Source: Candidatus Roizmanbacteria bacterium (GTDB lineage: Bacteria > Patescibacteriota > Microgenomatia > UBA1406). Taken from it: a stretch of 63,001 bases of DNA. Of this stretch, positions 1 through 63,001 are shown in pieces (the stretch's first letter is position 1; every line of letters begins with the position of its first letter). The stretch spans positions 1-63,001 of the forward strand of contig JANLHL010000045.1 of the NCBI GenBank assembly GCA_024654535.1, written 5' to 3'. A program made the translations under genes and the position numbers. The notes below the pieces were generated by a model. It saw only the letters and a list, made by a program, of their open reading frames with translations, did not search any database and was not told where the DNA came from.

Positions 1-1
1 G

Positions 2-292
2 AAAATAACAACCGCTATCATAGGTCTTATTATCTTGTTTGCAACACTTGCAATAGTGGCACTTGTTGAAAATGTTTTTGGAGTCGGGTTGGGAATAACA
101 AGAAATATTTACTTTACCCCAATAGGCGTGACACAACCACAGGTAAAAAGCTGTTTAGATAATGCGGGCTATCAATTGGTCCCGAGACCAAGCGGTGGCT
201 CCTTTGCTACAGCTGCTGAGCATTCGAATTGGGCCTGCTGCACAGTTGATGCTGGTACTGGTAATATAAGCGCCTGTCGACCAAGTTGGTAA
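2..292 (+). CDS. partial CDS (5' end outside window), hypothetical membrane-anchored protein with Cys-containing tail
   Basis: Frame of ORF 35..292 stays open back to base 2 (KITTAIIGLIILFATLAIVALV...). One hydrophobic helix then four Cys. No family recognised. Confidence 0.35.
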   Translation, partial: KITTAIIGLIILFATLAIVALVENVFGVGLGITRNIYFTPIGVTQPQVKSCLDNAGYQLVPRPSGGSFATAAEHSNWACCTVDAGTGNISACRPSW

Positions 293-340
293 AAGTAAAC
301 TCTCTTGACTCATGAATAAAAACCCTGTACGTTTATTGGT

Positions 341-664
341 ATGACGTGGACAAGTTGCCTTATAGACGGAGTGCCAACCCTTAAGTGTTTGGAGGTTGTC
401 TTTCAAAACATACTCCTTGCGCTTGGTGGGCTCATTTTCGTCATCCTTCTCGTTTTGTTTATTTATGGCTCAATCACCATCCTCACCGCTGGCGATAATG
501 CAGAAAAACTGAAAAAAGGTAAAGGGATTTTCACCTCTGCAATTATTGGTGTGGTGGTTATTGCGGGAGCATATGTAATACTACTTGCACTTGAACAAAT
601 TTTAGGGATAAACGGTCTCACGAAGTTCACTATTCACGAAGTCGCAGTACCCACCATTCCCTAA
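341..664 (+). CDS. small two-TM protein, type IV secretion pilin-like (TrbC/VirB2-like)
   Basis: 107 aa. Two long hydrophobic helices flank a short charged loop (ILTAGDNAEKLKKGKG), the pattern of CPR T4SS-pilin family proteins. Confidence 0.45.
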   Translation: MTWTSCLIDGVPTLKCLEVVFQNILLALGGLIFVILLVLFIYGSITILTAGDNAEKLKKGKGIFTSAIIGVVVIAGAYVILLALEQILGINGLTKFTIHEVAVPTIP

Positions 665-862
665 TTATTTCGCTGCACCGGGGGAAAGCATAAGCACGCG
701 TACTTTTTCATTATTCGGAACCGGAGAGACTGACTGTGTACGATCAGATAAAAAAGAACGAGCAAATAAACCGAGAAAAAATATACCGAGAAAGAATAAA
801 AACCATCCGAAAACTCGCTTCATACTAAAGAGTATACTGTATTTGTATGATAAAATAGACAA

Positions 863-1687
863 GTGAAACAAACACTATTTTTTTCTGTCATCATACCAAC
901 GCTAAATGAAGAACGCGACCTTCCACACCTCTTGTCTGATATTCACAAACAAAAACCTACCAATATAGAAGTATTGATTGCAGACGCCTACAGCAGTGAC
1001 AAAACGTCGACTATACTAAAACAAACTTCTCAAAAACTTCCTCTGTCAATTCTACAAACAAAGAAAAAAAACGTATCCCACCAGCGAAATACAGGAGCAA
1101 AGAATGCACGGGGGAAATATATTATCTTTTTGGATGCTGACAGCAGACTTCCTCCTCAATTCTTCTCTAAGCTTGAGGAGTTTATCATACATAATAAAGG
1201 ATTTCTCTATAGCCTACGAATGTCAACAAATGAGCAAAAAAATGAATACGTTTTTTTGCTTGAGATAGGAAATTTGGTAATAGATTTTTTTAATAGAGTT
1301 GGAAAGCCTTTTGCGGCGGGAACGGGTATTGTGGTACACCGAGAGCTTTTCTATGATCTTGGCGGTTTTGACGAATCTCTCAAGCTTGCAGAAGATCACG
1401 ACTTTGTACAAAGGGCACGAAAAGCGGGTATTCATCTTTGTATTCCTACTGAGCCAACGCTTCACTATTCATTTCGAAGGCCTCAACGCATCGGTTACTT
1501 GCGGTTCCTTGTGCAATATCTTATAGCTAGTATGTACACACTTACCGGAACCGAGATAAAAAAAGATCTTTTTGATTACCCAATGGGAGGTTCTCTCTAT
1601 ACAAAAAGCCTTCCTTCTCCTTTTCCGTTCAAAGTAGATAAGCTAAGCAAAAAACTCACCCGCGCATTCAAGCTCTTATTCGAATGA
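863..1687 (+). CDS. glycosyltransferase family 2
   Basis: N-terminal FSVIIPTLNEE and the FLDADS DXD motif. GTG start per ORF track. Confidence 0.85.
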   Translation: MKQTLFFSVIIPTLNEERDLPHLLSDIHKQKPTNIEVLIADAYSSDKTSTILKQTSQKLPLSILQTKKKNVSHQRNTGAKNARGKYIIFLDADSRLPPQFFSKLEEFIIHNKGFLYSLRMSTNEQKNEYVFLLEIGNLVIDFFNRVGKPFAAGTGIVVHRELFYDLGGFDESLKLAEDHDFVQRARKAGIHLCIPTEPTLHYSFRRPQRIGYLRFLVQYLIASMYTLTGTEIKKDLFDYPMGGSLYTKSLPSPFPFKVDKLSKKLTRAFKLLFE

Positions 1688-2386
1688 GCGAAGTAGTGTG
1701 ATACCATAGACCGCTTTTGCATATGGTCTCAGTACGCGTGACACCTCTTCTAATGTTGTTCCGGTTGTTACAACGTCATCTACTATACAAACTGTCTTCC
1801 CTTCTACAGAAGGGACCACGTGCTCGTTTATGTGGTATAGGCCACGAACATTTTTTCTTCGCATGTTTGATGACATTTTCGACTGTGGTTCACGCTCTGA
1901 TAATTTCTCCACAAGCGATACTGTTGGAATGGCAAAAGCTTGCGTAAGGATGTGGGCAAATACGCTCGATTGATTAAAACCTCGAATGCCCACAACACTC
2001 TTGTGTAGTGGTATTGGGACAAATATATTCGGTTTGATATGTACAAAATAATCATAGAGACTCATCCGCATGTCGTGAGGAACACATGAAAACAAATCAA
2101 CAACCGCCTCTGGCTGTCTCTTATATTTTGCATATTTCACCACCCTCCCACCCATCCCCCTATAGAGAAAGAGTGAAAAAATACCAAAAAGGTTGGAGTT
2201 TCTTCTACATCCCCAATGCACGGTTCCATGTGAACTCGGTTTGTGACATACGTAGCACTTCTGCACACGACATGGTGTTACTTTTTTTGAACACGTAGCA
2301 CATACGTAAACACCGGGGATATGACAGTTAATACAAAACCGGGGGAAAAAATAGTTAAGTAAGGGATGCAGATTTTTTGATAGCAT
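1676..2386 (-). CDS. comFC: ComF family protein (phosphoribosyltransferase domain)
   Basis: N-terminal Cys pairs (CINCH, CATC, CYVC). C-terminal PRTase motif [13 protein letters not shown]. Confidence 0.8.
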
Positions 2387-3338
2387 CTAATACTGGGGGG
2401 TGTTCTTTGAGGTACTGTTTTGTTTGATCAATTCCCTGCCCAATAGTCTCTTCTTTATACTTTATAAATGCGCCACTTTTTTTGAGTACGCCCTTTTGTA
2501 TGGCAACCTCAATTATTGCAGATAAAACATCGATTCCTTCTGGGGTTATGACTATTTCTACCTGTTTGAACGGAGGAGCAACTTTATTTTTTATTACCTT
2601 TATGCGCGCACGAGCCCCTGTGACCTCGTCTCCTTTTTTAATAACCTGTATTCTACGAACGTCCATACGGATAGATGCGTAGAACTTTAACGCAAGGCCC
2701 CCTGGCGTTGTTTCTGGGTTTCCAAAAAAAACACCAATCTTCTGACGCATCTGATTGGTAAACATGGCTATGGTTCTAGATTTAGAAAGAACACCTGTAA
2801 GTTTACGTAGTGCTTGTGACATAAGTCGAGCCTGCATGCCCATTACAGAATCACCCATTTCTCCTTCTATCTCTGCCCGTGGAACAAGAGCCGCTACAGA
2901 GTCTATAATTACCAAATCTATACCACCACTCCTAATAAGTGTTTCTGTTATTTCCAACGCCTGTTCTGCTGTGTCTGGTTGAGATATTAACAAATTCTCT
3001 AAGTCCACACCCAATTGTTGTGCCCATACAGGGTCAAGAGCATGCTCTACATCTATAAACGCTGCGGTTCCACCGTTTTTCTGTGTTTCAGCAATAACCG
3101 AGAGACAGATTGTTGTTTTTCCAGACGCCTCTGGTCCAAAGATTTCTACCACCCTACCCTTTGGCAAACCGCCCACCCCAAGGGCTTCATCAAGTGAAAA
3201 AATGCCTGTTGGCAAAACGTCAACCTTTTCTTTGGTTTTGTCACCCATTCGCATAATAGAACCCTTACCAAACTGTTTCTGGATTTCTTCAATCGCCATA
3301 TTTATAGCAGCGAGCTTTGGATTTTTTTGTTCTACCAT
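2355..3338 (-). CDS. recA: recombinase RecA
   Basis: Walker [10 protein letters not shown], and [22 protein letters not shown], typical RecA core over the full 327 aa. Confidence 0.97.
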
Positions 3339-3408
3339 GCCCTATAGACTATCATACAAAAATAAAAAAACAAGGGATTATACTCAACATTTGAGGTATA
3401 CTATACCT

Positions 3409-4014
3409 ATGGATTCCTTTATATTAGATACTAATTTTTTTATAAATCTTCAGCGACCACTCGGTCTCGGATCTTCAAAAGAAGAGGTTGTTGATTCGTT
3501 AATTAAAAAAACTGAGGTCGCAGTAAAAAAACACGAACTTGAGCTATTAACAACTCCGGCATCTTTTGAAGAATTGGTGGGTTTTTTTGAGGACCAAGAA
3601 GATGTTAGAAAAAAACTTCTTCGTGTTATTACCATACAATCCCCCGACACCTCCACCCTGTCTTTACAGGCTGGTCTATTTGTCGATCTCGTTGAAGAAA
3701 TAGGGAAAAGGCTATATAAAGGACTTCGAATTACCGAAGAAACAATTCGCACTGTCATACAAGACTCAGAAAAAGACACAAGATCGCTTTCTGAAACGTA
3801 CGTAAAGCTACTACGAGAACGCTATAGAAAAGCAACGAGAGAGGGTTTTCTTGACTCTACGGTAGATTTGGGTCTTATATTTTTGGCCCGCCAAAAAAAC
3901 GGCACCTTAGTGAGTTCTGATAATGGACTACTGCTGTGGGCACAGCGTTTTGGATGCAAACAGCTCTTTCCTGAGCATTTTGCAATCAAACTAAGCGCTC
4001 TATTCAATGTTTAA
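3409..4014 (+). CDS. PIN-domain-like protein (RNA-ligase-partner MJ_0950-like)
   Basis: The ATG at 3409 gives MDSFILDTNFFINL, a PIN beta1-Asp motif, with ...VSSDNGL near the C-terminus. The upstream part of ORF 3202..4014 is antisense to the recA 5' end. Confidence 0.5.
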   Translation: MDSFILDTNFFINLQRPLGLGSSKEEVVDSLIKKTEVAVKKHELELLTTPASFEELVGFFEDQEDVRKKLLRVITIQSPDTSTLSLQAGLFVDLVEEIGKRLYKGLRITEETIRTVIQDSEKDTRSLSETYVKLLRERYRKATREGFLDSTVDLGLIFLARQKNGTLVSSDNGLLLWAQRFGCKQLFPEHFAIKLSALFNV

Positions 4015-4569
4015 CAAGCGCGAAAAAAAACGGGCCAGTTTTTCTGTATCTGTATCGATGGACTTTTCTAAGAAAGGAATGTGTTCTTCTAAAAGGGTTT
4101 TTATTTGTTCTCGCACTTCTTCGTCTTTGGGAAGAAGTAGTGAAACCGAAGTCAGGTTATTATCGCTGTTGTAAAGACGCAGTATCCATTCTGGTTCCTC
4201 TACAGCAATAGAAAATGCATGAATGTGAGAAAAGGGTATTATGTCCCCATACCAATACACCCCAAAGCTTGAAACTTTATGTTTACCACTAGACGGAGGA
4301 GTAGTTATTCTGAGAAAATAAACAAAGATAACTGCCCAAACACCAACGATGAGCACATATTCTGTGATGAACAAAAACAATAAGGACAGAGCAAAACCCA
4401 ACACAACGAGTAATTTAATAAGGTGGGGAGACTTCTTTTTATAAACATGCGTGGGGGCCTCCCATTCAACGGCGTGTATTTTCTTGTTGTTTTGTGATTC
4501 AAGCATTATACTTATAATAGTTTCTTTTATTAGTAAACGCAACAATATGGCAATAATACAAAACGACAA
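4000..4569 (-). CDS. hypothetical membrane protein
   Basis: Two adjacent TM helices followed by a soluble C-terminal domain. The start could instead be the internal Met at 4506. Confidence 0.5.
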   Translation of the reverse strand: MSFCIIAILLRLLIKETIISIMLESQNNKKIHAVEWEAPTHVYKKKSPHLIKLLVVLGFALSLLFLFITEYVLIVGVWAVIFVYFLRITTPPSSGKHKVSSFGVYWYGDIIPFSHIHAFSIAVEEPEWILRLYNSDNNLTSVSLLLPKDEEVREQIKTLLEEHIPFLEKSIDTDTEKLARFFSRLLNIE

Positions 4570-4774
4570 AAGAAGAAAAGAGCTTGAACGTCTCTACTCA
4601 AAACCATCTCTGCAGCTTAATACACATTCTGACAAAAAGCCTTACCGTAACTCGGTGGTGGATGATTTTTTAACAGCGTACCGCCCAACACTTATGAAAG
4701 ACGCTTTTGTTAGTATTATTACACTTTTTGTTTTAATTCTTTTCCAGCTGGTTCTTGTTCGCTTCTTGAAATAA
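4547..4774 (+). CDS. small tail-anchored hypothetical protein
   Basis: Internal ATG of ORF 4451..4774 (MAIIQNDKRRKELERLY...) with a C-terminal TM helix. Overlaps the 3' end of the next gene, so support is weak. Confidence 0.3.
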   Translation: MAIIQNDKRRKELERLYSKPSLQLNTHSDKKPYRNSVVDDFLTAYRPTLMKDAFVSIITLFVLILFQLVLVRFLK

Positions 4775-5342
4775 GCAAGTCTTCTTCACTTCCTATCAAC
4801 ATAAGCCTTGGCTTTTCAAGAAGAGACAACAAAAAAGGGTCTTTGTTTTTCTTTCTGAACGTAAACTCTTCATAATTCATAACACTGTAGTTTATCTCAA
4901 TTTTCCTTCTCTCGCCCTCCTCTTGCGCTATATGTGAGACTTCTCGCAAAGAAACATTTCCAACTACACACAAATCGATCTCGTTTTCCTCTCTTTGTAA
5001 CTGGCGATAAAAAAAGGCGGTAAGGAATGCAAATCGAACTTTTCCTAAGCGTGGTTTTTCTGTAAGAATACGTCCCCCGAGGCCCGTTTTTTTTGCTGTC
5101 ATTCTTAATAATTCATCGTAAAATAACCCACGTGTGTTCGCTTGAAAAAAACGCTTCCTTCCAACCGGTTCCATGCTCACTATCTTTTTTTTCTCCAAAT
5201 ATACAAGCGCTTCTCTGACCGCATTAATTCTCTCTTTTGTTAGTCTTTCGATATGGCGCATATGAAAACGTTCATGAGGGTTCTCATATAACAAGAGAAG
5301 TATTTTTGATTTTGTTTTTGAAAAAAAAGGAATGTCGTGCAT
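4719..5342 (-). CDS. winged-helix transcriptional-regulator-like protein
   Basis: The Met at 5342 gives MHDIPFFSKTKSKILLLLYENP...IERLTKERINAVREALVYLEKKKIV (wHTH). Its start abuts the stop of the upstream gene. Confidence 0.6.
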   Translation of the reverse strand: MHDIPFFSKTKSKILLLLYENPHERFHMRHIERLTKERINAVREALVYLEKKKIVSMEPVGRKRFFQANTRGLFYDELLRMTAKKTGLGGRILTEKPRLGKVRFAFLTAFFYRQLQREENEIDLCVVGNVSLREVSHIAQEEGERRKIEINYSVMNYEEFTFRKKNKDPFLLSLLEKPRLMLIGSEEDLLISRSEQEPAGKELKQKV

Positions 5343-6475
5343 TACACAATTTTTACTTGGTTGCCCGTTGGTAACAATTCGAACCAAATTTTTCCGCGGG
5401 TAAATTCAAGTTCTTGTCCTGACTCATCATACAGGCGAATTTGCGAAAACCGGTCTTTTTTCTTCCACGTGGCGCTCGTTGCTTTTCCATCATGTATCAA
5501 CATTGCCTTTCCGCTTCCTAGTGTGTCGTATAGTAGGTGTTGCCCTTTGTCATAGCCATCTTGTGCGTCTGATTCGTCCATGAATAAAATCACAATATTT
5601 TTTGTCGCTAACTGTTTTCCCATATCCTTATCCATGTGTTTTTCTCCGCCATTTTCTCTCATGTATACGTTTGTTTGTGGGTCATACGTCCAGAGAACAT
5701 TGAACGCTGGACTTTTGTCCCAAAAACCAAACGCAACGCTTTGCTCTTTTGGTCTTTTTTCCAAGACTGGGTCGTCTTTGAACACCCACGGAGTAAAACC
5801 CTCGTCCCAAGCAGCGCCTTCTTTGTCAGCCGAAGCTAAACCCCTCTGCGCCCCCTTTTTCCACAAAAGCTCTGTGCTTGAATACATAGTGTGTTCTACC
5901 GCCACCCCAGGCAGCCTGTCATAGTCGCGCCAGAACACCGGAAACCCAACAGAAAATTGATTAAGGTCGTTATAGCCCGCCCAATCCATCTTCTCTATTT
6001 GTCCAAGGGCATCTGCTGGCCCAGGAGTATTTGCCCCACCTACGTGCGCATAAAGTGGATAACTACCAAATCCTCCAATAAAATCCAAAAAGTAGACGCG
6101 CGCACTCCGAACAGGACCAACCATCTTTGCATCTTGGCAATAAAAAACAGAGAGAAAGCGGGTAATCCCCCCTTCCGCCACTGCCTCAAACACCACGTTT
6201 GCACTACTAAGACCCGACTGTGGTCGAGCCTCGGTTGAGTTTTCGACCATAACCCCCAACGGCCTTCTTTTTTCCCACGCGGTGCGGTTTGATTTTCCAT
6301 ACATCTCTCCGTTTAGCGGACACTCCTCGGTTTTCGGTTCTTCTGTTTGGGTGTTTGTGCCTGAAGAATTAGCCGTTGTTGTCCCTGACACATTTCTTCT
6401 TACTGTCACCAAATAGCCAATTACAAAGGACGCGGCGAACAAAACGAGAAACGTTGCTATATATTTTTTTTCCAT
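5342..6475 (-). CDS. DUF3048 domain-containing secreted/lipoprotein
   Basis: N-terminal TM/signal. PLGVMVENSTEARPQSGLSSANVVFEAVAEGGITRFLSVFY is the characteristic DUF3048 block. Confidence 0.75.
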   Translation of the reverse strand: MEKKYIATFLVLFAASFVIGYLVTVRRNVSGTTTANSSGTNTQTEEPKTEECPLNGEMYGKSNRTAWEKRRPLGVMVENSTEARPQSGLSSANVVFEAVAEGGITRFLSVFYCQDAKMVGPVRSARVYFLDFIGGFGSYPLYAHVGGANTPGPADALGQIEKMDWAGYNDLNQFSVGFPVFWRDYDRLPGVAVEHTMYSSTELLWKKGAQRGLASADKEGAAWDEGFTPWVFKDDPVLEKRPKEQSVAFGFWDKSPAFNVLWTYDPQTNVYMRENGGEKHMDKDMGKQLATKNIVILFMDESDAQDGYDKGQHLLYDTLGSGKAMLIHDGKATSATWKKKDRFSQIRLYDESGQELEFTRGKIWFELLPTGNQVKIV

Positions 6476-6490
6476 ATAATTTTGAATGTA

Positions 6491-6937
6491 TCACATAACC
6501 CCAGCTTTCACAACGGCCTTTTTTTCTTCTTGAGACAGCTCAGACTCTTTTCCTTTGCCGTTCTCGACTTGTTTCATATAAACCCTCATTCCTTCTCTTG
6601 TAAATAAGAACGTCATAACGACACCAGCTCCCCCGTCATCCATAAGAGCAAAGCAGTAGCTTTGTTCGCCCCCGACTCTTTCGAAGGGGTTAAAACGAAC
6701 AAATCCATATCGAGATAGTTTTTTTATCCCTCTCTTTTTTTCTTCATCAAGCTCCTTTTGTATATCGCTAAGCAGGGAGTTGTTTTTTTCTTGTCTTCCA
6801 AAAACCTCATCTATGGCGTGTTTTATTCCCCTTTGTTTATATGGAAAGAGGTTTCTAAGAAAAAAAACAAGATATAACACACCAATAGTTACAAGGAATA
6901 ACCATGCGCTGAGGATAATTATATATATATTTGACAT
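6491..6937 (-). CDS. DUF4446 family protein
   Basis: N-terminal TM helix, then YGFVRFNPFERVGGEQSYCFALMDDGGAGVVMT. Start placed at the internal Met (MSNIYIIIL). Confidence 0.65.
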   Translation of the reverse strand: MSNIYIIILSAWLFLVTIGVLYLVFFLRNLFPYKQRGIKHAIDEVFGRQEKNNSLLSDIQKELDEEKKRGIKKLSRYGFVRFNPFERVGGEQSYCFALMDDGGAGVVMTFLFTREGMRVYMKQVENGKGKESELSQEEKKAVVKAGVM

Positions 6938-6973
6938 ATGTGGGTTACTACTGCTTAAATAAGTATAGCGAAT

Positions 6974-7687
6974 ATGAAACAAAAAGCAATTACCGTGTCT
7001 GTTGTTATTCCCGCATACAATGAGGAAAAAAACATAGAAAGAACCCTCTCTTCTATACTCTTACTGAGGCCTGTTCCAAGTGAGATCGTTGTCATAAACA
7101 ACAACTCTTCTGACAAGACGGGAGATTTGGCTAGGAAAATGGGGGTTCGGGTTATAGAAGAGAACGTACGGGGAATATCTACTGCACGAAATGCTGGTTT
7201 TAATGCTGCGAAGGGAGACCTCCTTATTCGTTGCGACGCAGACACGGTCGTCCCACAAGACTGGATCCAGACGGTCGTAGATTCTTTCAAAGACGTGTCG
7301 GTTGTTGCGGTTACGGGCCCGGCGGATTATTTTGATGACACCCTTCCTGATTGGGTGTCTCGTTCGTTTGGCTTTTTTCAAAACGTCTTCTATTTCCAGC
7401 TGTCGCGTCTTTTGTTGGGACACCACGTTCTTTTGGGTTTAAACTGTGCAATAAGAAGGGACGGGTGGAAAAAAATATCAAGTTCTGTGTGTACGAATGA
7501 CAAAATAATGCACGAAGATATGGATCTTGCTATCCATATTAACCCATATGGAAAAATAGCCTATGTCCCAAGGTTGAGGGTGAAAACATCTCTGAGGAGG
7601 CTCCATAGGCCGTTTTCACTTTTTGTGGTATACCCAACAAAGTGGGTTATTACCATAATAAAACATTTTTTTCCTCACAAAAAATGA
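6974..7687 (+). CDS. glycosyltransferase family 2
   Basis: VSVVIPAYNEEKNI and the CDADT DXD motif. Confidence 0.85.
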   Translation: MKQKAITVSVVIPAYNEEKNIERTLSSILLLRPVPSEIVVINNNSSDKTGDLARKMGVRVIEENVRGISTARNAGFNAAKGDLLIRCDADTVVPQDWIQTVVDSFKDVSVVAVTGPADYFDDTLPDWVSRSFGFFQNVFYFQLSRLLLGHHVLLGLNCAIRRDGWKKISSSVCTNDKIMHEDMDLAIHINPYGKIAYVPRLRVKTSLRRLHRPFSLFVVYPTKWVITIIKHFFPHKK

Positions 7688-8493
7688 AAAAAATCTCTCT
7701 TTCTCTCCCTTCGGGAGAAGTTTTGAAATATAAAGAGGAGGGGGTGGGAAAGACGCTGATTTTGTTACACGGGCTAGGTGTTGATTCTGTTATTTGGGAA
7801 AGGGTGGTCCCCCTTCTACAAAACGATTTCCGCGTTCTCTTGGTTGATTTGCCTGGTTATGGCTTAAATACCAACCTTTGGAATGGAAGCTTTGATGTTT
7901 TTTCTTCTTTTTTTAACACTCTTTTTTCTGCCGAAAGAGACGCATCTGTTGTTGGTTATTCTTTTGGGGGGAATATGTTGTTGAGATATGTGCAAAAAAA
8001 GGGGGTCACACTACCACGTTTCATTGTTTTTTTATCTACCCCGATAAGAAAGGGGGTTGTCTCCCTTTTTGTTTCTTTCTTATCCTTCTTAGTTTCTCTT
8101 TCTCGTGCTGTAAGCGTGAGGGTTGTTTTGTTCTTACTTTCCACCAAGGTTCGCTATTACCTTCTTAAAAAAACAGGCCTTATTTCTATAAAGGACGGGC
8201 CTATAATTGATTTCTGCGTCGACTCTTTAATGGCGTTTAAGAACCCTTCTTATTTATGTAAAAGCCTGTCGTTCGTCTTTCTTCCTTTTGTAAAAAAGAG
8301 GGTTGTAGGGGTTGGGGTAGTGGGGATCTTTGGAGAAAAAGATGGGTTTGTAAAAGAAAAAAGAGATGGTCTTTTACTTACGTCTTCTTTTTCAGACTGT
8401 AAAACACAAACAGTTTTACAAACCCACCACCTTTCCCCACTAGAGAACCCGGAGGGTCTTGTGCAAAAAATTAAGGAGTCGTTGGGGGTGTAA
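7684..8493 (+). CDS. alpha/beta hydrolase
   Basis: The ATG at 7684 overlaps the upstream stop (ATGA). Motifs LILLHGLGVDS and nucleophile elbow GYSFGG. Confidence 0.7.
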   Translation: MKKISLSLPSGEVLKYKEEGVGKTLILLHGLGVDSVIWERVVPLLQNDFRVLLVDLPGYGLNTNLWNGSFDVFSSFFNTLFSAERDASVVGYSFGGNMLLRYVQKKGVTLPRFIVFLSTPIRKGVVSLFVSFLSFLVSLSRAVSVRVVLFLLSTKVRYYLLKKTGLISIKDGPIIDFCVDSLMAFKNPSYLCKSLSFVFLPFVKKRVVGVGVVGIFGEKDGFVKEKRDGLLLTSSFSDCKTQTVLQTHHLSPLENPEGLVQKIKESLGV

Positions 8494-8507
8494 AAAATTA
8501 GTCTTTT

Positions 8508-9062
8508 TTATTTGTGTGGGGCGTAACCAAAAACATCCAAGACTTTTCCAACCGTCTCCATTGGGCCGGAGGAGTATGTGTCTATCACTAAATTAAAATG
8601 CTGTGGGCTCCAAAAATCATAGTCTCCGTAGAGTTTTTTCCACTTTTTTATATTCCCCCCCTCTCTTTCTTGAATTTGTCGTTTTGCTTGCTCCACTGTG
8701 GTTTGATCCCTATTAACCAACCTGTCTATCCTTAGCTCATCCTTACAAACAAGAAGAACTCTTAAGACCCTCCCGAGCTCTCTCGCAACAAATCCAGCGA
8801 GCCAGGCCTCGTAAATAAGCTTCTCTTCGTTTTTTAACTTATTAAGTGTCATTTCCTCAATGTCTCTTTCCCATTGGTCGTCTCTTGTATCAGACCCCGA
8901 ATACTTTTCATCGAACCCTCTTTTTCGGTCGAACTCTCTTTGTATGTCCCCTACATTTATTCGTACCCACCCAGACGGCCCCAGGGTGGAGAAAAGGTTT
9001 TTTGCGAGGGTTGATGTCCCGGTGGCTGGTCTGCCGGAGATGGCTATGTTTTTGTACTTCAT
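8508..9062 (-). CDS. cytidylate-kinase-like P-loop kinase
   Basis: N-terminal P-loop IAISGRPATGTST. Size and layout match (d)CMP kinase-like proteins. Confidence 0.6.
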   Translation of the reverse strand: MKYKNIAISGRPATGTSTLAKNLFSTLGPSGWVRINVGDIQREFDRKRGFDEKYSGSDTRDDQWERDIEEMTLNKLKNEEKLIYEAWLAGFVARELGRVLRVLLVCKDELRIDRLVNRDQTTVEQAKRQIQEREGGNIKKWKKLYGDYDFWSPQHFNLVIDTYSSGPMETVGKVLDVFGYAPHK

Positions 9063-9063
9063 T

Positions 9064-10170
9064 TTATTCTTGTGAACGAATAGGCATAATTATATGAATA
9101 AAGTTGTTTTTTCCTTCTGCTTTAAAAAGCCCTGGAGTATTTGGTTCTTCCATCTCAAAAACAACCTCCTTCGCTTGGTTTATAGAAAAAAAGGCAGATA
9201 AAAATTTGTGATTAAAAACAATTTTATTATTTTTTCCTTCTTTTCCCAGTAGGGGGATATTGAGGCGCGCTTCCCCGTTGGTTGAGCGCACCGAATAAAG
9301 CTCAATCTCGGTGTCTTTTATTGTTAGCTCTACCATATTGGACCCTTCTTTCGAAAAAAGAGAGACCGTCTTTAGTGCGTTTTGGAAATCTTCTGCTTTA
9401 AAGCGTGCCGAGGTTGCTGCTTGCTGGGGGATAGCCTTTTCATATGGGGGGAATTCTCCTTCTAAAAAACGTATGGTTATGTAGCTGTTTTCTGCTACCA
9501 CCCTCATCCTTGAGTATTCCTTGTCTATTTGTACTTTGGTCTCCTCTTTTCCGAGGGTTTTTAGCGCTGTTTGTATGCTTTTTGAAGGAATTATAAACTT
9601 CCTCTTTGTTTTTTTTATTTTTTCTTCCCCTTTTTTTGTTACGAGAGAAAGACGAAAACCGTCTGTAGCTACCATAAATATTCCATCCTCTCTTATGTCA
9701 TAAAAAATTCCGGTGAGAATTGGTCTTGTTTCGTCCGTTGCGGCTGCAAAGGCGACCTCTTCTACTTCTCTCTGTTTAAAAAGGTTTCTTTCTTGGTCTT
9801 CCCACTCTCCCTCTTGTTCTGTAGGAAACAAAGACTCATCTACGGTGGGAATCTTCACAACCCCAGCGGATGTTTTAATGTGAAGGTCATTCTTTACCTT
9901 TTCCACAACTATTTTTTCGTCTCTCACGTTTTTTATTACCTCTAAGAAGGTCTTGTAATCAACCAAGACCTCCCCTTCTATATCTACTTTTCCACCTACT
10001 TTTCCATAAAAAGAGTCTGCCAGGTTGGTTGTCCGCAGGGATATCCCACTACTGTTTGCTTTTATTAAGACTCCTTTAAGGGCCTCTATATCACCCAGTT
10101 TGTATGAAGTAAAAAAACCTGCGCTTTGGAGAGTTGTTAAGAGCTTTTCTCGTAGAATAGTGTATTTCAT
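9064..10170 (-). CDS. dnaN: DNA polymerase III beta sliding clamp
   Basis: 368 aa, immediately downstream of dnaA. Three-domain clamp-like repeat pattern, with ...IIMPIR near the C-terminus. Confidence 0.88.
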   Translation of the reverse strand: MKYTILREKLLTTLQSAGFFTSYKLGDIEALKGVLIKANSSGISLRTTNLADSFYGKVGGKVDIEGEVLVDYKTFLEVIKNVRDEKIVVEKVKNDLHIKTSAGVVKIPTVDESLFPTEQEGEWEDQERNLFKQREVEEVAFAAATDETRPILTGIFYDIREDGIFMVATDGFRLSLVTKKGEEKIKKTKRKFIIPSKSIQTALKTLGKEETKVQIDKEYSRMRVVAENSYITIRFLEGEFPPYEKAIPQQAATSARFKAEDFQNALKTVSLFSKEGSNMVELTIKDTEIELYSVRSTNGEARLNIPLLGKEGKNNKIVFNHKFLSAFFSINQAKEVVFEMEEPNTPGLFKAEGKNNFIHIIMPIRSQE

Positions 10171-10191
10171 ACCTAGTACTAATAGTAATGG

Positions 10192-10200
10192 TGTGGATTA
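10192..10200. promoter_or_regulatory. DnaA-box-like 9-mer in the dnaA-dnaN spacer
   Basis: TGTGGATTA is the reverse complement of TAATCCACA, one mismatch from TTATCCACA. Confidence 0.3.
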
Positions 10201-10287
10201 GTTTATATAATGACCCAATAAATAGCAATTAGTTTTTAGTAAGGCCCCCAACCAATAGTAACTTTTGGTGGAAAAGTAGGTGTACAA

Positions 10288-11607
10288 CTAAAAGAAGAGC
10301 CTAATTTTATCTATTTTTGTGCGTACAAGATCGTTCTGTGACAAACCGTTCATTATTTTCTGTACCCCATGGAGAACGGTTGTGTGGTCTTTTCTACCTA
10401 GAAGGTGTGCAATTTCCTCATAAGTAAGAGGGGTCTGTGTTTTTAAAAAATACATACAGACGTGACGTGCGAACACTATGTCTTTTTTTCTCGTTTCAGA
10501 GCGAATTTCTTTTAGGGATATACCAAGCTCTTTTCCTACCTCTCGAAGGATATCTTTTGAGCTTGTTGTTTTGTTTTGTTGGACCCCCGACTGTGACAAA
10601 AGGCGCTCTATTTGATTACTACCAACATCTATTCCCGAGTTCTTAAGTGCCATAACCTTAAGTAAAAAACCCTCTATTTCTCTTAAGTCGTCTAGGGTTG
10701 AGCAAACAACCTTTGCCGTTTCGATGTCTATATCTATTTTTTTGAGGCGTGCCTTAATAAGAAGAATTGCTGTTTTTAGCTCAAAGTCTGGTCTCTGCAC
10801 ATCTATAACAAGCCCACTCAAGAAACGAGATATAAGACGTCTCTCTATGTTTTTAATTGACCTCGGCGGTTTGTCTGAAGTAAAAACAACCTGCCTCTTT
10901 TTTGTCGTTAGAGCATTAAACGTGTGGAAGAGTTCTTCCTGTATGAAGTCTCTCTGGGAAACAAACTGTATGTCGTCTATTAAGAGAGCGTCGAGGTTTC
11001 TCATCTTTTGGCGGAAAAGAGAGGTTGACTTGTTTTTTATCGACTCTACCAGCAGGTTGGTAAAACCTTCAGCAGAGCAATATAAAACCTTTTTAGTGGT
11101 GTTTTCAACAATTTTTCTTCCTATAGAGTGGAGAAGGTGTGTTTTTCCGACACCGACACCACCCCAAATAAAAAGAGGGTTGTATACCAGGCCGGGCCCA
11201 TTGGCAACCGTAATCGATGCAGCGTGTGCGATCTGATTAGAAACAGACACCGCATAATTATCAAAAGAGAAAAGAGGGTTTAAACCCGACCTTTCTATTC
11301 TACCTTCTCCCTCTTTTTCTTTCTGGGGGAAGAGGGGTCCTATTTCTCCGTTTTCCTTCCCCGCCCCTTTTGAAACAACAGAAACGCTTTTAAAAGAGCT
11401 TCCCCCGTGTTTTTTTAGCTTCTCAACTATAAGGGTTTTATATTTTTTTTCTAATATAAAACGCACCCCATCATTCGGGCACTCTACAACCCAACCCCCC
11501 GGCTCTCTGAGGGAAAGCTTTGTGTTTTTAAAAAAAGAACTGTAGGTGACGAGTGAGGTTTCTAGGGCAATCTCGTCTAGTATGTTTTTCCACGACACTG
11601 TTTCCAT
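10288..11607 (-). CDS. dnaA: chromosomal replication initiator DnaA
   Basis: Walker A GGVGVGKTHLL, Walker B LLIDDIQF, and the C-terminal DNA-binding signature HTTVLHGVQKI. Confidence 0.97.
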   Translation of the reverse strand: METVSWKNILDEIALETSLVTYSSFFKNTKLSLREPGGWVVECPNDGVRFILEKKYKTLIVEKLKKHGGSSFKSVSVVSKGAGKENGEIGPLFPQKEKEGEGRIERSGLNPLFSFDNYAVSVSNQIAHAASITVANGPGLVYNPLFIWGGVGVGKTHLLHSIGRKIVENTTKKVLYCSAEGFTNLLVESIKNKSTSLFRQKMRNLDALLIDDIQFVSQRDFIQEELFHTFNALTTKKRQVVFTSDKPPRSIKNIERRLISRFLSGLVIDVQRPDFELKTAILLIKARLKKIDIDIETAKVVCSTLDDLREIEGFLLKVMALKNSGIDVGSNQIERLLSQSGVQQNKTTSSKDILREVGKELGISLKEIRSETRKKDIVFARHVCMYFLKTQTPLTYEEIAHLLGRKDHTTVLHGVQKIMNGLSQNDLVRTKIDKIRLFF

Positions 11608-11649
11608 TATGTGTTGTTGTAATAAACCAGATTAATAATCACAAGCTTT

Positions 11650-11672
11650 CTTGTGGAGAACTTTTCCACAAG
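11650..11672. promoter_or_regulatory. inverted pair of DnaA-box-like 9-mers (candidate oriC / dnaA autoregulation site)
   Basis: CTTGTGGAGAACTTTTCCACAAG contains TGTGGAGAA (rc TTCTCCACA) and TTTTCCACA, each one mismatch from TTATCCACA. Lies just upstream of dnaA and is followed by AT-rich sequence. Confidence 0.45.
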
Positions 11673-11806
11673 AATAATATCTTTCTTCTTCTTTGTCAAC
11701 AACATTTGTTATGTTTATATACAACGGGAAACATTTGGTATACAATGTACGAGTGAAAACAAAAAAAACAAAAAATCTAAGCGCTCAGGTCGAAGAAATA
11801 CTTAAG

Positions 11807-12145
11807 ATGTCAGCCCCCACAGACGTTATTATGAACGATATAAAAATGAGTAGGGTTGACATAAAAAACACCTACGGAAACATAGATCTTATAAAGTCTT
11901 TTTCCCTTGATTTGGCGTCGAGGATATGGAAAACACAAAAACTAGAGAAGTTGCTGCAGGAAAAAACAAAAGAACTTACAAAGATGGGGTTAAAGAGACA
12001 AACCGTCCTAAAAAAGAAGAGGCAGTTTCTACGACAAGTAGGGGCGGGTGTCTTTGGCTCGTCGCCAATAGAAAAAGACTCTCTTCTGACAAACGACACC
12101 CTAGAGATCGAGGTATCTAAAAAGAAGAAGTTGTTGATTAATTAA
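11807..12145 (+). CDS. hypothetical Lys-rich protein
   Basis: Only an ORF (internal ATG of 11693..12145) filling the dnaA-secD gap. No recognisable domain. Confidence 0.3.
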   Translation: MSAPTDVIMNDIKMSRVDIKNTYGNIDLIKSFSLDLASRIWKTQKLEKLLQEKTKELTKMGLKRQTVLKKKRQFLRQVGAGVFGSSPIEKDSLLTNDTLEIEVSKKKKLLIN

Positions 12146-12155
12146 GGCAAGGAGA

Positions 12156-13499
12156 ATGAAAAAAAACACCCTTTCCATAATTGCCGCCTTTTCTTTGTTT
12201 TTTCTTTGGTTCTCCCTTCCCCCAACAACAGCCATGGTCCCCTTTTTGAACAGGACCCTTGTTTTAAAACCAAAAACCATTCGCGTCCCCCTTTTAAACA
12301 AGCAGATAAATACCACCCGCACAATGAGGTTGGGGCTGGATCTGCAAGGTGGGAGCCGGCTGGTTTTTTTACTAGACACCTCAAAAATTAATAAAGAAAA
12401 CGTACCCGCAGCGGTATCAGCAGCACGCGATATTATAGAGAGAAGGATAAATTTTTTTGGAGTTAGTGAACCCCAGCTATCTTTATTAAGAGATGGAAAT
12501 AGCTATAGGGTTGCTGTAGAGCTACCCGGCGTGAAAGACCCTGCTCAGACAGCAAAAACAATAGGACAAACGGCGCAGTTGGGGTTTGCGACGTATAAGG
12601 AAGAGGTGGTAAAACAAGGCACCCAGAGCGCTACGGTCCCATCGTTTATCCCCACAAAACTAACCGGCGCATACCTGAAGAAAGCAACGCTGGTTTTTGA
12701 TCAGAAATCTGGTTCTCCCCAAGTGGGGATACAATTTAACAGAGAAGGGGCGCGTCTTTTTGGGGAAATTACAAAAAACAACAAAAAGAAACCCTTGGCA
12801 ATCTTTTTAGACAACCAATTATTAACAGCCCCTATAGTACAGGACGAAATTAAAGATGGAAACGCTGTTATTTCTGGTAGTTTTAAGGTTGAAGAGGCAA
12901 AAACCCTCGTTAACCAACTCAATGCAGGGGCCCTGCCGCTTCCTGTTCGACTCCTTGAACAAAAAACAATAGAGCCAACCTTGGGAAAAGAAAATGTACA
13001 AAAGAGTCTTGTGGCTGGGGTGGTCGGCCTGTTGTCGGTGATTGTCTTTATGTTGGTTGTTTATGGAAAGAATGGGGTTTTGGCAACCATCTCTTTAGTT
13101 TTATATGCGCTATATAGTGTTTTTGTTTTTCAGGTTTCGGGGATTGTATTAACCCTCTCTGGAGTAGCGGGATTTCTACTTTCTATTGGTATGGCGGTTG
13201 ATTCAAACATACTTATTTATGAGCGTATTAAAGAAGAAAAAATTGGAAATAAAGACGTAGCTATGGCTACCAGGTTGGGTTTTAATAATGCGCTTAAGGC
13301 AATAAAACAAGCAAACACAAACACTCTGCTTATTGCTGCAATTCTATTTAATCCGTTCAACTTTTCGTTTTTACCAATATCTGGTGCTGTTCGGGGCTTT
13401 TCATTAACGCTTGCCATCGGAGTGATATTAAGTTTGTTAACGGGGGTTTTTGTTGTAAAAAATATATTATGGTACGTTTATAAAATAGACAAAAAATAA
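12156..13499 (+). CDS. secD: protein translocase subunit SecD
   Basis: LGLDLQGGSRLVF motif, periplasmic domain, and a C-terminal 6-TM block. Confidence 0.93.
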   Translation: MKKNTLSIIAAFSLFFLWFSLPPTTAMVPFLNRTLVLKPKTIRVPLLNKQINTTRTMRLGLDLQGGSRLVFLLDTSKINKENVPAAVSAARDIIERRINFFGVSEPQLSLLRDGNSYRVAVELPGVKDPAQTAKTIGQTAQLGFATYKEEVVKQGTQSATVPSFIPTKLTGAYLKKATLVFDQKSGSPQVGIQFNREGARLFGEITKNNKKKPLAIFLDNQLLTAPIVQDEIKDGNAVISGSFKVEEAKTLVNQLNAGALPLPVRLLEQKTIEPTLGKENVQKSLVAGVVGLLSVIVFMLVVYGKNGVLATISLVLYALYSVFVFQVSGIVLTLSGVAGFLLSIGMAVDSNILIYERIKEEKIGNKDVAMATRLGFNNALKAIKQANTNTLLIAAILFNPFNFSFLPISGAVRGFSLTLAIGVILSLLTGVFVVKNILWYVYKIDKK

Positions 13500-14350
13500 T
13501 GATTCAATTCCTAAAGAACACAAAAATAACCCTTACCATTTCAGGTCTATTAATAGTTGTTGGGCTTATGAGCATTTTTATTTATGGGTTTAACTATTCA
13601 ATAGATTTTGTCGGGGGGGCAGCCGCAGAGTTTGTGATGGGACCAAAAAACGAACAGAAAGTAAGGGACCACGTGAACAAACAGTACCCTTCGGCCACCA
13701 TTCAGAAAAGCGGTGATAGTTTGTTAATTAAGGAAAAGAACTTAACGAAAGAAGGTGCACAAAAAATAGCAAACCAAACTCAAGGCGTTCGTCTAGGTTC
13801 TTTTGAAACAATAAGCCCTTCGGTAAGTACAGAAAACATATCAAAAACAATTACGGCGTTTGCTGTTGCCGCGGTAGGCATATTGTTATACGTGGCCTAT
13901 TCCTTTAGTGGTTTTCGTTATGCGTTAGCTGCCGTCATAGCGATGTTTCATGACACCGTACTGCTTATGGGGGCATGGTCATTGTTCGGTAGGTTTTTTG
14001 GCGCTCAGTTTGACATCCTTTTTGTGACGGCACTTCTTATCATTATGTCGTTTTCTGTACACGACACCATAATTATATTCGATAAATTAAAAGAAGAAGA
14101 AAGCGCAGGTCGTTATGGCAGTTTGGAAGAAAAAATAAACGCCGCCCTAACCCTTACCATCGTGAGATCAACAAATACCTCCATAACAACAATCCTTGTC
14201 TTAGCCTCGCTGGTTATACTAGGAGGAAGCGCAACTCGTTGGTTTTCAATATCACTGCTTATTGGTATGCTTTTTGGAACTTACTCATCTCCTTTTATTG
14301 CTGCACCAATGTATTATTTTTTGACCCGTTTTTTCAAAAAGAGAACATAA
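13499..14350 (+). CDS. secF: protein translocase subunit SecF
   Basis: GFNYSIDFVGG motif and a 6-TM block. Start overlaps the secD stop. Confidence 0.93.
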   Translation: MIQFLKNTKITLTISGLLIVVGLMSIFIYGFNYSIDFVGGAAAEFVMGPKNEQKVRDHVNKQYPSATIQKSGDSLLIKEKNLTKEGAQKIANQTQGVRLGSFETISPSVSTENISKTITAFAVAAVGILLYVAYSFSGFRYALAAVIAMFHDTVLLMGAWSLFGRFFGAQFDILFVTALLIIMSFSVHDTIIIFDKLKEEESAGRYGSLEEKINAALTLTIVRSTNTSITTILVLASLVILGGSATRWFSISLLIGMLFGTYSSPFIAAPMYYFLTRFFKKRT

Positions 14351-14369
14351 AAGGTATACTGTATACATA

Positions 14370-16112
14370 ATGCGCCGCACCTGTTTTTTTCTTTTACTTT
14401 TTATCTCTTTACTAATTACACCTCGGGTTTTTGCAAGCGAACTAGATGACATAAACAACCAGATAAACGAGATACGAACACTACTCGAAGGGTCTAAGAG
14501 CGCAACAAAACCACTGGAAGAGACGTTGAGCAAAGTAGAAGCAGATTTCAAAGCGGTGGAAAACAATATAAGCTCTATGGAAACCGATATTGGAATAAAG
14601 CAAAGAGAAATTTCCGATGGAGAAAAAAAACTTGGAGAAGAAAAGGGTGTGTTTGATATTCGGGTGAGGTCTTACTATAAAAACAGTAGACACTTCTTAG
14701 GAAATTCTATTGGTTACTTTGTGAGCAACAACGTTACGGAGGCGGTAAGAAAATATTTTTATCAGCAGCGAATAGTACAAAAAGACCGTGACGCCATACT
14801 AAAAACCGCCTTTTTTATTACAAAGCTTGAGGAGAAAAAGAATACACTCCAACAAGAGCAGTCTAAGTTGTCCGAAGCAAAAAAACAACTTGATGAGCAA
14901 AAAAAATTCTACGAGTCAGAGGTAGGAAAGGCAAAAAACTATCAAAGCGGACTAGAAAAACAAATAAGCGAGCTTGTTGCCCAACAGCAGACACTAATAG
15001 CGCAGCGCTTATCCGCGCTCAGCCTACCACAGTCGGCTTATACGAGCTCGAACGGATGCTCTTCCGATCTAACAAATGGACGAAGCCCAGGATTCTCTCC
15101 GTCGTTTGGTTTTTTTACATTTGGAGTTCCTCACAGGGTAGGAATGAGCCAGTATGGTGCAAAGGGACGCGCAGAGGCAGGACAGAGCGCAGAGCAGATA
15201 CTTAAGTTTTATTATAATGCAGACTACACAACAGGGTATGACACAGGGATCAATATTCACGTTGTTGGCAGTAATGAATATGGAGAGTCGTTTGATAACA
15301 ACTGGAATATAGAGGAATATTTGCAACACGTTTACGAAATGCCCTCGGCATGGCCACAGGAATCTCTAAAAGCTCAGGTTATTGCTGCTCGATCTTATGT
15401 CTTATCTTATACGGGTAATGGATCGAGTGAAATTTGTCCTAATCAGCATTGTCAGGTAGTAAAGCAGACAGCACACAACAATCCCTGTGATGGTTGGTGT
15501 CAGGCGGTTAGGGACACGGCCGGCATAGTTATGACGTCGGGAGGGTCCCCCATCTCGGCTTATTTTTCCTCAACTGCCGGTGGGTATATCTACTCGTCGA
15601 GTAGTAGTATTTCTTCTCGGGCGTGGACAAAAAACGCGCAAGACGGGAACGGATCATACGGTAGTTTTGACAACGTGCGCAATAACGCATACGACAAAGA
15701 GTCTCCTTGGTTTTATTGTGATTGGGGATCTCGCCCTAGCTATGGTGGGACCGCATGGATGAAGAGCGAGGAGGTGGCTGATATTGTAAATGTTCTTTTG
15801 TTGACACAAAAAGATCAGTCAACAATTGCAAACGTATATCAAGTAGACGCACCGAACCCCGCCGGCAAGGATACGTGGGATACGAACAGAGTGAAAGATG
15901 AGTTGAAAAACAGAGGAGGTAGTCCGTTTAGTTCTGTAAGCTCAGTTGGTATTAATGCGGACTTTGGTGGTGGCGTTACGACATCGGTAGTAATAAATGG
16001 AGATGCAGGAACCCAGACATTCAGTGGAGATGTTTTTAAGACGTATTTTAACCAACGAGCCCCCGCAAACATTCAAATAGTTGGCCCATTATTCAACGTA
16101 GAGAGAAGATAG
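14370..16112 (+). CDS. SpoIID/LytB domain protein with N-terminal coiled coil
   Basis: Signal peptide, a roughly 200-aa heptad-rich region, then SpoIID-type blocks (LKAQVIAARSY, AYFSSTAGG). Confidence 0.78.
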   Translation: MRRTCFFLLLFISLLITPRVFASELDDINNQINEIRTLLEGSKSATKPLEETLSKVEADFKAVENNISSMETDIGIKQREISDGEKKLGEEKGVFDIRVRSYYKNSRHFLGNSIGYFVSNNVTEAVRKYFYQQRIVQKDRDAILKTAFFITKLEEKKNTLQQEQSKLSEAKKQLDEQKKFYESEVGKAKNYQSGLEKQISELVAQQQTLIAQRLSALSLPQSAYTSSNGCSSDLTNGRSPGFSPSFGFFTFGVPHRVGMSQYGAKGRAEAGQSAEQILKFYYNADYTTGYDTGINIHVVGSNEYGESFDNNWNIEEYLQHVYEMPSAWPQESLKAQVIAARSYVLSYTGNGSSEICPNQHCQVVKQTAHNNPCDGWCQAVRDTAGIVMTSGGSPISAYFSSTAGGYIYSSSSSISSRAWTKNAQDGNGSYGSFDNVRNNAYDKESPWFYCDWGSRPSYGGTAWMKSEEVADIVNVLLLTQKDQSTIANVYQVDAPNPAGKDTWDTNRVKDELKNRGGSPFSSVSSVGINADFGGGVTTSVVINGDAGTQTFSGDVFKTYFNQRAPANIQIVGPLFNVERR

Positions 16113-16125
16113 TTGAATTAGATAT

Positions 16126-18399
16126 ATGGTACGAGAAAACTACAAAAGAAGGTATACGGAGCACGTCGTTGAAGAGAAGAAGATTGCGCTTTTGGTATAC
16201 GAAAAGGAGACAAAAGTAACCGAATATTTACAACAGCGACTGTCTGGTGTGTACGACGTATACAAACAAACAGACCCGACCTCAGGAATAAAAAAGGTAT
16301 TTGATTTAGTCATTTTCGTAAATTGTTTTCCCCAAACGCATACGGAAATTCAAAAACAAAAAAATACAGTATTTTTAACTTTTTTTAACACCCCTCTCTT
16401 TATTGAAAGACTTGCGTGGTGTAAAAAATACCTTTCGCGATACAAAATTGTAAATATTGGATTCTCTGGAAGAACGCCGCATGAGCTTATAGATTTTGTC
16501 TTGTTCAAAACGAGAGTTCCCTATTCGTTTGACTTCTCTTCCCCGTCGTACGTACCCTCCGCTATTTCTTCCAGTAAGCCATTTGTGGCGACAACATATT
16601 TTTTCTCTTTTTTGAAGTGGGTTTTTGGTCTTGTTGTTTTAATAAATGTTTTGTATGTGGTCTTGTTGGGTTCGCTGTTGTTTCTTATTTCAGACATATC
16701 TCAAAGTTCGTCAATCACACAAATGGAAAAAAAGATCCCCCTCACTAAGGCGGTATATGGTGGGGCGAAGGGGCTCTCTGTTTTTTCTAGAAACACGCTA
16801 TTTTGGCTTCCTTCAAATAGCCTGTCGACACTACTTGATGCGTCTGGATCAACACTATCTTTAATAGAGGGAGGGATGGAGTTTGTCGATAACTACACAG
16901 CGTTTACATCTTTGTTGTTACAAAAAACGAAAGGGCCTCAAGAAATGGCGCAAATACAACTAAGGCTTGACGCAATAGATAAGAATATAAAATCACTTCT
17001 GAAAGACACAAACACCATGCGAAACAGTTGGGTTCGTGTTCCTGCCTTTATGTTCGAAGAAAAGAAGAAGAACATACTGAATCAGTTAAACACCGCAAAC
17101 CAGTACCTAACTGTTTTTAGTGGAGTACAAAAAAATGTGTCAGAGTTTTTTGGAAGAGACGGAAAACGACGATACTTGGTGTTATTTATGAATAATATGG
17201 AGCTGCGTCCTGGGGGCGGGTTTATTGGTTCTGTGGGGGTTGTTGATTTTGATCACTATACACTGACCCAGCTTCGTATCTACGACGTTTACTCGTTGGA
17301 CGGGCAACTTAAAACACACATAGATCCACCGGAACCTATCCGAAAATACCTCTCTCAACCGCATTGGTTTTTGAGAGATTCTAATTTTTCTCCCGATTTT
17401 CCAACAAACGCCGTAGAGGCACTTTCGTTTGTTCAAAAAGAGGTTGGTTGGAGCTCTTTCGATGGGGTCGTGGGGGTGACGTTTTCAGCTGTTCAAGATA
17501 TGATAGGAGCATTCCCTGGGCTAACCGTTTCTGATTATAATGAGCGCATAACCTCAGATAATTTTTTTATAAAAGCAGAAGGGTATGCAGAATATAAATT
17601 TTTTTCAGGTTCGCATAGCAAGAAAAATTTTCTCGAGGCCGTTGCAAGCGTTATGCAACTAAGGATCGAGACTGGAGATTTTGACAAAATACTCTTAGCT
17701 AAGAAACTAAATAATTTGCTTGACGAAAAATTTATAGTGCTTCACTTTAAAAATCAGCAATTGCAAGATATGACCGAAAATAACTCATGGAGTGGAGCTG
17801 TTGCGCAGCAACAATGTAAAACCCAAGAAAAATGTTTTTTAGATTATATATATGTCGTTGACTCAAACCTTGGAGTAAACAAATCGAATTTCTATATGCA
17901 GCGAGCAATTCGCTTAGACGTTGATATAACAACTAAGGGAGAGGTGGAAAACAGTCTGACGATAGAATATAGAAACGAATCGAGTAGTAAAGCACAAGTT
18001 GGAGGCGAATACAAAAATTATTTACAGGTTATACTACCAAAAGATATACGTGTTACTGATGTTTCGATTGATGGTGCCTCGGTAGGAGAATATGAAGTAA
18101 ACACACAAGATTTAAAAACCGTAGGCCTGTGGGTAACTGTTGTACCCGGCGCAAGCCGTAGTGTAGTAATAGAATACAGCTTTGTTCGAAAGATAGACGC
18201 AAAAACAACATACCAACTGATCGTACAGAAACAAATAGGATCGATAAACAACGATTTTATTTTTGAGATGAGTTCGCCCCCCGCTATGGGGTTTGTAAAA
18301 ACAAATTTTCCCGCTGTTGTGCAAAGCGCCAAATTGGTGTATAATACATTTTTAGAAAAAGACCGATTATTATTAGTTTCCTTTTCTCCAGATGAGTAA
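16126..18399 (+). CDS. DUF4012 domain-containing membrane protein
   Basis: TM helix near aa 170. The block FMNNMELRPGGGFIGSVGVVDF is characteristic of DUF4012. Confidence 0.72.
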   Translation: MVRENYKRRYTEHVVEEKKIALLVYEKETKVTEYLQQRLSGVYDVYKQTDPTSGIKKVFDLVIFVNCFPQTHTEIQKQKNTVFLTFFNTPLFIERLAWCKKYLSRYKIVNIGFSGRTPHELIDFVLFKTRVPYSFDFSSPSYVPSAISSSKPFVATTYFFSFLKWVFGLVVLINVLYVVLLGSLLFLISDISQSSSITQMEKKIPLTKAVYGGAKGLSVFSRNTLFWLPSNSLSTLLDASGSTLSLIEGGMEFVDNYTAFTSLLLQKTKGPQEMAQIQLRLDAIDKNIKSLLKDTNTMRNSWVRVPAFMFEEKKKNILNQLNTANQYLTVFSGVQKNVSEFFGRDGKRRYLVLFMNNMELRPGGGFIGSVGVVDFDHYTLTQLRIYDVYSLDGQLKTHIDPPEPIRKYLSQPHWFLRDSNFSPDFPTNAVEALSFVQKEVGWSSFDGVVGVTFSAVQDMIGAFPGLTVSDYNERITSDNFFIKAEGYAEYKFFSGSHSKKNFLEAVASVMQLRIETGDFDKILLAKKLNNLLDEKFIVLHFKNQQLQDMTENNSWSGAVAQQQCKTQEKCFLDYIYVVDSNLGVNKSNFYMQRAIRLDVDITTKGEVENSLTIEYRNESSSKAQVGGEYKNYLQVILPKDIRVTDVSIDGASVGEYEVNTQDLKTVGLWVTVVPGASRSVVIEYSFVRKIDAKTTYQLIVQKQIGSINNDFIFEMSSPPAMGFVKTNFPAVVQSAKLVYNTFLEKDRLLLVSFSPDE

Positions 18400-19066
18400 C
18401 ATTCGATTAGTAGCACAAAAAAGAACCGTTAGCGGAAAGAAAGTAAAAAAACTTAGGCGAGAGGGGAAATTACCCGCAAACATATTTGGTAAAGATATAA
18501 AATCGCTTGCTATTCAAATTGAAGTGCCAGTGTTTAAAAAGGCATTCAAAATAGCACATACAACCCACGTAGTCTATGTTGATGTTGATAAAAAAGAGTT
18601 TCCGGTCCTTATCCAAACACCTCAATATCACCCCATTACAGGCACATTGTTACACGTCGATATGCGAAAAGTCGACTTAAAGCAGAAAGTAGAAACAGAG
18701 GTTCCTGTTCAGATAGTTGGAGAACTTTCCGTTGTTAAGTCGGGTGAAGCAGACGCTGTTCGTGTTTCAGATACTGTACTTATAGAATGTTTGCCAACCG
18801 ACATACCAGAGGAGTTTACAGTAGACATTTCAAAGCTAGTTGGAATTGGCGCAGAGGTGAAGGTTGGAGATTTGCCAAAGAGTGACAAGTATGTTTTTCT
18901 TGATCCAGTCGATAAAATACTCATACAAATAGCAGAGGCGAAGAAAGAAGAAGAGGTGGTTGCCCCAATCGAAGAGCCCGCAGCTGAAGCTCAAGAAGGC
19001 CAAGAAGAGGTTAAAGATCAGGCGAAGGATGAAAAAGAATCCAAAGAAGAACAGCCTAAAAAGTAA
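18392..19066 (+). CDS. rplY: 50S ribosomal protein L25 / general stress protein Ctc
   Basis: N-terminal RTVSGKKVKKLRREGKLPANIFG and a long Ctc-type beta domain plus an acidic/Lys tail. Confidence 0.9.
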   Translation: MSNIRLVAQKRTVSGKKVKKLRREGKLPANIFGKDIKSLAIQIEVPVFKKAFKIAHTTHVVYVDVDKKEFPVLIQTPQYHPITGTLLHVDMRKVDLKQKVETEVPVQIVGELSVVKSGEADAVRVSDTVLIECLPTDIPEEFTVDISKLVGIGAEVKVGDLPKSDKYVFLDPVDKILIQIAEAKKEEEVVAPIEEPAAEAQEGQEEVKDQAKDEKESKEEQPKK

Positions 19067-19964
19067 TATAGTTGAGAGTATTTCTCGGCTTAAACTTGTA
19101 AAAAAAGGTGTTCGCAAAGGCCAGAATGGAAAGTTCTTAATAATTGGCGGTTCAAATCTTTTTCATAGTCCTCCGCTTTGGGCTGCACAACTCGCCTCTC
19201 ACTTCGTCGATTTGGTATTTGTTTATTCACCCGCATTTATAAATAGAGAAATAATTTTACAATCAAAAACTTCTTTTAGAAACGGGATTGTTATAGAATC
19301 GAATGAACTTGAAGATTATGTTCGCGAAGCAGACGTTATACTATTAGGTCCGGGAATGAAAAGGAGAGGAAAAAGGGTAAAAAAGAGTGTGGCTGTAAAT
19401 AGCGCAGCAGAAGCGTTATCCTTACTTGACGAAGGGCAACTTACCCAAACCCTTACACATTATTTGTTAACCAAATATCCAAATAAAAAATGGGTACTCG
19501 ATGCTGGAGCACTCCAAGAAATTGAACTTTTAGACATGCAATCAAATATGATTGCTACCCCTCACGAGGGTGAATTCTCTCGCCTGTTTCCACAAAACAA
19601 GAAAGATAAGAGAATACAGCCAATTCTTGAAGAATACGTTTCTGTTGTAGGCAAGCACCCCTCTACGTGGCTTATTAAGCACAGGGGGAAAGATTATGTG
19701 GTGGGAAAGGGCAAGGTACCAGTTGTGGTGGAAAACGGAAACGAGGGGTTGACTAAGGGTGGTACAGGCGATGTTCTATCCACGTTGGTAGGGATACTGC
19801 ACATACATAACGATGCTCGGACTTCCTGTGCTTGTGCATCCTATATTTTAAAAGAAACCGCAGATGTTCTTTACAAAGAAAAAGGCCCTTTTTACACTAC
19901 GAGCGAATTGGTGGAAAAAATACCCTCAGTGATTTGGGGTTATATGTCAAAATCCCAACGTTAA
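19029..19964 (+). CDS. NAD(P)H-hydrate dehydratase-like carbohydrate kinase (YjeF C-terminal family)
   Basis: KFLIIGGS... and GGTGDVLSTLVG motifs. The start is uncertain: the first in-frame ATG overlaps the rplY 3' end. Confidence 0.62.
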   Translation: MKKNPKKNSLKSNIVESISRLKLVKKGVRKGQNGKFLIIGGSNLFHSPPLWAAQLASHFVDLVFVYSPAFINREIILQSKTSFRNGIVIESNELEDYVREADVILLGPGMKRRGKRVKKSVAVNSAAEALSLLDEGQLTQTLTHYLLTKYPNKKWVLDAGALQEIELLDMQSNMIATPHEGEFSRLFPQNKKDKRIQPILEEYVSVVGKHPSTWLIKHRGKDYVVGKGKVPVVVENGNEGLTKGGTGDVLSTLVGILHIHNDARTSCACASYILKETADVLYKEKGPFYTTSELVEKIPSVIWGYMSKSQR

Positions 19965-20525
19965 GTTGTGAGTACTGTTCTGGCTAACATCTATCTTCCT
20001 TTTCCAATCAACCGACAACATTTTTTTTCGTGGAATATCTGGGTAGTACACATACCCGTTAGTGACGCCATAATCAAGTAATTCCTTTGTTAATATAACG
20101 TCATCCTTACAGTACGCGCTTAATTCTTCAATTTTTCCTTGACGGTATAACTCGATGGCGTGTAGTCCGTGTCCACTCTTACCTTTTCCGAGCGTTGCTT
20201 GGACAAGGTCATCTAACGGAAGTCTTTTGCCAAGTAGGTTTTTTATGTCGTCAAGTAGATCGAAATGGGGTAATTCTAAAATATTTCCGACGTAGTATTC
20301 ATTCAATACGACCAAGTCGAAGTGGTGTATGTTGTATCCAATAATAAGAGAGGAGTGCTCGAGAAGTTGGAACAATTCCGAAAGCTCAGATTCTAAATAT
20401 GTAGATATTATCTTCGTTGCATAGTCGTATGCAGCGACAACCGATACTTTAAGTTTCTTATAATCGTTATTTACCTCCCTAAACGAATACTTTGTTTCGA
20501 TATCGATAACAACTGGTTGCAGCAT
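19947..20525 (-). CDS. DnaQ-like (DEDD) 3'-5' exonuclease, RNase H-fold
   Basis: VVIDIET (Exo I), IIGYNIHHFDLVVL (Exo II), HGLHAIE...CKDDV (Exo III). Start placed at internal Met MLQPVV. Confidence 0.65.
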   Translation of the reverse strand: MLQPVVIDIETKYSFREVNNDYKKLKVSVVAAYDYATKIISTYLESELSELFQLLEHSSLIIGYNIHHFDLVVLNEYYVGNILELPHFDLLDDIKNLLGKRLPLDDLVQATLGKGKSGHGLHAIELYRQGKIEELSAYCKDDVILTKELLDYGVTNGYVYYPDIPRKKMLSVDWKRKIDVSQNSTHNLTLGF

Positions 20526-20568
20526 AATGAGGTACTTTACCACATAGTAAGAAAAAGAAAAACTTGTA

Positions 20569-21297
20569 TTACTGTGCGAATTTATTGAGTCCAACTTTTT
20601 GAAGAATAACAAGCGAAAAATGTTGGAAATACCCCAGAAGCATAAGAAGGCCGATGCCCATAATTAATAGTGCGCTTACATACTGTAACAACAACCCAAA
20701 CTTTCCCAATTTGCGCAACAGCGGAGATATTGTTTTAAATAACAAACCAGTTATAACAAATGGCAATCCGAGACCAATCCCATACAAAATAAGGAGGGTT
20801 GTTCCCTGAAGGATGGTTTCTTGTTGACTCGACCAATATAAAATTATACTCAGCACAGGTCCTATACACGGTGTCCACGCAAGCGCGAAGGCAATCCCTA
20901 TGAGAAATGCTCCACGGTCATCCCCCAACCCAAATTGTGAGGAGGTGTCTATTTCCCTTTGAGGCAAAAAATGCATAGGGATTATATTTAGCGATGATAG
21001 ACCCAGCAGGATAAAGATTACACCAATTGCCCGATTCGTTATCGGTGCGTATGGGGCAAGAAATTTTCCTACTATACCGATACCTGCACCCATAAGTACA
21101 AACATCAACACAAACCCACAGGTAAATAAGATGCTTGTTTTTAATATTCTCATTTTGTGTCCTTTTACCAACCTGTCCATCGAGAGGTTGGTTAAGTACA
21201 TGAGGTATAGCGGAACGAGTGGCAACAAGCAGGAGGCAAAAAAGGTTGTTATACCAGCAAAGAAGGCGATTGTATAAGTAATTGTAGTGCTAGGCAT
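20569..21297 (-). CDS. ccdA: cytochrome c biogenesis protein CcdA / DsbD-family thiol-disulfide transporter
   Basis: 6-TM protein with a Cys in TM1 (FFASCLLPLVP) and a second (WTPCIGPVL), the CcdA signature. Confidence 0.78.
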   Translation of the reverse strand: MPSTTITYTIAFFAGITTFFASCLLPLVPLYLMYLTNLSMDRLVKGHKMRILKTSILFTCGFVLMFVLMGAGIGIVGKFLAPYAPITNRAIGVIFILLGLSSLNIIPMHFLPQREIDTSSQFGLGDDRGAFLIGIAFALAWTPCIGPVLSIILYWSSQQETILQGTTLLILYGIGLGLPFVITGLLFKTISPLLRKLGKFGLLLQYVSALLIMGIGLLMLLGYFQHFSLVILQKVGLNKFAQ

Positions 21298-21301
21298 GTG
21301 G

Positions 21302-22432
21302 TTAGCTTACAAAATAGCCCTGCAAAAAGAAACAGAAGAGTGTGAGTTGGCAGACTAAAAAAACACCACCTATCCCCAGTTGGACTTTCTTTGGCAGATG
21401 AGACAAAGCAATGAAGAATGAAAAAGCAAACAGACTGTAGCGAGGAATGGAGGAGAATGTTCCAGTAAACGTTGGGATAAGAATACTTAGTATTGAGAAA
21501 AATGCGAGAAAAATTGGCAAAGGGTTTTCCTTCCAGTCTTTATATTTTTTGATGAATACGTATACACTACCCGTCATACATATCGTAAAGAGGAATAATT
21601 CCATACAGGCAATTACGTAGGCGAAATCAAATTGTGCCGTAAAAAGAATTTTTATATATCGATAATAAACCTGTGGCAACAGTACTAGATTGGTCGAACG
21701 AGCCGCAAATGCAGACTGGGCATGAAAAAAAGCGAGTGGGTCGCCAGTTGTTTTCAATAAAAAAAGTGCATACAACATAAATCCAGCGATGGGAAGAAAT
21801 GGAAGTGCAAGAATCTTCCAGCCAGTCTTTTTATAGAGAAGATAGGCTTGGTATACAAAGAGAATAGCTAAAAGAACACCAAATAACCTGGTTAGTGCAG
21901 AAAAAAAACCAAAGATTCCTGCCCGTGCCCATTGTTTTTTCTGAAAAAAAAATAGCGCCCCCATGAAGAAAAATAAAAACAGGCTTTCTGTGTAGACTGT
22001 ATGAAAGTAAAAGGATGTAGGAAAAGCCACATAAAGAAGGAGAAGTGAAAGAATGTTTTTATTTTCTATTTTTGATAGAACAAGCGAAAGAAAAGCCAAG
22101 CCCCCCACGAAAGCAGCATTAGAAATGACGAGCCCAGAAACAAGTAAGTTTTTATTAACAACAAAACCCACCATATGTATGAGTATTGGGTAGAGTGGGA
22201 AAAAAGCATATTCAATCTGATAATATACCCCTTCCGCTATTAACAAATAATGGGCACCGTCGAAATTGGCAAGTGAGGTGAAGAACGGATTCATATTATA
22301 TTTTTGTGCAAATTCCCCATAAGGAAAGAAGCCGGTCTGGTGGATTTGTGGAACTATAAAAAGAAAGGCGGTGAATAATATAAAGATATGAGCAATTGAG
22401 ATTGCTAAAGCTAAGAGTACGGCTTTTTTCAT
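21302..22432 (-). CDS. polytopic membrane mannosyltransferase-like protein (PIG-V / GT-C-like)
   Basis: About 10 TM helices. The N-terminal loop motif NFDGAHYLLIAEGVY is seen in the PIG-V-like family. Confidence 0.55.
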   Translation of the reverse strand: MKKAVLLALAISIAHIFILFTAFLFIVPQIHQTGFFPYGEFAQKYNMNPFFTSLANFDGAHYLLIAEGVYYQIEYAFFPLYPILIHMVGFVVNKNLLVSGLVISNAAFVGGLAFLSLVLSKIENKNILSLLLLYVAFPTSFYFHTVYTESLFLFFFMGALFFFQKKQWARAGIFGFFSALTRLFGVLLAILFVYQAYLLYKKTGWKILALPFLPIAGFMLYALFLLKTTGDPLAFFHAQSAFAARSTNLVLLPQVYYRYIKILFTAQFDFAYVIACMELFLFTICMTGSVYVFIKKYKDWKENPLPIFLAFFSILSILIPTFTGTFSSIPRYSLFAFSFFIALSHLPKKVQLGIGGVFLVCQLTLFCFFLQGYFVS

Positions 22433-22436
22433 ACTA

Positions 22437-24899
22437 CTATTGTAGCAGGTGTTGTTTCTGTAGGAATGTGTGTATAAAGAATACGATGTTTTTTCTTTTT
22501 ATAACAAGCAGAAACAATAGAGCAAGTAGAATGACAGACGATATGTAAGTAACTATCCCGTTTTTTTTAACTGCCTTTATACTATTTGATTTTTTTGTAG
22601 CCCCCAGAATCAAGCTGCCTTTTTTTGGTGTGTTAACAGCTATTTTTGTCAGTATATTTTTGAGAGGGATAGTGCTGTTTTGTTGTTTTATATCAATTAT
22701 TCCAGACGTTGGTGTTGGGTAAGTTATTGTACTTTGCGTTATCTTGCTCTGTGGAGGAGGCGTTGGGGTCGGCGACGGGAAAAATGATTCGGCATATGTT
22801 GGGTCAAATTTGAGAGTGTATGTATAGGACTCTGGTGGGTCGTTTACTATTTTCCCACGTATTTTTTCCCAAATAGTGTTTTTCTGTGCAATTTGACCTA
22901 TATGAATGGTGAAGTCACCGCTAGTGATTCCCTGCGCAAGTAATGTATAGATACCTGTTGTGGCTTCTGGTATAAATACGAGACCATCTTGTTCGTTGTA
23001 GGTTGTGCCGTCGTGTTCAACGGAGAGAGATATAGGAGATTGAATCATAAACAGAAGGGATGGTGTTATTATAGTAGGGGTGCCTTCAGAAAGAGCTTTT
23101 TGAGCAAAGAGATGTGGAGGCATATATTGTAGAATTTTTTGTATTCCACCCTTTGTATATACGATTTCGCCGTGATCTAGTGGAAGGCCCACGCTTTGAG
23201 CAGAGACGATTTGAGCTGAAATAACTGGGACAAGGCCATCACCGTTTTGAGACACTGTATCTATAGGTTCACCATCAATGAAATTTTGGAAAGTTTTATG
23301 GAAGGCAGACTGAGGTTTGGTATGCAGAAGCGTTGGCGTGAGCTTAGATAGTCCGTAAATAGTAAATATGTTTTCACTTGTATGGGGTATGGGTTTTGTT
23401 AGGCTACTTTGGATTGATAGAGAAGAAAAACTAATAGCCTTGTCATTTTGATCAATCAGAAAGTTGTATGTTGGGAAGAGATCAAAGAGCACGGGTAGAG
23501 CTCGAGACAACGTCTGTTTGTCTGTTTCAATCCCCTTCTTTTCAAGCGCAAGTAATATCTGTTGACCCAACCATAACAAGTCGTTACTTTTACTTATTTC
23601 ACCAGCCTCAAGGGGGCTATATACCTGCATAACACCTCTGTGAGGCGTTCCAACAGTTATAAGTCTGTAAGTGAGCTCTGGATGTTTATCCGCAAAGACT
23701 CTACCAACAAGCCCACCTAAGGAGTGTCCAATGAGAACAATTTTGGTTCCCGGATGTTCAATCCACAAGGTATTTTTGAGAGTTGTATAAAGTTCATCTG
23801 CTGATTCTTCAACATGTCTTCTCCAGTCGTATGGAAAAAGCATATAATCAGATCCTTCTTTAAAGTGTAGCTTATTAAGCGTCTCAAGCAAGCCATCATA
23901 TTCATGGACAAATGGCGCCAATTTCCAATCCTGTGACGGAATGGTTTTGCCGTGTAAAAGCGCATCCATATTCCACGATGACCCAAAACCTGGGAGAATA
24001 ACGGTGAAGATAGTTTCTGGTAGAGTATCAATCGCTTCTATAAGATGCCATATATTTTCTGTGTCTCGACCTGAATAAAACAGGTATGTATGATCATTTT
24101 GATTAATAACAGAAGGCGTAATTATGTGGTTGTTATCATATGGTTTGTCTTTTGAAATAATCTGAGTGCTGTCTGACCAATGTGAATCACACGTCAACTT
24201 ACCACTTGTTTCTGTTTTAAATATTCCCGAAGCGTCTGGTTTGTGATAATACAGTGAAAATTCATCATTGTTTTTTTGAATGAACGGACCATCGCCATAC
24301 AATATGAAAGGATTGTTAGGACAGCGAGTCCAGCTATGAGCATCGGTAGAGTAGGCTGCCCCAATTTTCCATCCATCATTTTTCCATCCAGAGTATAACA
24401 ACCAGTATGTTTCTCCGTCTTTAAGGAGAAATGGAGATGCTACATCATCTGCATCCCATGTATTTGGTAGTGGAGATAGTTCAAGGCGCTCACTATTACT
24501 ACATTTGAAATCTGAGTTACACAAAACGGAGAGTATGTTGTATGAGCCACCCACCTTCTTGCTATAAAAAAGACGAATAGTTTGGCCATCTATGAATATT
24601 CGAGGAGTGCCAACATCTTTGTCAAGCATTAGGATTTCTCGAGAGTTTTCCCAGATTTGGCCATTTGTGCTATCCGCATAAATAAGACCATATGTTCCTT
24701 TTGTACTTTGTGCCGAAAAAATACCCCTAAAAAGACCTTCGTAATAGAAAACATGACTTTGAAACAACGACGTATATCCCACTGGCATAGTTACAGAGAG
24801 CGGATTGCGATCTGTTTTATACTGTGGCTCTGCTGCTCGGACAGCACCTGCGAATAGCAGTAGTATAAGTGCAAACATAAACCAAGCCCATTTTTTCAT
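22437..24899 (-). CDS. surface-anchored fusion protein: N-terminal beta-propeller-like region + LCAT/PGAP1-like lipase domain + Pro-rich linker + C-terminal TM anchor
   Basis: Signal peptide. WxxGxxYS-type repeats (YSGWKNDGWKIGAAYS). FPYDWRR and LIGHSLGGLVGRVF...VGTPHRG (LCAT-type). PSPTPTPPPQ linker and a terminal hydrophobic helix. Confidence 0.7.
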   Translation of the reverse strand: MKKWAWFMFALILLLFAGAVRAAEPQYKTDRNPLSVTMPVGYTSLFQSHVFYYEGLFRGIFSAQSTKGTYGLIYADSTNGQIWENSREILMLDKDVGTPRIFIDGQTIRLFYSKKVGGSYNILSVLCNSDFKCSNSERLELSPLPNTWDADDVASPFLLKDGETYWLLYSGWKNDGWKIGAAYSTDAHSWTRCPNNPFILYGDGPFIQKNNDEFSLYYHKPDASGIFKTETSGKLTCDSHWSDSTQIISKDKPYDNNHIITPSVINQNDHTYLFYSGRDTENIWHLIEAIDTLPETIFTVILPGFGSSWNMDALLHGKTIPSQDWKLAPFVHEYDGLLETLNKLHFKEGSDYMLFPYDWRRHVEESADELYTTLKNTLWIEHPGTKIVLIGHSLGGLVGRVFADKHPELTYRLITVGTPHRGVMQVYSPLEAGEISKSNDLLWLGQQILLALEKKGIETDKQTLSRALPVLFDLFPTYNFLIDQNDKAISFSSLSIQSSLTKPIPHTSENIFTIYGLSKLTPTLLHTKPQSAFHKTFQNFIDGEPIDTVSQNGDGLVPVISAQIVSAQSVGLPLDHGEIVYTKGGIQKILQYMPPHLFAQKALSEGTPTIITPSLLFMIQSPISLSVEHDGTTYNEQDGLVFIPEATTGIYTLLAQGITSGDFTIHIGQIAQKNTIWEKIRGKIVNDPPESYTYTLKFDPTYAESFFPSPTPTPPPQSKITQSTITYPTPTSGIIDIKQQNSTIPLKNILTKIAVNTPKKGSLILGATKKSNSIKAVKKNGIVTYISSVILLALLFLLVIKRKNIVFFIHTFLQKQHLLQ

Positions 24900-25004
24900 G
24901 AGCCAACTTTAGCTGCTGCCTATATAAGATACAACAGACTATAGTCTGCAAATATAACCAGAAATTCCTATCAGGACAAGCTTTTATCTATCCGTTGAAC
25001 GGAA

Positions 25005-25808
25005 TTATGGAAGCAAAATATGTTTGTTTTTTAAAACAAGCAAACCCTCTTTTGTAAGCTTTCGTACTATACTATTAACGCGGTTTTTGTCTTCGTGAAA
25101 AAAGGAGTGTAAATTATCTAAAGGTATTTTCTGTTCATTGACTAATAAAGCAACTATTGCGCCCCTAAGTTGTCTATTTGATCCGATAAACGGCGATTGT
25201 TTTACATAGTGCTTACTCTGAAGGTTGTTTCGTTTTTTTTCTTTTTTGAGCATACTCCCGTAATCCATGAGAGCCCAATACCACATTCGAGGATTTTTAA
25301 CATATAACGTTTTTTTAACCAGTTGTGCAATATCAGTATCGGATATGGCAGATATCTTTGGGAAAAAATGATATAAAAAAACAGTTCGTATATTGGTCTC
25401 AACAAACGCGTGTGGTTTATTCCACGCATAGGTTGCAATTGCGCAAGCAGTTGCATAACCGATTCCGGGGAGTTCGCATAGCTTTACTATCGAAGAAGGA
25501 ACCGATCCACCGTATTGATTTTCAATTAATTGTGCAGTCTGATGCAAATATTTTGCTCGTCTGTTATATCCAAGTCCCTGCCAAGCAACCAGAACTTCTT
25601 TCAGCGGTGCGTGTGCAAGTTCGGTCAATGTTGGAAAAATTGCTAAAAAGTTGGTGTATTTAATAATAACCCTCTCAACCTGTGTTTGTTGTAACATTAT
25701 TTCAGAAACGAGTATCGAGTATGGGTCGTGAGTTTTTCTCCAAGGCAGAGTCCGGCCGTGCTGTTTGAAATAATTGAGTATTTTTTTTTGAAAAAGCGCT
25801 GTGTCCAT
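25005..25808 (-). CDS. HhH-GPD DNA glycosylase, MutY-like, lacking the Fe-S cluster loop
   Basis: LPWRKTHDPYSILVSEIMLQQTQVERV and HhH LPGIGYATA. There are no Cys after residue 125, and the C-terminus looks winged-helix-like. Confidence 0.78.
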   Translation of the reverse strand: MDTALFQKKILNYFKQHGRTLPWRKTHDPYSILVSEIMLQQTQVERVIIKYTNFLAIFPTLTELAHAPLKEVLVAWQGLGYNRRAKYLHQTAQLIENQYGGSVPSSIVKLCELPGIGYATACAIATYAWNKPHAFVETNIRTVFLYHFFPKISAISDTDIAQLVKKTLYVKNPRMWYWALMDYGSMLKKEKKRNNLQSKHYVKQSPFIGSNRQLRGAIVALLVNEQKIPLDNLHSFFHEDKNRVNSIVRKLTKEGLLVLKNKHILLP

Positions 25809-25811
25809 GTA

Positions 25812-26822
25812 TTATTTGTTCTTAAGTTCTGTATCAAAGAAGTGAATCGTTCGTTCTGTCGCGCTGTTCCACCCATCGGGCATTAAGTTATGATCGGCGT
25901 TTGGGTATAAAAAAAGCTCTACGTTTTTATCCTTACTTTTGAGCACTTTATAGAGTGCATCTGACCATTGCCAAGGTACCGCCGTATCGGTAAGCCCCTG
26001 GTGGATTTGTATGGGAGCCTGTATCCAAGAGAGATATGCTGTTGGGGAGTATTTTTGGATATCGTAGTTTTTTTCGAAATCTGCTATAGCTTTTCTCAAG
26101 GCTTTTCCTTCGTCTTCAAATTCATCGGTATAATAGAGTACAGAATAGGGAAATGGTTTTGAAACGGGCGCCCACAATACCGTTGGTATTTTTTTACCAG
26201 AAATTTCAAGGGTTGTGAGCGCTATTTGTCCTCCGTTGCTATGTGCCCAAATGCCAATGTTTTTTGTGTCCGGCTTTGCGGAACTAGTTGCTAATGTGTC
26301 AGAAAGAGAACTGATCGAAGATAGCAACGTTAAAGAGGTTGTGTATGTTTGAAATCTCTCTTCAATAGAATCGTATGAAGGAATATCAGATTCTCCATAT
26401 CCAAGAAAATCTGGGGCTAGCGTAATATATCCACTACTTGCTAGAGCTTCTCCTACTCGACTTGTACCCACACCCGTTTCGTATATATCTTTATCGACGT
26501 ACCCACGGTATAATACCACAATTGGGTACGTGCCACTTTCTGTAGGAATATTTGCGAGACCAGTTACCTTTTTCCCCTCGACATAAAAAACAAATAAATA
26601 TGATTTTATTTTTTCTGAATGTGAAATTTCTTTAGAAAAAAAGATTTTGCTTTTTGCGAAATGTATTTTTCGAAGATTTGGATAACTATATCGCTCAAGG
26701 GGTTTTGGTTGATTGGTCTTTGGGGGTGATTGAGCTTTGTTTTGTTCAAATCGCGTAAAAAGTAATACAGAAAGTATGCCACCAACGCACATCGCAAAAA
26801 TAAAGAATAAAAAAGTACGCAT
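25812..26822 (-). CDS. alpha/beta hydrolase (S9 / dienelactone-hydrolase-like), membrane anchored
   Basis: N-terminal TM helix, nucleophile elbow GIWAHSNGG, and C-terminal ...ADHNL. Confidence 0.7.
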   Translation of the reverse strand: MRTFLFFIFAMCVGGILSVLLFTRFEQNKAQSPPKTNQPKPLERYSYPNLRKIHFAKSKIFFSKEISHSEKIKSYLFVFYVEGKKVTGLANIPTESGTYPIVVLYRGYVDKDIYETGVGTSRVGEALASSGYITLAPDFLGYGESDIPSYDSIEERFQTYTTSLTLLSSISSLSDTLATSSAKPDTKNIGIWAHSNGGQIALTTLEISGKKIPTVLWAPVSKPFPYSVLYYTDEFEDEGKALRKAIADFEKNYDIQKYSPTAYLSWIQAPIQIHQGLTDTAVPWQWSDALYKVLKSKDKNVELFLYPNADHNLMPDGWNSATERTIHFFDTELKNK

Positions 26823-26826
26823 GAGC

Positions 26827-27537
26827 TTATTGTACCTTTGTTTTTGAAGTGAGGTTTAATAAAATTGCAGTATATGTATAGGTATAAACCATGCGGAAAA
26901 AATGTGATTTGCTGACACCATAGCTTCGCGCAGTGTAATATACGGGCACCGTTTTTATGTGGAAGCCCATTTGCTTTGCGTAAAACAATAGTCGTAGGCA
27001 GTATTCGCCATAACCATGATAAATCGATTTAAGGTCGAGTGAGTGCAGTTTTTTTGCGGAAACTGCATAATAGCCACTCGTATTGTCGATTATTGGGAAT
27101 CTAAATAGATTTTTCAGAACAAGGTTAAAAAAGTAACTTATCCAATATCGCGTTTTTTTTTGCATTCCGCCCCCAGTAACAAATCGAGATGCTACAACCA
27201 AATCTGCGCTTGAGAGAACATCTATTAACGTAGGAATAATGCGCACGTCGTGGTTAAAATCTCCATCCATCCCGACTACAACATCTCCACGTGCATGTTC
27301 TATACCCATTAGTATTGATTTTCCCAAATCAGGTTCCCCTTTTCGCACATAGCACACAACCCGGTCGTTTTGATGAAATACCTTTTTTACGATATAGCCT
27401 GTTTTGTCAGGGCTATCGTCGTCGACAACAATAACCTCCTGTATCGATACGCTTTTTATTTTAAGAATTTGTCGAATGAGCTTAACAATATTTTCAGATT
27501 CATTAAATGTTGGGATTATGATAGAAATCGTTTTCAT
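26827..27537 (-). CDS. glycosyltransferase family 2 (polyprenol-phosphate sugar transferase-like)
   Basis: ISIIIPTFNESENI, VVDDDSPD, MDGDFNHD. Confidence 0.85.
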   Translation of the reverse strand: MKTISIIIPTFNESENIVKLIRQILKIKSVSIQEVIVVDDDSPDKTGYIVKKVFHQNDRVVCYVRKGEPDLGKSILMGIEHARGDVVVGMDGDFNHDVRIIPTLIDVLSSADLVVASRFVTGGGMQKKTRYWISYFFNLVLKNLFRFPIIDNTSGYYAVSAKKLHSLDLKSIYHGYGEYCLRLLFYAKQMGFHIKTVPVYYTARSYGVSKSHFFRMVYTYTYTAILLNLTSKTKVQ

Positions 27538-28250
27538 TTTTTTTGGGCAAGTATGATTATGCTGGATCCAAATGGTAAATTAAAATAGGCCAGAATTTTG
27601 GACTCGATGCGAATACATGCGTAGAGTATGGCATTAATATATTTGTGAGGACTGGATACATAGTGTGTGGCCTTTTTGTTTCTCAACAAGATCCTTGAGA
27701 TTACAAACAAAGGGAATGTGCTGGCAAAAATATACGAAGAGCGAATTATGGTGAATCCAGCATCCTTCACTGTCCATTCAAGACCTTTTTTATTAAATCG
27801 AATACGTGCCTGCATTACTCTATCATGCTCTCCGAATAAAGATTGATGCGCACAATCGGTAATAAGCAACCAGCTGTTCTTTTTTAATACTCTTCTTGCC
27901 TCACTTAAAACCACTTTTTCGTTTATTTGTTTATGATAAAGGACGTCCAATATTGTTACGCAATCAAATATATTTGCGTGAAACGGTAAGGAGTTTGCAC
28001 TTCTATTTATAACCGTAACTTTATTTTTTTTTGCATAGAACCAAGCTTTTTTGTTTTGTTCTATTCCTGTGACAAACCCGAAGCGATCAAGAAATTTTGT
28101 TGTAAATCCAGTTCCACAACCTATATCCAATATGTTTGCGTTGTGAAGATCTGTGAGTTTTAACATAGTAGATAGGTAGGCTCGTTTTCCTCTAAACCAC
28201 CAATGCTTTTTCTCGTGATTATACATATCGGCGTACTGTCTGTCTTGCAT
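27534..28250 (-). CDS. class I SAM-dependent methyltransferase
   Basis: Motif I ILDIGCGTGF. Overlapping start/stop with neighbouring genes. Confidence 0.8.
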   Translation of the reverse strand: MQDRQYADMYNHEKKHWWFRGKRAYLSTMLKLTDLHNANILDIGCGTGFTTKFLDRFGFVTGIEQNKKAWFYAKKNKVTVINRSANSLPFHANIFDCVTILDVLYHKQINEKVVLSEARRVLKKNSWLLITDCAHQSLFGEHDRVMQARIRFNKKGLEWTVKDAGFTIIRSSYIFASTFPLFVISRILLRNKKATHYVSSPHKYINAILYACIRIESKILAYFNLPFGSSIIILAQKK

Positions 28251-28251
28251 A

Positions 28252-29358
28252 TTAGGTTGGTAGCGTTTCTCGAATCGCTTGTACTACAGAGCGAACATCT
28301 TGTTCACTCAGAGTAAGGCCTGATGGTAGATATAATCCTTCGCGGGCTAATCGAGTACTAACAGATAAGGGAGAGCCAACCACACACAAATTTTTTAAAG
28401 CCGGTTGCCTATGGAGGGGGAAAAAAAACGTTCGGGTTTCTACCCCTTTTTTATATAGCTTTTCCATGAAGGTTGATCGACTCATTTGAGCAGAACTTTG
28501 TAAATGAACCGAGTACATCCAGTACACGCTTTTAGCATATGATTTTTCTATTGGCAAACGTAAATGTGAAACGTCTTGTAGTAGAGAAGTATACAAACGT
28601 GCTGTTGCCCTCTTTTTTTTAATATACTCTTGAAATCTACTCATCTGTCCTATTCCTAGAGCAGCTTGTAAGCCTGATAGTCTATAGTTAAAACCAATGG
28701 CGCGGTGAAAAAAACGCTTGGTCGGGGAATGGGCTAAGTTTCTCAGCGAAATCATTTTTTTATAGAGGTTTTTATTATTGGTTACAATCATTCCCCCTTC
28801 TCCAGTTGTTATTATCTTATTTGCGTAAAAACTAAAAATTCCAAGAGTACCAAACGTACCTACTGCTCTATTTTTATAGAGTGCTCCATGTGCCTCAGCA
28901 CAGTCTTCTATAATGAAAAGTTTGTGCTTACGAGCAATTTTAGTTAAGAGAGACATATCAGCAGGATGCCCAAGCAGGTGTACTACCAGTATTGCTTTGG
29001 TTCGAGGAGTAATTGCTTTTTCTACCTGAGCAGGGTCAAGATTCCCTGTTTCTACGCCGACGTCGACGAGTACTGGAATGGCTCCGCAATAGATAGGTGC
29101 TAGCGCACAAGAGATGATAGTAAGATTGGGAACAATAACTTCATCGCCCACACCTATTCCAAGCGCCACACAAGACAGATGTAGTGCAGCGGTGCCATTG
29201 GAAACCGATACCCCGTAGCGAGCGCCAGTAGAAGCGGCAAATATTTTTTCAAACTCAGCTACATATTGACTACTTCCCGATATCCATCCACTCGTTAAAC
29301 ACTCTTTTACTTTTTGAAAGGATTCGGGCGCAATTGCAGGTTCACTTACTGGAATCAT
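28252..29358 (-). CDS. DegT/DnrJ/EryC1/StrS family sugar aminotransferase
   Basis: Start at internal Met (MIPVSEPAI). Typical layout, with the SFYANKIITTGEGG block carrying the PLP Lys. Confidence 0.85.
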   Translation of the reverse strand: MIPVSEPAIAPESFQKVKECLTSGWISGSSQYVAEFEKIFAASTGARYGVSVSNGTAALHLSCVALGIGVGDEVIVPNLTIISCALAPIYCGAIPVLVDVGVETGNLDPAQVEKAITPRTKAILVVHLLGHPADMSLLTKIARKHKLFIIEDCAEAHGALYKNRAVGTFGTLGIFSFYANKIITTGEGGMIVTNNKNLYKKMISLRNLAHSPTKRFFHRAIGFNYRLSGLQAALGIGQMSRFQEYIKKKRATARLYTSLLQDVSHLRLPIEKSYAKSVYWMYSVHLQSSAQMSRSTFMEKLYKKGVETRTFFFPLHRQPALKNLCVVGSPLSVSTRLAREGLYLPSGLTLSEQDVRSVVQAIRETLPT

Positions 29359-29770
29359 TTGAATTGAAAAACAACTTATTTGTCTGTGCGTACGGGCCAT
29401 GTTTAACCTCAATAATTTCACTATCTTCGATGGCCGTTAGCCCATGTCCAAGAGAGTGGAGTATGATAATGTCACCACCATGGATAGTTCTTTTATCAAT
29501 AACGGTTTTATCTTTGGTAAAAAAAGTAACACAAATAGTGCCGCGTATAATATATAAAACTTCCTCTGTAGTTTCTATATGAATGTTCCTTTTTGGATGT
29601 GTGTGTGGTTTCCACTCGTAACCAGCTTTTGCATGGTGTGTTCCCACCTGTAGCGACCTTTCGTGTTCGGTAAAAAAAATGGGACCGTACGGCCTAAGGT
29701 CGGGGGTAATTATTGTTGCGACTCGTTTTTTTTGATAGGTAATATATTCTTTTTTTTGATTTGAACCCAT
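29342..29770 (-). CDS. cupin domain protein
   Basis: HTHPKRN...EEVLYIIRG...GGDIIILHSLGHG, a two-motif cupin pattern. In an operon with the aminotransferase. Confidence 0.6.
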   Translation of the reverse strand: MGSNQKKEYITYQKKRVATIITPDLRPYGPIFFTEHERSLQVGTHHAKAGYEWKPHTHPKRNIHIETTEEVLYIIRGTICVTFFTKDKTVIDKRTIHGGDIIILHSLGHGLTAIEDSEIIEVKHGPYAQTNKLFFNSNDSSK

Positions 29771-29847
29771 TGGACCAAGATATTTTCAATGGTAGAAGTA
29801 TATACCAAAACAAAAAAATATGTCGTTTATATTTAAATCGGTGTACA

Positions 29848-31416
29848 ATGGAGATGTTAAATAATTATTTACTGTTAGGTTTATTGAATATTTACATCAA
29901 GACCGCCATAGTTGTTTTGTGTGCTTCTTTGATAGTTTTTTTACGCCAGCTCCCCGACTATTGGGCTGCTATACATACTCCAACGGGTTATGAATATTCA
30001 GGACAAGCTTCGTGGTTTGATCCTTGGGATGTGAATGTGTATGTAGGAGCAATTCGTTATGGGCAGAGCGGGCATATTTTACTTGTCAATCAATATAGAA
30101 CGGATAATACAAAAGAGGCGTTTCTATATCCGCTCTATACTCTTACCGGATATTTCGTTCGTACGATTAATCCCTATATTCTTTTTCATGCACTTGGGGC
30201 GGGTGTTGGTATGGGTTTTTGTTTGATTCTATATGTACTCGCATACTTGGTATTCAGAAAATTTTGGTACAGCCTATGTGCAATGATCCTCACGAGTTCA
30301 GGTGGTGGATTTGGTTGGATGTTTAAAGATGGGTTTAAAAGTGCGGACACTTTTGTGACGAGCTTTACCATGATGAGCGGTTTTCAGCGCGCCCACGAAG
30401 GGATCGGCACGATACTATATATATGCTCTCTAATGTTTTATTTTTTTGCTACCCAAACACCCTTTTCTTCACGGCGGTTTCAATATCTTGCTATTTCAAC
30501 AGCTTCATTAATAGCGTTAATACTCTTTTATCCCTACTACCTACTCATATATGCGCTTGTTGCGGGAGCATTTACATTCATTTATGTTAGGGAAAGAGAG
30601 AAAAAAAAGCCTTTATTCATATGGGTTAGTATCTCTCTTGGATTTTCTGCCATACTATCGTTGTTCTATTTGATACACCTGCGTATGACTAGTCTGGCGA
30701 GCGCCACAACAGAAAATTTACACAATCTCACCTCAGGCACACTCGTACTGGGATACGGACCATTAATACTCTTTTTTTTAATACAGATATATTTGAGAAA
30801 AAGAAATTATACAAGTGCATTACCACGGTTCTTATGGTTATGGGTAGGTATTTCTTTTTTTTCAGCGTATTTACCCTTTGGTTTTTCACGCTTTTATTTT
30901 AGAGGCCTTTATTTCCCGCTTGTACTATTGGCACTTGCGTATACGCTACAATTACGGTATGCAGCACAGAGAAAATTGCTCATACTTTTTTTGTGTATGT
31001 TTTTACCACTGACATCATTGTATATTTTTTCGAAACGAATGAACGAAGCGGGCAAAATTAATCAGTGGTTTTATTATTCACGTGAAATAGGCGATGCCTT
31101 CAGGTATATTCGAAGCGACTCAAAAAATGGCGTACTAAGCGGGTATATACTCGGTAACTACATTCCTCCAAAGACAAACAAATCTGTATATTTTGGACAT
31201 AACATTCAATCTACCAATGGGAAAATTAGACAAGCCCAGTTGAGAAATTTTTATTCGGGGAAGCTTAGCACGAGTGAAGCAAAAATATTCTTAGGCAAAA
31301 ATAACATATCGCTTATTGTATATGGTCCTGAAGAACGCACGTTCGGGGGGCACGTATACCCATTTATGAGAAAAACCTATTCAAACTCTAGAGTTCAAAT
31401 ATATACAGTTTTATAG
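29848..31416 (+). CDS. polytopic membrane protein, GT-C-type glycosyltransferase-like
   Basis: More than 10 predicted TM helices plus a soluble C-terminal domain. Start at the ATG at 29848 (MEMLNNYLLL). Divergent from the glycan operon. Confidence 0.5.
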   Translation: MEMLNNYLLLGLLNIYIKTAIVVLCASLIVFLRQLPDYWAAIHTPTGYEYSGQASWFDPWDVNVYVGAIRYGQSGHILLVNQYRTDNTKEAFLYPLYTLTGYFVRTINPYILFHALGAGVGMGFCLILYVLAYLVFRKFWYSLCAMILTSSGGGFGWMFKDGFKSADTFVTSFTMMSGFQRAHEGIGTILYICSLMFYFFATQTPFSSRRFQYLAISTASLIALILFYPYYLLIYALVAGAFTFIYVREREKKKPLFIWVSISLGFSAILSLFYLIHLRMTSLASATTENLHNLTSGTLVLGYGPLILFFLIQIYLRKRNYTSALPRFLWLWVGISFFSAYLPFGFSRFYFRGLYFPLVLLALAYTLQLRYAAQRKLLILFLCMFLPLTSLYIFSKRMNEAGKINQWFYYSREIGDAFRYIRSDSKNGVLSGYILGNYIPPKTNKSVYFGHNIQSTNGKIRQAQLRNFYSGKLSTSEAKIFLGKNNISLIVYGPEERTFGGHVYPFMRKTYSNSRVQIYTVL

Positions 31417-31424
31417 TAAAGAAC

Positions 31425-32642
31425 CTATTCGTATCGGAGTGCATCTATTGGCTGTAAGTCTGCTGCTTTTTTGGCCGGATATATGCCAAATATGAGTCCA
31501 ACTATTGTAGAGACTCCTACTGCAAGAGCGAGTGAAGATGGAGAAACGATGAAGGGTATATTAGCCACTTTGGTTATGCCATACGTGGCACCAACGCCTA
31601 TAGCTATCCCAATAGCACCGCCAGAAACGGTTAGCACGACAGATTCTATGAGAAACTGTAATAAAATATCTCTACGTTTTGCTCCAAGCGCCTTTAATAG
31701 ACCAACCTCTTTGGTTCTCTCGGTTACGGTGACAAGCATAATATTCATAATACCAATACCACCAACAACGAGTGAAATTGCAGCGATTCCTGCGAGTAGG
31801 CTTGTCAATAGCCCGGTGACAGTTCCTAACGTTGAGAGCGCATCCTTGGAGCTCCTTAACGAAAAATCTGGGTCTGCACCGTCAGCAATTTTATGGCGAG
31901 TAATGAGCAGTGACCGTATGTCTTCCATTGTTTGATCAATAATATTAGTATTCTTTGTTTCAACCAGTATTGTTTGTACGAAGTCTTGTCCGAGCAAAAC
32001 CTTCATTGCGGTTGTATAGGGAACATAAATATAATCATCTGGATTTACAAAACCAGAAGCTCCCTTTTGATCGGCAACACCGATAACCCTGAACGACCTA
32101 TTATCTATTTTTACTATCTGTCCTACCACCTCTGAGCCTTCTCCGAACAGATCTATTGCAACCTGATAGCCCAAAACTGCAACACGAGATAATCCAGAAA
32201 CGTTATCTGCAGTTACAAATGTTCCTTGTGTAGTGCTGATTGTTTGTATTGCAGCATATGATTCCGCAACGCCTTGTATTGATGAGTTTACTTTCTGGCC
32301 GTTTGCAACGACTTGAAAAGAACGAGTAACGACTGGTGAAACCGATTGTATATTGAGGCTCGGATTTGTATTTAGTATTGCTTCTGCATCTGCAACGGTA
32401 AGTGTTTTTACGCCCGCAGTACCAGAAGGGCCTTGGGAAAGTGAACCTGGGAATATTATGACAAGGTTAGTGCCAAATGAGGATATTTGGTCGGTGATTG
32501 CCTTTGTTGCACCCTGTCCAAGCGAAATAATGAGTATTACAGCAGCAATACCGATAATGATGCCCAACATAGTGAGAAGTGTTCGCAAAATATTAGATCG
32601 CAGCGCTCCGAGTGCTGTAATAAATAGTTCACCGATTTGCAT
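31425..32642 (-). CDS. ABC transporter permease, MacB/FtsX family
   Basis: N-terminal TM, a large extracytoplasmic domain, and a C-terminal FtsX 3-TM block (GIMNIMLVTVTERTKEVGLLKALGA). Confidence 0.9.
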   Translation of the reverse strand: MQIGELFITALGALRSNILRTLLTMLGIIIGIAAVILIISLGQGATKAITDQISSFGTNLVIIFPGSLSQGPSGTAGVKTLTVADAEAILNTNPSLNIQSVSPVVTRSFQVVANGQKVNSSIQGVAESYAAIQTISTTQGTFVTADNVSGLSRVAVLGYQVAIDLFGEGSEVVGQIVKIDNRSFRVIGVADQKGASGFVNPDDYIYVPYTTAMKVLLGQDFVQTILVETKNTNIIDQTMEDIRSLLITRHKIADGADPDFSLRSSKDALSTLGTVTGLLTSLLAGIAAISLVVGGIGIMNIMLVTVTERTKEVGLLKALGAKRRDILLQFLIESVVLTVSGGAIGIAIGVGATYGITKVANIPFIVSPSSLALAVGVSTIVGLIFGIYPAKKAADLQPIDALRYE

Positions 32643-33348
32643 GTGTTTTGTCTGAATTTATAGTGTCGCTTTTAATTGTGCCATCGTGTAATCGGATTAC
32701 CCTTTTTGCGTACGCAGCTATGTCATCCTCGTGCGTTATGAGTACGATAGTATTTCCCTGCCTATTTAGTTCTTGAAAGAAATCCATGATCGTATGCGCT
32801 GTTTTACTATCGAGGTTTCCCGTTGGTTCATCAGCAAGTATTATACTTGGATTCATAACAAGTGCTCGAGCTATAGCAACTCTCTGAATTTGTCCTCCTG
32901 AAATATGGTTCGATAAATTCTCTGCTTTTTCTTCTAACCCAACGAGTTTTAGCGATCGCAACGCTTTGTCTTTACGTTGATCTGGTGGTATATCTGCATA
33001 CATCATTGGTCTCTCAACATTCTTTAACACACTAGTACGAGGGAGTAAATTGAAAGATTGGAAAATGAAACCAATTTCTCTGTTTCTGATTTCAGCAAGC
33101 GCATCTTCATCATATTCTGTTATATCCTTCCCTTTTAGAAAGTATTGACCATCTGTTGCGTTATCAAGTGCCCCCATAATGTGCATCGTTGTTGACTTTC
33201 CAGAACCAGATGGGCCCATTATGGCTACAAATTCATTCTTGTAAATATCAAAAGAAATATCTTTTAATGCTTGATACGTCTGTGTGCCGGTTATGTAATC
33301 CTTACTAATATTTTGGAATGAGATCACCGGTACCTGTTTCGTCGTCAT
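32629..33348 (-). CDS. ABC transporter ATP-binding protein (MacB/LolD-like)
   Basis: Walker A GPSGSGKST, signature LSGGQIQRVAIARAL, Walker B ILADEPTGNLD. Confidence 0.93.
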   Translation of the reverse strand: MTTKQVPVISFQNISKDYITGTQTYQALKDISFDIYKNEFVAIMGPSGSGKSTTMHIMGALDNATDGQYFLKGKDITEYDEDALAEIRNREIGFIFQSFNLLPRTSVLKNVERPMMYADIPPDQRKDKALRSLKLVGLEEKAENLSNHISGGQIQRVAIARALVMNPSIILADEPTGNLDSKTAHTIMDFFQELNRQGNTIVLITHEDDIAAYAKRVIRLHDGTIKSDTINSDKTHANR

Positions 33349-33353
33349 AGATA

Positions 33354-34673
33354 TTATTGTCCACCCGGAACAGTGTTTGTAGATCGGGTAACTTGTCCGT
33401 TCTGGAGTGCGGTTATAACTTCTGTACCTTCTTTTATTCCGCTCATTATTTGAGTCTTTTCTATACCAACGAGCCCAATGGTAACCGGTACGAAAATTGG
33501 TTGTTTTGTTTTTACGTCGAGTACTTGTACGGCCTTACCACCTTTGTATGGTTTTACCGCACTGTTCGGTACGAGTAGTATATTTTCTTTTTTAGCAACC
33601 TCTATGTCAACATTTGCCGTCATAAGAGGACGTATTGCAGGGTCTGCTTTTTTGAGTCGTAAGTAAACTGTGTAAAGTATAACACCTGCCTCATCGTGTC
33701 CATATGTATCGACACGCTCCACTATTGCTGGGAACGTTTTTTGTGGAACTGCATCTATGGTTATTTCTGCAGTATTTGCTGGTTTTACTTTTGCAATATC
33801 GACCTCGTTTAATTCAACCGACACTATATATGCACTATCCCCTTGTGCCACAACGATGACTGGCGAAAGAGTAGATGCATTTGTAGAAAGAAGAGCTTTA
33901 ACAGTATCACCTGTCTGAACGGCGAGATTATAAATTGTTCCCGGGGCTGTTGCTTTCACAATAGAACTTTGTGTTGCATTATAGGCAAGGTAGGTTGACT
34001 GTGCACTCGCTTGAGCCGCGGCAATTGCAGTATCTGCCTCGAGATACTTTTTCTCAGTTGCGGTAAAAGACTCTTGAGATATAGTCCTAGCAGAATCTTT
34101 ACTATCTATTTCTTCCTGAGTATATGGCCTACCAGTCTCAGGATTATTTGCGCCAACACTTCTTTTATAGTCAAGGTATGACCGAGCGCTTTGCGCATCC
34201 AACACTGCTTTTCGTGCTGTTTCGAGCTGTGATTGTAGTGTGAGTTTACTTTGTTGTGCTGTTTTTAAAGCAGAGAGCGCACTTGTATAGTTTGCATATA
34301 GGTTTGCTTTTTCCTGTTCTGTTGCAGTGCTTTGTACTTCAAATAATGGGTCGTTTGTGTTGACTATATCACCGTTTTGTACATATAGTTTTGTAATAAT
34401 CCCGCTCGTCGGAGAGTATATATTTACTCTGCCGCCAGATGACACGTTTCCTGTTTCTGAAACAAGCTCCACAATGTTTCCCAGCTCGACCTTTGTAGTT
34501 ATATACAGCGGTTGTTTCTTACCTTGAGAAACAGATTTTATGATGAATAAAAGCACAAGTATGCCTATAACTAGGGCAACTTTTTTCCATAATCCCAATT
34601 TTTTAAACCATCCCCACGAACCAGTAGTTTTTTTTACAATAAACGACCAGCTATTATGTTTTATTTTTTTCAT
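33354..34673 (-). CDS. efflux periplasmic adaptor (HlyD/MacA family)
   Basis: N-terminal TM, lipoyl-like halves (GIITKLYVQNGDIV / GTIYNLAVQTGDTV), and a coiled-coil hairpin. Confidence 0.8.
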   Translation of the reverse strand: MKKIKHNSWSFIVKKTTGSWGWFKKLGLWKKVALVIGILVLLFIIKSVSQGKKQPLYITTKVELGNIVELVSETGNVSSGGRVNIYSPTSGIITKLYVQNGDIVNTNDPLFEVQSTATEQEKANLYANYTSALSALKTAQQSKLTLQSQLETARKAVLDAQSARSYLDYKRSVGANNPETGRPYTQEEIDSKDSARTISQESFTATEKKYLEADTAIAAAQASAQSTYLAYNATQSSIVKATAPGTIYNLAVQTGDTVKALLSTNASTLSPVIVVAQGDSAYIVSVELNEVDIAKVKPANTAEITIDAVPQKTFPAIVERVDTYGHDEAGVILYTVYLRLKKADPAIRPLMTANVDIEVAKKENILLVPNSAVKPYKGGKAVQVLDVKTKQPIFVPVTIGLVGIEKTQIMSGIKEGTEVITALQNGQVTRSTNTVPGGQ

Positions 34674-35106
34674 GATTGTGTTGTTCTAATGCGTTATATG
34701 TATTATTTAGAATGGTAAATAAGTTTTTTTTGTCGAGAGGTGAAATTTTTTCCATAAGGTATGACATTCTCTTCATTTTAGTGCTCGTTGCTTTTTTTAG
34801 TTTTTTTTCACCCGCTTGTGTTAAGTGTATCAAAACCAAGCGTCTATCGTGAGTATCGTGAGTGCGCTCAACAAATCCACGTTCAACCAGTTTTTCTACT
34901 AAGCTTGTTGCCGAGGGCAGCGATATAACAAGATCATCTGCAATTTTCCCCATCGTGTTTTTACCCTGAGAGATTGCAGAAAGAGCCTGAAGTTTGCCCA
35001 TGCTTAATTCTTCCTCGTTTAGAGCCGCTGTTTGTTTTCTTAAGAGCCGCATAACCCTGTGTATGAGTAAAAAAATTTGTTCTTCAGAGCTTTCTTTTTG
35101 AAACAT
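34654..35106 (-). CDS. MarR family transcriptional regulator
   Basis: wHTH block ...MGKIADDLVISLPSATSLVEKLVERGFVERTHDTHDRRLVLIHLT. Confidence 0.85.
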   Translation of the reverse strand: MFQKESSEEQIFLLIHRVMRLLRKQTAALNEEELSMGKLQALSAISQGKNTMGKIADDLVISLPSATSLVEKLVERGFVERTHDTHDRRLVLIHLTQAGEKKLKKATSTKMKRMSYLMEKISPLDKKNLFTILNNTYNALEQHNHEKNKT

Positions 35107-35171
35107 AGTTCTACTTATTAATAGTTAGATAAGCTAAGTATATATACTATCGATAGGTTTTGCAAGCGTTA

Positions 35172-35684
35172 CTACAGTTTTCGACTGTCGTACCCCCAAT
35201 GAAGGAGGGCTTGGCGCTGCTTACGCCTGCACAGTTGATCTCTACGAATACAATTTTTCTCTATTTGTGCCACGTGGCGGCGCATAGCTCGCCACCGCCT
35301 TATTTGTCGAGTATCTTCGTGTGGTATTCGCCTACCCATAAAGTAGCGACAATACCACAAAAACCATCCTTGCGGGTCCTCGTGGTATATCCACCCCTTT
35401 TCTTGCCAGACTACCAGCGGTTGCGAGGCATTCACTCGATAGAAATTTTTACCGGGATCCTTTATATGACTATTCAAATTATTTTTGCTGAACCACTCTT
35501 TGGGAAATTCAGCGCTATTGACCGTCTCATATTTCCCGCCAAATATGCCCAAATCTATCATTAGGTGTGGGGTAAGCTCTGGAGTAAATAGAGGATCAAA
35601 ATGTTCGCCAACCGGCTCGGTGAGTTGGTAGCGGTAGTTTTTTTGCAAAAAATTATTGACAACGACGATTTTTTGAATGGTCAT
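35172..35684 (-). CDS. conserved hypothetical protein
   Basis: 170 aa with a Trp/Arg-rich block GWFLWYCRYFMGRRIPHEDTRQIRRW. ATGA overlap with the upstream gene. Family not recognised. Confidence 0.5.
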   Translation of the reverse strand: MTIQKIVVVNNFLQKNYRYQLTEPVGEHFDPLFTPELTPHLMIDLGIFGGKYETVNSAEFPKEWFSKNNLNSHIKDPGKNFYRVNASQPLVVWQEKGWIYHEDPQGWFLWYCRYFMGRRIPHEDTRQIRRWRAMRRHVAQIEKNCIRRDQLCRRKQRQALLHWGYDSRKL

Positions 35685-36739
35685 TTTGCTAGATATTTTT
35701 TGTAAAATGCAACCGTGTTTTGCATAGCAGGGGTAAACGATGAATCGGCAATGTTGTGACCACCACTCGTGTATTCGTAGAACTCGTGTACCACTTTTGT
35801 TTTATCTAAAAGCGCCATAAGATCTCTACTATAACCGATGTTCACTACCGTATCGTCTATTGCGTGATTGATTTGGATCGCACCCTTTAGGTCCGAAAGA
35901 AAGCTCGTTGGTGCCATATCGTGCCAAAACGCACTATCAGAACCAGGACTTCCATAGCGATCAGATACGTGTTGGCGAGTATTTTGTCGAGGTGAAACGC
36001 TTGGTCTGCGCTGATAACTACTATCGCTTATGCCGTATTTTTGCATGTCAGTGTACGAATAGACTGCTCCTGCCCAGATAGAAACGGCAGGAATTGTCGG
36101 TTTTACAGCAAATGCGCGCATAACAACATTACCTCCCATACTGTGTCCCCACAAACCAATTTTTGATGGATTGACAAAATCTGTCTTCTGCAGCGCGGCA
36201 ATTGCGTTCAGCGTATCTATGACATAGTCGGCAGAATAGTATGCGCCCGTTGCAACACCCTCAGAAGTTCCATGACCACGCAAATCTATCTTAAAAACGA
36301 CAAAACCATTTTTGGCAAGATAATCGACGTAGTCTTCATATTTTACTGTCGTTTCGTATTGGCTCGGTGGTATGTACCCGTGCACAAACACAATAGCGCT
36401 CCATCCGTTCTTTGGCATTTCTCCTGTGGGGATGGTGAGAAGTCCTTGGATTGTCAGCTTATCTGAATCATAGCTCGTTATGTACGAGGTATAGTTTGTA
36501 TACTGCTCATAGACTTCACGATTTCCAAGCGTACTCTCGTATGTTCTGCTTCGTAAATAAGGAATAGTGAGCTCATAAAGTGGGTATGGTGTTGGAATAC
36601 TGTCTCTTGTAGTTAAAGAGTGGAACGGATTAGTAAGTGTTGAGGTGGGAAAAAAAGTGCGTGAAAATATGTACAATCCGGCCATACTCACCACTGCGAG
36701 CAAAATGAAAGCGGTTATTTTTTTTGCCATGCGTACCAT
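35681..36739 (-). CDS. alpha/beta hydrolase (S9 peptidase/esterase-like), membrane anchored
   Basis: N-terminal TM, VFVHGY, nucleophile elbow GLWGHSMGG, and C-terminal GGHN. Confidence 0.75.
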   Translation of the reverse strand: MVRMAKKITAFILLAVVSMAGLYIFSRTFFPTSTLTNPFHSLTTRDSIPTPYPLYELTIPYLRSRTYESTLGNREVYEQYTNYTSYITSYDSDKLTIQGLLTIPTGEMPKNGWSAIVFVHGYIPPSQYETTVKYEDYVDYLAKNGFVVFKIDLRGHGTSEGVATGAYYSADYVIDTLNAIAALQKTDFVNPSKIGLWGHSMGGNVVMRAFAVKPTIPAVSIWAGAVYSYTDMQKYGISDSSYQRRPSVSPRQNTRQHVSDRYGSPGSDSAFWHDMAPTSFLSDLKGAIQINHAIDDTVVNIGYSRDLMALLDKTKVVHEFYEYTSGGHNIADSSFTPAMQNTVAFYKKYLAK

Positions 36740-36874
36740 TGTAACGCATTTATTCTCACGAATTATACGTAAAATTATTGCTCAAAGGGCATACGCGTGT
36801 GGTAATATATATGTTGTTCTTTGAAAGGAAGAAAACAATTTCCCCGGTAGCTCAATGGTAGAGCGTCCGACTGT

Positions 36875-37434
36875 ATAGTATCAGTGGTGTAAAATATACT
36901 GTAGCAATGAAAGATAAACGTACTTATAGAGATCGTGCGGCATATATAATCAAAGCCGTTACTAAGCGTAGGAAGAAGCTTAAAAAAATGGCGGTAGATT
37001 ATCTCGGAGGTCAATGTATCTTTTGCGGTTATAATAAACTTGATGATGCACTCGAATTTCATCATATAGACGCGACAAAGAAAGATTTTGGCTTAGCGAA
37101 AAGAGGCCTCACGAGATCGTGGGAGAAAATAAAACAAGAGCTTAATAAATGTGTTCTTGTTTGTGCGAATTGCCACAGAGAAATACACACTGGAATAGTG
37201 CAGCTTTCAGCAGAAATGTTGATTGAAAAACAGGGTGAATTCAGGGAAACCTAAACCTGCCTTAGGTAGGTATGGCAATCCTGAGCCAAGCTTAGTGAAA
37301 GACACAACAGTAACTAGGAAGGTGCAGAGACTAGAGAGTGAGGAGTCTTACCAATAACCTCTCAATAAGCGCCCTGTCCCTCTAATAAAGGGAAAAAGAT
37401 AGTCCATTCTTTACAGAAATGTAAAGATAAAATG
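36875..37434 (+). ncRNA. group I self-splicing intron (560 nt) in the tRNA-Asn anticodon, between nucleotides 35 and 36
   Basis: The 5' exon ends in U, pairable with G36901 (P1: CUGU/GUAG plus AGUAU/AUACU).
Core elements: P GAATTCAGGGAAACC 37237-51, Q AATCCTGAGCC 37277-87, R GGTGCAGAGACTAG 37321-34, S AAGATAGTCC 37396-405.
Pairings: P3 CAGGGTG/CGCCCTG, P7 GACTA/TAGTC, P8 CCCT/AGGG, P9 TCTTTAC/GTAAAGA.
The intron ends in G37434. Confidence 0.8.
36907..37254 (+). CDS. intron-encoded HNH endonuclease
   Basis: CIFCGY...ALEFHHID...CVLVCANCHREIH is an HNH/Zn-finger signature. Starts 3 nt after P1 and its last ~24 nt overlap P3-P4. Confidence 0.85.
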   Translation: MKDKRTYRDRAAYIIKAVTKRRKKLKKMAVDYLGGQCIFCGYNKLDDALEFHHIDATKKDFGLAKRGLTRSWEKIKQELNKCVLVCANCHREIHTGIVQLSAEMLIEKQGEFRET

Positions 37435-39017
37435 TAATCGGCAGGTTCGAGGTTCGAATCCTCGCCGGGGAGCCAGTTGGCACTTAATATACCAAGTTTA
37501 GCCTCATTAAGAACTTGGAGTGCAGGAGTGTATTCGACCTCCACTATTTTCTTATTTTGTACCCATATCTTTTGGAAGAAAAAGTGTAGATAAGCACGCT
37601 TGTGGTCGATGTCCGAATCCTCATAAGTTTGAACGATATTTCGAGTAAGTTTAAGTACTTCGTTAATGATGGAAGTATCAATAGTGTTGGTCTTATCCTG
37701 TTCTAAAAGTTCTTTCTGAATAACTAAGGCTTCTGCATCTAGTTGAGTATTGAATTTTTGGAGTTGCTCAGCAGATAGTTTGTTATCAAAGTAATCTTTT
37801 TCAATCTTTATTCTTTTTTGATCTACTGCATCTCTTTTGTTAAATAATGCCTTTTTAGCGTGTTGAATACGATCAATACTTTCATCGTAAACACGAGTAA
37901 TGTTGGTTTCAACAGCCTTGATAAATTCATCTGTAAAGGCAAGTTTATCGACTTCTTGTCTTACTTGGTCCTCTAAGTCAGTAAGCAGTACATATCTTGA
38001 AGGGCAACCACCACGCTTACCTGTTTGAGAGCAGTGATACATCCCAATCTTGCCATTACCAGTTTTATACTTCTCATGATAATGCCATTCCGCAACATAA
38101 CGTCTTCCGCAGTCTTTACAAAAGACGATACCCCTAAGAAGAAAGTTGTGCTTTCTTTTGCGTAAGCCATAATCACCTTTTTCTGAGAGTATTTTTTGGA
38201 CTAATTCAAAAGTAGGTTTGTCGACTAGCGGCTCATGTTTTCCCTTACCCACTTGTCCTCCGTGTCTCATCTCTCCCCAATAGAATGAGTTCTTGAGCAT
38301 ATTTCCGACAATGGAATATTGAATCGGTTTACCTTTTCTTCCAGTAACCCCATTCTTGTGGAGATACTGGCGAATATCATAAATCGCATAATCACGAGTT
38401 GCATACAGTTTAAATGCTTGACGGACAAAAGGTGCTGTATCAGGATCAGGAATAACAATCTTTTTGTCGTAAGAACCCTCAGGATTTTTATTGACAACAT
38501 TTAGATAACCTAACGGAGCCCAAGACGGATAATATCCTGCCTTAAATTTTTCTGCCGCTGTTTGTTTGACTTTATAGCTAGTCATGCGAGGAAAGAAGGC
38601 GTTCATCACCGCCATCATTTCATTCATTGTTCTGCTTACTGGATCACCATTAATCACTCCCGAAAGTGGAACGATTTTAACCCCACATTTTTCTAGTTCG
38701 CTAATAATAAAACAATATTCAAAAGTATCACGAGATAGTCGGGATATGTCTTGAACAACGAGATATTTGATGTCCTTTTTGGAACACCGACTTAATAGGG
38801 CTTGGAAGCTTGGTCTGTTTAAAGTTGTACCTGAAATCCCATTATCAACGTAGCAATCTTCAGCTAAGTACCCACCCAATTCTTGAATCTTTTCTAGCCC
38901 CTTAATCTGTTGGGTTTCAATACTGAGATTATCTACCTGATCCAGGGTACTTACTCTTGCGTAAAGAATGCACTTTGGTTTATCTCCATGTTCTGTAATA
39001 TCTTGTTTTAATCTCAT
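37362..39017 (-). CDS. large serine recombinase (integrase) 1; the last ~35 codons are antisense of the tRNA-Asn 3' exon and intron
   Basis: Catalytic ILYARVSTLDQ, recombinase domain, Zn ribbon (CKDCGRRY...CSQTGKRGGCPSRY), and a coiled-coil. The ORF reads through the junction at 37475 (..ILSANWL|PGEDSNLEPAD..). Confidence 0.9.
   Translation of the reverse strand: MRLKQDITEHGDKPKCILYARVSTLDQVDNLSIETQQIKGLEKIQELGGYLAEDCYVDNGISGTTLNRPSFQALLSRCSKKDIKYLVVQDISRLSRDTFEYCFIISELEKCGVKIVPLSGVINGDPVSRTMNEMMAVMNAFFPRMTSYKVKQTAAEKFKAGYYPSWAPLGYLNVVNKNPEGSYDKKIVIPDPDTAPFVRQAFKLYATRDYAIYDIRQYLHKNGVTGRKGKPIQYSIVGNMLKNSFYWGEMRHGGQVGKGKHEPLVDKPTFELVQKILSEKGDYGLRKRKHNFLLRGIVFCKDCGRRYVAEWHYHEKYKTGNGKIGMYHCSQTGKRGGCPSRYVLLTDLEDQVRQEVDKLAFTDEFIKAVETNITRVYDESIDRIQHAKKALFNKRDAVDQKRIKIEKDYFDNKLSAEQLQKFNTQLDAEALVIQKELLEQDKTNTIDTSIINEVLKLTRNIVQTYEDSDIDHKRAYLHFFFQKIWVQNKKIVEVEYTPALQVLNEAKLGILSANWLPGEDSNLEPADYILSLHFCKEWTIFFPLLEGQGAY
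37467..37491. repeat. attL-type junction: 25-bp direct repeat copy 1 (GGGGAGCCAGTTGGCACTTAATATA)
   Basis: Identical 25-mer at 58980-59004. The first 9 nt are the tRNA-Asn 3' end and the rest is the antisense of the recombinase 3' coding end. Confidence 0.8.
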
Positions 39018-39066
39018 ATATTTACTAACTAATGAGTAAACTTCCTATATCTATATAATCAAGCGT

Positions 39067-39342
39067 TTACTCATGAAAAGCACTCCGGATCGTTCTTTTG
39101 CATCGTTCTTCCTGTGCTTGTTCCATTAATAACTGACACCATTGTTGAGCAAGCTTATCCACATCAAACGGGGGTTGCGTATTCTTCCCATTTGGCAACG
39201 GGGACTTTAGTCCTGTTGGGTTGGTAGGTTTGTCCTTTCTAACTGATATCTCTCCTTGTGATATTTCGGGACACGATTGAGCCAACTTACTGTTATCAAG
39301 TGTTTTCTCTGATTTGGTAAATTGGCTCTTTCGTTTACTCAT
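39067..39342 (-). CDS. small hypothetical protein
   Basis: 91-aa ORF tightly packed between the resolvase-like gene and the recombinase. Confidence 0.45.
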   Translation of the reverse strand: MSKRKSQFTKSEKTLDNSKLAQSCPEISQGEISVRKDKPTNPTGLKSPLPNGKNTQPPFDVDKLAQQWCQLLMEQAQEERCKRTIRSAFHE

Positions 39343-39344
39343 GG

Positions 39345-39686
39345 TTATTTGCCTTTAACACCGCCTTGAACAGTTTTTATTTCAACGCCTACTTCCTTGA
39401 TGTACTGTTGCATTGAAATTGATTTGACCTTTTCTCTTGATAGACGATCAATATTGGCGCAGACAATGCAGTCTATTTCAACGGTCCCAATAACTAAAAA
39501 CATTTGAGACAAACCACAGCCTGGTAGGTTTTCTGATGATTTTGAGTCAATATACAAAGCTGTTAACTCTAAAGATTCCTTTTCGCAGTATTGTTTTATG
39601 CTATTCTCTTGATCTTCAAGGGATTTTTTATTACCTGTTGCTGACCGTATATAACCTACGGCAACTTTTTTTGTGTTATTCTTCAT
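39345..39686 (-). CDS. stand-alone resolvase-type catalytic-domain protein (no DNA-binding domain)
   Basis: GGAGGTG RBS. VGYIRSATGNKKSLEDQ...IDRLSR aligns with the YxRVST...DRLSR pattern of serine recombinases, but reads R-S-A-T where R-V-S-T is expected. Confidence 0.6.
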   Translation of the reverse strand: MKNNTKKVAVGYIRSATGNKKSLEDQENSIKQYCEKESLELTALYIDSKSSENLPGCGLSQMFLVIGTVEIDCIVCANIDRLSREKVKSISMQQYIKEVGVEIKTVQGGVKGK

Positions 39687-41067
39687 GCAATTTCACCTCC
39701 TCTCTATTCGAGTTTGCTAATTGATTAGGGAAATAGTCTGTTTTCAAGAGGGCGGTATCCACAGAAGGACGACTACTATCAAAAAGTGAAGAGTATGAGG
39801 CATTTCTCAGGCTAAATAGGTCTTCGGGACTCTTAAAAGTCTTAAAAGAAAAAGGTAGAAAATGATGAAAAAACAATATATTACTGAGGATAATTGTGGA
39901 CAATATAATTCCTTGTGCTTTCCCCTTATTGTTACTGCTCTTACTACTATGTTTAGTGATACTCCTGATGTGATATTTGTTATTCACCTTAGTTGTATCT
40001 ATTCCATACAAGTACCCAGGATTCTGACTTCCTCGTCTTTCGATTAGGTTTCCAAGCTTCCACAATGTCCTTCTGAGGGTGCTTTGGGAGATGTTTAATC
40101 GCTCACAAATCAGATTGGACGGCTTTGCTTCGAAGTAAATCTCGTTAAATAGTTTTAGACAGTTAGTATCACCTATGATGTCAGTAGGGATTGTTGGAAG
40201 CACCTTCATTTCCTGCTTATTCAGATGGGATGATACTTTTTCGTTTTGACTAATCTCGTCTGATCCTAGTATTGGAGTGTAGTCAGCTTTTTCGTAGGAG
40301 CTTTCCATGGATAGCGTTTTAGTTTTGAGAGAAGAAATGACTGCTTTTAGGACTGCTACGCCTCGCTTTTTAGCTACCTCCAAAGACATGGGTTTGATGA
40401 GTTGGATTTCTAGCTTTGGAGGTATGTTTTGGTTAACTTTTTGATTTGCCTTTAAATATTCGAGGACATGTTTATATGTTTTGATATTGCAGTAACCGTC
40501 AATGTAAAGGTTTTTAATCAGGTGGGAATATTCCTCATCAGGGTCTAGGGCACTAGTTTTAATGTTCATCTTCCCGACAATAAATCTCTTGGCTAACTTA
40601 TCTAATGCCTTTGTGACTTCATCAAACTTATTAAATGGATGGCGACAGCAGATTTCAACATAACCATAGGTGATATGGTCAACAAGTATTTCAATGCCGT
40701 TACTTTTCAGGGAGTCGATAAAATCTTGGATTCTTTTTTCGGGATACATTCCATCAACATGGATGACGTTTTTGATGTAGTCGATGTAAGCCCAATGTTT
40801 ATATTCAAGCTTTCCGTTTGCTAGTCCGTATTTTGGAAGCAATATCTTTACCTCTAGGGGAGAATAGGTGTGGTTATGGAAGTTGGTATAGATTTTATTG
40901 GATTGACCAACACTAAACTTCGGGTCAGTGAACCCAAATAGTTTACTAACTAATAAGGAAAGTGGAGTGCTTGATGAAACGAAAAGGGAGGCTTTTACTC
41001 TGTGGATGTAAAAGTATTCCTTAGGGGTTGAATAATCTATTTGGATGTTAGAAAAATTAGTATTCAT
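39676..41067 (-). CDS. hypothetical protein with internal HTH, possible replication/initiator protein
   Basis: 463 aa with an HTH-like ERLNISQSTLRRTLWKLGNLI. The N-terminal half loosely resembles the Rep-like protein at 55533-56672 (ILLPKYGLANG vs LSLPKLLFGNN). Confidence 0.45.
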   Translation of the reverse strand: MNTNFSNIQIDYSTPKEYFYIHRVKASLFVSSSTPLSLLVSKLFGFTDPKFSVGQSNKIYTNFHNHTYSPLEVKILLPKYGLANGKLEYKHWAYIDYIKNVIHVDGMYPEKRIQDFIDSLKSNGIEILVDHITYGYVEICCRHPFNKFDEVTKALDKLAKRFIVGKMNIKTSALDPDEEYSHLIKNLYIDGYCNIKTYKHVLEYLKANQKVNQNIPPKLEIQLIKPMSLEVAKKRGVAVLKAVISSLKTKTLSMESSYEKADYTPILGSDEISQNEKVSSHLNKQEMKVLPTIPTDIIGDTNCLKLFNEIYFEAKPSNLICERLNISQSTLRRTLWKLGNLIERRGSQNPGYLYGIDTTKVNNKYHIRSITKHSSKSSNNKGKAQGIILSTIILSNILFFHHFLPFSFKTFKSPEDLFSLRNASYSSLFDSSRPSVDTALLKTDYFPNQLANSNREEVKLHEE

Positions 41068-41142
41068 AATCTGAATACCATTTTCCTAAAAAGGGCGAAG
41101 GGAATATAACCTATACACAAGCGTCTAAAAAGGAACTGCAGT

Positions 41143-41961
41143 TTACAAGCCGATAAAAGGTAGGTATGAAGCTAGAAGATTTTCGTATGCCTTGATACCC
41201 TTGATGATGTCGAGATATGTAGTCGTGTCGTTTTCATTAATGTGAGCCTTTTGCCATTCCTTATCAACTTCTTTTACTGATCCAAGCTTTATTTTCCCCC
41301 AGTACCATTCCCGATACTTTCGAACATTGGGAGTCGTGTCTGCGTGGGGTTTATAATAGGACATAAATTCGTTTGTTTTCATCATTTCTTTTGCTTTTCG
41401 AAGTTCCTCATCAACATCGTCATAGGTGGAAATAGGAGAAACAAAAATAGCTATCTGATTAAGTGCAGGCCATGCCCCCAATAGTGAAAAATCAACAGTC
41501 TTTGCCTCGGTAGGTTTGAATAGAGTGTCATCGACAGCACCACAGAGGATTGCTTGTTTGATTGCATCAATAAAATACGGTGGTCGTTTAAACTCGTAGC
41601 AGATTAGGTTGCACTCAGCATCAAATGTTTCAGGTAATGCGTTTTGCGAGCTAGTTATAAAATCGTAAAATTCAGGGAAATTCTCTTTAACCTCTTTTAT
41701 CCTTGAATATTTTGAGAGATCAATTATTCCAGTCTTATTTTCTATAAACCAACCCTTTTCGTAACTATCTAACTGCTTCTTAAACTCGCCCAAGGTGAAT
41801 AAATCGGTAACACCATATGCTTTTCGAAGGTTTGGAAGCATTTGAAGAAACTTGTCTTTATCAAAAAAGATAGCTAAATCCTGATAGAGGATGTCTTTCT
41901 CTGTACGAATATCAATCCGTAACCCATGAAGATAGGATTTATCAATTTTCTTAATTTTCAT
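41143..41961 (-). CDS. hypothetical protein (weak paralog of 57165-57851)
   Basis: 272-aa ORF and first gene of the minus-strand backbone operon. Local similarity LRKAYGV...FKKQL vs LYRDKYSV...FDEWL. Confidence 0.55.
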   Translation of the reverse strand: MKIKKIDKSYLHGLRIDIRTEKDILYQDLAIFFDKDKFLQMLPNLRKAYGVTDLFTLGEFKKQLDSYEKGWFIENKTGIIDLSKYSRIKEVKENFPEFYDFITSSQNALPETFDAECNLICYEFKRPPYFIDAIKQAILCGAVDDTLFKPTEAKTVDFSLLGAWPALNQIAIFVSPISTYDDVDEELRKAKEMMKTNEFMSYYKPHADTTPNVRKYREWYWGKIKLGSVKEVDKEWQKAHINENDTTTYLDIIKGIKAYENLLASYLPFIGL

Positions 41962-42099
41962 ATATATTTTCAGACTCTCAACTACATTGTACTAAAAATA
42001 TGACTTCTAAGGCGATTTATAGGTTTATTTATAGGGTAAAGCAAGATGAAAAGTGATAAAATATGATTGTTTAGTCGAGAATATAAAAGAAAATAAATT

Positions 42100-42993
42100 A
42101 TGGATAATACGAGAATTAACATTCTTCATATTTGGACAGAGGACAATCTTCGATTACAGGGTGTCCATTACGATTCGGGTTCAAAAAATACCTGTGTATT
42201 GTGTATCCATGGCATGTCAGGAAATTTTATAGAAAACTACTTCGCTAGTGTTTTGGGTGACACATTGTCAAATCAAAATATTGGTTTTGTTTATGGTCAT
42301 AATCGTGGATATAACCACATCAACGACATCGTTAAAAAAGAAGCGGATGGCAAATTCAAGACAGTAAGAATTGGTGCTATGTATGAAAGGTTTGAAGAAA
42401 GCATTAATGATATAGATGCGTGGTTGAACGAAGTAAAAAGATTAGGCTATAAAAAGGTTGTACTCTTGGGTCATAGTTTGGGATGCAATAAGACAATCTA
42501 TTTTTATAGTAAGAAACAACCAAAAGACATAGCAGGGGTAGTTTTGGCTTCTCCTCCTGATATGGTTGGTTTATTTGAAAAGACAGAATATCAACCAAAC
42601 CATAAAGAACTGTTATCGGAAGCAATTAGCAATATCAAAGACGGAAACCCAAGAAAGTTGGTCAGTGGAACGGTTTGGGATTGGTATCAATTGTCTTCAC
42701 AAACATATTTCGACTTATCAGAAACTAAAGGTTTGGTAGACAACCTTCCTGTTTTACGAAGTCCTGATAAATTTGAGGAATTATCGCAAATAAATGTACC
42801 GATACTTGGAATAATGGGAGAACTTGATGATATTGCGATTAAAACACTTGAAGAGGATATGGACTTAATAGCCTCTAAAGCAGAAAAATGTCCTTCTTTT
42901 ACAAAAGAGTTCATAAAGGGAGCCAATCACACATACGATCAACAAGAAGAAGCCTTTGCCAAAGTTGTAACCGATTGGGTAAAAAAATTATGA
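42100..42993 (+). CDS. alpha/beta hydrolase
   Basis: VLCIHGMSGN, nucleophile elbow LLGHSLGCNK, C-terminal GANHTY. Confidence 0.75.
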   Translation: MDNTRINILHIWTEDNLRLQGVHYDSGSKNTCVLCIHGMSGNFIENYFASVLGDTLSNQNIGFVYGHNRGYNHINDIVKKEADGKFKTVRIGAMYERFEESINDIDAWLNEVKRLGYKKVVLLGHSLGCNKTIYFYSKKQPKDIAGVVLASPPDMVGLFEKTEYQPNHKELLSEAISNIKDGNPRKLVSGTVWDWYQLSSQTYFDLSETKGLVDNLPVLRSPDKFEELSQINVPILGIMGELDDIAIKTLEEDMDLIASKAEKCPSFTKEFIKGANHTYDQQEEAFAKVVTDWVKKL

Positions 42994-43550
42994 AAGACTT
43001 TTTAGAATTGGCTCGGAAATTTGGATATGAAGAAGTTGAGAGGACGGGAATGCCGCTCAAACTTCATGTAGATTTGGCATGCCAGGTTGGGAAGAGATTA
43101 GCAGAGATTTTGGGAGCAAATGTAGAAATCGTTGAAATTGGAACACTTCTTATGGATTGTATGATCGGCCAGGCCATTAAACAAGGGAAACTTAACGAGC
43201 ATATTCGAATGTCTGCTGAGAAAGCAGATGAATTGCTTTCCCATTCAAATCTTTCAAGCAAAGATAAGGAAAATATAAGGCATTGTGTGCTTGAACATCA
43301 CGGTGCGGATAAATTTTATTCCTTAGAGTCTGAAATTTGTTGTAATGCTGATTGTTACCGATTTACTTCAGTTAAGGGGTTTTCCTACGCCATGAGATAT
43401 ATGAGAGAGATGCCTTTCGTTGATATGGTTAATCTTTTGGAAAATAAAGTGGCAGAAAAATGGGGATTAGTTAGCTTAGATATTTGTAAGAAAGAACTAT
43501 CACCACAACATTCAGTACTGAAATCATTTCTTAAAAAACTAAAGGCGTGA
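42990..43550 (+). CDS. HD-domain-like protein (HD dyad reads M-D)
   Basis: ATGA overlap with the upstream gene. LKLHVDLA...GTLLMDCMIG...CVLEHHGADKFY follows the HD-superfamily spacing, but the canonical H of the HD dyad is Met. Confidence 0.55.
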   Translation: MKDFLELARKFGYEEVERTGMPLKLHVDLACQVGKRLAEILGANVEIVEIGTLLMDCMIGQAIKQGKLNEHIRMSAEKADELLSHSNLSSKDKENIRHCVLEHHGADKFYSLESEICCNADCYRFTSVKGFSYAMRYMREMPFVDMVNLLENKVAEKWGLVSLDICKKELSPQHSVLKSFLKKLKA

Positions 43551-43585
43551 ACAAAATTATATAGTTACTGCCCAAATGATAATAA

Positions 43586-46500
43586 ATGAGCGAATTTTCA
43601 GAACAGACAATCATTGATGAAAAGGGTCTTAAAATACTTGCTTTAGCATTTGATGAGCTATTTATAGACATTCAGTCTTTTGGAGCAAAAGACAAGACAG
43701 CGGATGTAGATGGAAGAGTCAGGCTTAGGGATGGAAAAAGCAAAAACTTAAACAAAGTTCTTGAGTTTCAATTAAAAAGCACCAAGAAGGTAAAGGGTAA
43801 TAAACACAGGTTTGATCGTAAGGATATTGACTATCAACTTTCATGCAATATCCCCACTCTAATGTTTGTTGTAGATGTGACAAGTAAGAAAACGTATTGG
43901 TATTATTTTCCAAATAATGTTAATAAACTTGATATAGGGAAAAGTTACGAAACTAAAACGCTTGATCTCAAAGGGTGTGAAGTCGATGGTAACTCTAAAG
44001 AACTTAAAGAATTATGGGAAAAGATAGCAAGTGTTGAACCTTCAGAAATTTCTTCGAAAACTGCAACATCAGAACTTGAGTTAGACGTAAGAGCTGACAA
44101 AACAGAAACATCCTCACAAGTTCGAGCAGTACTAAGCTATGAGGCAACCTCCGAATATCAATCAGAACTAGATAATGCCCGAGATTTAATAAACAACAAC
44201 AAACCCCTCACTGCCTTAAGTATCCTCGAAGATTTAAAAAAGCGTGTATGGAATAAAACTTCTGATAATCTAGTTAAATTTCGAATATTGACCAACATTG
44301 GAGCATCCAAACTTGCCTTAGATCAGGAGACAGAAGCATGTAAGTTGTTTCTTGAGGCACTCCAATACAATCCCGATGATGAAAAGGCATTAGCAAATGT
44401 TTCTTTAGCTTATTTATTATCAGGAGATAGCGCTCAGGCAATTACTTATGCACTCAAAACATTAGATAAGAATCCTTCCAACCCCCAAGCGTTATCTGTT
44501 TTTTTGCAAGCAGCTGATAAAAAGAAACGTGATAGTTATCTAGATAAATTATCGAGCACTCTCAAAAACTCACCTGAGGTGTATTTTTCACTTGGATTCG
44601 TTGAACAGAAAAATGATAACTACGAGCAAGCAATTCCTTACCTACGTAAAGCGTTGGAGCTTGATGATGGCAAATCATTAGAGATACCAAGTACATTAGC
44701 GGGAGCATTGATAGATAAAAATGTCCCAGTCCTAAAGAAACAGGAGCTTGAAGGTTTAACAAAGAAAGATAATGCGGAGGTTGAGGAAGCGATAGGACTT
44801 CTAGATAAGGTTTGGGGTAAGGTTGAAAATACTGAATTAGCAAAAACAAAAGTTAGTTGGTTGGTAAATCGAAGTTTTGCGAAGAGAGTTTTAGGTAAGT
44901 ATGACGAAGCCTATGAAGATGCAAAAAAAGCATGCGAACTTGATCCTGACAATTTTAATGGGATACGAAATTTTGCAATCCTTTCTTTTGAGATGAATAA
45001 GTATGACGAAGCAATCAAGCTTCTTGAGCCATTTAAAAACTCTAAAGAATTTCCTCAAGCTACTTATTTGATGGGATTAGTAGTAAGAGAACGTAAAGAT
45101 TTTGATAAGGCTATTGCACTAATTCTGAGTCAATTGGAACAACCGAATATAACAGACGATACTAAAGAAGATGGATTAGCACTTCTTATTGAAACGTATC
45201 TGATGGCGGGAAAACCTGATGATGCAGAAAAATATATAAACGATAATCTGAAAAAGAATGAAAAGAACTTAATGTTATTAGTTTTCAAGTCAAAACTTTA
45301 TCAGGATAGAGGGCAACAATCAGAGGCGATAGAACAAATTAAAAAGGCATATAGCTACTTAACTGAGACATCTTCTTACCATGACAAGTTTATGGTCGGA
45401 AGCCAACTATATAAACTTCAACAGTTTAAAGAAACTCAAGCGATTTACGAGGAGATAGTCGATAAATCTGTTTACTCTCAATTGTTGTATCGGCTTTTGT
45501 ACACCTATTACGAAACCAATAGTTACGCAAAAGCACTGGCTCTCAGTCGGTCAATAATTCAAAAACAAGGACCCATTGACGATGTATTAAAGATACAAGC
45601 TGCCATTTTGGAAGAACAAGGTGATCTCGATGGAGTTATAGCAACTTATGATATGGCGATTGAAAATAATCCTAATGACATCTCATCAAAGGTTCAAAAA
45701 GGGTTTGTGTTACTTAGGCAAAATAAATTTAAAGAAGTAGATAAGTATTTAGATGAGACAATTTTCGATTTAGAAACACTTTCGGAAACAATGAGATTCC
45801 GATTGGGATACCTCTATGCTCTTCGTGGAAAAATAGATGAATTCCTTACAACCATTTACGAAACTAGACGGAAATTTTATGACGATGAAAAAGCGCATGT
45901 GGAATACATTCAGCTGTTCTTCATGAGAACAAAAGACACTGAGTCCATTCTTGCCCCAAAAGAAGTTAAGGAAGGGACTGGGGTTGTTTATAAACTTCCC
46001 AATGGTCAGTTGGAACGCTTTGTTATTGATGATAGAGAAGATGCGTCCAAAGCACTTAAAGAAATTAGACCAAGCGAGGAGTTGGCAAAGAAATTAATGG
46101 GTAAAAAGGTTGGAGACAAAGTTGAAATTAAGCCAAGAGTGATTGTAGAAATAACGGAAATCAAGAGTAAATATGTCCATGCTTTACACGAAAGTATGGC
46201 GTTACACCAATCATTGTTTAGCGATACGCCTGGTCTGCAAAGTATTCAATTGGGTGAACCTAAAAAGAAGGGTGAATTACCTGAAGGATTTGACGTTATC
46301 GAGAAACAAATTACCGATCAATATGACCATGCACAAAAGGTGGAAGCTCTTTATAAGAATAAGAAGATTACCATCGGAGCTTTTGCGAATTTAATTGGTA
46401 GAAACATAATTGAAGTTTGGGGTGGGATGGTAGCCGAGGAAAGGTTGGGTATAAATTACGCAAGAGGTGATCTGCAAGAAAGGATCACTGCTGTTGCTGA

Positions 46501-47434
46501 ACTCAAAGATAATATTCAACTTGTTATTGATCCAATAGCTCTACTCACTATTCACTCGTTGGACATTAAAGACCTAATGATAAAGGCTTACGGAAAATTA
46601 GGAATAGCTCAATCGACTTTAGATTTAATCAATCAACAAATATCACAATTGGAACCTATTAAAGAAAAGGGCTATCTAACTTTAGGCAAACAAGGAGAGC
46701 AATTTACCAAGTGGGAAGTCAAACCTGAGACTATAAAAAAGAACATCAAATATTTAAAAGATTTGAGCCAATGGATTAAAGACAACTGTGAAATACTTCC
46801 AATTACAGAAATGGAAGACATTACTAAAGAACAGAAAGAAGATTTAGAAAAACTCTTTGGTATCCCTTCCATAGATACAGTTTTAATTGCGAGAACTAAA
46901 GAGAAGCTTTTATTTTCTGATGATCAACCGTTAAGAGAGGTTAGTAAAAACGAGTATCACGTTAATGGGATTTGGACTCAAGCTCTTTTAATGAATGCAT
47001 TGGGTAAGGGCTTTATAACTCAGGAGCAATATGACGACTATGTTCTTAAACTTGTGGGTTTAAATTATTACTACACAAGCGTAAGTGGCAAAAACTTGTT
47101 TTACGCTCTAGGGAAAGCTAACTGGAAGCTCGAAGAACCATTTAAGAGTGCTTTAAGAATGTTAGAGCCATCTTTTACTGATACCGATTCATCAATAAAT
47201 GTAGCTGTCGACTTTTTATATGATGTGTTTACGCAAAAAGTGATACTTGGAGATGTAAATCCAATTTTATTTAGTTTGCTTGATAGTTTAACCAAAGATA
47301 GGCTTGTAGGTGGAGTTTTAGGAAAGTTGATACAGGATTTGAAAAAAAGATTTTATTTAATACCTCTAGATTTAAAACTTATTCTTGATGCAGTAGAAAT
47401 TTGGAACAAAGCAAAGATAGTCAAAACCCAGTAA
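43586..47434 (+). CDS. 1282-aa multidomain protein: DUF4365 (restriction-endonuclease-fold) + long TPR array + GreA/GreB-C-terminal-like domain + PIN-like domain
   Basis: aa 1-150: ADVDGRVRL...EFQLKST (DUF4365 pattern).
aa ~190-790: repeated A..Y..AL...P TPR units.
aa ~800-850: RPSEELAKKLMGKKVGDKVEIK (GreA C-terminal-type motif).
aa ~970-1130: IQLVIDPIALLT and LLFSDDQPL (PIN-type acidic motifs). Confidence 0.8.
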   Translation: MSEFSEQTIIDEKGLKILALAFDELFIDIQSFGAKDKTADVDGRVRLRDGKSKNLNKVLEFQLKSTKKVKGNKHRFDRKDIDYQLSCNIPTLMFVVDVTSKKTYWYYFPNNVNKLDIGKSYETKTLDLKGCEVDGNSKELKELWEKIASVEPSEISSKTATSELELDVRADKTETSSQVRAVLSYEATSEYQSELDNARDLINNNKPLTALSILEDLKKRVWNKTSDNLVKFRILTNIGASKLALDQETEACKLFLEALQYNPDDEKALANVSLAYLLSGDSAQAITYALKTLDKNPSNPQALSVFLQAADKKKRDSYLDKLSSTLKNSPEVYFSLGFVEQKNDNYEQAIPYLRKALELDDGKSLEIPSTLAGALIDKNVPVLKKQELEGLTKKDNAEVEEAIGLLDKVWGKVENTELAKTKVSWLVNRSFAKRVLGKYDEAYEDAKKACELDPDNFNGIRNFAILSFEMNKYDEAIKLLEPFKNSKEFPQATYLMGLVVRERKDFDKAIALILSQLEQPNITDDTKEDGLALLIETYLMAGKPDDAEKYINDNLKKNEKNLMLLVFKSKLYQDRGQQSEAIEQIKKAYSYLTETSSYHDKFMVGSQLYKLQQFKETQAIYEEIVDKSVYSQLLYRLLYTYYETNSYAKALALSRSIIQKQGPIDDVLKIQAAILEEQGDLDGVIATYDMAIENNPNDISSKVQKGFVLLRQNKFKEVDKYLDETIFDLETLSETMRFRLGYLYALRGKIDEFLTTIYETRRKFYDDEKAHVEYIQLFFMRTKDTESILAPKEVKEGTGVVYKLPNGQLERFVIDDREDASKALKEIRPSEELAKKLMGKKVGDKVEIKPRVIVEITEIKSKYVHALHESMALHQSLFSDTPGLQSIQLGEPKKKGELPEGFDVIEKQITDQYDHAQKVEALYKNKKITIGAFANLIGRNIIEVWGGMVAEERLGINYARGDLQERITAVAELKDNIQLVIDPIALLTIHSLDIKDLMIKAYGKLGIAQSTLDLINQQISQLEPIKEKGYLTLGKQGEQFTKWEVKPETIKKNIKYLKDLSQWIKDNCEILPITEMEDITKEQKEDLEKLFGIPSIDTVLIARTKEKLLFSDDQPLREVSKNEYHVNGIWTQALLMNALGKGFITQEQYDDYVLKLVGLNYYYTSVSGKNLFYALGKANWKLEEPFKSALRMLEPSFTDTDSSINVAVDFLYDVFTQKVILGDVNPILFSLLDSLTKDRLVGGVLGKLIQDLKKRFYLIPLDLKLILDAVEIWNKAKIVKTQ

Positions 47435-47442
47435 ACAGCAAA

Positions 47443-47466
47443 GAAGGCTAGTATTACCTAGCCTTC
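47443..47466. terminator. bidirectional hairpin between convergent genes
   Basis: GAAGGCTAG-tattac-CTAGCCTTC is a perfect 9-bp stem, 9 nt after the stop of the 1282-aa gene. There is no clear U-tract. Confidence 0.45.
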
Positions 47467-47486
47467 CTTGGGTGTCTTCCCACTAT

Positions 47487-47714
47487 TTATTTAGAGGAAT
47501 TAATAGAAGTGGACTTCTTTATTTTAACCACCTCTTTCACTTCTTGCACTGGTGGTACTTCTACTTTCTGTTTTGCTTCCGCCAGTCGTGCTTTACGTTT
47601 TAACATATATCTGCGGTGAGCTTCCTTCGCTTTCTCGCCTGATTGGTATTTTTTTCTTGCGATCTGACCCTTCTCAGATTTTGCATAACGGATTTGTGCT
47701 TCACTCCATGCCAT
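47487..47714 (-). CDS. small Lys/Arg-rich hypothetical protein
   Basis: GGAGGTG RBS 6 nt upstream of the ATG at 47714 (MAWSEAQIRYAKSEKGQIARKKY...). Confidence 0.55.
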   Translation of the reverse strand: MAWSEAQIRYAKSEKGQIARKKYQSGEKAKEAHRRYMLKRKARLAEAKQKVEVPPVQEVKEVVKIKKSTSINSSK

Positions 47715-47971
47715 AAATATCACCTCCTTTTTTGTTTATTAAACTTCTAATCATCTATATCTATTATCAAAACAAACCTCACTAAAGGCACTCCCGTAGT
47801 AACTGGAAACCACTATATATAAGGGTGGCAGAATCTTTGATTTATACCTGCAGATCAGGTAAAATGAATATGTTGAGTTAACAAATCTAGGTTTGTTCCT
47901 CACTGAAAATAATAGGAAAATTTTAAGAAAATCGTGTACCTACTATTTATTAGTGGAAAAGGAGCAAACTT

Positions 47972-48922
47972 ATGAAAAACATTACAATACTGCAACCAAA
48001 AGCAGAGTTTAGCGAACAGTTACAAGACAGACTTTCAAGACTTGGTGACATCACTTATATAGACAGCCTCCGAGAATATTCCCTAGAAGAACTTATCCCT
48101 CTCGTTAAACACGCAGACATTCTAGCCTTTGATCCTGACTCTGTTGGTGGAGTGGAAAAAGCACCTGCACGACTACAAACTTTACTTGAAGCCATGCCGA
48201 CAGTTAAAGGACTGGCTCTTAATACCTCAGGCTTTGAATATGTTAATAAAGAGTATCTCCGAGAAAGAGATATTGTTACCTCAAATGCTCCTTACTATTA
48301 TGTTGAAGCTATCGCTCAGCATACAGTTGCTCTCTTAATGGGTTGCGCTAAACGAATATTCCTAGCAGACCGAAGAACAAAAAAGAAAAAGTATCGACTT
48401 GATTTAGGGAGAGAACCAAGTCATTTATCAGTTGGCATTATTGGACTGGGTCATGTTGGAGAGAGGGTAGCAAAACTCTGTCAGGGATTAGGAATGAGTG
48501 TATCCGCCTACAACCGAACACCTACTCGAATGGAATTTGTTCACAGACGAAAATTAGATGAAATCCTGCATAGCTCTGATGTTATTCTTTTGCATCTAGC
48601 ACTAAATGAAGAAACAAAAGGGTTTTTATCCCTAGAAGAAATTCATAGGATTAAAGATGGGGCAATCGTTATCAATACAGCTCACAGATTACTAGTAAAT
48701 GAGCAGGAAATGGCGAATGCACTAAAGTTTGGGAGAATCGACCAATATTGTTTTGAAGCAGACTCCGTTAATGGATCACCGCTAAAGGATATTGAAACAG
48801 CAATCGCCTTTAAACCTTTCGGTTGGTATACAAAGGAAGCATTAAACAGAAATAAAGAGATATGGGTAGAAAATATCGCAGGGTTATGTCGAGGAAACCC
48901 TACTAACAGGATTGCCTTGTAG
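47972..48922 (+). CDS. D-isomer-specific 2-hydroxyacid dehydrogenase family protein
   Basis: GGAG RBS, the NAD-binding motif VGIIGLGHVGERVA, and a catalytic-domain layout. Confidence 0.85.
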   Translation: MKNITILQPKAEFSEQLQDRLSRLGDITYIDSLREYSLEELIPLVKHADILAFDPDSVGGVEKAPARLQTLLEAMPTVKGLALNTSGFEYVNKEYLRERDIVTSNAPYYYVEAIAQHTVALLMGCAKRIFLADRRTKKKKYRLDLGREPSHLSVGIIGLGHVGERVAKLCQGLGMSVSAYNRTPTRMEFVHRRKLDEILHSSDVILLHLALNEETKGFLSLEEIHRIKDGAIVINTAHRLLVNEQEMANALKFGRIDQYCFEADSVNGSPLKDIETAIAFKPFGWYTKEALNRNKEIWVENIAGLCRGNPTNRIAL

Positions 48923-49054
48923 GTATATAAATCAATTGTGGGACATTCCTATAACAGGTGAAACAATCGCTAGTTTAAAACAGGTATCTTTCATACATTT
49001 AGCTTCAAACGCCTCGTAAATCGCATTTAAACGCTTTGTACGAGGTAATATTCT

Positions 49055-50461
49055 CTACCGAAGTAATAAACCATCTTCAATTGAGCTGATTAGTTTTAAC
49101 ATGATGTCATTTAAGCTTTTTTCCTCTAACGTGGTCGGCAGGGAGTCAATAATATTTAATATTGATACTCTTCTAAATTCCTTTACCATATTTTTAATTT
49201 GGAGTTCAGGATGTAGCGCAAAAATCAGTCCTTCTATTGTTTCAAATGCTTTGAAATATCGGACAATGCCTACCGGTACTTGAAAACCGTTTCTTTGCAA
49301 CAAGTTTAAAACCTCCACCAATATTGGTCCTGATTGTTTTTGTTGTGCAAGGTATGTTTTTGAGTCAAATGTGCTCACTAGTTTTTCGGAGATCAAATCA
49401 TATCCTTTTCTTACTTCTGCTAAGTTATTTGGAGTATTTTCACCACAAAGAGAAACTAAGGAATTAAATGCATCGTTAGAATTCCCAGTTAACATTGATC
49501 TTAAATATCTAAGAATCAAAACCCTCTCTTTTTTCGATAGTGTTCCAACAATGCCAAAATCAATGAAAATCAATTCTCCCTTTTCGTTATAAATTACATT
49601 TGCAGGGTGAGGATCGGCATGGAAAAAACCATGAATATGTGACATTTCAAGGGTATTTCTTATCAGTTTATTTACAATCAACTTGCCATCAAAATTTAAC
49701 GATTTTAGTTTGTTTAATATGACTGTATTCTTGTCTCTCTTTGCTTGAATTATTTGTGAAAGACTATATCCGTCAACATACTCCATTACTAACACCTTGT
49801 TTGTGGAATATTTCTGATAAACTCGAGGACCACGAATACCATCTTTAACTATATTTTCTAACTCGTTAAACCTCTCAATATTTGCAGCCTCAAGTTGATA
49901 GTCCAATTCGTCTTTAGTCCATATTTCAAACTCTTCGACAATTTTTATCATCTTATTTGCAGGTTTTAAAATTACATCTGCTATTAATGCAATTTTCCTA
50001 AGTAGGGATAAATCAGAATCTACATTTTTCTTTACATTTGGTCTCTGCACTTTTACTGCGACAACACTTCCGTCTCTCAAATATGCTTTGTGAACTTGTG
50101 CAAAAGATGCTGAGGCTATTGGAGTAAAGTCAAATTTGGAAAACAATTCTGACGTGGTGGAATTTAACTCTCGATTTATTATTTCCTCAACGTAGTGTTT
50201 GGGGAAGGGAGGAACCTTATCAAGTAATTTATATAATTCGTTACAATAAGTGTCGGATAGAAAGTCAGGTCGAAGAGCCAACATCTGTCCTAACTTAACA
50301 AATACAGAACCTAGCTTTTCAAGTGATAGCCGTAAAAATACCGCCTGTTTATCTTCAGGATCGTTCTTTATTTTTGACCAAATAAATATATAGAACGAAA
50401 ATGAAAGAAAAACCGACACAATCTCACCAAGTCTAAGAAATTGATTAATTTTACTTCTCAT
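49055..50461 (-). CDS. ABC1/UbiB-family atypical protein kinase
   Basis: LGSVFVKLGQMLALRPD, ASASFAQVHKA, VAVKVQRP, HADPHPANV, IDFGIVG. Confidence 0.85.
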   Translation of the reverse strand: MRSKINQFLRLGEIVSVFLSFSFYIFIWSKIKNDPEDKQAVFLRLSLEKLGSVFVKLGQMLALRPDFLSDTYCNELYKLLDKVPPFPKHYVEEIINRELNSTTSELFSKFDFTPIASASFAQVHKAYLRDGSVVAVKVQRPNVKKNVDSDLSLLRKIALIADVILKPANKMIKIVEEFEIWTKDELDYQLEAANIERFNELENIVKDGIRGPRVYQKYSTNKVLVMEYVDGYSLSQIIQAKRDKNTVILNKLKSLNFDGKLIVNKLIRNTLEMSHIHGFFHADPHPANVIYNEKGELIFIDFGIVGTLSKKERVLILRYLRSMLTGNSNDAFNSLVSLCGENTPNNLAEVRKGYDLISEKLVSTFDSKTYLAQQKQSGPILVEVLNLLQRNGFQVPVGIVRYFKAFETIEGLIFALHPELQIKNMVKEFRRVSILNIIDSLPTTLEEKSLNDIMLKLISSIEDGLLLR

Positions 50462-50483
50462 ATATTAATTATACTGATATAGG

Positions 50484-50858
50484 TTATTCTTCTACCACTT
50501 TCTCTTTATCCTTACAATTTGCACAAACTATGATTTTTTGAGTTGATTTCTCAAAGAACCCGATAAATGCCTGGGATCCTTTCTTTAAGGGTTTACCGCA
50601 AAGAGAACAATGAACATCTTTGTTGAGAGTGATAGATTGGTAGCCAACAATTGAGTCTTCACCTGAATCAATATAACTTCTTAGTTTCTTATCAATCGCA
50701 TCCCATACTTCTCCGTGGATTTCTAAATAATCTTCTACTAGATTTCTTAACAGATTAGAAGTGGAAATACGATGTTTCTTTGCCTTACTTGAAATTTTGT
50801 CGTAAAGCTCTTTTGATACTCTCGTATGAACAACCTTCTCGTTTTTATTATCATCCAT
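50484..50858 (-). CDS. ribbon-helix-helix (CopG-like) + C-terminal zinc-ribbon protein
   Basis: GGAGGTG RBS before the ATG at 50858. HTRVSKELYDKISSKAKKHRISTSNLLRNLVEDYL is RHH-like, with C-terminal CSLCGKPL...CANC. Confidence 0.6.
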   Translation of the reverse strand: MDDNKNEKVVHTRVSKELYDKISSKAKKHRISTSNLLRNLVEDYLEIHGEVWDAIDKKLRSYIDSGEDSIVGYQSITLNKDVHCSLCGKPLKKGSQAFIGFFEKSTQKIIVCANCKDKEKVVEE

Positions 50859-50881
50859 ATTATTTTTCACCTCCTTTAATC

Positions 50882-50897
50882 ACAATGTATACATTGT
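50882..50897. promoter_or_regulatory. perfect 16-bp palindrome, candidate operator of the RHH gene
   Basis: ACAATGTATACATTGT lies 24 nt upstream of the RHH gene start and is followed by a third CACAAT half-site. Confidence 0.45.
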
Positions 50898-51029
50898 ATC
50901 ACAATATAGACGTATGTCAATTCTAACCAGTAAACTGAGTGGTTCTTATGACGTACCTTCTTTCCTTTAAAATTGTTATACTGACTATGTACATGATGAT
51001 GGTTACTCAAGTTTAAGAGGAGAAAATAT

Positions 51030-51317
51030 ATGAAAATTGCATTAGTAGGGTTAGTTCTTGGTTTAACATTGTTTGCTGTTGTTCCTCTCGCTCATGCCGA
51101 AGCCGATGAATGTCCTGCCGCTCCTTCGATTGCCGCACATTACTTACACGAACAGGGAATAAAGTCAGGGAGTGAGACTTTTAAAAATGTTGTATCCGTT
51201 ATCTCCAAACAAATGGGACCACAAACAGACTTTAATAATGTTAAAGCTTGCGATACAGAACAATATAAGAGGCTTGTGATATTTAATGTTGTTAATAGTT
51301 TGAATTATAGTAAATAG
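51030..51317 (+). CDS. small secreted hypothetical protein
   Basis: AGGAG RBS, a signal peptide (MKIALVGLVLGLTLFAVVPLAHA), and two Cys. Confidence 0.55.
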   Translation: MKIALVGLVLGLTLFAVVPLAHAEADECPAAPSIAAHYLHEQGIKSGSETFKNVVSVISKQMGPQTDFNNVKACDTEQYKRLVIFNVVNSLNYSK

Positions 51318-51326
51318 GGCTTAGTA

Positions 51327-52907
51327 TCAAGCTGAAATAGCCATACAAGGCTTTACTTTCTCGATTTCTTCTCTGATTTGAGCTACAAGCCTAAAGTCAG
51401 AGAAAGCCTTGATAATACAAGCTAATTGCGTGGTTATATTAGTGTTACGATTCTCGAGCCACGCTTGACGATCAGCATAATTTAAGATCGTATCGAAGGG
51501 TTTTATCGCTTCGTATTGCACCGTTTTGTTATCTAACCTCAGGTTCTGAAATACCAACTTCACTAATTGACGCTTTTCCTCAATTTCAGAACTTAAAAAA
51601 AGGTCGTATGCTCGATTAGACAATTCCAGCAAGTATTTAACCGTTATATAGTAGTTATCTTCGGCTTCCTGAAGCATGCTTAGTCGGGTATCAATTTCAG
51701 TTATATTATCTCGGAAGGTTTGATAGTATCTGTCATACGCATCGTCAGTAATACGCCCTTTCAATTTATCAAGATAAAGATTGTCCATCATTGTAGTTGT
51801 GGTTTTATGTTCTGTTGTTAGTTTCTCAAATTGCTTATTCTGAAAATCCATTTTTCCTTCATGAACAGTCTTCAGACTTTCGACTACTTTTTCCAGTACC
51901 CATTTGGGGATTCTCAAGCGTTTAAATATACTACCTATTTGTTCGGTCAAATTCTCTTCTGTTACCCACTTTGCACCGTGCTTACCATTGTGCTGTGTAC
52001 AATGGTAGTAGACGTGTCCCTTGTGCTTCTCAGGGGTTATAGCTAGACCACAGTAGCCACAGCGGAGCAGTCCACGATAGATATATGGTTTGCCTGCGTA
52101 CTTAAAAGGTTTCTTGCTGAAGCTTGCCTTAACTTGCTGTACTTGGTCAAAAAGTTCTTTGCTTATAATTGGCGGGTATTTATGTTTGTACTGCTTGTTT
52201 TTCCAAGTCATTATGCCGTAGTAGAAGTGGTTTTTTAGTATCTTATCTGTCATACCCTTTGACCAATCGACCCCATACTCTGATTTAATTTTTTGGCGCA
52301 GTAATTCCATAGAGAAGCTACTAGCTGAGTACCATTCGTAGGCTTTCTGAACAATCTTTGAGGGAAAATCATCTATAACAATCTCAGTTTTATCTTTACT
52401 TATTGGCACTCGTTTGTACCCGTAAGGAGGTCTAGTTGGATATGTACCCATTCTTAGCATTTGCTCTTGGGCTCGTTTTACATTATCGCTGATAGCGTCT
52501 GAGTAGTACTTGGCAAGACCTAGGCTTATACTGAAATTGAACTTCTCAACTGCTGAAAGATGACTATTGATGACCTGTCCATCAGATACGAAATGTATTT
52601 CAATCTCATCCTTAAGAGCCTTTTCATAGAGAATAGAAACTCGCTTATCAAATATGTTGCGGGATAGTCGGTCAACTTTATCGAAGCCTACTGCAACCTT
52701 TTCTTTTTGTGAAAGAATAAAATCAAGAATGTTATCAAAATCGTCCCGCTTACTCTTGTATGCACTTTCATCAAAACTAAACGCTTTTATTATTGGGTAG
52801 CCTTTATTTTGAAAGTATTTTTTAAGTCGTGCAGTTTGTGCGGGTAAAGAGTTACCAGCATCCTTTTGTTCTTCTGTGCTAACTCTTGAAGTTATTATGG
52901 CTCTCAT
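51327..52907 (-). CDS. large serine recombinase (integrase) 2
   Basis: Catalytic IITSRVSTEEQ, recombinase domain, Zn ribbon (CGYCGLAITPEKHKGHVYYHC), and a coiled-coil. The C-terminal region is homologous to recombinase 1 up to ..WL. Confidence 0.9.
   Translation of the reverse strand: MRAIITSRVSTEEQKDAGNSLPAQTARLKKYFQNKGYPIIKAFSFDESAYKSKRDDFDNILDFILSQKEKVAVGFDKVDRLSRNIFDKRVSILYEKALKDEIEIHFVSDGQVINSHLSAVEKFNFSISLGLAKYYSDAISDNVKRAQEQMLRMGTYPTRPPYGYKRVPISKDKTEIVIDDFPSKIVQKAYEWYSASSFSMELLRQKIKSEYGVDWSKGMTDKILKNHFYYGIMTWKNKQYKHKYPPIISKELFDQVQQVKASFSKKPFKYAGKPYIYRGLLRCGYCGLAITPEKHKGHVYYHCTQHNGKHGAKWVTEENLTEQIGSIFKRLRIPKWVLEKVVESLKTVHEGKMDFQNKQFEKLTTEHKTTTTMMDNLYLDKLKGRITDDAYDRYYQTFRDNITEIDTRLSMLQEAEDNYYITVKYLLELSNRAYDLFLSSEIEEKRQLVKLVFQNLRLDNKTVQYEAIKPFDTILNYADRQAWLENRNTNITTQLACIIKAFSDFRLVAQIREEIEKVKPCMAISA
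51353..51461. repeat. 109-bp near-identical repeat, copy 1 (recombinase C-terminal tail coding)
   Basis: Matches 59350-59458 with about 3 mismatches. Identity stops exactly after GAGCCA. Confidence 0.8.
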
Positions 52908-54295
52908 TTTTTATTTAAATATGTAGAAACTTCTTCGGAGAATTTATTGACTAGATTCATTGAATATATGACACCCAAACTTTCGTTTTCATCAGAACTT
53001 ACTAAAGAGGGCACCCCGATCATACATCCATTCTTATCTACAGCTAGACCTCCAGAATTCCCATGGCTGATTTTAGCCGAAGTTACAATTAAACCATCAC
53101 CTGGAAAACTACTTACTAGACCATCAGTAACGGTTAAACTATAACCTCCACTAATTGCAGGGTACCCAAAAATACGTACAGACTCACCTAATTTTAGATT
53201 TTCATTGGTGCATCTAGCGGTATCATCGAATGTCGGGAATTTCCGAGGATACTCACCAGCATATTTTTTATCACTTTCGTCGTAATAAGCAGCATAAATT
53301 GATACATAGGCTAGATCATATTTGTCGCTCAAGCCTGGAATAACAATCGGATGTGCCAAATAAATATCTTTTGGTTGTCCTGTCTTGGGGTCTGGTAAGA
53401 CCACAATACATCCTTCTTCGTCAACGTGGAGGTTGTTTTTATCTTGAGGGATGATATGTGAGTTCGTGAGTATTATACCTTCTTCGGTCATTATTGTGCC
53501 CGAACCCCCAGACGTTTCTTCATTTTTTACAGTGCTTGGGCAGAAAATGTTTACTACAGAAGAAGCAATCTCTTCTTGATTGTAATCAGATTTTTGTGCG
53601 TTTTTTGATGTGTCTATTGTCTTGAATGCCGAACCATTCTGTGTGTTGGAAGAGGTAGTTTTTACTGTCGTATCAGTGCCGAATGAACCATATAAAGCCA
53701 AAAGTATGAATACCCCACCTATAATAGTCCAAACCCAATTCCAAGTACCAAATTTTGAGGGCACAATTTTATCGTGATATTTTTTCCTCCAGTACTCATT
53801 AATCGTGTTTTGTATGGGGATTAGAGGTAATACACTCAGAGTGCTTAACCACCAATAAGGCTCTGGGAGTTTATAAAGTAAAACCAAAATAAAGTAGGCT
53901 GTTGCTAAAGTACCAGCTTCTAAACCTCTTGTTTTATCAATACTTTTTATCGCTTTTGAGACTTCCCGAAACAAATAGTAGGATGTTAATATTGAGAAGA
54001 ATGCCCGTGCCAAAGGGGTAACTTTCAAATCTCGCTCTGCTTTTAACGATTTCCATTGCTTATAGAACCAGTAAATATCATAAAGACCAAGGGTGACGGT
54101 AGATAATACAATAAGCTTAGATATAGAGATTACATAAGGATAGGGCGATGTATTTGAAGTGAGATAATCAGTTGTGGTCTCATGTTTGGTATGTATGTTT
54201 TCTGTTGATATGTTTTGTTTATCAATTTTTGTTCCGCATTGCTGACAAAAATCACCATCTTCTGGGTTTTGTTTTCCGCATTCTGGACAGTACAT
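52904..54295 (-). CDS. zinc-ribbon + multi-TM + trypsin-like (S1C) serine protease fusion
   Basis: MYCPECGKQNPEDGDFCQQCG, about 5 TM helices, and a protease triad context (TNSHIIP, KYDLAYV, SHGNSGGLAV). Confidence 0.78.
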   Translation of the reverse strand: MYCPECGKQNPEDGDFCQQCGTKIDKQNISTENIHTKHETTTDYLTSNTSPYPYVISISKLIVLSTVTLGLYDIYWFYKQWKSLKAERDLKVTPLARAFFSILTSYYLFREVSKAIKSIDKTRGLEAGTLATAYFILVLLYKLPEPYWWLSTLSVLPLIPIQNTINEYWRKKYHDKIVPSKFGTWNWVWTIIGGVFILLALYGSFGTDTTVKTTSSNTQNGSAFKTIDTSKNAQKSDYNQEEIASSVVNIFCPSTVKNEETSGGSGTIMTEEGIILTNSHIIPQDKNNLHVDEEGCIVVLPDPKTGQPKDIYLAHPIVIPGLSDKYDLAYVSIYAAYYDESDKKYAGEYPRKFPTFDDTARCTNENLKLGESVRIFGYPAISGGYSLTVTDGLVSSFPGDGLIVTSAKISHGNSGGLAVDKNGCMIGVPSLVSSDENESLGVIYSMNLVNKFSEEVSTYLNKK

Positions 54296-54299
54296 ATTA

Positions 54300-54689
54300 T
54301 TAGTATTCCTCGTGCTTCATTCCGATCGTTGGAATAAAACGCACTAAATTACTTATAAGATAAAATGGTGCAATAATAAGCGAGGTGGCGCTCCACCAAC
54401 CTAAAAATAAAGTGGTAAGTGTCTTTTTTTTGAACTCTCGGTTTATACATTTTTTGCAAAATCTGCCTTTTACTGATGAGTATCGCCGTGCAAATATCAT
54501 TCCTATATTTTGATTAAACTCAACATTTTTAGTTGGCGCAAGACTACCACAAAGTTGGCACCCCCTTGTTTGTTTGGCAAAGTAGGTTTCGACTGATCCT
54601 TGTACTTGTTTTTCTTCAAGAGGCTCGCCACATTTATGGCAAAACTTTGCGTCTGCGTTAGTGTTTGAATTACAATTTTGGCAAAGCAT
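54300..54689 (-). CDS. double zinc-ribbon membrane protein
   Basis: MLCQNCNSNTNADAKFCHKCG plus CQLCGS...FCKKC, and a C-terminal TM helix. Confidence 0.62.
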   Translation of the reverse strand: MLCQNCNSNTNADAKFCHKCGEPLEEKQVQGSVETYFAKQTRGCQLCGSLAPTKNVEFNQNIGMIFARRYSSVKGRFCKKCINREFKKKTLTTLFLGWWSATSLIIAPFYLISNLVRFIPTIGMKHEEY

Positions 54690-54690
54690 T

Positions 54691-55353
54691 TTATTTCCTA
54701 AAAGTGGTTTCTATCTTTCCTGCCTGATACCCATTTATCGTTTGTAATAATAAAGATGATTTCAGCTTTTCTACGGTAGCGTTAGATAAATTTTTAGCTT
54801 CAGGTACACTTTCCATTAAAGTGTTAAAACTGAAGTCAGAGTATTTTGATATGCAAAAATCCATTTCTTGAGATAGATCTTTTAGTGCCTTATCAAAGTC
54901 ATATCCTCTCCAAGTATCAATAAACTTATCTAATGAGAATGATCTGAAATTGTTTAGTTCTTCTTTATCATCTAGTAATGCTTCTGCTAACCAAAGTCTG
55001 TAACCACCCAATACAGTTGAAGTATAAACATTTTTTAATTCCTCAATAGTTTTGTAAGGCTGTTTGTTTAGCTCGTCCTTATTCTCTTGAATAAATGCCT
55101 CAAAGGCATTAACTGATAGTCGTTCTAGCAATTCCCAGATATATATAGAGGACAGGGCATTAAATCTCTTTCTGTCTTTGTCGTCAGCATTATATACTTC
55201 AACGAATTTTTCCCAAACTAAATCAAACTTACTTTTCTTTACCTTCGTCTCATCTTTTGTTGTTTCCCCAGATTGAGTATCTATCCTTGTTCCGCAATAC
55301 CGACAGAATTTACTATTCTCAGAATTGTGCTTACCACATTTATGACAATACAT
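54691..55353 (-). CDS. zinc-ribbon protein with uncharacterised helical C-terminal domain
   Basis: MYCHKCGKHNSENSKFCRYCG. The remaining ~185 aa have no recognised family. Confidence 0.62.
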   Translation of the reverse strand: MYCHKCGKHNSENSKFCRYCGTRIDTQSGETTKDETKVKKSKFDLVWEKFVEVYNADDKDRKRFNALSSIYIWELLERLSVNAFEAFIQENKDELNKQPYKTIEELKNVYTSTVLGGYRLWLAEALLDDKEELNNFRSFSLDKFIDTWRGYDFDKALKDLSQEMDFCISKYSDFSFNTLMESVPEAKNLSNATVEKLKSSLLLQTINGYQAGKIETTFRK

Positions 55354-55354
55354 A

Positions 55355-55549
55355 TTATTTAGAGTCCTTATTTTTAAGAAAGATATCTAGATTCTCCCTT
55401 TTTATTCTATATTGTTTTCCCGCCTTTACGGCTATAAGCTTTTCCGCTCGTACCCATCGATAAACAGTTAAATAGGCAACCTTTAAAGTTTTAGAGACTT
55501 CCTCTATGGAGTAATATTGGCTGTGTTTCATATTAGTTATATTTAACAT
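55355..55549 (-). CDS. excisionase-family (MerR-type) HTH DNA-binding protein
   Basis: YYSIEEVSKTLKVAYLTVYRWVRAEKLIAVKAGKQYRIKRENLDIFL is the typical Xis/AlpA-like HTH. Confidence 0.72.
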   Translation of the reverse strand: MLNITNMKHSQYYSIEEVSKTLKVAYLTVYRWVRAEKLIAVKAGKQYRIKRENLDIFLKNKDSK

Positions 55550-56672
55550 TGTTTAACATTTTGTCTTGAAAGTCAACTAGTTTTAATGGCTCAAACTTAT
55601 TTAAGTGTTCAAGAACTACTTTGAGTGGGCTTTGAGAAGTGGGTAGTTTTATCGCTTTTGCTTCTGCAATCAATCTATACCAGTTTCTCTGACCATACTT
55701 GCTAAACATATTTCTTAGTTCACGAGGTGTTGTGCTATCAAAAATTTGTTTTAGTCCATAGAGTTGTATTGTTTTGCGTATCCCAATGTTTGGATTGTTG
55801 ATTATAAGGTCAGCTAGCAATGACTTAGAGCTTGTTGGCTTGTAATCGAATAGGAGAAGACGCTTACTTTCAATCTCATCAAGATAGTGAATTAAGACTT
55901 GTTTTGCAATATCAGAGTTAAAAAGCTCCTTAAAGGTAAATACAGATTGTATACCTAGAGTTTTGAAGAGTTGTTTAATCTTTTGGCGTTTGTTAAGTCG
56001 TACTTCCATCCGCATTACCTCTAGTCGTTTTCTTTCTTTGAAAGTTTCAAAAAGATTGAGCTGTATAGAATTATCCTTTTCGATTGCTCGTTTTTCGCTT
56101 TTCTTAGCCATTTCGATATCTTTAATTTTGTCGTAAAAGGCTACTTCATAAGAATTAGCGTGCCATTTGTAGCTGTGTCCATCATTTCGGTAGTCTGTTT
56201 GATTTACATCTAGTGCCAATGAGATATTTGCTTGCTTAATCTTGCCAATTAAATAGTGAGGCGTTGTGCCGTCAGTTAGTGGGATATTTTTTGAATAGTG
56301 AATTGATGAAACAGGCGAGTTGACAAGAGTCTGGGTAAAAACAAGTACACCCATAGATTTCAGACGTAGTCTTAACTTTTCTACAATTTTTGGAAAATCT
56401 GTCTCTACGAGTTCATCAAAGTTATTACCAAATAGAAGTTTGGGTAAAGATAATTCTATAGAAAGAGTTGGCTCGAAACGTCCTGATATATTAAAACGTT
56501 TCGAAAGAGTAAGTCGAGGTTTATAAATACCATTTTCCAGCTCCGTTCTTGTAGGATTTTGAACCAATGTAAAAAACCCACGAGCGGCGTTCATTTTTTC
56601 TTTTTGAAATAACTTCATGTCTGCTATATGAAACATGTTTTTATCCAGTGTTAATTTGATTGTGTCCAACAT
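55533..56672 (-). CDS. replication-initiation-like protein (phage CRI / gene II-like)
   Basis: N-terminal MLDTIKLTL and LSLPKLLFGNNFDEL resemble rolling-circle initiators of the gene II/X family. Assignment is tentative. Confidence 0.5.
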   Translation of the reverse strand: MLDTIKLTLDKNMFHIADMKLFQKEKMNAARGFFTLVQNPTRTELENGIYKPRLTLSKRFNISGRFEPTLSIELSLPKLLFGNNFDELVETDFPKIVEKLRLRLKSMGVLVFTQTLVNSPVSSIHYSKNIPLTDGTTPHYLIGKIKQANISLALDVNQTDYRNDGHSYKWHANSYEVAFYDKIKDIEMAKKSEKRAIEKDNSIQLNLFETFKERKRLEVMRMEVRLNKRQKIKQLFKTLGIQSVFTFKELFNSDIAKQVLIHYLDEIESKRLLLFDYKPTSSKSLLADLIINNPNIGIRKTIQLYGLKQIFDSTTPRELRNMFSKYGQRNWYRLIAEAKAIKLPTSQSPLKVVLEHLNKFEPLKLVDFQDKMLNNVKYN

Positions 56673-56967
56673 ACATTTTTGTTACATCTTCAAACTTTTT
56701 AATTACCGCCCTTTCAATTTGTTGTGCTACATCTTTGTTTATCGGATGGAAAACATTAAAACTACTGTTTGTTGTTTTTCGAGTAGGGTATGTCAAACGA
56801 TACCCGCCCTCTGGTCTTGTGTAAATACCAATAGAGCCCAAATATAGGCAACCGTCAAATACCAAGCTTGCAAACCCTACTAACCCGTTACTGGGCTTAA
56901 CAGGTACTATCTGTAATTCAGTTATTCTGTCTTTCATATGATTTATTTCTTTTTTTTCTTTGGTCAA
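56641..56967 (-). CDS. spoVG: SpoVG family nucleic-acid-binding protein
   Basis: ITELQIVPVKPSNGLVGFASLVFDGCLYLGSIGIY...YPTRK...FHPIN aligns with the B. subtilis SpoVG core, including HPIN. The start may be the ATG at 56937. Confidence 0.75.
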   Translation of the reverse strand: MTKEKKEINHMKDRITELQIVPVKPSNGLVGFASLVFDGCLYLGSIGIYTRPEGGYRLTYPTRKTTNSSFNVFHPINKDVAQQIERAVIKKFEDVTKMYVGHNQINTG

Positions 56968-57085
56968 TTTCTATAAGTATGGAAAAAAAGTCAGTGAATT
57001 TTTTTAACTCATCAGCAGGCAAAACACGTTTGTTTGTAAGTGGCGTTTGGTTCTGCTCTACTGGAAGTGTAACCTTCGTTTTCAT
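56918..57085 (-). CDS. 55-aa hypothetical protein (below the ORF-track cutoff)
   Basis: Hand-translated: MKTKVTLPVEQNQTPLTNKRVLPADELKKFTDFFSILIEIDQRKKRNKSYERQNN. Fills the gap upstream of spoVG. Confidence 0.3.
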   Translation of the reverse strand: MKTKVTLPVEQNQTPLTNKRVLPADELKKFTDFFSILIEIDQRKKRNKSYERQNN

Positions 57086-57164
57086 TGATTAAAGATTAGG
57101 ACTTAGGGTTAAGAAAGTATGTGTCTGGAGCTATTGAGTAACAGTAGTTACCAACAATTCACTG

Positions 57165-57851
57165 TTACGAGAGAATTTTTTTATATCTGTGATATAAAGT
57201 TTTCATGTAGTCTTCGTTTATTCTTCCGATTTCATCATCAGGATAATCTTTACTTAATATGTCGGCGATCTGAGCAAACGACTTTTGTTTTTTACGAAGT
57301 CCACATATTTTTTTTGCGAGGTCTAAAGTTGGAATATTTCTAACTTTAATTTTTGGCAATGTTTGTAAAATTGCAGATATTTCATCCCATCTATTATTTA
57401 TAAAATTTAGAAATTCTGTCTTACCCATGTGGTTAAATATTTTAATATCAATGAATTTTTGTTCTTTATCAACCTCTTGTGTGATCTGAACTTCGGATAA
57501 ATATGGTGCATATTTTTTATTGCATATAATATACATTATGAGTGGTAGAAACCAACTCGAAACGGGTTCTATTTTTAGTTGTTTCATGAAATCTATTAAG
57601 TCCCCAGTAAGTTTAAGAACTTCATCTGTTGATAACCATTCATCAAATTGCTTAGTGTTCATTCCAGAAGGAGGGACACTATATTTGTCTCTATATAATT
57701 TTATTTTTTTTTGGAAACTATCTGATTTTAATAGTACACTCCATGCTCTTGCAGCTTTATTATTATTTAAGGGTTCAAAGGTGTCAGTGTCGTGGTAGTA
57801 ATCTAACCTATTTTGTTTCATTACATTTTCTATGGCAAATAAATTCTTCAA
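57165..57851 (-). CDS. hypothetical protein with C-terminal HTH-like segment
   Basis: 228 aa with LAKKICGLRKKQKSFAQIADIL near the C-terminus. Weak paralog of 41143-41961. Confidence 0.55.
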   Translation of the reverse strand: MKNLFAIENVMKQNRLDYYHDTDTFEPLNNNKAARAWSVLLKSDSFQKKIKLYRDKYSVPPSGMNTKQFDEWLSTDEVLKLTGDLIDFMKQLKIEPVSSWFLPLIMYIICNKKYAPYLSEVQITQEVDKEQKFIDIKIFNHMGKTEFLNFINNRWDEISAILQTLPKIKVRNIPTLDLAKKICGLRKKQKSFAQIADILSKDYPDDEIGRINEDYMKTLYHRYKKILS

Positions 57852-57892
57852 TTGTATTATAATTGATATTGTTACTCTAAGGTAGTAAATAT

Positions 57893-58432
57893 ATGGTCAA
57901 AAAAAATACAACGAAAACAAAAATGGACAAGACTACATCAGGAATAATCATTTACTTAATATCTTCTCTAAACGGAGTTCTCGGAAAAACACACCTTCAA
58001 AAGCTCATTTTTTTAGCAGATTTACTAGCCTCAAAGAAATTTAACAAACCTATCACCAAAATGAAGTATATTCGTTATACTCATGGACCATATTCACAGA
58101 GCCTTGGTGAGTATGTAAAGTGCTTAGTTTCAGGTAATTTCATAGAGGAAAGGCGGTTTCCTTTTATATCAAACCCCAATAAACGCTATTCTAGATTTTA
58201 CGACAAGAAAAAAACTGATGTGAAAAATTTTCTGGTAGAAAGTATTGGCGCAGAAAAAATGTTACTGATTGATGAAATCGTACAATCGTATGGCAACAAA
58301 AGCTTACAACAAGTATTGGATTTTGTTTATTCCTTAGAAGAAGTTAAAGACGCTAAATTTGACAGTCCTATTAAATTAGCTAAGGATATTAAGGTAAAAG
58401 ACGTGGAACCTACAGATGAAGTCCCATTTTAG
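57893..58432 (+). CDS. Panacea (DUF4065, SocA-like) domain antitoxin
   Basis: LGKTHLQKLIFLADLLASKKFNKPITKMKYIRYTHGPYS is the DUF4065 signature. Confidence 0.78.
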   Translation: MVKKNTTKTKMDKTTSGIIIYLISSLNGVLGKTHLQKLIFLADLLASKKFNKPITKMKYIRYTHGPYSQSLGEYVKCLVSGNFIEERRFPFISNPNKRYSRFYDKKKTDVKNFLVESIGAEKMLLIDEIVQSYGNKSLQQVLDFVYSLEEVKDAKFDSPIKLAKDIKVKDVEPTDEVPF

Positions 58433-58434
58433 GC

Positions 58435-58884
58435 ATGACACCAACTTTTTCTAAATGGGATATTGTATACCCTCTGAGATACCCCGAAACTATACTTTGT
58501 TCAAGTTGTCATAAATCTTTCACTATCAATCCACAACAATTATGCGAGCACTGTAATCACTCTAATCACGTCTCGAATGTTATAGCTAAAGTTCGTCCAA
58601 TGATACTTTGGATTGATAAAATAAGATGGTATGACAGTATGACCTTCGGAATACCCCTTTCTACGTCCGACTTTTTTTCCGATACCCATAACCAAGAGAT
58701 TAAAATAGAACACTGTATTTTTTTCGATAAAAGATACGAGAGCCCTATGAGGGCCGTCTTAGCTCAAGCAACAAGAACAGATGGTAATGTATTATTGGCA
58801 AAACATAAAGTTGGCCACATCGCAGACTCAACTATAAAAACGCAAATAGAAGAAAAGCTTTGGGTCTGGTTATTCGGGAGCTAA
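58435..58884 (+). CDS. MazF/PemK-fold toxin-like protein with inserted zinc ribbon
   Basis: Starts 3 nt after the antitoxin stop. Motifs in MazF order: WDIVY, KVRPMILW, GIPLSTS, AVLAQATRTDGNVL. A CSSC...CEHC insert lies between the first two motifs. Confidence 0.55.
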   Translation: MTPTFSKWDIVYPLRYPETILCSSCHKSFTINPQQLCEHCNHSNHVSNVIAKVRPMILWIDKIRWYDSMTFGIPLSTSDFFSDTHNQEIKIEHCIFFDKRYESPMRAVLAQATRTDGNVLLAKHKVGHIADSTIKTQIEEKLWVWLFGS

Positions 58885-58979
58885 AACGCTGGTGTAATAT
58901 TAAACGCCTCATAGAGCGTTTTGATAGATACTAAACTAACATCTAACTTAACTTTCCTTTTCCTAAATGCGTTTACCAA

Positions 58980-59004
58980 GGGGAGCCAGTTGGCACTTAA
59001 TATA
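58980..59004. repeat. 25-bp direct repeat copy 2 (GGGGAGCCAGTTGGCACTTAATATA)
   Basis: Identical to 37467-37491 and preceded by TACCAAG, which also precedes the junction at 62891. Confidence 0.8.
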
Positions 59005-59028
59005 ACCAAAATTTGGTAAAGTAAGATT

Positions 59029-59349
59029 ATGGACTTAAAACAATTAACCGCAAAAGCAAAAGAAGTTAAAGAGCTTTATTCAAAGCATAATGAAAAAAGT
59101 GGCGAGAAAACATGGAGTAACGCTGAATACGCCCAAGGTCTTGTTGGTGACGTAGGTGATTTAGTAAAACTCTTAATGGCTAAGAATAATTTTAGACATT
59201 ATGACAATCTTGATGAAAAAATTGCACATGAATTATCCGATTGTCTGTGGTCGATTCTAGTAATTGCTGACGATCTTAAAGTTGATTTAGAACCTGAGTT
59301 CGCTAATACAATGAATGAACTCAAAAAAAGAATTACTGACAATATGTAG
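59029..59349 (+). CDS. MazG-like nucleotide pyrophosphohydrolase
   Basis: EYAQGLVGDVGDLVKLLM...ELSDCLWSILVIADDLKVDLE is a small all-alpha MazG pattern. Confidence 0.72.
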   Translation: MDLKQLTAKAKEVKELYSKHNEKSGEKTWSNAEYAQGLVGDVGDLVKLLMAKNNFRHYDNLDEKIAHELSDCLWSILVIADDLKVDLEPEFANTMNELKKRITDNM

Positions 59350-59524
59350 TAACTTTCTCTATTTCCTCTCTGATTTGAGCTACAAGCCTAAAGTCAGAGA
59401 AAGCCTTGATAATACAAGCTAATTGCGTGGTTATATTAGTGTTACGATTCTCGAGCCAGTTGTCACTTAATATACCATGTTTAGCCTCATTGATAGCTTG
59501 GAGTGAAAGTGTGCCTAATTTCAA
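59333..59524 (-). pseudogene. 3' fragment of a recombinase-1-type serine recombinase gene with an intact tail
   Basis: The translation ..LQAINEAKHGILSDNWL matches recombinase 1 (LQVLNEAKLGILSANWL). It is followed by ENRNTNITTQLACIIKAFSDFRLVAQIREEIEKV, identical to the recombinase 2 tail. No catalytic domain is present. Confidence 0.7.
59350..59458. repeat. 109-bp near-identical repeat, copy 2
   Basis: Matches 51353-51461. Identity ends after GAGCCA at 59453-58. Confidence 0.8.
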
Positions 59525-59566
59525 GATTTATTTGTAAACCTCCAAATAATCTTGGATAATAAAATT

Positions 59567-60208
59567 ATGAAAAGCAAAAAAAGAAGTGTCCCGACTGGAT
59601 TGTTTGTTAGCTTGATTATTATTTTGGTTGTTTTCATCAGTTATTTTTATTTTCAAAGTTCGAAAAGTGTTAGTATTCAACCTGTATCTTCCATAACGAC
59701 TGATCAAACAGTAAATTGGAAAGAATATAAAAACGATCTATATACAATTAAATTTCCATGGACTAATGCGGAAGTTTTTGATCGGCCATCAATGCCCAAC
59801 TTTACACAAGGATTTCCATTTGGTAAACGGTATAAATCTTTAAAAATCGTTTCTCCAGGAGACTTAGCTGTTAGCTACTTAGAAATCCAAAGCTATATTA
59901 AAAATGATTATGGTAGCGATCATAAAAGTGTTATCAGTTCTATATTTTCGGATTATATAATTAGGTCGAATCAGCCTAAAAATATAGGAAAAATTACAGG
60001 AAACGAGTTTGTGATCACTAATCCAAAGTGGCCTAGAGTTAAAGAAAATGGAGGACTGCTAATGTTTGTTGTTGATTCAGGTAAATACACTCACTTTTTC
60101 TTTACGGGAGTTGATTATGAATTAGATAATCAGTCAAAACCAATATTGAAGGTAGATACACAAGAGGAGTTCGAGAATATTCTGTCAACGGTTGACTTAT
60201 TAGATTAA
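59567..60208 (+). CDS. membrane-anchored hypothetical protein
   Basis: ATG at 59567 (MKSKKRSV), one N-terminal TM helix, and an unknown extracytoplasmic domain. Confidence 0.5.
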   Translation: MKSKKRSVPTGLFVSLIIILVVFISYFYFQSSKSVSIQPVSSITTDQTVNWKEYKNDLYTIKFPWTNAEVFDRPSMPNFTQGFPFGKRYKSLKIVSPGDLAVSYLEIQSYIKNDYGSDHKSVISSIFSDYIIRSNQPKNIGKITGNEFVITNPKWPRVKENGGLLMFVVDSGKYTHFFFTGVDYELDNQSKPILKVDTQEEFENILSTVDLLD

Positions 60209-60304
60209 ATTAATTTTTCCTAGAGAGATGTTTTAAGACGAAGTCTGGCTGTGTGTTTGTTGCTAACTCTTCAAAATTATAGAACTTTCTATTTCCTTAA
60301 GTAC

Positions 60305-60333
60305 TTGAAATTTAGAAAGTCTCATGATACAAT
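60305..60333 (+). promoter_or_regulatory. sigma70-like promoter of the TrpR/YerC-like operon
   Basis: TTGAAA, a 17-nt spacer, then TACAAT, directly abutting the palindrome. Confidence 0.5.
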
Positions 60334-60359
60334 GCACTAATGTACTAGTACATTAGTGC
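60334..60359. promoter_or_regulatory. perfect 26-bp palindrome, candidate operator
   Basis: GCACTAATGTACT|AGTACATTAGTGC. The centre GTACTAGTAC resembles CTAG-centred TrpR operator half-sites. Lies 8 nt before the regulator ATG. Confidence 0.55.
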
Positions 60360-60367
60360 TAAACAAT

Positions 60368-60619
60368 ATGAAAAACAACAACATAAATGAACTAGTAGAA
60401 GCCTTTTTGCAGGCAAAAAACAAGGAAGATGCATTAGACTTATTAAAAGGGTTGCTAACAGCTAAGGAATTGGATGAAATAGCTCGTAGGCTTCAAATTG
60501 TAAAATTATTAAAGTCGGGCATGACCCAGCGTGAAATAGTAGATAAGCTTAATGTAGGTATAGCTACAGTTACCAAAGGATCAAAAGAACTAAAAACTGG
60601 AAGATTTAAAAAAATATGA
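60368..60619 (+). CDS. TrpR-like / YerC-YecD family regulator
   Basis: LLTAKELDEIARRLQIVKLLKSGMTQREIVDKLNVGIATVTKGSKEL. Confidence 0.78.
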   Translation: MKNNNINELVEAFLQAKNKEDALDLLKGLLTAKELDEIARRLQIVKLLKSGMTQREIVDKLNVGIATVTKGSKELKTGRFKKI

Positions 60620-61530
60620 AACAGACGGATCTAAGTTTGATTCCATATCTTCAATTAACTGCAGCAATGGCTATAGTGGGAAGTTCTATGGTGGTTGGTA
60701 AAATTATTACTTCTAGCTTCCCTGTATTTTTAGCTTCAGGACTAAGCCTCGGAATAGCGTCATTGATATTTGTATATTTATTGATTTTTTCTAAATACAG
60801 CATACCTAAACTTAACAAAAAGGATTTACTAGTTATCCTTTTACAGGCATTTTTGGGAACATTTATTTACAGAACATTATTGTTATACGGTTTAAGATAC
60901 ACAACCGCTATGCAATCCGGAATAATAACTAGCACAGGGCCTGCTGTTATAGGTGTACTTTCTTATCTTCTATTAAGAGAAAAAGTAACAAAGAATAAGC
61001 TGATAGGAATAATTTGTTCGGTCTTAGGTGTGTTGATAATCAATTTAAATACAGTTTCTGCAACATCCGAACAAAAAGCTGCTCTCTTATTGGGTTTTAG
61101 TTTAGTTTTTGGAAGTGTAATTGTAGAAGCCTTGTTTAGCGTTTTGGCTAAGATGGTGTCAACCAATGTGACCCCTCTAGTTATGGCGGCTTTTGTTACA
61201 TTTTTTAGTTTTGTTATGTTTTTGCCATTTTCAGTTTATGAAGGCTTAAGGTTTAATTATGCACAAACAAATATGGCCGATTGGGTTTCAATCGTCTATT
61301 ATGGTTTGTTTGTGACTGTTATTTCATTCCAATTATGGTTTAGGGGATTATCTAAGGTGGATGCGTCTGCTGCAGGAGTTTTTATGGGTGTAGTGCCAGT
61401 AAGTAGCCTTATATTAAGTTATTTTATACTGAAGGAGCCGTTTTATTTGTCCTACTTAGCTGGTGCGGCTTTTGTTATATTGGGTATATCGTTTATTTAC
61501 AAAAGTCACAAATATGAACCCAACAAATAA
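60616..61530 (+). CDS. DMT superfamily (EamA) transporter
   Basis: 10 TM helices in two EamA halves. ATGA overlap with the regulator gene. Confidence 0.85.
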   Translation: MKQTDLSLIPYLQLTAAMAIVGSSMVVGKIITSSFPVFLASGLSLGIASLIFVYLLIFSKYSIPKLNKKDLLVILLQAFLGTFIYRTLLLYGLRYTTAMQSGIITSTGPAVIGVLSYLLLREKVTKNKLIGIICSVLGVLIINLNTVSATSEQKAALLLGFSLVFGSVIVEALFSVLAKMVSTNVTPLVMAAFVTFFSFVMFLPFSVYEGLRFNYAQTNMADWVSIVYYGLFVTVISFQLWFRGLSKVDASAAGVFMGVVPVSSLILSYFILKEPFYLSYLAGAAFVILGISFIYKSHKYEPNK

Positions 61531-62230
61531 CACTAGAAAAATTGGCATTATTGGAGGAGTAGGCCCTCAGGCTACTCAGTTTATATATGGGAAGATAATT
61601 GAGTTATCACAGACCAAATACGGTGCTAAAAACAATGACGACTACCCGAAAATATTAATTGAAAGTGTCCCTGTGCCTGATTTTATTTCTGATACTTCCC
61701 AAATTGAAGTTGCAAAAAGGATGCTGATCAAATCTACCCAATCTTTAACTAGTGCGGGGGCAACAAGAATATGTATTGGTAGTAACACTGTCCATATTCT
61801 TCTTGAAGAATTACAAAAAAACACAGAAGTTAAGTTTATTTCGATGATCGAATTGGTAGCCAAGAAATGTGTTGAACTTGGTTTTAGTAAAGTAGGCTTG
61901 CTTGGAACGCCAGTTTTGATTAAATCAGGCTTATATGAGCAAGAAATGAAAAAACATGGAATTGAATTAGTTTTACCAACAGAAAATGAAAGTGAGATTG
62001 CAGACAGTATTATTCGTGATGTTCTTGCAGGTCAAAAGTCGTTTGATAAAAAGCAAGAATATATTGGGGCCTTAAATGATCTATTTAGTAGAGGTGCACA
62101 AACAATCATCTTGGGTTGTACCGAACTTCCGTTAGCGATTAACTACGAAGCCTTAGGTAATAGGACAATTAGTTCTGATGAGATTCTTGCCGAAGGTTTG
62201 GTTGACTATTACTACAATTCAAACGAATAA
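61514..62230 (+). CDS. aspartate/glutamate racemase family protein
   Basis: IGIIGGVGPQAT and ILGCTELP. The first catalytic-Cys position reads GSNTVH instead of CNTAH. Confidence 0.82.
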   Translation: MNPTNNTRKIGIIGGVGPQATQFIYGKIIELSQTKYGAKNNDDYPKILIESVPVPDFISDTSQIEVAKRMLIKSTQSLTSAGATRICIGSNTVHILLEELQKNTEVKFISMIELVAKKCVELGFSKVGLLGTPVLIKSGLYEQEMKKHGIELVLPTENESEIADSIIRDVLAGQKSFDKKQEYIGALNDLFSRGAQTIILGCTELPLAINYEALGNRTISSDEILAEGLVDYYYNSNE

Positions 62231-62234
62231 AATT

Positions 62235-62711
62235 ATGATTGAACAAATAGCACTTGACTACAGCGATGCTCTTAAGGCTCTCGACATCGAGCATAAAATT
62301 TTAGAACACCCGCACTTAGTTAACCCTGAAGAAGTTCAAGGATTTTTGGGTGAAACTGTCGCCGACTGTGTAGCCTCACTAGTCATGAAGGCTGATGACA
62401 AATTTGTAGTCATCCTCAAAAAAGGTGATGACCACTTAAACTTCAAGAAAATAAAGAAAACATTGGGAGTTGGTGATCTACGTTTTGCTACAAAAGAAGA
62501 ATTTACTGAAATTACGAAATTGCCTTTTGGTGCGGCTAGGATATACATCCAAGGATTAGACACATACATAGATCAGAGAGTTTTTGACAAAGAATATCTA
62601 AATGGTGGTACGGGTAGCTTTACTTGCACTTTTAAATATAAGACGGCTGATATGAAGAAAATCCCAGGGAGTACTGTCCTTGAGGTTTCGGATGAGCCTA
62701 GTTTTTTATAA
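62235..62711 (+). CDS. YbaK/EbsC-like aminoacyl-tRNA deacylase domain protein
   Basis: Size and blocks (KILEH...SLVMKADDKFVVILKKGDDHLNFKKIKK...GGTGS) fit the YbaK/ProX editing-domain family. Confidence 0.68.
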   Translation: MIEQIALDYSDALKALDIEHKILEHPHLVNPEEVQGFLGETVADCVASLVMKADDKFVVILKKGDDHLNFKKIKKTLGVGDLRFATKEEFTEITKLPFGAARIYIQGLDTYIDQRVFDKEYLNGGTGSFTCTFKYKTADMKKIPGSTVLEVSDEPSFL

Positions 62712-62756
62712 ATAAGTTAGCATTGAACTGCGACCGCTTGTTAATGAACTAGTTTA

Positions 62757-62897
62757 TTTCACCTTCTCTATTTCCTCCCAAGCTTGAGCTGCAAACCCAA
62801 AATAAGAGAAGGTATCATCATCAAATATGATTGTATATTTCGCAGACTAACTCCCATCTCCACTTCCCTATTCCTGAACGCATGTACCAAGGGGAGC
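62757..62897 (-). pseudogene. decayed recombinase tail plus attR-type junction
   Basis: The reverse strand reads L-PLVHAFRNREVEMGVSLRNIQSY, then after a frameshift FDDDTFSYFGFAAQAWEEIEKVK*. This is homologous both to the tail at 58885-58986 and to the tail at 51327-51455. Confidence 0.5.
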
Positions 62898-63001
62898 AAA
62901 TTAAGGTTTAGATTGTCACTAAAGTCCATAACATTATTTAATAGTTAAGTTGACACTAATATTATATTGTGAAATACTGAGAGCGAATATGGATATTAAA
63001 A

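Follow-up and report, generated by a model that had tools for sequence, protein, structure and literature searches.

How can a cell obtain tRNA-Asn from a gene whose anticodon is interrupted by several hundred nucleotides? The question is raised by a locus in a contig assigned to Candidatus Roizmanbacteria, of which we analysed a stretch of 63,001 nt (the window). With introns allowed, ARAGORN returns tRNA-Asn at [36841,37475] with intron (35,560). Run without introns, it reports zero tRNAs in the 63-kb window, and neither ARAGORN nor Rfam finds a further tRNA there besides the split tRNA-Asn. The gene is laid out as follows.

36841..36874, + strand: tRNA-Asn exon 1, 34 nt, tRNA positions 1-35, ending in CUGU (ARAGORN in intron mode and the spliced sequence).
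36875..37434, + strand: 560-nt group I intron with omega-G37434 as its last base (Rfam RF00028, the tRNA exons and the U-1/omega-G rule).
37435..37475, + strand: tRNA-Asn exon 2, 41 nt, positions 36-76, UAAUCGG...GGGGAGCCA, with G73 and an encoded CCA (ARAGORN).

The spliced exons form a cloverleaf of 75 nt, called as tRNA-Asn(gtt) by ARAGORN, with the loop CTGTTAA, a T1-A72 pair, G73 and the encoded CCA, the 3' end of exon 2 being GCCA. This agrees with the complete tRNA-Asn(GUU) cloverleaf drawn in a first-pass annotation of the same DNA, which had left out that the uppermost pair of the anticodon stem is a U27.C43 mismatch. As that annotation had also read, the 560-nt insert follows a U (U36874, the -1 nucleotide at the 5' splice site) and its last base is G. 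Its boundaries follow from the two tRNA exons and from the U-1/omega-G rule, and the CTGT before the splice site is invariant in 33/33 aligned introns.

The insert matches Rfam RF00028 (Intron_gpI) at 37145-37426 on the + strand over the full model (1-253) with 89.5 bits (E = 1.5e-21), far beyond chance at a gathering score of 50. The Rfam match, the ARAGORN call and the aligned relatives together confirm the earlier proposal that a group I intron splits the anticodon between nucleotides 35 and 36. The structure was tested by explicit pair counting in a MAFFT alignment of 33 sequences, covering 62 pairs in 12 helices. Paired cells amounted to 95.7% versus 79.5% after shuffling, with 0/500 shuffles reaching the score, and a control with slid partners was at most 43% paired. 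Compensatory change was found in 37/62 pairs, and the covariation score was 0.479 against 0.177. The P3-P9 pairings proposed earlier are thus upheld across the 33 introns, and the window intron has a conserved, covariation-backed P3-P9 core with a P3/P7 pseudoknot and, in G37434, the omega-G. The elements of the core are listed here from 5' to 3', all on the + strand.

37207..37222: P2 hairpin UCAGCA-GAAA-UGUUGA with a GNRA loop; 6/6 pairs compensatory, 98.5% of cells paired.
37231-37237: 5' strand of P3 (Rfam alignment); P3 is 99.6% paired.
37241-37246 with 37279-37284: P4 (Rfam alignment), 98% paired.
37250-37275: P5/P5a (Rfam alignment), P5 100% paired, with the tetraloop-receptor-like motif CCUAA...UAUGG.
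37285-37287 with 37321-37323: P6 (pair counting, 33 introns).
37291-37296 with 37313-37318: P6a; 6/6 pairs covary, 99.5% of cells paired.
37327..37333: 5' strand of P7 (G.GACUA), pairing with 37400-37405; helix of the putative guanosine-binding site.
37334..37363: P7.1 hairpin GAGAG-UGAGGAGUCUUACCAAUAAC-CUCUC; 5/5 pairs covary, with an invariant GAGGAG...ACCAAUAA loop.
37370-37376: 3' strand of P3 (Rfam alignment and pair counting).
37377-37380 with 37390-37393: P8 (Rfam alignment and pair counting).
Within 37370..37405: J8/7, then the 3' strand of P7 at 37400-37405 (Rfam alignment and pair counting).
37409..37426: P9 hairpin CUUUACA-GAAA-UGUAAAG; 6/7 pairs covary.

P5a is only 72% paired in the 33-sequence alignment because of length variation. 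P7 (37327 and 37329-37333 with 37400-37405) fits the consensus GACUA/UAGUC, and its 6/6 pairs are invariant in 33/33 sequences, as expected for a catalytic site. The P7.1 hairpin with its conserved loop marks an intron subfamily. No P10 pairing is evident in the intron.

The first-pass annotation was not aware of such an intron in tRNA-Asn, in line with a 2014 review that confines bacterial tRNA group I introns to four tRNAs (PMC3984707). This belief has to be corrected, as tRNA-Asn introns are widespread. A purely computational preprint raised the known bacterial tRNA settings from 4 to 21, among them a type 'Asn.4Ug' at CUGU/UAA with the seed 'Pam37.Asn.4Ug' in its supplement; it remarks that introns above ~400 bp 'may contain' genes and did not analyse intron ORFs further (Williams, bioRxiv 2020, 10.1101/2020.01.27.920355). 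Using the P7-P7.1 motif (GAGGAG...ACCAAUAA) in a single narrow scan of GTDB species genomes, we obtained 99 genome stretches, 77 of which are tRNA-Asn genes split at CTGT/...G/TAA with U-1 and omega-G; 12 viral loci are also recovered by the motif. All 77 homologous split genes give an ARAGORN-valid tRNA-Asn, the terminal G is present in 77/77, and 69 of the introns are no longer than 361 nt. The Pam37 seed is 93-97% identical to four of the introns found (L007, L008, L012 and L020), which come from Floridaenema and Phormidium genomes, and over 211 aligned positions the core of the window intron is ~79% identical to Pam37. Judged by its site (CUGU/a...g/UAA) and its homology to the seed, the window intron is assigned to the Asn.4Ug class. 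The two share the tRNA, loop position 4 (nucleotides 35/36), the U at -1, the omega-G and the same core including P7.1 with GAGGAG...ACCAAUAA. They differ in that the seed is 276 nt long and ORF-less, whereas the window intron is 560 nt long with an HNH ORF in the P1 loop. Default tRNA finders miss introns of this kind, as ARAGORN did in the window, and genomes can therefore appear to be without tRNA-Asn.

A close relative, the related metagenome contig L101, has the same locus and is collinear with the window over 11.8 kb at 83% nucleotide identity. Its exons are 100% identical to those of the window (exon 2 as far as the contig reaches), and its intron has the same 560 nt with 36 substitutions and 0 indels. 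Two double compensatory changes fall in P5a and one U-A to C-G switch in P6a, while the two changes that L101 shows in P9 keep the pairing through G.U. We examined 80 metagenome loci with homologues of the adjoining hydrolase gene: L101 is the only one in which the tRNA still lies next to that gene, and none of the 80 has an empty-site (intron-less) allele.

Three strands come into question for P1, all on the + strand.

36870..36876: 5' strand of P1, exon ACUGU plus intron AU, pairing with 37198-37204.
37198..37204: putative internal guide sequence, the 3' strand of P1 (GUGCAGC), with G37200 opposite U36874.
36900..36904: local UGUAG, the P1 partner of the first-pass annotation; it can pair with the 5' splice site and is a probable mimic.

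Most likely U36874 pairs with G37200, because the homologous GCAGC, invariant in 33/33 introns and always directly 5' of P2, sits at 37200-37204. The alignment has a U.G pair at the splice site in 33/33 introns, and it never varies. Since 4/6 pairs of P1 are invariant, the support for this helix comes from homology and position and not from covariation. The exon base at -5 is an A opposite C37204, which leaves P1 one pair shorter than in most relatives.

The length of the intron had struck the first-pass annotation as an oddity. The length itself stands, and it is accounted for by an intact ORF for a putative homing endonuclease that had been missed.

36907..37254, + strand: HNH endonuclease ORF of 115 aa in the P1 loop (Pfam HNH, PHROG 2255).

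The match to Pfam PF01844 (HNH) is barely over the cut-off (23.7 bits versus 21.4), that to PHROG 2255 'HNH endonuclease' reaches 3e-27, and 9/9 homologues retain CxxC...HH...N...CH..H, the residues for metal binding and catalysis; by these signs the predicted protein has an HNH nuclease domain. Searched with the ORF, PDB sequences gave marginal matches alone (E of at least 0.2) and no close solved structure, and NCBIfam gave no match. Intact homologues, 55-64% identical, occupy the equivalent position in eight other tRNA-Asn introns. The MAG labels of the ORF-bearing introns are Heliobacteriaceae, Delta- and Gammaproteobacteria, Elusimicrobia and Patescibacteria, but such labels may be unreliable, which weakens a claim across phyla. 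ORF-less twins with common flanks exist (L069 for L044, L080 for L032 and L061), as do decayed remnants (L010 and L028), so the ORF is a free-standing one in the peripheral loop L1 that is polymorphic for presence and absence.

At its 3' end the ORF runs through the guide sequence, P2, P3 and P4 into the start of P5. The conserved (L/V)Q(L/P) motif seen in the HNH proteins is encoded by GCAGC, and their peptide EKxGEFRE, likewise conserved, corresponds to P3/P4 at the RNA level. Compared with L101, the ORF shows 10 synonymous versus 6 non-synonymous codon changes, with a dN/dS of ~0.14 in the 291-nt part outside the core overlap (11 synonymous changes) and zero changes in the last 54 nt, which overlap the core. 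The ORF is thus intact and under purifying selection. In the comparison of the window with L101 its dS is 0.2 and that of the flanking genes 0.5-1.7, a difference of 2.5 to 8 times; the low value, which rests on 11 synonymous differences, is compatible with more recent exchange and could also reflect constraint at the RNA level. By blastn the ORF DNA resembles HNH genes of the Bacillus phages Bastille, Janet and Goe5 and of jumbo phages. The Klebsiella jumbo phage matches turned out not to be a tRNA-Asn intron: they consist of an HNH gene and a separate intron in an unannotated tRNA(CAU), whose spliced form ARAGORN does not accept, and the annotated tRNA-Asn of these phages is intron-less.

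Overall, we consider it likely that a mobile group I intron of the Asn.4Ug class, able to splice itself, separates nucleotides 35 and 36 in a chromosomal tRNA-Asn(GUU) gene, with splicing and homing as predicted activities. The gene would be transcribed as a ~635-nt precursor, in which the ribozyme core folds with P3-P9 plus the family-specific P7.1 hairpin. CUGU at the end of exon 1 would pair with GCAGC (37200-37204) as P1, U36874.G37200 would mark the 5' splice site, and the anticodon stem would hold the exons together. Free guanosine would attack after U36874, omega-G37434 would then enter the P7 site, and exon ligation would give the mature tRNA-Asn. The HNH protein encoded in the P1 loop would most likely cut tRNA-Asn genes that lack the intron, near their universally conserved CTGTTAA, whereupon repair would copy the intron in, the proposed homing step. 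Indirect hints of homing come from the low dS of the ORF and from its occurrence in distant hosts. With 63 kb of the genome visible, the split gene may be the only tRNA-Asn of the cell.

The same splice site could also be served by a local P1 in which U36874 pairs with G36901, as the first-pass annotation had it, and the HNH ORF lies between P1 and P2, outside the P1 loop. The pairing as such is possible in the sequence (C36871-G36904, U36872-A36903, G36873.U36902, U36874.G36901 and A36875-U36900, that is 36871-36875 with 36900-36904, extended by 36878-36881 with 36894-36897), and a helix so close by would form first during transcription. Its core duplex in the U-1/G36901 register reaches just -1.9 kcal/mol, however, compared with -6.6 kcal/mol for the distal strand. 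In favour of a local helix, a longer duplex of -7.3 kcal/mol is possible in another register, the 32 nt at 36875-36906 are identical in L101 while the adjacent ORF differs at 6% of positions, and the Williams seed alignment draws a proximal P1 for Pam37 too, where our assignment for the window is distal. On the other hand, short relatives without the ORF, among them L060 and L036, offer no partner but the invariant GCAGC adjoining P2, and a conserved local mimic was sought in the other ORF-bearing introns and not found: only L044 has one, with U-1 opposite A, and the mimic is therefore not a family feature. We infer that G37200 is used in preference to G36901, whose strand is probably a local mimic with the real guide sequence elsewhere, and we hold a local P1 to be quite unlikely. 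A different reading accepts splicing and denies that the ORF still encodes a mobility nuclease: it would serve as a maturase-like helper, or be carried along almost neutrally and kept intact because its 3' third doubles as guide sequence and P2-P5, and the intron would be passed on only vertically in this lineage. The unchanged last 54 nt, the same 560-nt intron at the same locus in a relative of 83% identity and the far greater number of ORF-less introns (the 69/77 of at most 361 nt) all fit this. Purifying selection also acts on the part of the ORF that lies outside the core, though, the nuclease residues are kept in every homologue, dS falls well below that of the flanking genes, and the ORF is patchily distributed, with decayed remnants, across distant hosts; we judge a role without mobility unlikely.

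The remaining alternatives concern the gene as a whole, and its chromosomal context bears on them. Genes of the window include dnaA, secD, MacB and HlyD. DUF4012, DUF3048, SpoIID, hydrolase and aminotransferase genes are also present; the first three would suit a candidate-phyla-radiation bacterium, a reading that we consider and do not claim. Exact-sequence look-ups with the HNH ORF, the hydrolase, DnaA and the aminotransferase matched no protein on record. Downstream, the tRNA gene runs into a repeat.

37467..37491, no strand assigned: 25-bp direct repeat made up of 9 nt of the tRNA 3' end and the 16 nt that follow, with an exact copy at 58980-59004.

The two copies are probable attL/attR sites of a ~21.5-kb island next to the tRNA, a context that lies outside the intron. 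A megablast search of 30-44 kb against phage records gave no match to a known phage. That the tRNA and its intron belong to this element and not to the host chromosome might be argued from a large serine recombinase ORF (37362-39017, - strand) that reads through the repeat and overlaps the tRNA 3' end, from the drop in G+C content downstream of the tRNA and from phage contigs that carry a tRNA-Asn with such an intron (L188). Yet the direct repeat, which does not start before 37467, takes in just the final 9 nt of the tRNA. Collinearity with L101 extends over the tRNA, the spacer upstream of it and 11 kb of housekeeping-type genes, with synteny reaching right up to the tRNA, and the L101 contig ends exactly at the tRNA end. 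An island-borne tRNA is accordingly very improbable. We give just as little credence to a dead copy, a tRNA pseudogene or splicing-defective intron whose working counterpart lies elsewhere in a genome of which 63 kb is visible. The U27.C43 mismatch and the mismatched -5 base in P1 could be read as decay, but the exons are 100% identical in two genomes that show a 17% base difference in the flanks, the changes in the intron stems are compensatory, all 77 homologous split genes still give a valid tRNA-Asn and the window holds no other tRNA.

Returning to a spliced chromosomal tRNA-Asn, we compared its intron with known systems. Like the IC3 introns in Azoarcus tRNA-Ile(CAU) and cyanobacterial tRNA-Leu(UAA), it resides in the anticodon loop of a bacterial tRNA, with the exons held by the anticodon stem. 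The P3-P4-P6-P7 strings are near-identical (GAAUUC.GGGAAACCUAA..., GGCAAUCCUGAGCCAAGC, GAAGGUGCAGAGACUAG and AGAUAGUCC), and GAAA tetraloops on P2 and P9 as well as a CCUAA/UAUGG receptor-like P5 are common to both; for this likeness we relied on the Azoarcus sequence and on the seed alignment. Subgroup IC3 has a compact core without P7.1/P7.2, and its GNRA loops L2 and L9 dock into receptors in P8 and P5. The window intron has GAAA loops on P2/P9 and CCUAA...UAUGG in P5 and, besides these, a covarying extra hairpin between P7 and P3' (P7.1, 37334-37363) that canonical IC3 introns lack; it also differs in its tRNA, its loop position and the ORF it carries. Among endonucleases, I-HmuI (SPO1), I-BasI (Bastille) and I-TwoI (Twort) are likewise small HNH nucleases inside group I introns. 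Their introns interrupt protein-coding genes and the nucleases are larger, with extra DNA-binding modules, whereas the one in the window has merely 115 aa and sits in a tRNA-gene intron. I-Ssp6803I, of the PD-(D/E)XK family, offers a parallel in a tRNA. It is encoded by the Synechocystis tRNA-fMet intron and its activity has been shown, according to the account that PMC3984707 gives of Bonocora and Shub 2001. Both would thus be bacterial tRNA introns with their own endonuclease for the intron-less anticodon region (a prediction in our case), but nuclease family and host tRNA differ.

A broader interpretation is possible, and we put it forward tentatively as being more doubtful than not: an active HNH homing endonuclease specific for a tRNA gene, whose coding sequence doubles as guide sequence and P2-P5, would be spreading between phyla. 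To our knowledge no other HNH-family homing endonuclease with a tRNA gene as its specific target has been described. Since the ORF doubles as guide sequence and P2-P5, a deletion that removes it would tend to abolish splicing, and the tRNA affected may be the only tRNA-Asn of the cell. Spread between phyla would be explained by the universal target CTGTTAA and might proceed via phage-borne tRNA-Asn genes such as that of L188. The finding opens no new category. The window intron represents its kind cleanly: it is well conserved, its HNH gene is intact and a close relative is available to compare it with. In the overlap of ORF and ribozyme core it offers a neat instance of dual coding, and it is a convenient candidate for studying Asn.4Ug splicing and HNH homing into a tRNA gene.

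One further element may belong to the expression of the precursor.

36800..36808, + strand: candidate for an extended -10 promoter element (TGGTAATAT) that would serve the pre-tRNA, ~32 nt 5' of the gene, from reading the sequence; low confidence.

A scan of 36650-37650 for consensus promoters and terminators gave nothing above shuffled expectation and left this element uncalled. The block 36797-36824 that contains it is identical in L101, while intergenic bases nearby differ.

The single tRNA gene found by ARAGORN when introns were allowed, tRNA-Asn(gtt) at [36841,37475], carries a 560-nt intron after position 34; in default mode the program returned zero tRNAs across the 63-kb window. Re-reading bore out how the first-pass annotation had described 36841-37475. 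The joined exons (36841-36874 and 37435-37475) fold, as it had claimed and as ARAGORN agrees, into a cloverleaf whose anticodon loop is CTGTTAA, with T1-A72 and G73; the molecule is 75 nt long and has its CCA encoded. The only flaw is the topmost anticodon-stem pair, a U27.C43 mismatch. It had also called the insert a group I intron and proposed an Rfam search, which yielded Intron_gpI at 37145-37426 (+) with 89.5 bits (E = 1.5e-21; gathering score 50). The match spans the full model and is the only Rfam family above threshold in the window. Given the intron-mode call, the cloverleaf and this score, the split tRNA and its group I intron are real, far beyond chance.

The structure read from the window comprises these elements:

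37200-37204, +, guide element GCAGC, from homology in 33 introns
37207-37222, +, P2
37231-37237 with 37370-37376, +, P3
37241-37246 with 37279-37284, +, P4
37250-37275, +, P5/P5a
37285-37323, +, P6/P6a
37327-37333 with 37400-37405, +, P7
37334-37363, +, P7.1
37377-37393, +, P8
37409-37426, +, P9
37434, +, omega-G

We projected it onto a MAFFT alignment of 33 tRNA-Asn introns, made non-redundant and including 6 exon nucleotides apiece, and counted pairs. Standard pairs filled 95.7% of cells over the 62 pairs (12 helices), compared with 79.5% in the shuffled control (0 of 500 shuffles reached the observed value) and 32-43% when partners were slid by 1-3 columns. Compensatory changes occurred at 37 of the 62 pairs, with a covariation score of 0.479 versus 0.177, and support the P3-P9 pairings proposed by the first-pass annotation. 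Every pair of P2, P6a and P7.1 covaries, as do 6 of 7 in P9 and 3 of 4 in P8, while P7 is invariant in the alignment, as expected of the catalytic helix. P5a is paired in only 72%, since its variable length defeats the MAFFT alignment. The window intron resembles IC3 introns such as that of Azoarcus in its core strings, the GAAA loops of P2 and P9 and P5 (CCUAA...UAUGG), but its P7.1 hairpin is unlike them and we therefore assign no subgroup. No P10 is evident in the window intron; presumably the exons are aligned by the anticodon stem, as in other tRNA introns.

For P1, U36874 had initially been paired with G36901. This helix can be drawn, but the real partner is more likely G37200, from the GCAGC directly 5' of P2. 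This element is invariant in 33/33 introns and complementary to the exon end GCUGU; short ORF-less relatives such as L060 and L036 offer no other P1 partner. The resulting pairs are C36871-G37203, U36872-A37202, G36873-C37201, U36874.G37200, A36875-U37199 and U36876.G37198. The core duplex has an energy of -6.6 kcal/mol with this distal strand versus -1.9 kcal/mol in the local register using G36901, which we regard as quite unlikely. Since the tRNA dictates the exon bases, the P1 pairs never vary, so that the assignment rests on homology and position, not covariation.

A 2014 review of bacterial group I introns cites work on those in tRNA-Leu and tRNA-fMet (PMC3984707). The 2020 bioRxiv preprint by Williams describes a scan of ~80,000 genomes that brought the tRNA/position settings from 4 up to 21, and the seed alignment in its supplement contains 'Pam37.Asn.4Ug', an intron placed in tRNA-Asn after nucleotide 4 of the loop (10.1101/2020.01.27.920355). 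The novelty of tRNA-Asn as a host, suggested by the first-pass annotation, is thus lost: host tRNA and position were already described, computationally only and in a preprint only. The same group's later tmRNA paper refers to tFind, the preprint's software, and does not take up tRNA introns again. The Pam37 seed interrupts the identical site, CUGU/UAA, and like the window intron has a P7.1 hairpin between P7 and P3' with the loop GAGGAG...ACCAAUAA. The window core is ~79% identical to this seed, compared with 93-97% for introns from Floridaenema and Phormidium. The window copy contributes three things: its HNH gene is intact and overlaps core elements by dual coding, its P1 assignment is revised, and constraint is visible in a close relative.

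The Asn.4Ug class, catalogued in 2020, is widespread. Scanning GTDB species-representative genomes for the P7-P7.1 motif AGAGACTA-N(4-8)-GAGGAG-N(2-4)-WACCAATAA retrieved 99 stretches. Intron-aware ARAGORN, followed by a check of U-1 and omega-G, identified 77 of the 99 as tRNA-Asn(GUU) split CTGT/...G/TAA; 73 were called directly as tRNA-Asn and the other 4 mis-split as 'Thr'. Host labels include the cyanobacteria Microcoleus, Tychonema, Phormidium and Floridaenema as well as Blastocatellia, Nitrospira, Delta- and Gammaproteobacteria, Elusimicrobia, Patescibacteria, Heliobacteriaceae, Rhodothermales and Anaerolineae. A further 10 loci, from Bacteroidota, hold a tRNA-Gln(CUG) split CUC/...G/UGAA by an intron of this subfamily, with C, not U, at -1 (L021, L029, L045, L052, L055, L059, L062, L088, L089, L090). 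This C would make a C-G splice-site pair rather than the U.G wobble. In L021, L045 and L055 the intron contains a larger, more distantly related HNH ORF with a zinc-ribbon-like N-terminal extension.

The length of the window intron is explained by a 115-aa ORF at 36907-37254 (+), which the first-pass annotation missed. Its Pfam HNH match is barely over the cut-off (23.7 against 21.4 bits), phage HNH-endonuclease families from PHROG match far more strongly (phrog_2255, 3e-27), and a PDB sequence search found no close match among solved structures. Pairwise alignments of ORF-bearing introns with their ORF-less twins (L044/L069, L032/L080) place the ORF within the P1 loop. Its 3' part extends through the guide sequence and P2-P4 into the beginning of P5, which makes the conserved peptide motifs of the C-terminus dual-coded: UGCAGC encodes (L/V)Q(L/P) and the P3/P4 string encodes EKxGEFRE. 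Eight more tRNA-Asn introns, 544-578 nt long (L009, L016, L024, L032, L035, L044, L061, L067), contain intact homologues with 55-64% identity to the window protein and every HNH residue retained; decayed remnants occur in L010 and L028. Judged from these sequences, such gain, decay and loss is typical of homing-endonuclease genes. In five ORF-bearing introns (window, 36895-36909; L032, L044, L061, L067) the HNH ATG is preceded at 6-7 nt by a -10-like hexamer (TATACT, TATAAT or TATACA), which in several of them makes up the 5' arm of a hairpin with the AUG within the 3' arm. This hexamer could serve as an internal promoter that yields a leaderless mRNA, or be part of a translation-control hairpin. 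L016 and L024 have Shine-Dalgarno-like sequences in its place.

The closest comparison comes from the metagenome contig Ga0210057_1000432 (L101), which aligns collinearly with window positions 25680-37473 (83% nucleotide identity) and ends exactly at the tRNA 3' end. Its exons are 100% identical to those of the window and its intron, also 560 nt, differs by 36 substitutions and 0 indels, none of them in 36875-36906 or in the ORF/core overlap. P5a shows two double compensatory switches, P6a one, and P9 G.U-preserving changes. Codon changes in the ORF are 10 synonymous and 6 mostly conservative non-synonymous ones, giving dN/dS ~0.14 for the part outside the core overlap. The ORF dS of ~0.2, with 11 changes behind it, is well under the 0.49-1.67 of six flanking genes; this is compatible with a more recent exchange of the intron, or could reflect RNA-level constraint. 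Values are lowest by the tRNA (HNH ORF 0.2, two adjacent genes 0.49 and 0.59, farther out 0.97-1.67); two more distant genes are at 0.57-0.65. Recombination in a tract around the homing site may lie behind this pattern, as may noise. An intron-less allele of the window locus was not found among the 80 metagenome loci retrieved with hydrolase homologues.

We consider it probable that the locus holds a functional self-splicing Asn.4Ug intron with an HNH homing-endonuclease gene in its P1 loop. Splicing would restore tRNA-Asn(GUU), and the HNH nuclease is predicted to target intron-less tRNA-Asn genes; splicing, cleavage and the uniqueness of this tRNA-Asn gene are what we infer. There is a small yet real chance that the ORF, although retained, is no longer a mobility nuclease. 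That the split gene is a dead copy is highly improbable.

It is just as hard to credit that the tRNA belongs to the adjacent island. The window, with dnaA, secD, MacB/FtsX, HlyD, SpoIID-domain, DUF4012 and DUF3048 proteins and several hydrolases, is a bacterial chromosome segment, and because synteny with L101 extends up to the tRNA, the tRNA itself is chromosomal. At its 3' end a ~21.5-kb genomic island is integrated (37362-59004, remnants to ~62902):

37362-39017, -, large serine recombinase ORF directly 3' of the tRNA
43586-47434, TPR-GreAB-C-PIN protein, between the repeats
51327-52907, second serine recombinase, between the repeats

The island is bounded by an exact 25-bp direct repeat (37467-37491 and 58980-59004) whose first copy consists of the final 9 nt of the tRNA and the 16 nt that follow, and the C-terminus of the first recombinase is encoded antisense to exon 2 and the intron 3' end. 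With repeat and recombinase at its 3' end, the tRNA-Asn is therefore also an attachment site for one or more islands. Between the repeats, where G+C content is lower, are also an ABC1 kinase, a trypsin-like protease, a Panacea-domain antitoxin and others. Degenerate copies of the att site and recombinase end further downstream (59352-59513, 62761-62902) suggest tandem insertions.

Group I introns were also seen in phages, for which the 2014 review knew of no intron in any tRNA gene (PMC3984707). Klebsiella phage KP13-7 (OP617745.1, L001) has an unannotated split tRNA at 2948-3258, between tRNA-Ser and tRNA-Asn in a tRNA cluster: exon 1 (2948-2987) ends in CUCAU and is separated from exon 2 (3219-3258) by a 231-nt group I intron (Rfam 104 bits, 2962-3210). 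In spliced form it can be read as a tRNA whose anticodon is CAU; position -1 is U and omega is G. ARAGORN makes no call on this tRNA, perhaps owing to its 12-nt D loop. The 161-kb viral contig IMG/VR 3300037067_019204 (L188, 154-456) carries a tRNA-Asn(GUU) with a CTGT/...G/TAA intron of ~231 nt, and a viral tRNA cluster (L192, ~8600-9040) a tRNA-Leu(UAA) split CUU/AAAA. Phage-borne copies could carry tRNA introns between hosts. Four further IMG/VR contigs (L183, L185, L187, L189) hold the same ribozyme subfamily with the P7.1 motif GAGGAG...ACCAATAA outside tRNA genes, apparently in protein-coding genes, and at least one of these introns contains a LAGLIDADG-like ORF (AYFAGLIDGEGS in L185). 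A RAGATH-18 RNA match (50.2 bits, cut-off 44.9) lies at 9688-9745, at the edge of another viral contig bearing the intron motif (L191).

Follow-up and report, generated by a model that had tools for sequence, protein, structure and literature searches.

A serine recombinase gene with a predicted attachment site in its own 3′ coding end and a C-terminal tail that would depend on integration state

Can the recombination reaction of a mobile element rewrite the end of the very gene that encodes its recombinase? The question arises from a 63,001-nt stretch of DNA (the window), in which a recombinase reading frame runs straight on into the antisense of a tRNA gene. The original prediction put the attachment site within the 3′ coding end of the recombinase gene and made the C-terminal tail dependent on integration state. 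Here, independent loci, the termini of homologues, and the pattern of selection all agree with this central claim: as far as can be read from the sequence, the att core sits within the recombinase's 3′ coding end, and the tail is set by integration state.

Results

Recombinase 1 continues from a serine integrase body into tRNA-Asn

Recombinase 1 is a 551-aa ORF on the minus strand (39017..37362) with the Pfam domains Resolvase, Recombinase, and Zn_ribbon_recom, which are carried by the body of the protein (residues 1–514; 37476..39017, minus strand). Its resolvase domain (PF00239, E 7e-26) spans residues 17–161 and has Ser23 in the motif YARVSTLDQ. PF07508 and PF13408 were found both here and in a second recombinase of the window (recombinase 2; body at 51462..52907, minus strand), which is 22% identical to recombinase 1 in an end-to-end alignment that includes a shared Trp-Leu (WL) dipeptide. 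In Pfam, the two proteins gave only serine-recombinase domains, with the tyrosine recombinase fold absent, and the body of recombinase 1 is unremarkable for a serine integrase. For P0022, a full-length relative, an AlphaFold model placed a long helical hairpin (367–448) inside the zinc-ribbon region and was confident for the body without the tail; the tail itself was predicted to be helical at a pLDDT below 50, so that no docking site can be claimed and no structural role for the tail can be derived from this model.

After ..ILSANW515L516, the frame goes on for 35 residues (PGEDSNLEPADYILSLHFCKEWTIFFPLLEGQGAY, that is, PGEDSNLEP..GQGAY; 37362..37469 with the stop at 37362, minus strand) antisense to the 3′ exon of a tRNA-Asn(GUU) gene and to its group I intron, terminating within the 3′ part of the latter. 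The tRNA gene lies on the plus strand, with its 5′ exon at 36841..36874 and its 3′ exon—which ends in GAGCCA and would form the B half-site of attL—at 37435..37475; run on the spliced exons, ARAGORN called a tRNA-Asn(gtt) of 75 nt. The 560-nt intron in the anticodon loop (36875..37434, plus strand; Rfam RF00028, 89.5 bits over 37145–37426) carries an HNH ORF (36907–37254; Pfam HNH), and intron-less relatives on metagenome contigs skip 36875–37434. ORF, Rfam, and ARAGORN calls bear out the crossing from ..ILSANWL into the tRNA 3′ exon and intron as it had been described, and its coordinates held as well, except that the tRNA and its terminal GAGCCA end at 37475 rather than 37476. This first copy of the core (core A, 37470..37475) is the antisense of the recombinase 1 codons W515–L516 (TGG CTC), and the element thus rebuilds the tRNA end.

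The window reads as a head-to-tail array of elements

Taken as a whole, the locus very probably consists of integrative elements lined up head to tail at the 3′ end of the intron-bearing tRNA-Asn(GUU) gene of a candidate-phyla-radiation (Microgenomates-type) bacterium, with a large serine recombinase in each intact element, an attP within that recombinase's own ORF, and a tail that is swapped upon integration; our confidence applies to these parts taken together. The hexamer core is present at each array junction, namely those of element E1 (37476..51461; 13,986 bp), element E2 (51462..58988; 7,527 bp), and relics up to 62899. Core B (GAGCCA, 51456..51461) marks the E1/E2 junction. Core C, again GAGCCA, is accompanied by a stand-alone 16-nt copy of the recombinase 1 P′ arm (together 58983..59004) and, with the three bases before it, makes up a 25-nt perfect repeat (37467–37491 = 58980–59004). 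Further copies are GAGCCA at 59453–58 (core D) and GAGCAA at 62894–99, a recurrence that is no matter of chance.

E1 has what we term a type-1 tail at its right end and carries, besides recombinase 1, a small resolvase-domain ORF, an alpha/beta hydrolase, a TPR-GreAB-C-PIN protein, a 2-hydroxyacid dehydrogenase, an ABC1 kinase, and an RHH protein (Pfam). E2 has a type-2 tail at its right end, and its cargo (Pfam) comprises recombinase 2, zinc-ribbon proteins, a trypsin-like protease, a 379-aa protein, SpoVG, and a Panacea antitoxin pair. Next to it, E3 (58989..59458) is a 470-bp relic or mini-element composed of a P′ arm, a MazG-like ORF (59029–59349), a type-1 tail copy (59352–59452, 98% identical), and core D; together with the core, the tail forms a 107-nt, 98% identical repeat shared with E1 (51355–51461 = 59352–59458) that breaks exactly at the core. 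E4 (59459..62899) is a decayed element with a 55–61-nt relic of a recombinase-1-like 3′ end (59459–59513, 85–87% identical), TrpR-like, EamA, racemase, and YbaK-like cargo, and a degenerate type-2 tail (62768–62893) followed by the core GAGCAA. Candidate accessory genes are a resolvase-domain-only ORF (39345–39686) and HTH_17 genes in rec2-type relatives. From public sequencing runs, the material consisted of assembled contigs of relatives, the best match sharing 24% of the sampled words; the run search listed none for E2, and neither a circle junction nor an empty site of this very genome appeared in the reads or contigs covered.

Distal arms complete the recombinase frame and a putative attP

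The body of recombinase 1 (39017..37476) joins in frame to both arms that had been put forward as partners, and the joined translations match those given at the time: the arm ending at 51461 yields ..WLENRNTNITTQLACIIKAFSDFRLVAQIREEIEKVKPCMAISA with a stop at 51327, and the arm ending at 58988 yields ..WLPLVNAFRKRKVKLDVSLVSIKTLYEAFNITPAF with a stop at 58881. The former encodes the type-1 tail (ENRNTNITT..FSDFRLVAQIREEIEKV..; 42 aa plus stop; 51327..51455, minus strand), now fused in frame to the body of recombinase 2; the latter, the far-end arm of E2, encodes the type-2 tail (PLVNAFRKRKVKLDVSLVSIKTLYEAFNITPAF plus stop; 58881..58982, minus strand).

The putative attP is an imperfect inverted repeat of ~49 bp (GGTTATATTAA .. 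TTAATATAACC), centred on the Leu codon of the conserved Trp-Leu dipeptide ~42 codons upstream of the recombinase stop. Its P′ half-site comprises the last ~8 codons of the body (..LGILSANW; P′ arm motif GGTATATTAAGTGCC) and its P half-site the first eight codons of the tail (ENRNTNIT), while attB corresponds to the final ~25 nt of tRNA-Asn. Intact attP sites in two relatives contain perfect inverted repeats of 11 nt (L017) and 10 nt (L025), each with a 27-nt spacer and with the last base of the CTC Leu codon at its centre. Comparison of attL with attR, combined with an NNG rule, places the predicted crossover inside GAGC: a tail-only metagenome search returned 95 cluster representatives (ORFs of ≤120 aa in 94 cases, mostly tails after unrelated sequence), and the residue preceding Leu, readable in 69 of the 95, was encoded by an NNG codon in all 69. 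Measured from GAGC, GGTT starts at 19 nt in the tRNA arm and at 24 nt in the P arm; no motif was shared by the B′ arms of the six junctions compared. For the window's own arm pairs, inverted-repeat scores of 4–6 were not above chance (random mean 2.5, 99th percentile 7), and scoring of this kind, tried as a means of matching tails with bodies, was dropped as evidence.

The type-1 tail evolves like a coding sequence

If the enzyme were complete at about WL, with the att site abutting the gene end and the ORF running on to a chance stop, the tail would be incidental. Such a reading would accommodate the variable ends of integrated forms, which stop 2 to ~60 residues past WL (2–4 aa in many relatives), the AlphaFold body that folds without its low-confidence tail, and the weak coding constraint on type-2 tails, from which one close pair is exempt. 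We nevertheless consider it very improbable, because the type-1 tail is conserved in sequence and length across recombinases whose bodies are only 22–33% identical. In the free-form enzyme, this tail has predicted helices, the motif F-E/S-D-F-R-L-V-x-Q-I-R-E-E-I-E-K-V, and a small hydrophobic C-terminus.

The substitution pattern argues in the same direction. Beyond the att site (type-1 tail codons 11–36), differences by codon position numbered 433/259/754, with pS 0.72 and pN 0.25; pN/pS of the tail was ~0.35 overall and fell to 0.05 in close pairs (L015–L017: pS 0.62, pN 0.03). Over the whole 36-codon tail, pS was 0.64 in the native frame versus 0.26–0.49 in the other frames, and pN/pS was 0.39 versus 0.49–1.05. 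This third-position bias, along with a synonymous divergence unmatched by any other frame, points to purifying selection on the type-1 tail. Codons 3–10, in the P arm, show flat differences by codon position (122/110/97), which is the expectation for a DNA site. The tail has also been retained in lineages in which the att site moved out of the gene: in a minority sublineage (L002, L005, and L014), the site lies behind the stop codon, the type-1 tail is kept permanently, and a separate P′ arm is found beside or near the tRNA, with no far-end P arm of these un-split genes within 10 kb.

The arms belong to successive elements

The two arms had been offered as alternatives for one element, a view that gives way to that of a tandem array in which the 51330–51455 arm, to judge from its sequence, provides the native C-terminus of recombinase 1 and the 58884–58982 arm belongs to the element of recombinase 2, E2. 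The first assignment follows from in-frame far-end tails in four relatives, purifying selection, and the boundary of a metagenome contig. Comparing homologues for the native tail, as had been proposed, led to the single elements L007, L009, L010, and L015, in which a type-1 tail is found on the recombinase's strand, 6–10 kb upstream of it; the CTC codon common to both keeps the tail in frame, and the flank before it is unrelated. The metagenome contig (X2, 15.6 kb) has an E1-like element in another tRNA-Asn gene; its match to the window begins at the tRNA end (37443) and stops exactly at 51461, where a different flank takes over. E2 is syntenic with L032 and L030 (rec2-like, HTH_17, 378 aa, SpoVG, then type-2 tail), where rec2-type elements, which have the SpoVG and 378-aa genes in common with E2, carry the type-2 tail at their far end.

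Alternatively, the partner arm of recombinase 1 could be 58884–58982, with the 25-nt repeats bounding a single 21.5-kb element to which recombinase 2 and its own type-1 tail are internal cargo. The perfect direct repeat would fit such a unit too, as would the second in-frame join, and the pairing of bodies and tails is not absolute, since type-1 tails also occur on rec2-like bodies and fragments of other contigs; type-2 tails are in turn present on some recombinase-1 homologues (P0015, P0017, P0048, P0052, and P0058). A single element of this size is nonetheless very improbable, given that 51461 is the exact end of the E1-like element in another host, that type-1 tails lie at the far ends of four single elements with rec1-type bodies, and that none of the 119 other recombinase-2 homologues among the matches listed bears a type-1 tail. 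In L032 and L030, moreover, the type-2 tail is part of a rec2/SpoVG/378-aa element and adjoins a rec1-like body only through a reversed array order. E1 and E2 may also be excised together, though as a secondary event. Mis-joining of metagenome contigs at repeated att sequences, for which the metagenome-type assembly and the repeats of 25–107 nt at each junction might speak, is hardly credible in view of the same tandem layout in assemblies made independently in different studies (L006, L013, L011, L030, and L032), a reading frame kept at each junction, and relics E3 and E4 that are diverged (75–98% identical) rather than identical repeats.

Many homologues end as integrated forms would

Of 240 homologues among the matches listed for both recombinases, ~165 have their terminus in tRNA antisense or no more than four residues past WL: 90 continue from there with P-R/G-x-D-S-N.., which corresponds to the T-loop of the tRNA read in antisense, and another 75 stop within four residues. 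The layout is thus general to the family in candidate-phyla-radiation bacteria; the recombinase-1 family accounts for ~110 homologues among the matches listed. A tRNA-Asn(gtt) overlaps the recombinase 3′ end in nine loci (L001, L004, L007, L008, L010, L012, L013, L019, and L032), and an intron-bearing tRNA-Asn does so in L002, L009, and L015. Homologues that end before WL, named at the outset as evidence that would count against the idea, did not turn up: no full-length family member among those examined stops there. P0164, a 478-aa entry that stops short of WL, is probably a fragment. A recombinase-alignment scan of viral contigs found no relative, and hence no free phage-like form, and the whole contigs L017, L004, and L008 showed no terminal overlap that would indicate circularity.

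Discussion

In the integrated elements, the recombinase body stands against the tRNA and the tail-coding piece is stranded at the element's other end, 7–14 kb off. The free form would encode an enzyme of 558 aa that ends in the conserved tail under selection, and the integrated form encodes the body plus tRNA-antisense residues (35 aa here); in a tandem array the inner recombinase gains its neighbour's tail, as recombinase 2 has gained that of E1. Because the catalytic, recombinase, and zinc-ribbon domains are intact, integration probably leaves a protein that can still fold and is not destroyed. We infer two state-dependent isoforms, with a tail that would modulate activity, directionality, or stability.

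A more specific version, which is conceivable though we hold it to be doubtful, is that the exchange acts as a built-in state sensor. Full-length enzyme made from the circle would then be integration-proficient and maybe short-lived, and the tail-less or tRNA-tailed enzyme of the integrated copy would differ in directionality or stability—for example, through excision competence without a separate directionality factor or through a block on further integration. If so, DNA state would be written into the recombinase, and array neighbours would swap tails and hence each other's regulation. The small or hydrophobic C-termini hint at a hypothetical degron role for the tail: A/V/I/L/S/T make up the last four residues at 82% in native tails, versus 29% in integrated forms and 38% in the background, and native ends are of the K/R-P-x-hydrophobic-A-hydrophobic type (e.g., KPSLALAA, RPSLIPAIA), a strict LAA end being rare.

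Large serine integrases are prized as genome-engineering tools because the attP × attB reaction is simple and one-way, and their direction is thought to be set by a coiled-coil motif together with a separate directionality factor; a large natural family whose reaction rewrites the enzyme's own C-terminus would be a different control principle. The family also shows serine integrases settled at the extreme 3′ end of a tRNA gene, a niche long ascribed to tyrosine integrases, with the CCA-end nucleotides of the tRNA coming from the element's Trp codon. The elements are a main vehicle of defence and cargo genes in candidate-phyla-radiation bacteria, whose mobile elements are poorly known. For annotation, variable recombinase C-termini and many 40–120-aa orphan ORFs would be the halves of one split gene.

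In their Resolvase, Recombinase, and zinc-ribbon domains with a coiled-coil insertion, and in a simple ~50-bp pseudo-palindromic attP with 25-bp half-sites, the enzymes resemble canonical large serine integrases (Listeria A118/LI, phiC31, Bxb1, SPbeta SprA). For the LI integrase, attB has its outer ZD motif 5 bp closer to the centre than attP does (PMC3783163). Canonical members mostly target protein-coding genes, unlike the tRNA target here, and repeated insertion at an occupied site, as in these tandem arrays, is not typical of them. Serine recombinases with tRNA targets are rare, examples being Mycobacterium AICEs at tRNA-Leu and phiRSM1 at tRNA-Ser (PMC3218068), and as of 2015 Islander listed none as known (PMC4383910). 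An attP inside the integrase's own gene is known for a few tyrosine integrases; we found no report of it for canonical large serine integrases, nor any description for a serine integrase in the literature searched, although absence there is not proof.

Among large serine recombinases, TnpX is similar in that its gene is completed only in the excised state, the circular form of Tn4451/Tn4453 reportedly creating a tnpX promoter at the joint (work ascribed to Lyras and Rood in 2000). The TnpX joint restores an upstream promoter, with the same protein in both states, whereas here it is 3′ coding sequence that changes. In the integration-dependent immunity of mycobacteriophage BPs and its relatives, attP lies in the 3′ part of a phage gene, and integration removes 33 C-terminal residues with an ssrA-like degradation tag, so that DNA state sets protein stability; the BPs integrase also has a C-terminal proteolysis signal (PMC4557955). 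There, a tyrosine integrase cuts a repressor gene, whereas here the recombinase cuts its own.

The SSV-type 'suicidal' integrases of archaeal viruses and plasmids, proposed earlier as the analogue, do share a recombination site inside the integrase ORF and tRNA targets, and their hybrid genes from re-assorted halves (SSV1, pT26-2; PMC7253208) are comparable to the tail exchange in the arrays. These tyrosine recombinases are a weaker match than the integrase of myxophage Mx8, because the SSV gene is split into two inactive pseudogenes, whereas here the exchange is confined to the last ~42 residues and one ORF retains all of the catalytic and DNA-binding domains (residues 1–516). The closest known case is this Mx8 enzyme, the tyrosine integrase IntP/IntX, whose attB sites lie in tRNA-Asp genes. 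Its attP is within the int coding sequence, and integration produces a recombinant gene with a new 3′ end, leaving the prophage enzyme altered, not destroyed (PMC6070905; noted in PMC4383910). The recombinase described here likewise has attP in the 3′ part of its gene and receives a new 3′ end upon integration. Unlike Mx8 Int, which is a tyrosine recombinase and uses arm-type sites together with a long identity core, it is a large serine recombinase with a simple ~49-bp attP, and a layout described in Mx8 for a single phage is here common to a large family of candidate-phyla-radiation elements.

A serine recombinase gene that ends within its tRNA target

We classed recombinase 1 (ORF 39017..37362, minus strand; 551 aa) as a large serine recombinase because Resolvase, Recombinase and zinc-ribbon domains are all present in the ORF. 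Scanning the raw window with ARAGORN returned no tRNA. Rfam places a group I intron at 37145–37426 (89.5 bits), and joining the exons 36841–36874 and 37435–37475 gives a clean 75-nt tRNA-Asn(gtt); intron-less relatives on metagenome contigs omit precisely 36875–37434. The 3′ terminus of this tRNA, GAGCCA (37470–37475), reads in antisense as TGG CTC, codons W515–L516 of recombinase 1. Past these codons, 35 further residues (PGEDSNLEP..GQGAY) run antisense to the 3′ exon and then to the intron, such that the integrated-state ORF of the window terminates at 37362, within the 3′ part of the intron.

The original prediction held that a recombination site lies within the 3′ coding end of recombinase 1 and that integration state sets the tail. 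This attP-inside-recombinase layout is real and conserved family-wide. Homologues occur in candidate-phyla-radiation bacteria (Daviesbacteria, Woesebacteria, Microgenomates, Pacebacteria), and of the 240 listed for both recombinases, 90 continue after WL with P-R/G-x-D-S-N.., which is the tRNA T-loop GGTTCGAATCC read in antisense, and another 75 stop no more than four residues past WL. The prediction had also named homologues ending before WL as evidence against it; no full-length family member among those listed does so, and P0164 (478 aa), which ends before WL, is probably a fragment. A tRNA-Asn(gtt) gene overlaps the recombinase 3′ end at nine homologue loci (L001, L004, L007, L008, L010, L012, L013, L019, and L032), and an intron-bearing tRNA-Asn does so at three (L002, L009, and L015).

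Two further features surround these genes. The intron of the window's tRNA-Asn(GUU) target (36841–37475) is a 560-nt anticodon-loop group I intron containing an HNH ORF, and tRNA-Asn introns lie beside the same recombinase family in three unrelated loci (L002, 11731–12012; L009, 11610–11842; L015, 11603–11813). Just upstream of recombinase-1-type genes, at least four loci carry a small ORF (113–146 aa) with only a resolvase-type catalytic domain (window, 39345–39686 and 39067–39342; L030, 9242–9682; L006, 9010–9426; L003, 10001–10351), a candidate accessory or directionality factor.

Tail assignment and the tandem array

Joined to the arm ending at 51461, the recombinase 1 body gives ..WLENRNTNITTQLACIIKAFSDFRLVAQIREEIEKVKPCMAISA and a stop; joined to the arm ending at 58988, it gives ..WLPLVNAFRKRKVKLDVSLVSIKTLYEAFNITPAF and a stop. 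Both joins are in frame and match the prediction letter for letter, and the predicted junction coordinates hold apart from a shift of one base. The two arms are not rival right ends of one element, though: the locus is a tandem array, in which the 51461 arm belongs to recombinase 1 and the 58988 arm to the element of a second serine recombinase.

Evidence for the first assignment comes from four single elements (L007, L009, L010, and L015) with bodies 53–55% identical to recombinase 1. In each, the type-1 tail (LEDRNVNITSQFVRIFKVFEDFRFISQLREEMDKVRP..; 51327–51455 in the window) is encoded on the recombinase strand, 6–10 kb upstream of that gene, in frame via the shared CTC codon; three of the four tails follow unrelated flank that resembles the tRNA's terminator hairpin. 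Moreover, on a metagenome contig of 15.6 kb (X2), an element ~91% identical to the window's first element, E1, sits beside a different tRNA-Asn sequence. It stops precisely at the equivalent of 51461 and gives way to unrelated DNA, which identifies E1 as a discrete mobile unit with the type-1 tail as its right end. As to the second assignment, L032 has the order tRNA-Asn, recombinase-2-like gene (54% identical), HTH_17, 378-aa gene, SpoVG, type-2 tail, recombinase-1-like body, and L030 the right-hand part of this arrangement. The window's second element, E2, has the same kind of neighbours (a 379-aa gene and SpoVG), which makes the type-2 arm (58881–58982) the far end of the element of recombinase 2. 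A type-1 tail is absent from all 119 other recombinase-2 homologues listed; recombinase-2-like fragments with type-1 tails exist elsewhere, as expected if arrays shuffle tails.

Within the window, GAGCCA recurs at 51456–51461, 58983–58988 and 59453–59458, with a GAGCAA variant at 62894–62899, and the flanking partner sequences switch at every such core. Core A joins the tRNA to the recombinase 1 body; core B, the type-1 tail to the recombinase 2 body; core C, the type-2 tail to a 16-nt copy of the recombinase-1 gene end; core D, a 98% copy of the type-1 tail to a 55–61-nt relic of a recombinase-1-like gene end; and core E, a degenerate type-2 tail to other DNA. Recombinase 2 (52907..51327; 526 aa) shares only 22% identity with recombinase 1, yet the two align end to end, including WL. 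This alignment and the change of partners at the cores mark the locus as a head-to-tail array at a single attB, comprising E1 (37476–51461), E2 (51462–58988), a 470-bp relic E3 (58989–59458), and a decayed element E4 ending at 62899. Its cargo is mixed (a TPR-GreAB-C-PIN protein, an ABC1 kinase, hydrolases, a Panacea antitoxin pair, and an EamA/racemase/YbaK module). E3 has a recombinase-1-type P′ arm (the gene-end codons before WL) on its left, a MazG-like ORF (59029–59349), and the tail copy with its P arm (the first tail codons) on its right; it may be a remnant left by deletion, or else a non-autonomous mini-element movable in trans by recombinase 1.

Elsewhere, recombinase-2-type elements (L019–L024, L030, and L032) share a backbone of SpoVG, a 378–387-aa protein and a 57–61-aa HTH_17 excisionase-like gene, with type I or type II restriction-modification as exchangeable cargo. 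In a groundwater metagenome (X6), matches to window 51349–51461 and 59350–59459 place the type-1 tail on far more than a hundred contigs (total depth ~190), many differing past the core. Both the abundance and the diversity of this element family are very high in this sample.

Attachment sites and target recognition

Two intact genes (L017 and L025) contain perfect inverted repeats of 11 and 10 nt, spaced by 27 nt and centred on the third base of the Leu codon. These repeats give an attP of ~49 bp, as in the LI/A118 model, whose half-sites are 25 bp (PMC3783163). The attL/attR pairs of L007, L009, and L015 limit crossover to GAGC on the tRNA strand, and the best-centred dinucleotide would be GA at tRNA positions 71–72. 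With crossover inside GAGC, the element provides the last tRNA bases, including the CCA end, via its Trp codon. Measured from GAGC, an outer GGTT starts at 24 nt in the P arm and at 19 nt in the tRNA arm, an offset that may correspond to the 5-bp shift between attP and attB known from LI integrase (PMC3783163). Over six B′ arms, on the non-tRNA side of the crossover (junctions including L007 3852, L009 1152, L015 2564, the window from 51462 onward, and the X2 contig flank), we found no common motif. Recognition may reside mainly in the tRNA half-site, which is unusual among serine integrases and would account for repeat insertion at an occupied site and hence for arrays, which arise by insertion beside an already occupied tRNA.

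The tail as coding sequence

We compared twelve type-1 copies from ten loci and the window, with the near-duplicate at core D left out of the split analysis (eleven copies). Past the att site, at codons 11–36, differences numbered 433/259/754 at codon positions 1/2/3 (mean pS 0.72, pN 0.25; close pairs, pS 0.36–0.62 and pN 0.03). Over all 36 codons, the native frame had pS 0.64 and pN/pS 0.39, against 0.26–0.49 and 0.49–1.05 in the five non-native frames. By this substitution pattern, the type-1 tail is real coding sequence. Codons 3–10 (ENRNTNIT) showed flat differences (122/110/97), which fits a stretch doubling as a DNA half-site for protein binding. Constraint is weaker on type-2 tails (pS 0.73 and pN 0.13 in one close pair; others near saturation). 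The tails of more distant family members (~33% identical) share the core motif, e.g. ..VLEDFEYMASLREQ..SHSVVAA.

In L002, L005, and L014, the gene has lost the WL core and retains the type-1 tail as a fixed C-terminus. Past the stop codon, a separate 24-nt sequence copies the gene-end half-site (GGGTATATTAAGTGCC..GCTC; L002, 11660–11700; L005, 12372–12396; L014, 11685–11715). It adjoins the end of tRNA-Asn in L002 and L005; in L014, a stretch resembling a type-3 tail comes next. That a lineage which escaped the split kept its tail argues that the tail matters.

Searching 1.8 billion representative proteins with a 44-residue tail query yielded 95 clusters, all but one being ORFs of at most 120 aa; the tail-only matches (P0241–P0335) are mostly stranded tails with unrelated sequence ahead. 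The residue before Leu has an NNG codon in all 69 readable matches (W, M, V, L, Q, K, E, R), and its G therefore travels with the tail, the two preceding bases coming from the flank. In public gene calls, many 40–120-aa orphan ORFs are such stranded tails read in from the flank.

Consequences of the tail swap

The gene has two products depending on integration state, and the integrated form keeps its catalytic and DNA-binding domains intact. In the AlphaFold model of a full-length relative, the body has pLDDT 80–95 to about residue 510 and the tail, with two predicted helices, below 50; on this model, the tail looks like an appended module outside the fold. It would modulate activity, directionality or stability: we put a regulatory role at about even odds and consider any single specific mechanism unlikely. 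Native tails end small and hydrophobic (K/R-P-x-L-A-x-x), with A/V/I/L/S/T making up 82% of their last four residues versus 29% in integrated forms. Such ends are reminiscent of the ssrA-like tag lost by the mycobacteriophage BPs repressor upon integration (PMC4557955), yet strict LAA ends are rare here.

Comparison with known systems

Serine recombinases acting at tRNA targets were called unknown in 2015 (PMC4383910); rare cases are Mycobacterium AICEs at tRNA-Leu and phiRSM1 at tRNA-Ser (PMC3218068). Our full-text literature search found no serine integrase with attP in its own ORF. The SSV-type integrases proposed originally as the analogue share an attP within the ORF, but there the gene is split into inactive halves (PMC7253208), which does not happen here. 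The closest precedent is myxophage Mx8, whose attP lies inside int and whose integration creates a new int 3′ end, leaving the enzyme altered rather than inactivated (PMC6070905; PMC4383910); the Mx8 enzyme is a tyrosine integrase, whereas the one described here is a serine recombinase.

Follow-up and report, generated by a model that had tools for sequence, protein, structure and literature searches.

The closest described systems to the locus considered here are the SCC arrays and the ssrA islands of Dehalococcoides. In SCC and SCCmec, elements carrying the large serine recombinases (LSRs) CcrAB or CcrC insert repeatedly at the 3' end of rlmH (orfX). The ssrA-GIs are tandem islands behind a tRNA-like gene, with repeats of that gene's 3' end at their boundaries; their serine recombinase DsiB (~540 aa) is encoded on the reverse strand adjoining attL and is followed by DsiA, a small second gene with a serine-recombinase domain (McMurdie et al. 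2011, PMC3146451). Serine integrases usually insert within ORFs (PMC9303363).

The window—the whole 63,001-nt stretch analysed, from a Microgenomates-type bacterium of the CPR—carries several LSR-driven elements one after another behind tRNA-Asn, at 37.5–62.9 kb. This block is very probably a stack of integrative elements, every one of them inserted by an LSR where a tRNA-Asn(GUU) gene that contains an intron has its 3' end.

As in SCC, LSR elements have repeatedly entered a single essential gene at its 3' end, newer ones lying next to the target; in SCC, however, integration leaves the ccr genes, which are internal, unsplit, and the target is protein-coding. Archaeal integrases of the SSV1 type are partitioned when they integrate into a tRNA gene, and so share with the window a tRNA target and an attP within the integrase gene, but they are tyrosine recombinases of archaeal viruses whose genes fall into two large parts, whereas here only the last ~40 codons are affected. 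Classical tRNA islands and prophages likewise target tRNA 3' ends and form arrays at one tRNA, with a tyrosine integrase and, typically, a 20–45 bp core that rebuilds the tRNA 3' end (PMC9303363); the core here is much shorter, and a search of every ORF of 85 aa or more at 37–63 kb gave no Phage_integrase match. The ssrA-GIs resemble the window in that LSR-1 and a 113-aa ORF (39345-39686) are laid out like DsiB and DsiA, and both systems include units lacking a recombinase, read as cis-mobilisable in Dehalococcoides (PMC3146451). They differ in target (tmRNA rather than tRNA-Asn), in host phylum, in repeat length (20 bp, against a shared core of 4–9 bp) and in that, here, the core lies inside the recombinase ORF and tails are exchanged, which is not described in PMC3146451. 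The accretion-mobilisation system of ICESt1 and CIME (Pavlovic et al. 2004, as summarized in PMC3146451) differs in having a tyrosine recombinase, long att identity and fda as target and, in that summary, no split gene.

The target gene and its recombinases

The earlier note had read a tRNA-Asn at junction A. The tRNA-Asn(GUU) is genuine, but its gene is not contiguous, being split by an intron:

36841..36874, plus strand: tRNA-Asn(GUU) 5' exon, ending ...CTGT in the anticodon loop (sequence read)
36875..37434, plus strand: group I intron, 560 nt (Rfam RF00028, 89.5 bits, over 37145-37426)
36907-37254: HNH endonuclease ORF in the intron (Pfam HNH)
37435..37475, plus strand: tRNA-Asn 3' exon, holding the junction A core (37470-37473) and CCA (37473-37475)

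ARAGORN reported no tRNA on the unspliced window because the intron, with its HNH ORF, splits the anticodon loop; from the spliced exons it returned a 75-nt tRNA-Asn(gtt). The intron matches the group I covariance model, a U precedes its 5' splice site, it ends in G, and the exons form a tRNA; an intron at the same position is present in the retrieved loci L061, L068, L092, L107 and L122. Since CCA occupies 37473-37475, the first element begins at 37476, a correction of one base.

Two LSRs, 22% identical to each other, are encoded in the block, both with Pfam domains PF00239, PF07508 and PF13408:

37362..39017, minus strand: LSR-1, 551 aa (body 37476-39017; Resolvase, Recombinase, Zn_ribbon_recom)
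51327..52907, minus strand: LSR-2, 526 aa (body 51462-52907; Resolvase, Recombinase, Zn_ribbon_recom)

The closest solved relatives are the TP901-1, TnpX and A118 integrases. The RVST motif is present, and its Ser hardly varies (at least 90% conserved) across the 41 homologues of the family alignment; the AF2 model predicts long helices at 367-446. Over its last codons (37362-37475) the LSR-1 frame reads on into antisense tRNA and intron (...NWL, then PGEDSNLEPADY...); the LSR-2 gene is a chimera, its body fused in frame with a tail, tail ii, in one uninterrupted ORF.

These recombinases are specific for tRNA-Asn. Both fall in large CPR families whose reading frame usually continues directly into antisense tRNA-Asn: most of the 126 LSR-1 homologues read into antisense tRNA, and the best matches among the 1888 LSR-2 homologues end ...QAWL and then enter antisense tRNA-Asn. 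Of 240 homologue clusters, some 163 either finish in antisense tRNA sequence or reach a stop no more than 4 codons from the core. Among 53 distinct LSR 3' junctions from the window and the retrieved loci, 35 enter the T-arm of the antisense tRNA; GCTC is near-invariant in these (33–35 of 35), and the CCA triplet is CCA in 28. Where it can be read, the anticodon loop is CTGTTAA or is interrupted after CTGT. In L087, L093, L135-L140 and L142 ARAGORN places a tRNA-Asn across the LSR 3' end.

Five mosaic junctions

Every string of the five junctions listed in the earlier note was found in the sequence where that note had placed it. Common to all five is GAGC, nucleotides 71–74 of the tRNA:

37470-37473: core of junction A
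51456-51459: core of junction D
58983-58986: core of junction B
59453-59456: core of junction C
62894-62897: core of junction E

Several units in the same orientation lie behind a single target gene, with a copy of the att core delimiting each. The tRNA-derived repeat across the array is limited to GAGC or GGGGAGCCA; att partners are identical over only 4–9 bp, and the exchange would have to fall inside GAGC. Repeat comparison within the window returned four pairs, far beyond chance expectation: 37467-37491 and 58980-59004 (25 nt, exact), 51355-51461 and 59352-59458 (107 nt, 98% identity), 37470-37530 and 59453-59513 (61 nt, 87%) and 58935-58991 and 62846-62902 (57 nt, 75%). The arms reassort exactly at the core, as had been proposed: the left arm of D resembles that of C, the right arm of A those of B and C, and the left arm of B that of E. 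In inverted symmetry the attP arms exceed shuffled sequences only moderately (shuffle fractions 0.02–0.08 for tail ii against LSR-1-type arms), and tail i aligned with LSR-2 shows no symmetry about the core; this counts against the reading as a stack.

Elements, remnants and rival readings

Between these junctions lie two intact elements, each with a cognate tail at its far end: A (LSR-1, with tail ii at D) and B (LSR-2, with tail i at B). Beyond them are smaller units:

37476..51461: element A, ~14.0 kb
39067-39342: A backbone, 91-aa ORF
39345-39686: A backbone, small serine-recombinase-domain ORF, 113 aa
39676-41067: A backbone, 463-aa ORF
41143-41961: A backbone, 272-aa ORF
42100-51317: A cargo (alpha/beta hydrolase; TPR-GreABC-PIN, 43586-47434; 2-hydroxyacid dehydrogenase; ABC1 kinase; RHH protein)
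51327..51461, minus strand: tail ii with the junction D core, cognate C-terminal tail of LSR-1-type enzymes, now on LSR-2
51462..58988: element B, ~7.5 kb
52904-55353: B cargo, trypsin-like and zinc-ribbon proteins
55355-55549: B backbone, HTH_17 ORF (Pfam HTH_17), candidate excisionase/RDF
55533-56672: B backbone, 379-aa ORF
56641-56967: B backbone, SpoVG
57893-58884: B cargo, SocA/Panacea pair
58881..58988, minus strand: tail i (NWL, then PLVNAFRKRKVKLDVSLVSIKTLYEAFNITPAF and stop) with the junction B core, cognate tail of LSR-2-type elements
58989..59458: mini-unit without recombinase, ~0.47 kb
58989-~59010: LSR-1-type half-site remnant, ~21 nt
59029-59349: MazG-like ORF
59333-59458: tail ii' with the junction C core
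59459..62897: outermost segment, ~3.4 kb (218-aa ORF, TrpR-like, EamA, Asp/Glu racemase, YbaK-like; Pfam)
59459..59524, minus strand: LSR-1-type 3' coding-end remnant, ~66–70 nt (...LQAINEAKHGILSDNWL), fused to tail ii'; its 61-nt match to 37470-37530 is 87% identical
62761..62897, minus strand: decayed, frameshifted tail i' with the junction E core, 75% identical to tail i in nucleotides
62898-63001: original tRNA trailer

The backbone genes of A are conserved beside LSR-1-type genes in many loci, and those of B adjoin LSR-2-type genes in L135-L142; across loci, each set co-occurs with its own LSR type. The candidate RDF is found in element B only. The mini-unit layout—half-site remnant, MazG-like ORF, tail ii'—is repeated in L061 and L064, and the ~18 nt of recombinase-1-type body previously noted at junction B, although present, are really this recurrent ~21-nt remnant. 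The outermost segment is probably a decayed element, or elements: its reading as a remnant, made in the earlier note, comes down to the bounding junctions C and E and to composition. The assignment is weaker because the genes of 59.5–62.9 kb have no homologous cargo in other elements among the retrieved loci. The decayed tail i' at its end is 71% identical in amino acids to the L139 tail, and the sense strand of junction E, GGGGAGCAAATT, resembles unoccupied-type sites in L139 (GGGGAGCAAATA) and L034 (GGGGAGCAAGAC); all three of these junctions lack CCA.

The lower GC of the block, judged by eye in the earlier note, is borne out by calculation. GC is 0.401 in the left part (1-36841) and 0.361, 0.353, 0.338 and 0.347 in element A, element B, the mini-unit and the outermost segment, in every case lower than in any left-part window of equal size; in tetranucleotide usage, too, the array segments correlate less well with that part. 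Composition thus breaks at 37.5 kb, GC falling from ~0.40 to 0.34–0.36; the window seems to be the entire contig, which stops at 63,001, 104 nt beyond junction E, and this confines the test to the left boundary.

Could 37476-58988 instead be one composite element, inserted once between 25-bp direct repeats, with LSR-2 and tail ii intact and D no junction at all? We think this improbable. The exact 25-nt repeat (37467-37491 and 58980-59004) and the uninterrupted 526-aa frame of LSR-2 speak for it, and whole arrays could move together by the accretion-mobilisation discussed in PMC3146451. But in L068, where the LSR-1 homologue is 92–93% identical, tail ii closes a stand-alone element colinear with 37.5–51.46 kb; in L139 and L140, whose LSR-2 homologues are 77–78% identical, the elements close in tail-i or E-type tails; and in L142 the same two element types are stacked in reverse order, the LSR-1-type gene there bearing tail i. 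Among the 120 best of the 1888 LSR-2 homologues, tail ii occurs only in the window's own copy. The left arms of D and C, moreover, are 98% identical over 107 nt, the similarity ending exactly at the core, and the 16 nt on the right side of junction B belong to the recurrent half-site remnant rather than to tRNA flank, and are absent from the empty sites L034 and L052. As an origin, then, the composite that the earlier note had kept in reserve is contradicted by L068, L139, L140, L142 and the best LSR-2 homologues. Because LSR-1 type with tail ii and LSR-2 type with tail i occur as separate units (L068 for the A type, L135-L141 for the B type), two elements are favoured, although A and B could still excise together.

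A second reading takes the shared motifs for the normal, conserved 3' ends that paralogous recombinase genes have, made mosaic by homologous recombination, duplication or decay rather than by site-specific exchange at a core; we regard it as very unlikely. Tails are indeed homologous peptides under selection, and recombinase remnants are common, but unrelated sequences switch at the same 4–6 nt in all five junctions of the window and in independent contigs by the dozen, one arm is in most cases a tRNA, and homologous recombination needs longer identity than 4–9 bp. It is hardly credible that the array is a chimera made in assembly by joining strain variants through repeats: the contig is from a metagenome-type assembly, contains the 25-nt and 107-nt repeats and ends 104 nt past junction E, but only 6–9 nt are common to the partners at A, D and B, which is not enough for an assembler to join them, the 107-nt copies are not identical and stand in different contexts, and equivalent arrays occur in independent assemblies (L087, L142, L143).

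Tandem accretion, with newcomers next to the tRNA, was the model favoured in the earlier note, and the junctions and comparative loci support it. Arrays occur in other metagenome contigs as well (L087, L093, L073, L117, L142, in reverse order, and L143). Against it stands that among the retrieved loci there was no synteny with the window's left flank, no circular form (no contig with terminal repeats) and no empty or partly filled site in a close relative; empty sites are present in distant relatives only (L034, L052).

Tail exchange and a proposed order of insertion

Far from being mere flanks, as they had been taken to be, the tails are a real, conserved recombinase C-terminus, and they are under purifying selection (dN/dS 0.07–0.23 for tail ii). 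The core sits in the recombinase ORF at Leu-Trp codons, TGG being the antisense of CCA, and integration therefore strands a C-terminal tail of ~35–45 aa at the far end of the element. On this view attP would run from the tail's coding sequence through the core into the recombinase body, taking in the final ~21 nt of that body. Strand exchange within GAGC, by a 2-bp crossover at, most likely, GA or AG, would join the body to the tRNA and leave the tail's 35–45 codons behind. The next element would enter again at the tRNA-proximal junction, moving older ones outward, and the displaced recombinase would take on the newcomer's tail. With the crossover site inside its own gene, each insertion thus exchanges the recombinase's last ~40 aa.

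One consistent four-step history reproduces all five junctions. In the order we infer, E1 would have inserted first, giving junction E; then a unit with attP tail ii'/LSR-1-type arm, giving C; then element B (attP tail i/LSR-2), giving B; and last element A (attP tail ii/LSR-1), giving A and D. Without an RDF, LSRs recombine attP only with attB, and they need the RDF for excision. To our knowledge, attL is not a partner for attP in recombination by canonical LSRs, and insertion at a resident junction would therefore call for relaxed or half-site-dominated specificity. We infer that the window LSRs accept a resident attL-like site as target, which would be atypical for LSRs.

With attP inside coding sequence, integrated and free forms differ at the C-terminus, as is seen in the window and in the C-termini of homologues. 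Orphan short tail ORFs form 95 clusters, as expected if most copies are integrated. Native tails end in [AVIL][AVILST][AV] in 18 of 37 cases (...SLALAA and ...CLAVSA, for example), against none of 203 other C-termini; only 12 of 44 orphan tails strictly fit such an ssrA-like ending, and the tmRNA tag of a related host ends in YAYA. In the integration-dependent immunity of mycobacteriophage BPs, attP likewise lies in a coding gene whose C-terminus is altered by integration, the free form bearing an ssrA-like tag (PMC4557955). There, the repressor is affected and the effect of the tag is experimental; here, it is the recombinase, and the likeness is one of sequence. If the tails have a function, the purifying selection on them and their often ssrA-tag-like ends suggest that it may be that of a putative integration-dependent switch.

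Junctions and an interrupted tRNA-Asn gene

The window contains all five of the junctions that the earlier note had claimed at a tRNA-Asn gene, with GAGC in every one. From the tRNA-proximal to the outermost, as read from the sequence, they are:

Junction A, GAGC at 37470-37473
Junction D, GAGC at 51456-51459
Junction B, GAGC at 58983-58986
Junction C, GAGC at 59453-59456
Junction E, GAGC at 62894-62897

The same note had the arms reassorted exactly at this core, and comparison of the repeats bears it out: partners switch there. Left of D and left of C the sequences are 98% identical for 107 nt, but unrelated right of the core; the arms to the right of A and C are 87% identical over 61 nt; A and B have an exact 25-mer in common; and the surroundings of B and E are 75% identical over 57 nt. 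Junction E (GGGGAGCAAATT) lacks CCA, as do two similar, unoccupied-type sites in other contigs (L139, GGGGAGCAAATA; L034, GGGGAGCAAGAC), and GAGCCA is all that tail ii—one type of the C-terminal recombinase segment stranded at the far ends of these elements—has in common with the tRNA. Exchange would thus be confined to GAGC, and we infer that the 2-bp crossover is likely GA or AG.

ARAGORN reports no tRNA in the window, because an intron interrupts the gene. Rfam matches the group I intron model over 37145-37426 (89.5 bits), and the gene can be read as follows:

36841-36874, tRNA-Asn 5' exon, ending CTGT in the anticodon loop (sequence read)
Between the exons, intron of 560 nt, with an HNH ORF inside (Pfam)
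37435-37475, tRNA-Asn 3' exon (sequence read)

Joined, the exons fold as tRNA-Asn(gtt), and the genes to its left are of chromosomal type (SecD, a MacB-type ABC transporter, MarR). The same insertion point, after CTGT, recurs in several genomes of the candidate phyla radiation (CPR), where ARAGORN misses the tRNA too (L061 11749-12030, L068 11594-11806, L092 12440-12650, L107 1024-1421, L122 3740-3979). In the literature we searched, no group I intron is reported from a bacterial tRNA-Asn gene. In two other contigs (L034 7220-7830, L052 6420-6730), partial copies of the first ~17 nt lie upstream of an intact tRNA-Asn, each followed by hairpin-like sequence and a small ORF whose GIY-YIG character was judged by eye; these may represent a further kind of mobile insertion linked to tRNA genes. 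GIY-YIG genes called from precomputed Pfam matches (PF01541) adjoin tRNAs in L064, L139 and L140.

The recombinases and their target

Two large serine recombinases (LSRs) are encoded, each with Resolvase, Recombinase and Zn_ribbon_recom domains:

37362-39017, minus strand, LSR-1
51327-52907, minus strand, LSR-2

They are 22% identical to one another, and the nearest solved relatives of both are the TP901-1, TnpX and A118 integrases. Each gene crosses a junction, and in both the core falls in the Leu-Trp codons. LSR-1 reads ...GILSANWL and then the antisense of tRNA and intron (PGEDSNLEPADY...); LSR-2 reads ...YADRQAWL and then tail ii (ENRNTNITTQLACIIKAFSDFRLVAQIREEIEKVKPCMAISA). The frame at junction B reads NWL and then tail i (PLVNAFRKRKVKLDVSLVSIKTLYEAFNITPAF), and junction E carries a frameshifted relative of tail i. 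Two genes from LSR-1 lies a 113-aa ORF (39345-39686, minus strand) with a resolvase-type catalytic domain only (Pfam, 1.3e-12), in a placement resembling that of the DsiA and CcrA partners; its motif is YIRSAT rather than Y-x-R-V-S-T, and its catalytic serine may be displaced.

LSR-1 has 126 homologues (E <= 1e-20) and LSR-2 at least 1888, the named sources being CPR lineages (Daviesbacteria, Woesebacteria, Microgenomates, Pacebacteria, WS6). Past the conserved ...WL, most homologues read PRVDSNHEP- or PGEDSNLEP-like peptides, which are antisense translations of tRNA T-arms, and many others end within four codons (<=4); T-arm readers and early stoppers make up ~163 of 240 clusters. Among the 53 distinct junctions of the window and the fetched contigs, 35 reach the T-arm. 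GCTC is near-invariant in these (33–35 of 35), the CCA triplet varies in 7, and the anticodon loop either reads CTGTTAA or has an intron after CTGT (Rfam). In L087, L093, L135-L140 and L142, the 3' end of the recombinase gene overlaps a tRNA-Asn called by ARAGORN. From these T-arms, loops and tRNA calls, we take both LSR families to be specific for the acceptor end of tRNA-Asn. A scan of the genome collection for the tRNA 3' end returned mostly unrelated phyla with identical T-arm and acceptor sequences; only L034 and L052 were useful. Distant relatives of LSR-2 (P0211-P0240) end ...W-C-A-R, ...W-R-G or ...W-Q-P-Q-G-D-S-N-P, endings that resemble the acceptor ends of other tRNAs read in antisense, the Trp (antisense of CCA) being constant; the wider family may have come to target several different tRNAs as it diversified.

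Two elements and probable older remnants

Which tail belongs to which recombinase is settled by comparison. On a 359-kb contig (L068), an LSR 92–93% identical to LSR-1 heads an element colinear with the window at 37.2-39.2, 41.3-41.6, 48.9-49.0 and 51.34-51.46 kb, with tail ii at its end. In L139 and L140, the LSRs are 77–78% identical to LSR-2, the conserved neighbouring genes are those of 55.3-57.0 kb (SpoVG, a ~380-aa ORF, HTH_17), and the elements end in tails of the i/E type. L142 reverses the window's order: an LSR-2-type element adjoins tRNA-Asn with an LSR-1-type gene behind it, and because the LSR-2-type element stands ahead of that gene, the gene carries tail i. Tail ii occurs in just one of the 120 best LSR-2 homologues, the window's own copy. 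By these loci and homologues, therefore, tail ii is assigned to element A (37476-51461) and tail i to element B (51462-58988), and LSR-2 with tail ii is a chimera, formed as A came to lie between B and the tRNA. Scores for inverted repeats in the attP arms were left out of the evidence for this pairing; they gave weak to moderate support only (shuffle fractions 0.02–0.08), with the tail i versus LSR-2 alignment off-centre.

Tandem accretion, which the earlier note favoured, is supported by separate units in L068, L139 and L140 and by the reversed stack in L142. The most parsimonious order would begin with insertion of E1, the outermost unit; a unit with tail ii' would follow, then element B, and finally element A on the tRNA side of B, and this order reproduces every junction. 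Further arrays, of two to four or more units, occur in L143, L087, L117, L093 and L073, and from these stacks it appears that the LSRs accept occupied sites. Co-mobilisation of A and B is conceivable. That the array is an artefact of assembly is unlikely: the join partners have only 6–9 nt in common, and equivalent arrays are present in independent assemblies.

Accretion is also consistent with composition. The earlier note's estimate by eye, that the block is lower in GC than the 36 kb to its left, holds on computation (0.338–0.361 versus 0.401):

1-36841, chromosome, GC 0.401
Element A, GC 0.361
Element B, GC 0.353
58989-59458, remnant, GC 0.338
59459-62897, remnant, GC 0.347

Each element or remnant lies below the minimum of equal-size windows in the left part, and its tetranucleotide correlation with that part is lower as well; composition tests the left boundary only, because the contig ends at 63,001. 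That end, which is also the end of the window, falls 104 nt past the outermost junction (62898-63001), and this may be a break in the assembly at the array or close to it. By tblastx, the left 37 kb has no synteny with any fetched locus, and hence these loci supply no empty site from a close relative. No fetched contig is circular or has terminal repeats, and look-ups of the exact flanking alpha/beta hydrolase and YbaK proteins, for strain variants and a right flank, returned no records.

Three parts make up the unit at 58989-59458: a ~21-nt LSR-1-type 3' end, a MazG-like ORF and tail ii'. L061 and L064 are laid out alike (tRNA or core, ~21-nt remnant, 0–1 gene, tail ii), and half-site remnants of ~20–22 nt precede tails in L068 and L093 too:

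Window, 58989-59010
L061, ~11680-11700
L064, ~12396-12417
L068, ~895-915
L093, ~2045-2066

Such units would be decayed elements that have kept a recombinase half-site. In older array units, recombinase genes are repeatedly deleted to the same ~20–22 nt beside the core (TTGGTATATTAAGTGCCAAC-like), and the half-site resembles the arm of the LSR resident in the same genome. A kept half-site would preserve a usable att site for a neighbour; that selection maintains it is our guess. The ~18 nt right of B was considered as original tRNA flank and rejected, as empty sites lack that sequence. The last segment, 59459-62897, begins with 66–70 nt of LSR-1-type remnant and ends with a decayed tail i' beside an unoccupied-type trailer. 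The earlier note's claim of a ~3.4-kb remnant here draws support from the bounding junctions and the low GC, and we regard the segment as a probable element remnant on those grounds; its genes (TrpR-like, EamA, racemase, YbaK-like) yielded no relatives in other elements.

The stranded tail, cargo and wider meaning

Past its first eight codons, tail ii is under purifying selection (dN/dS 0.07–0.23, the distant copies being saturated at synonymous sites), even in copies stranded at element ends. Among 1.84 billion representatives there are 95 tail clusters, almost all of them orphan ORFs of 32–120 aa with the tail C-terminal, as expected of a split gene with most of its copies integrated. Native tails often have a hydrophobic end resembling an ssrA tag (...SLALAA, ...SLALAV, ...CLAVSA, ...PAIA): of 37 native tails, 18 fit the pattern, as do 0 of 203 other C-termini, but, applied strictly, it is matched by no more than 12 of 44 orphan tails. 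In a related host, the tmRNA tag terminates in YAYA. For a full-length enzyme found in nature (P0022), AlphaFold models the body with confidence and the tail as two short helices at pLDDT 41–63, too low to inform on tail function.

An enzyme would bear its ~40-aa tail only while the element is an excised circle, or would have one supplied by an array neighbour. The free form would carry a functional tail, and integration would remove it, possibly altering stability; integration itself would then switch the recombinase's stability or activity, placing directionality control in the att site. Truncation of the BPs repressor is integration-dependent (PMC4557955), and a working tail mechanism would resemble it. 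We put forward only tentatively, as a pair of rather doubtful possibilities, that the split gene is a sensor of integration state and that recombinase-less units are cassette-like passengers mobilised at tRNA-Asn. A unit of this second kind (~21-nt half-site, 0–1 gene, tail) may be mobilised in trans. Some LSR-1-type genes are fused to tail ii without the three core-bearing NWL codons (L061 11500-11560, P0008; L064 11520-11560, P0020; P0078; P0083), and these chimeras presumably can no longer recombine at that junction.

PHROGs gave the elements no matches to structural or other phage genes, and a scan of viral contigs returned nothing related, hence no evidence of phage; they are small integrative elements. 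A trypsin-like protease is among the cargo genes of defence type, together with:

43586-47434, plus strand, TPR protein of 1282 aa: nuclease-like N-terminus (DUF4365), numerous TPR repeats, PIN domain of TPR-GreAB-C-PIN type; a candidate defence gene, cargo of element A
57893-58884, plus strand, SocA/Panacea-domain ORF of 179 aa, then a 149-aa CxxC-motif ORF, stop and start overlapping; likely a toxin–antitoxin pair, at the tail-side end of element B

In related elements, the cargo between conserved neighbours and recombinase includes an Argonaute with a Piwi domain, accompanied by a DpnII-type nuclease, and restriction-modification systems of type I or II (L061 1700-3853, L135 3482-10004, L140 7053-10035).

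Serine integrases are workhorses of genome engineering, and their attP is generally described as lying outside their own gene. The closest described architecture to this array is that of the Dehalococcoides ssrA islands: they stand in tandem at the 3' end of tmRNA, their serine recombinase of ~540 aa lies on the reverse strand beside attL, and they include a second, small serine-recombinase gene as well as units lacking a recombinase (PMC3146451). The logic of SCC arrays and of ICESt1/CIME accretion is the same. Unlike in all of these, the target here is tRNA-Asn, the core is very short, and it lies inside the recombinase ORF, whence the exchange of tails and the chimeric recombinases. As a rule, ORFs are given as the targets of serine integrases, and tRNAs as those of tyrosine integrases (PMC9303363). 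Searches of the literature on serine recombinases at tRNA-Asn, in CPR/Patescibacteria, or with attP within the integrase gene turned up no description of this family.

For annotation, the consequence is that the intron makes ARAGORN, our tRNA finder, overlook the tRNA-Asn gene, and that the C-termini of recombinases in databases are often translated tRNA. The family is a source of numerous natural attP/attB pairs whose target is short and defined and, if tail exchange regulates the enzyme, would provide a simple, self-contained route to directional recombination. In a little-studied part of the bacterial tree, it departs from the serine-integrase norm in its target, the tiny, universally conserved acceptor end of tRNA-Asn, and in its in-frame crossover; it appears to accept occupied sites, and its arrays carry defence-type genes in very small genomes.
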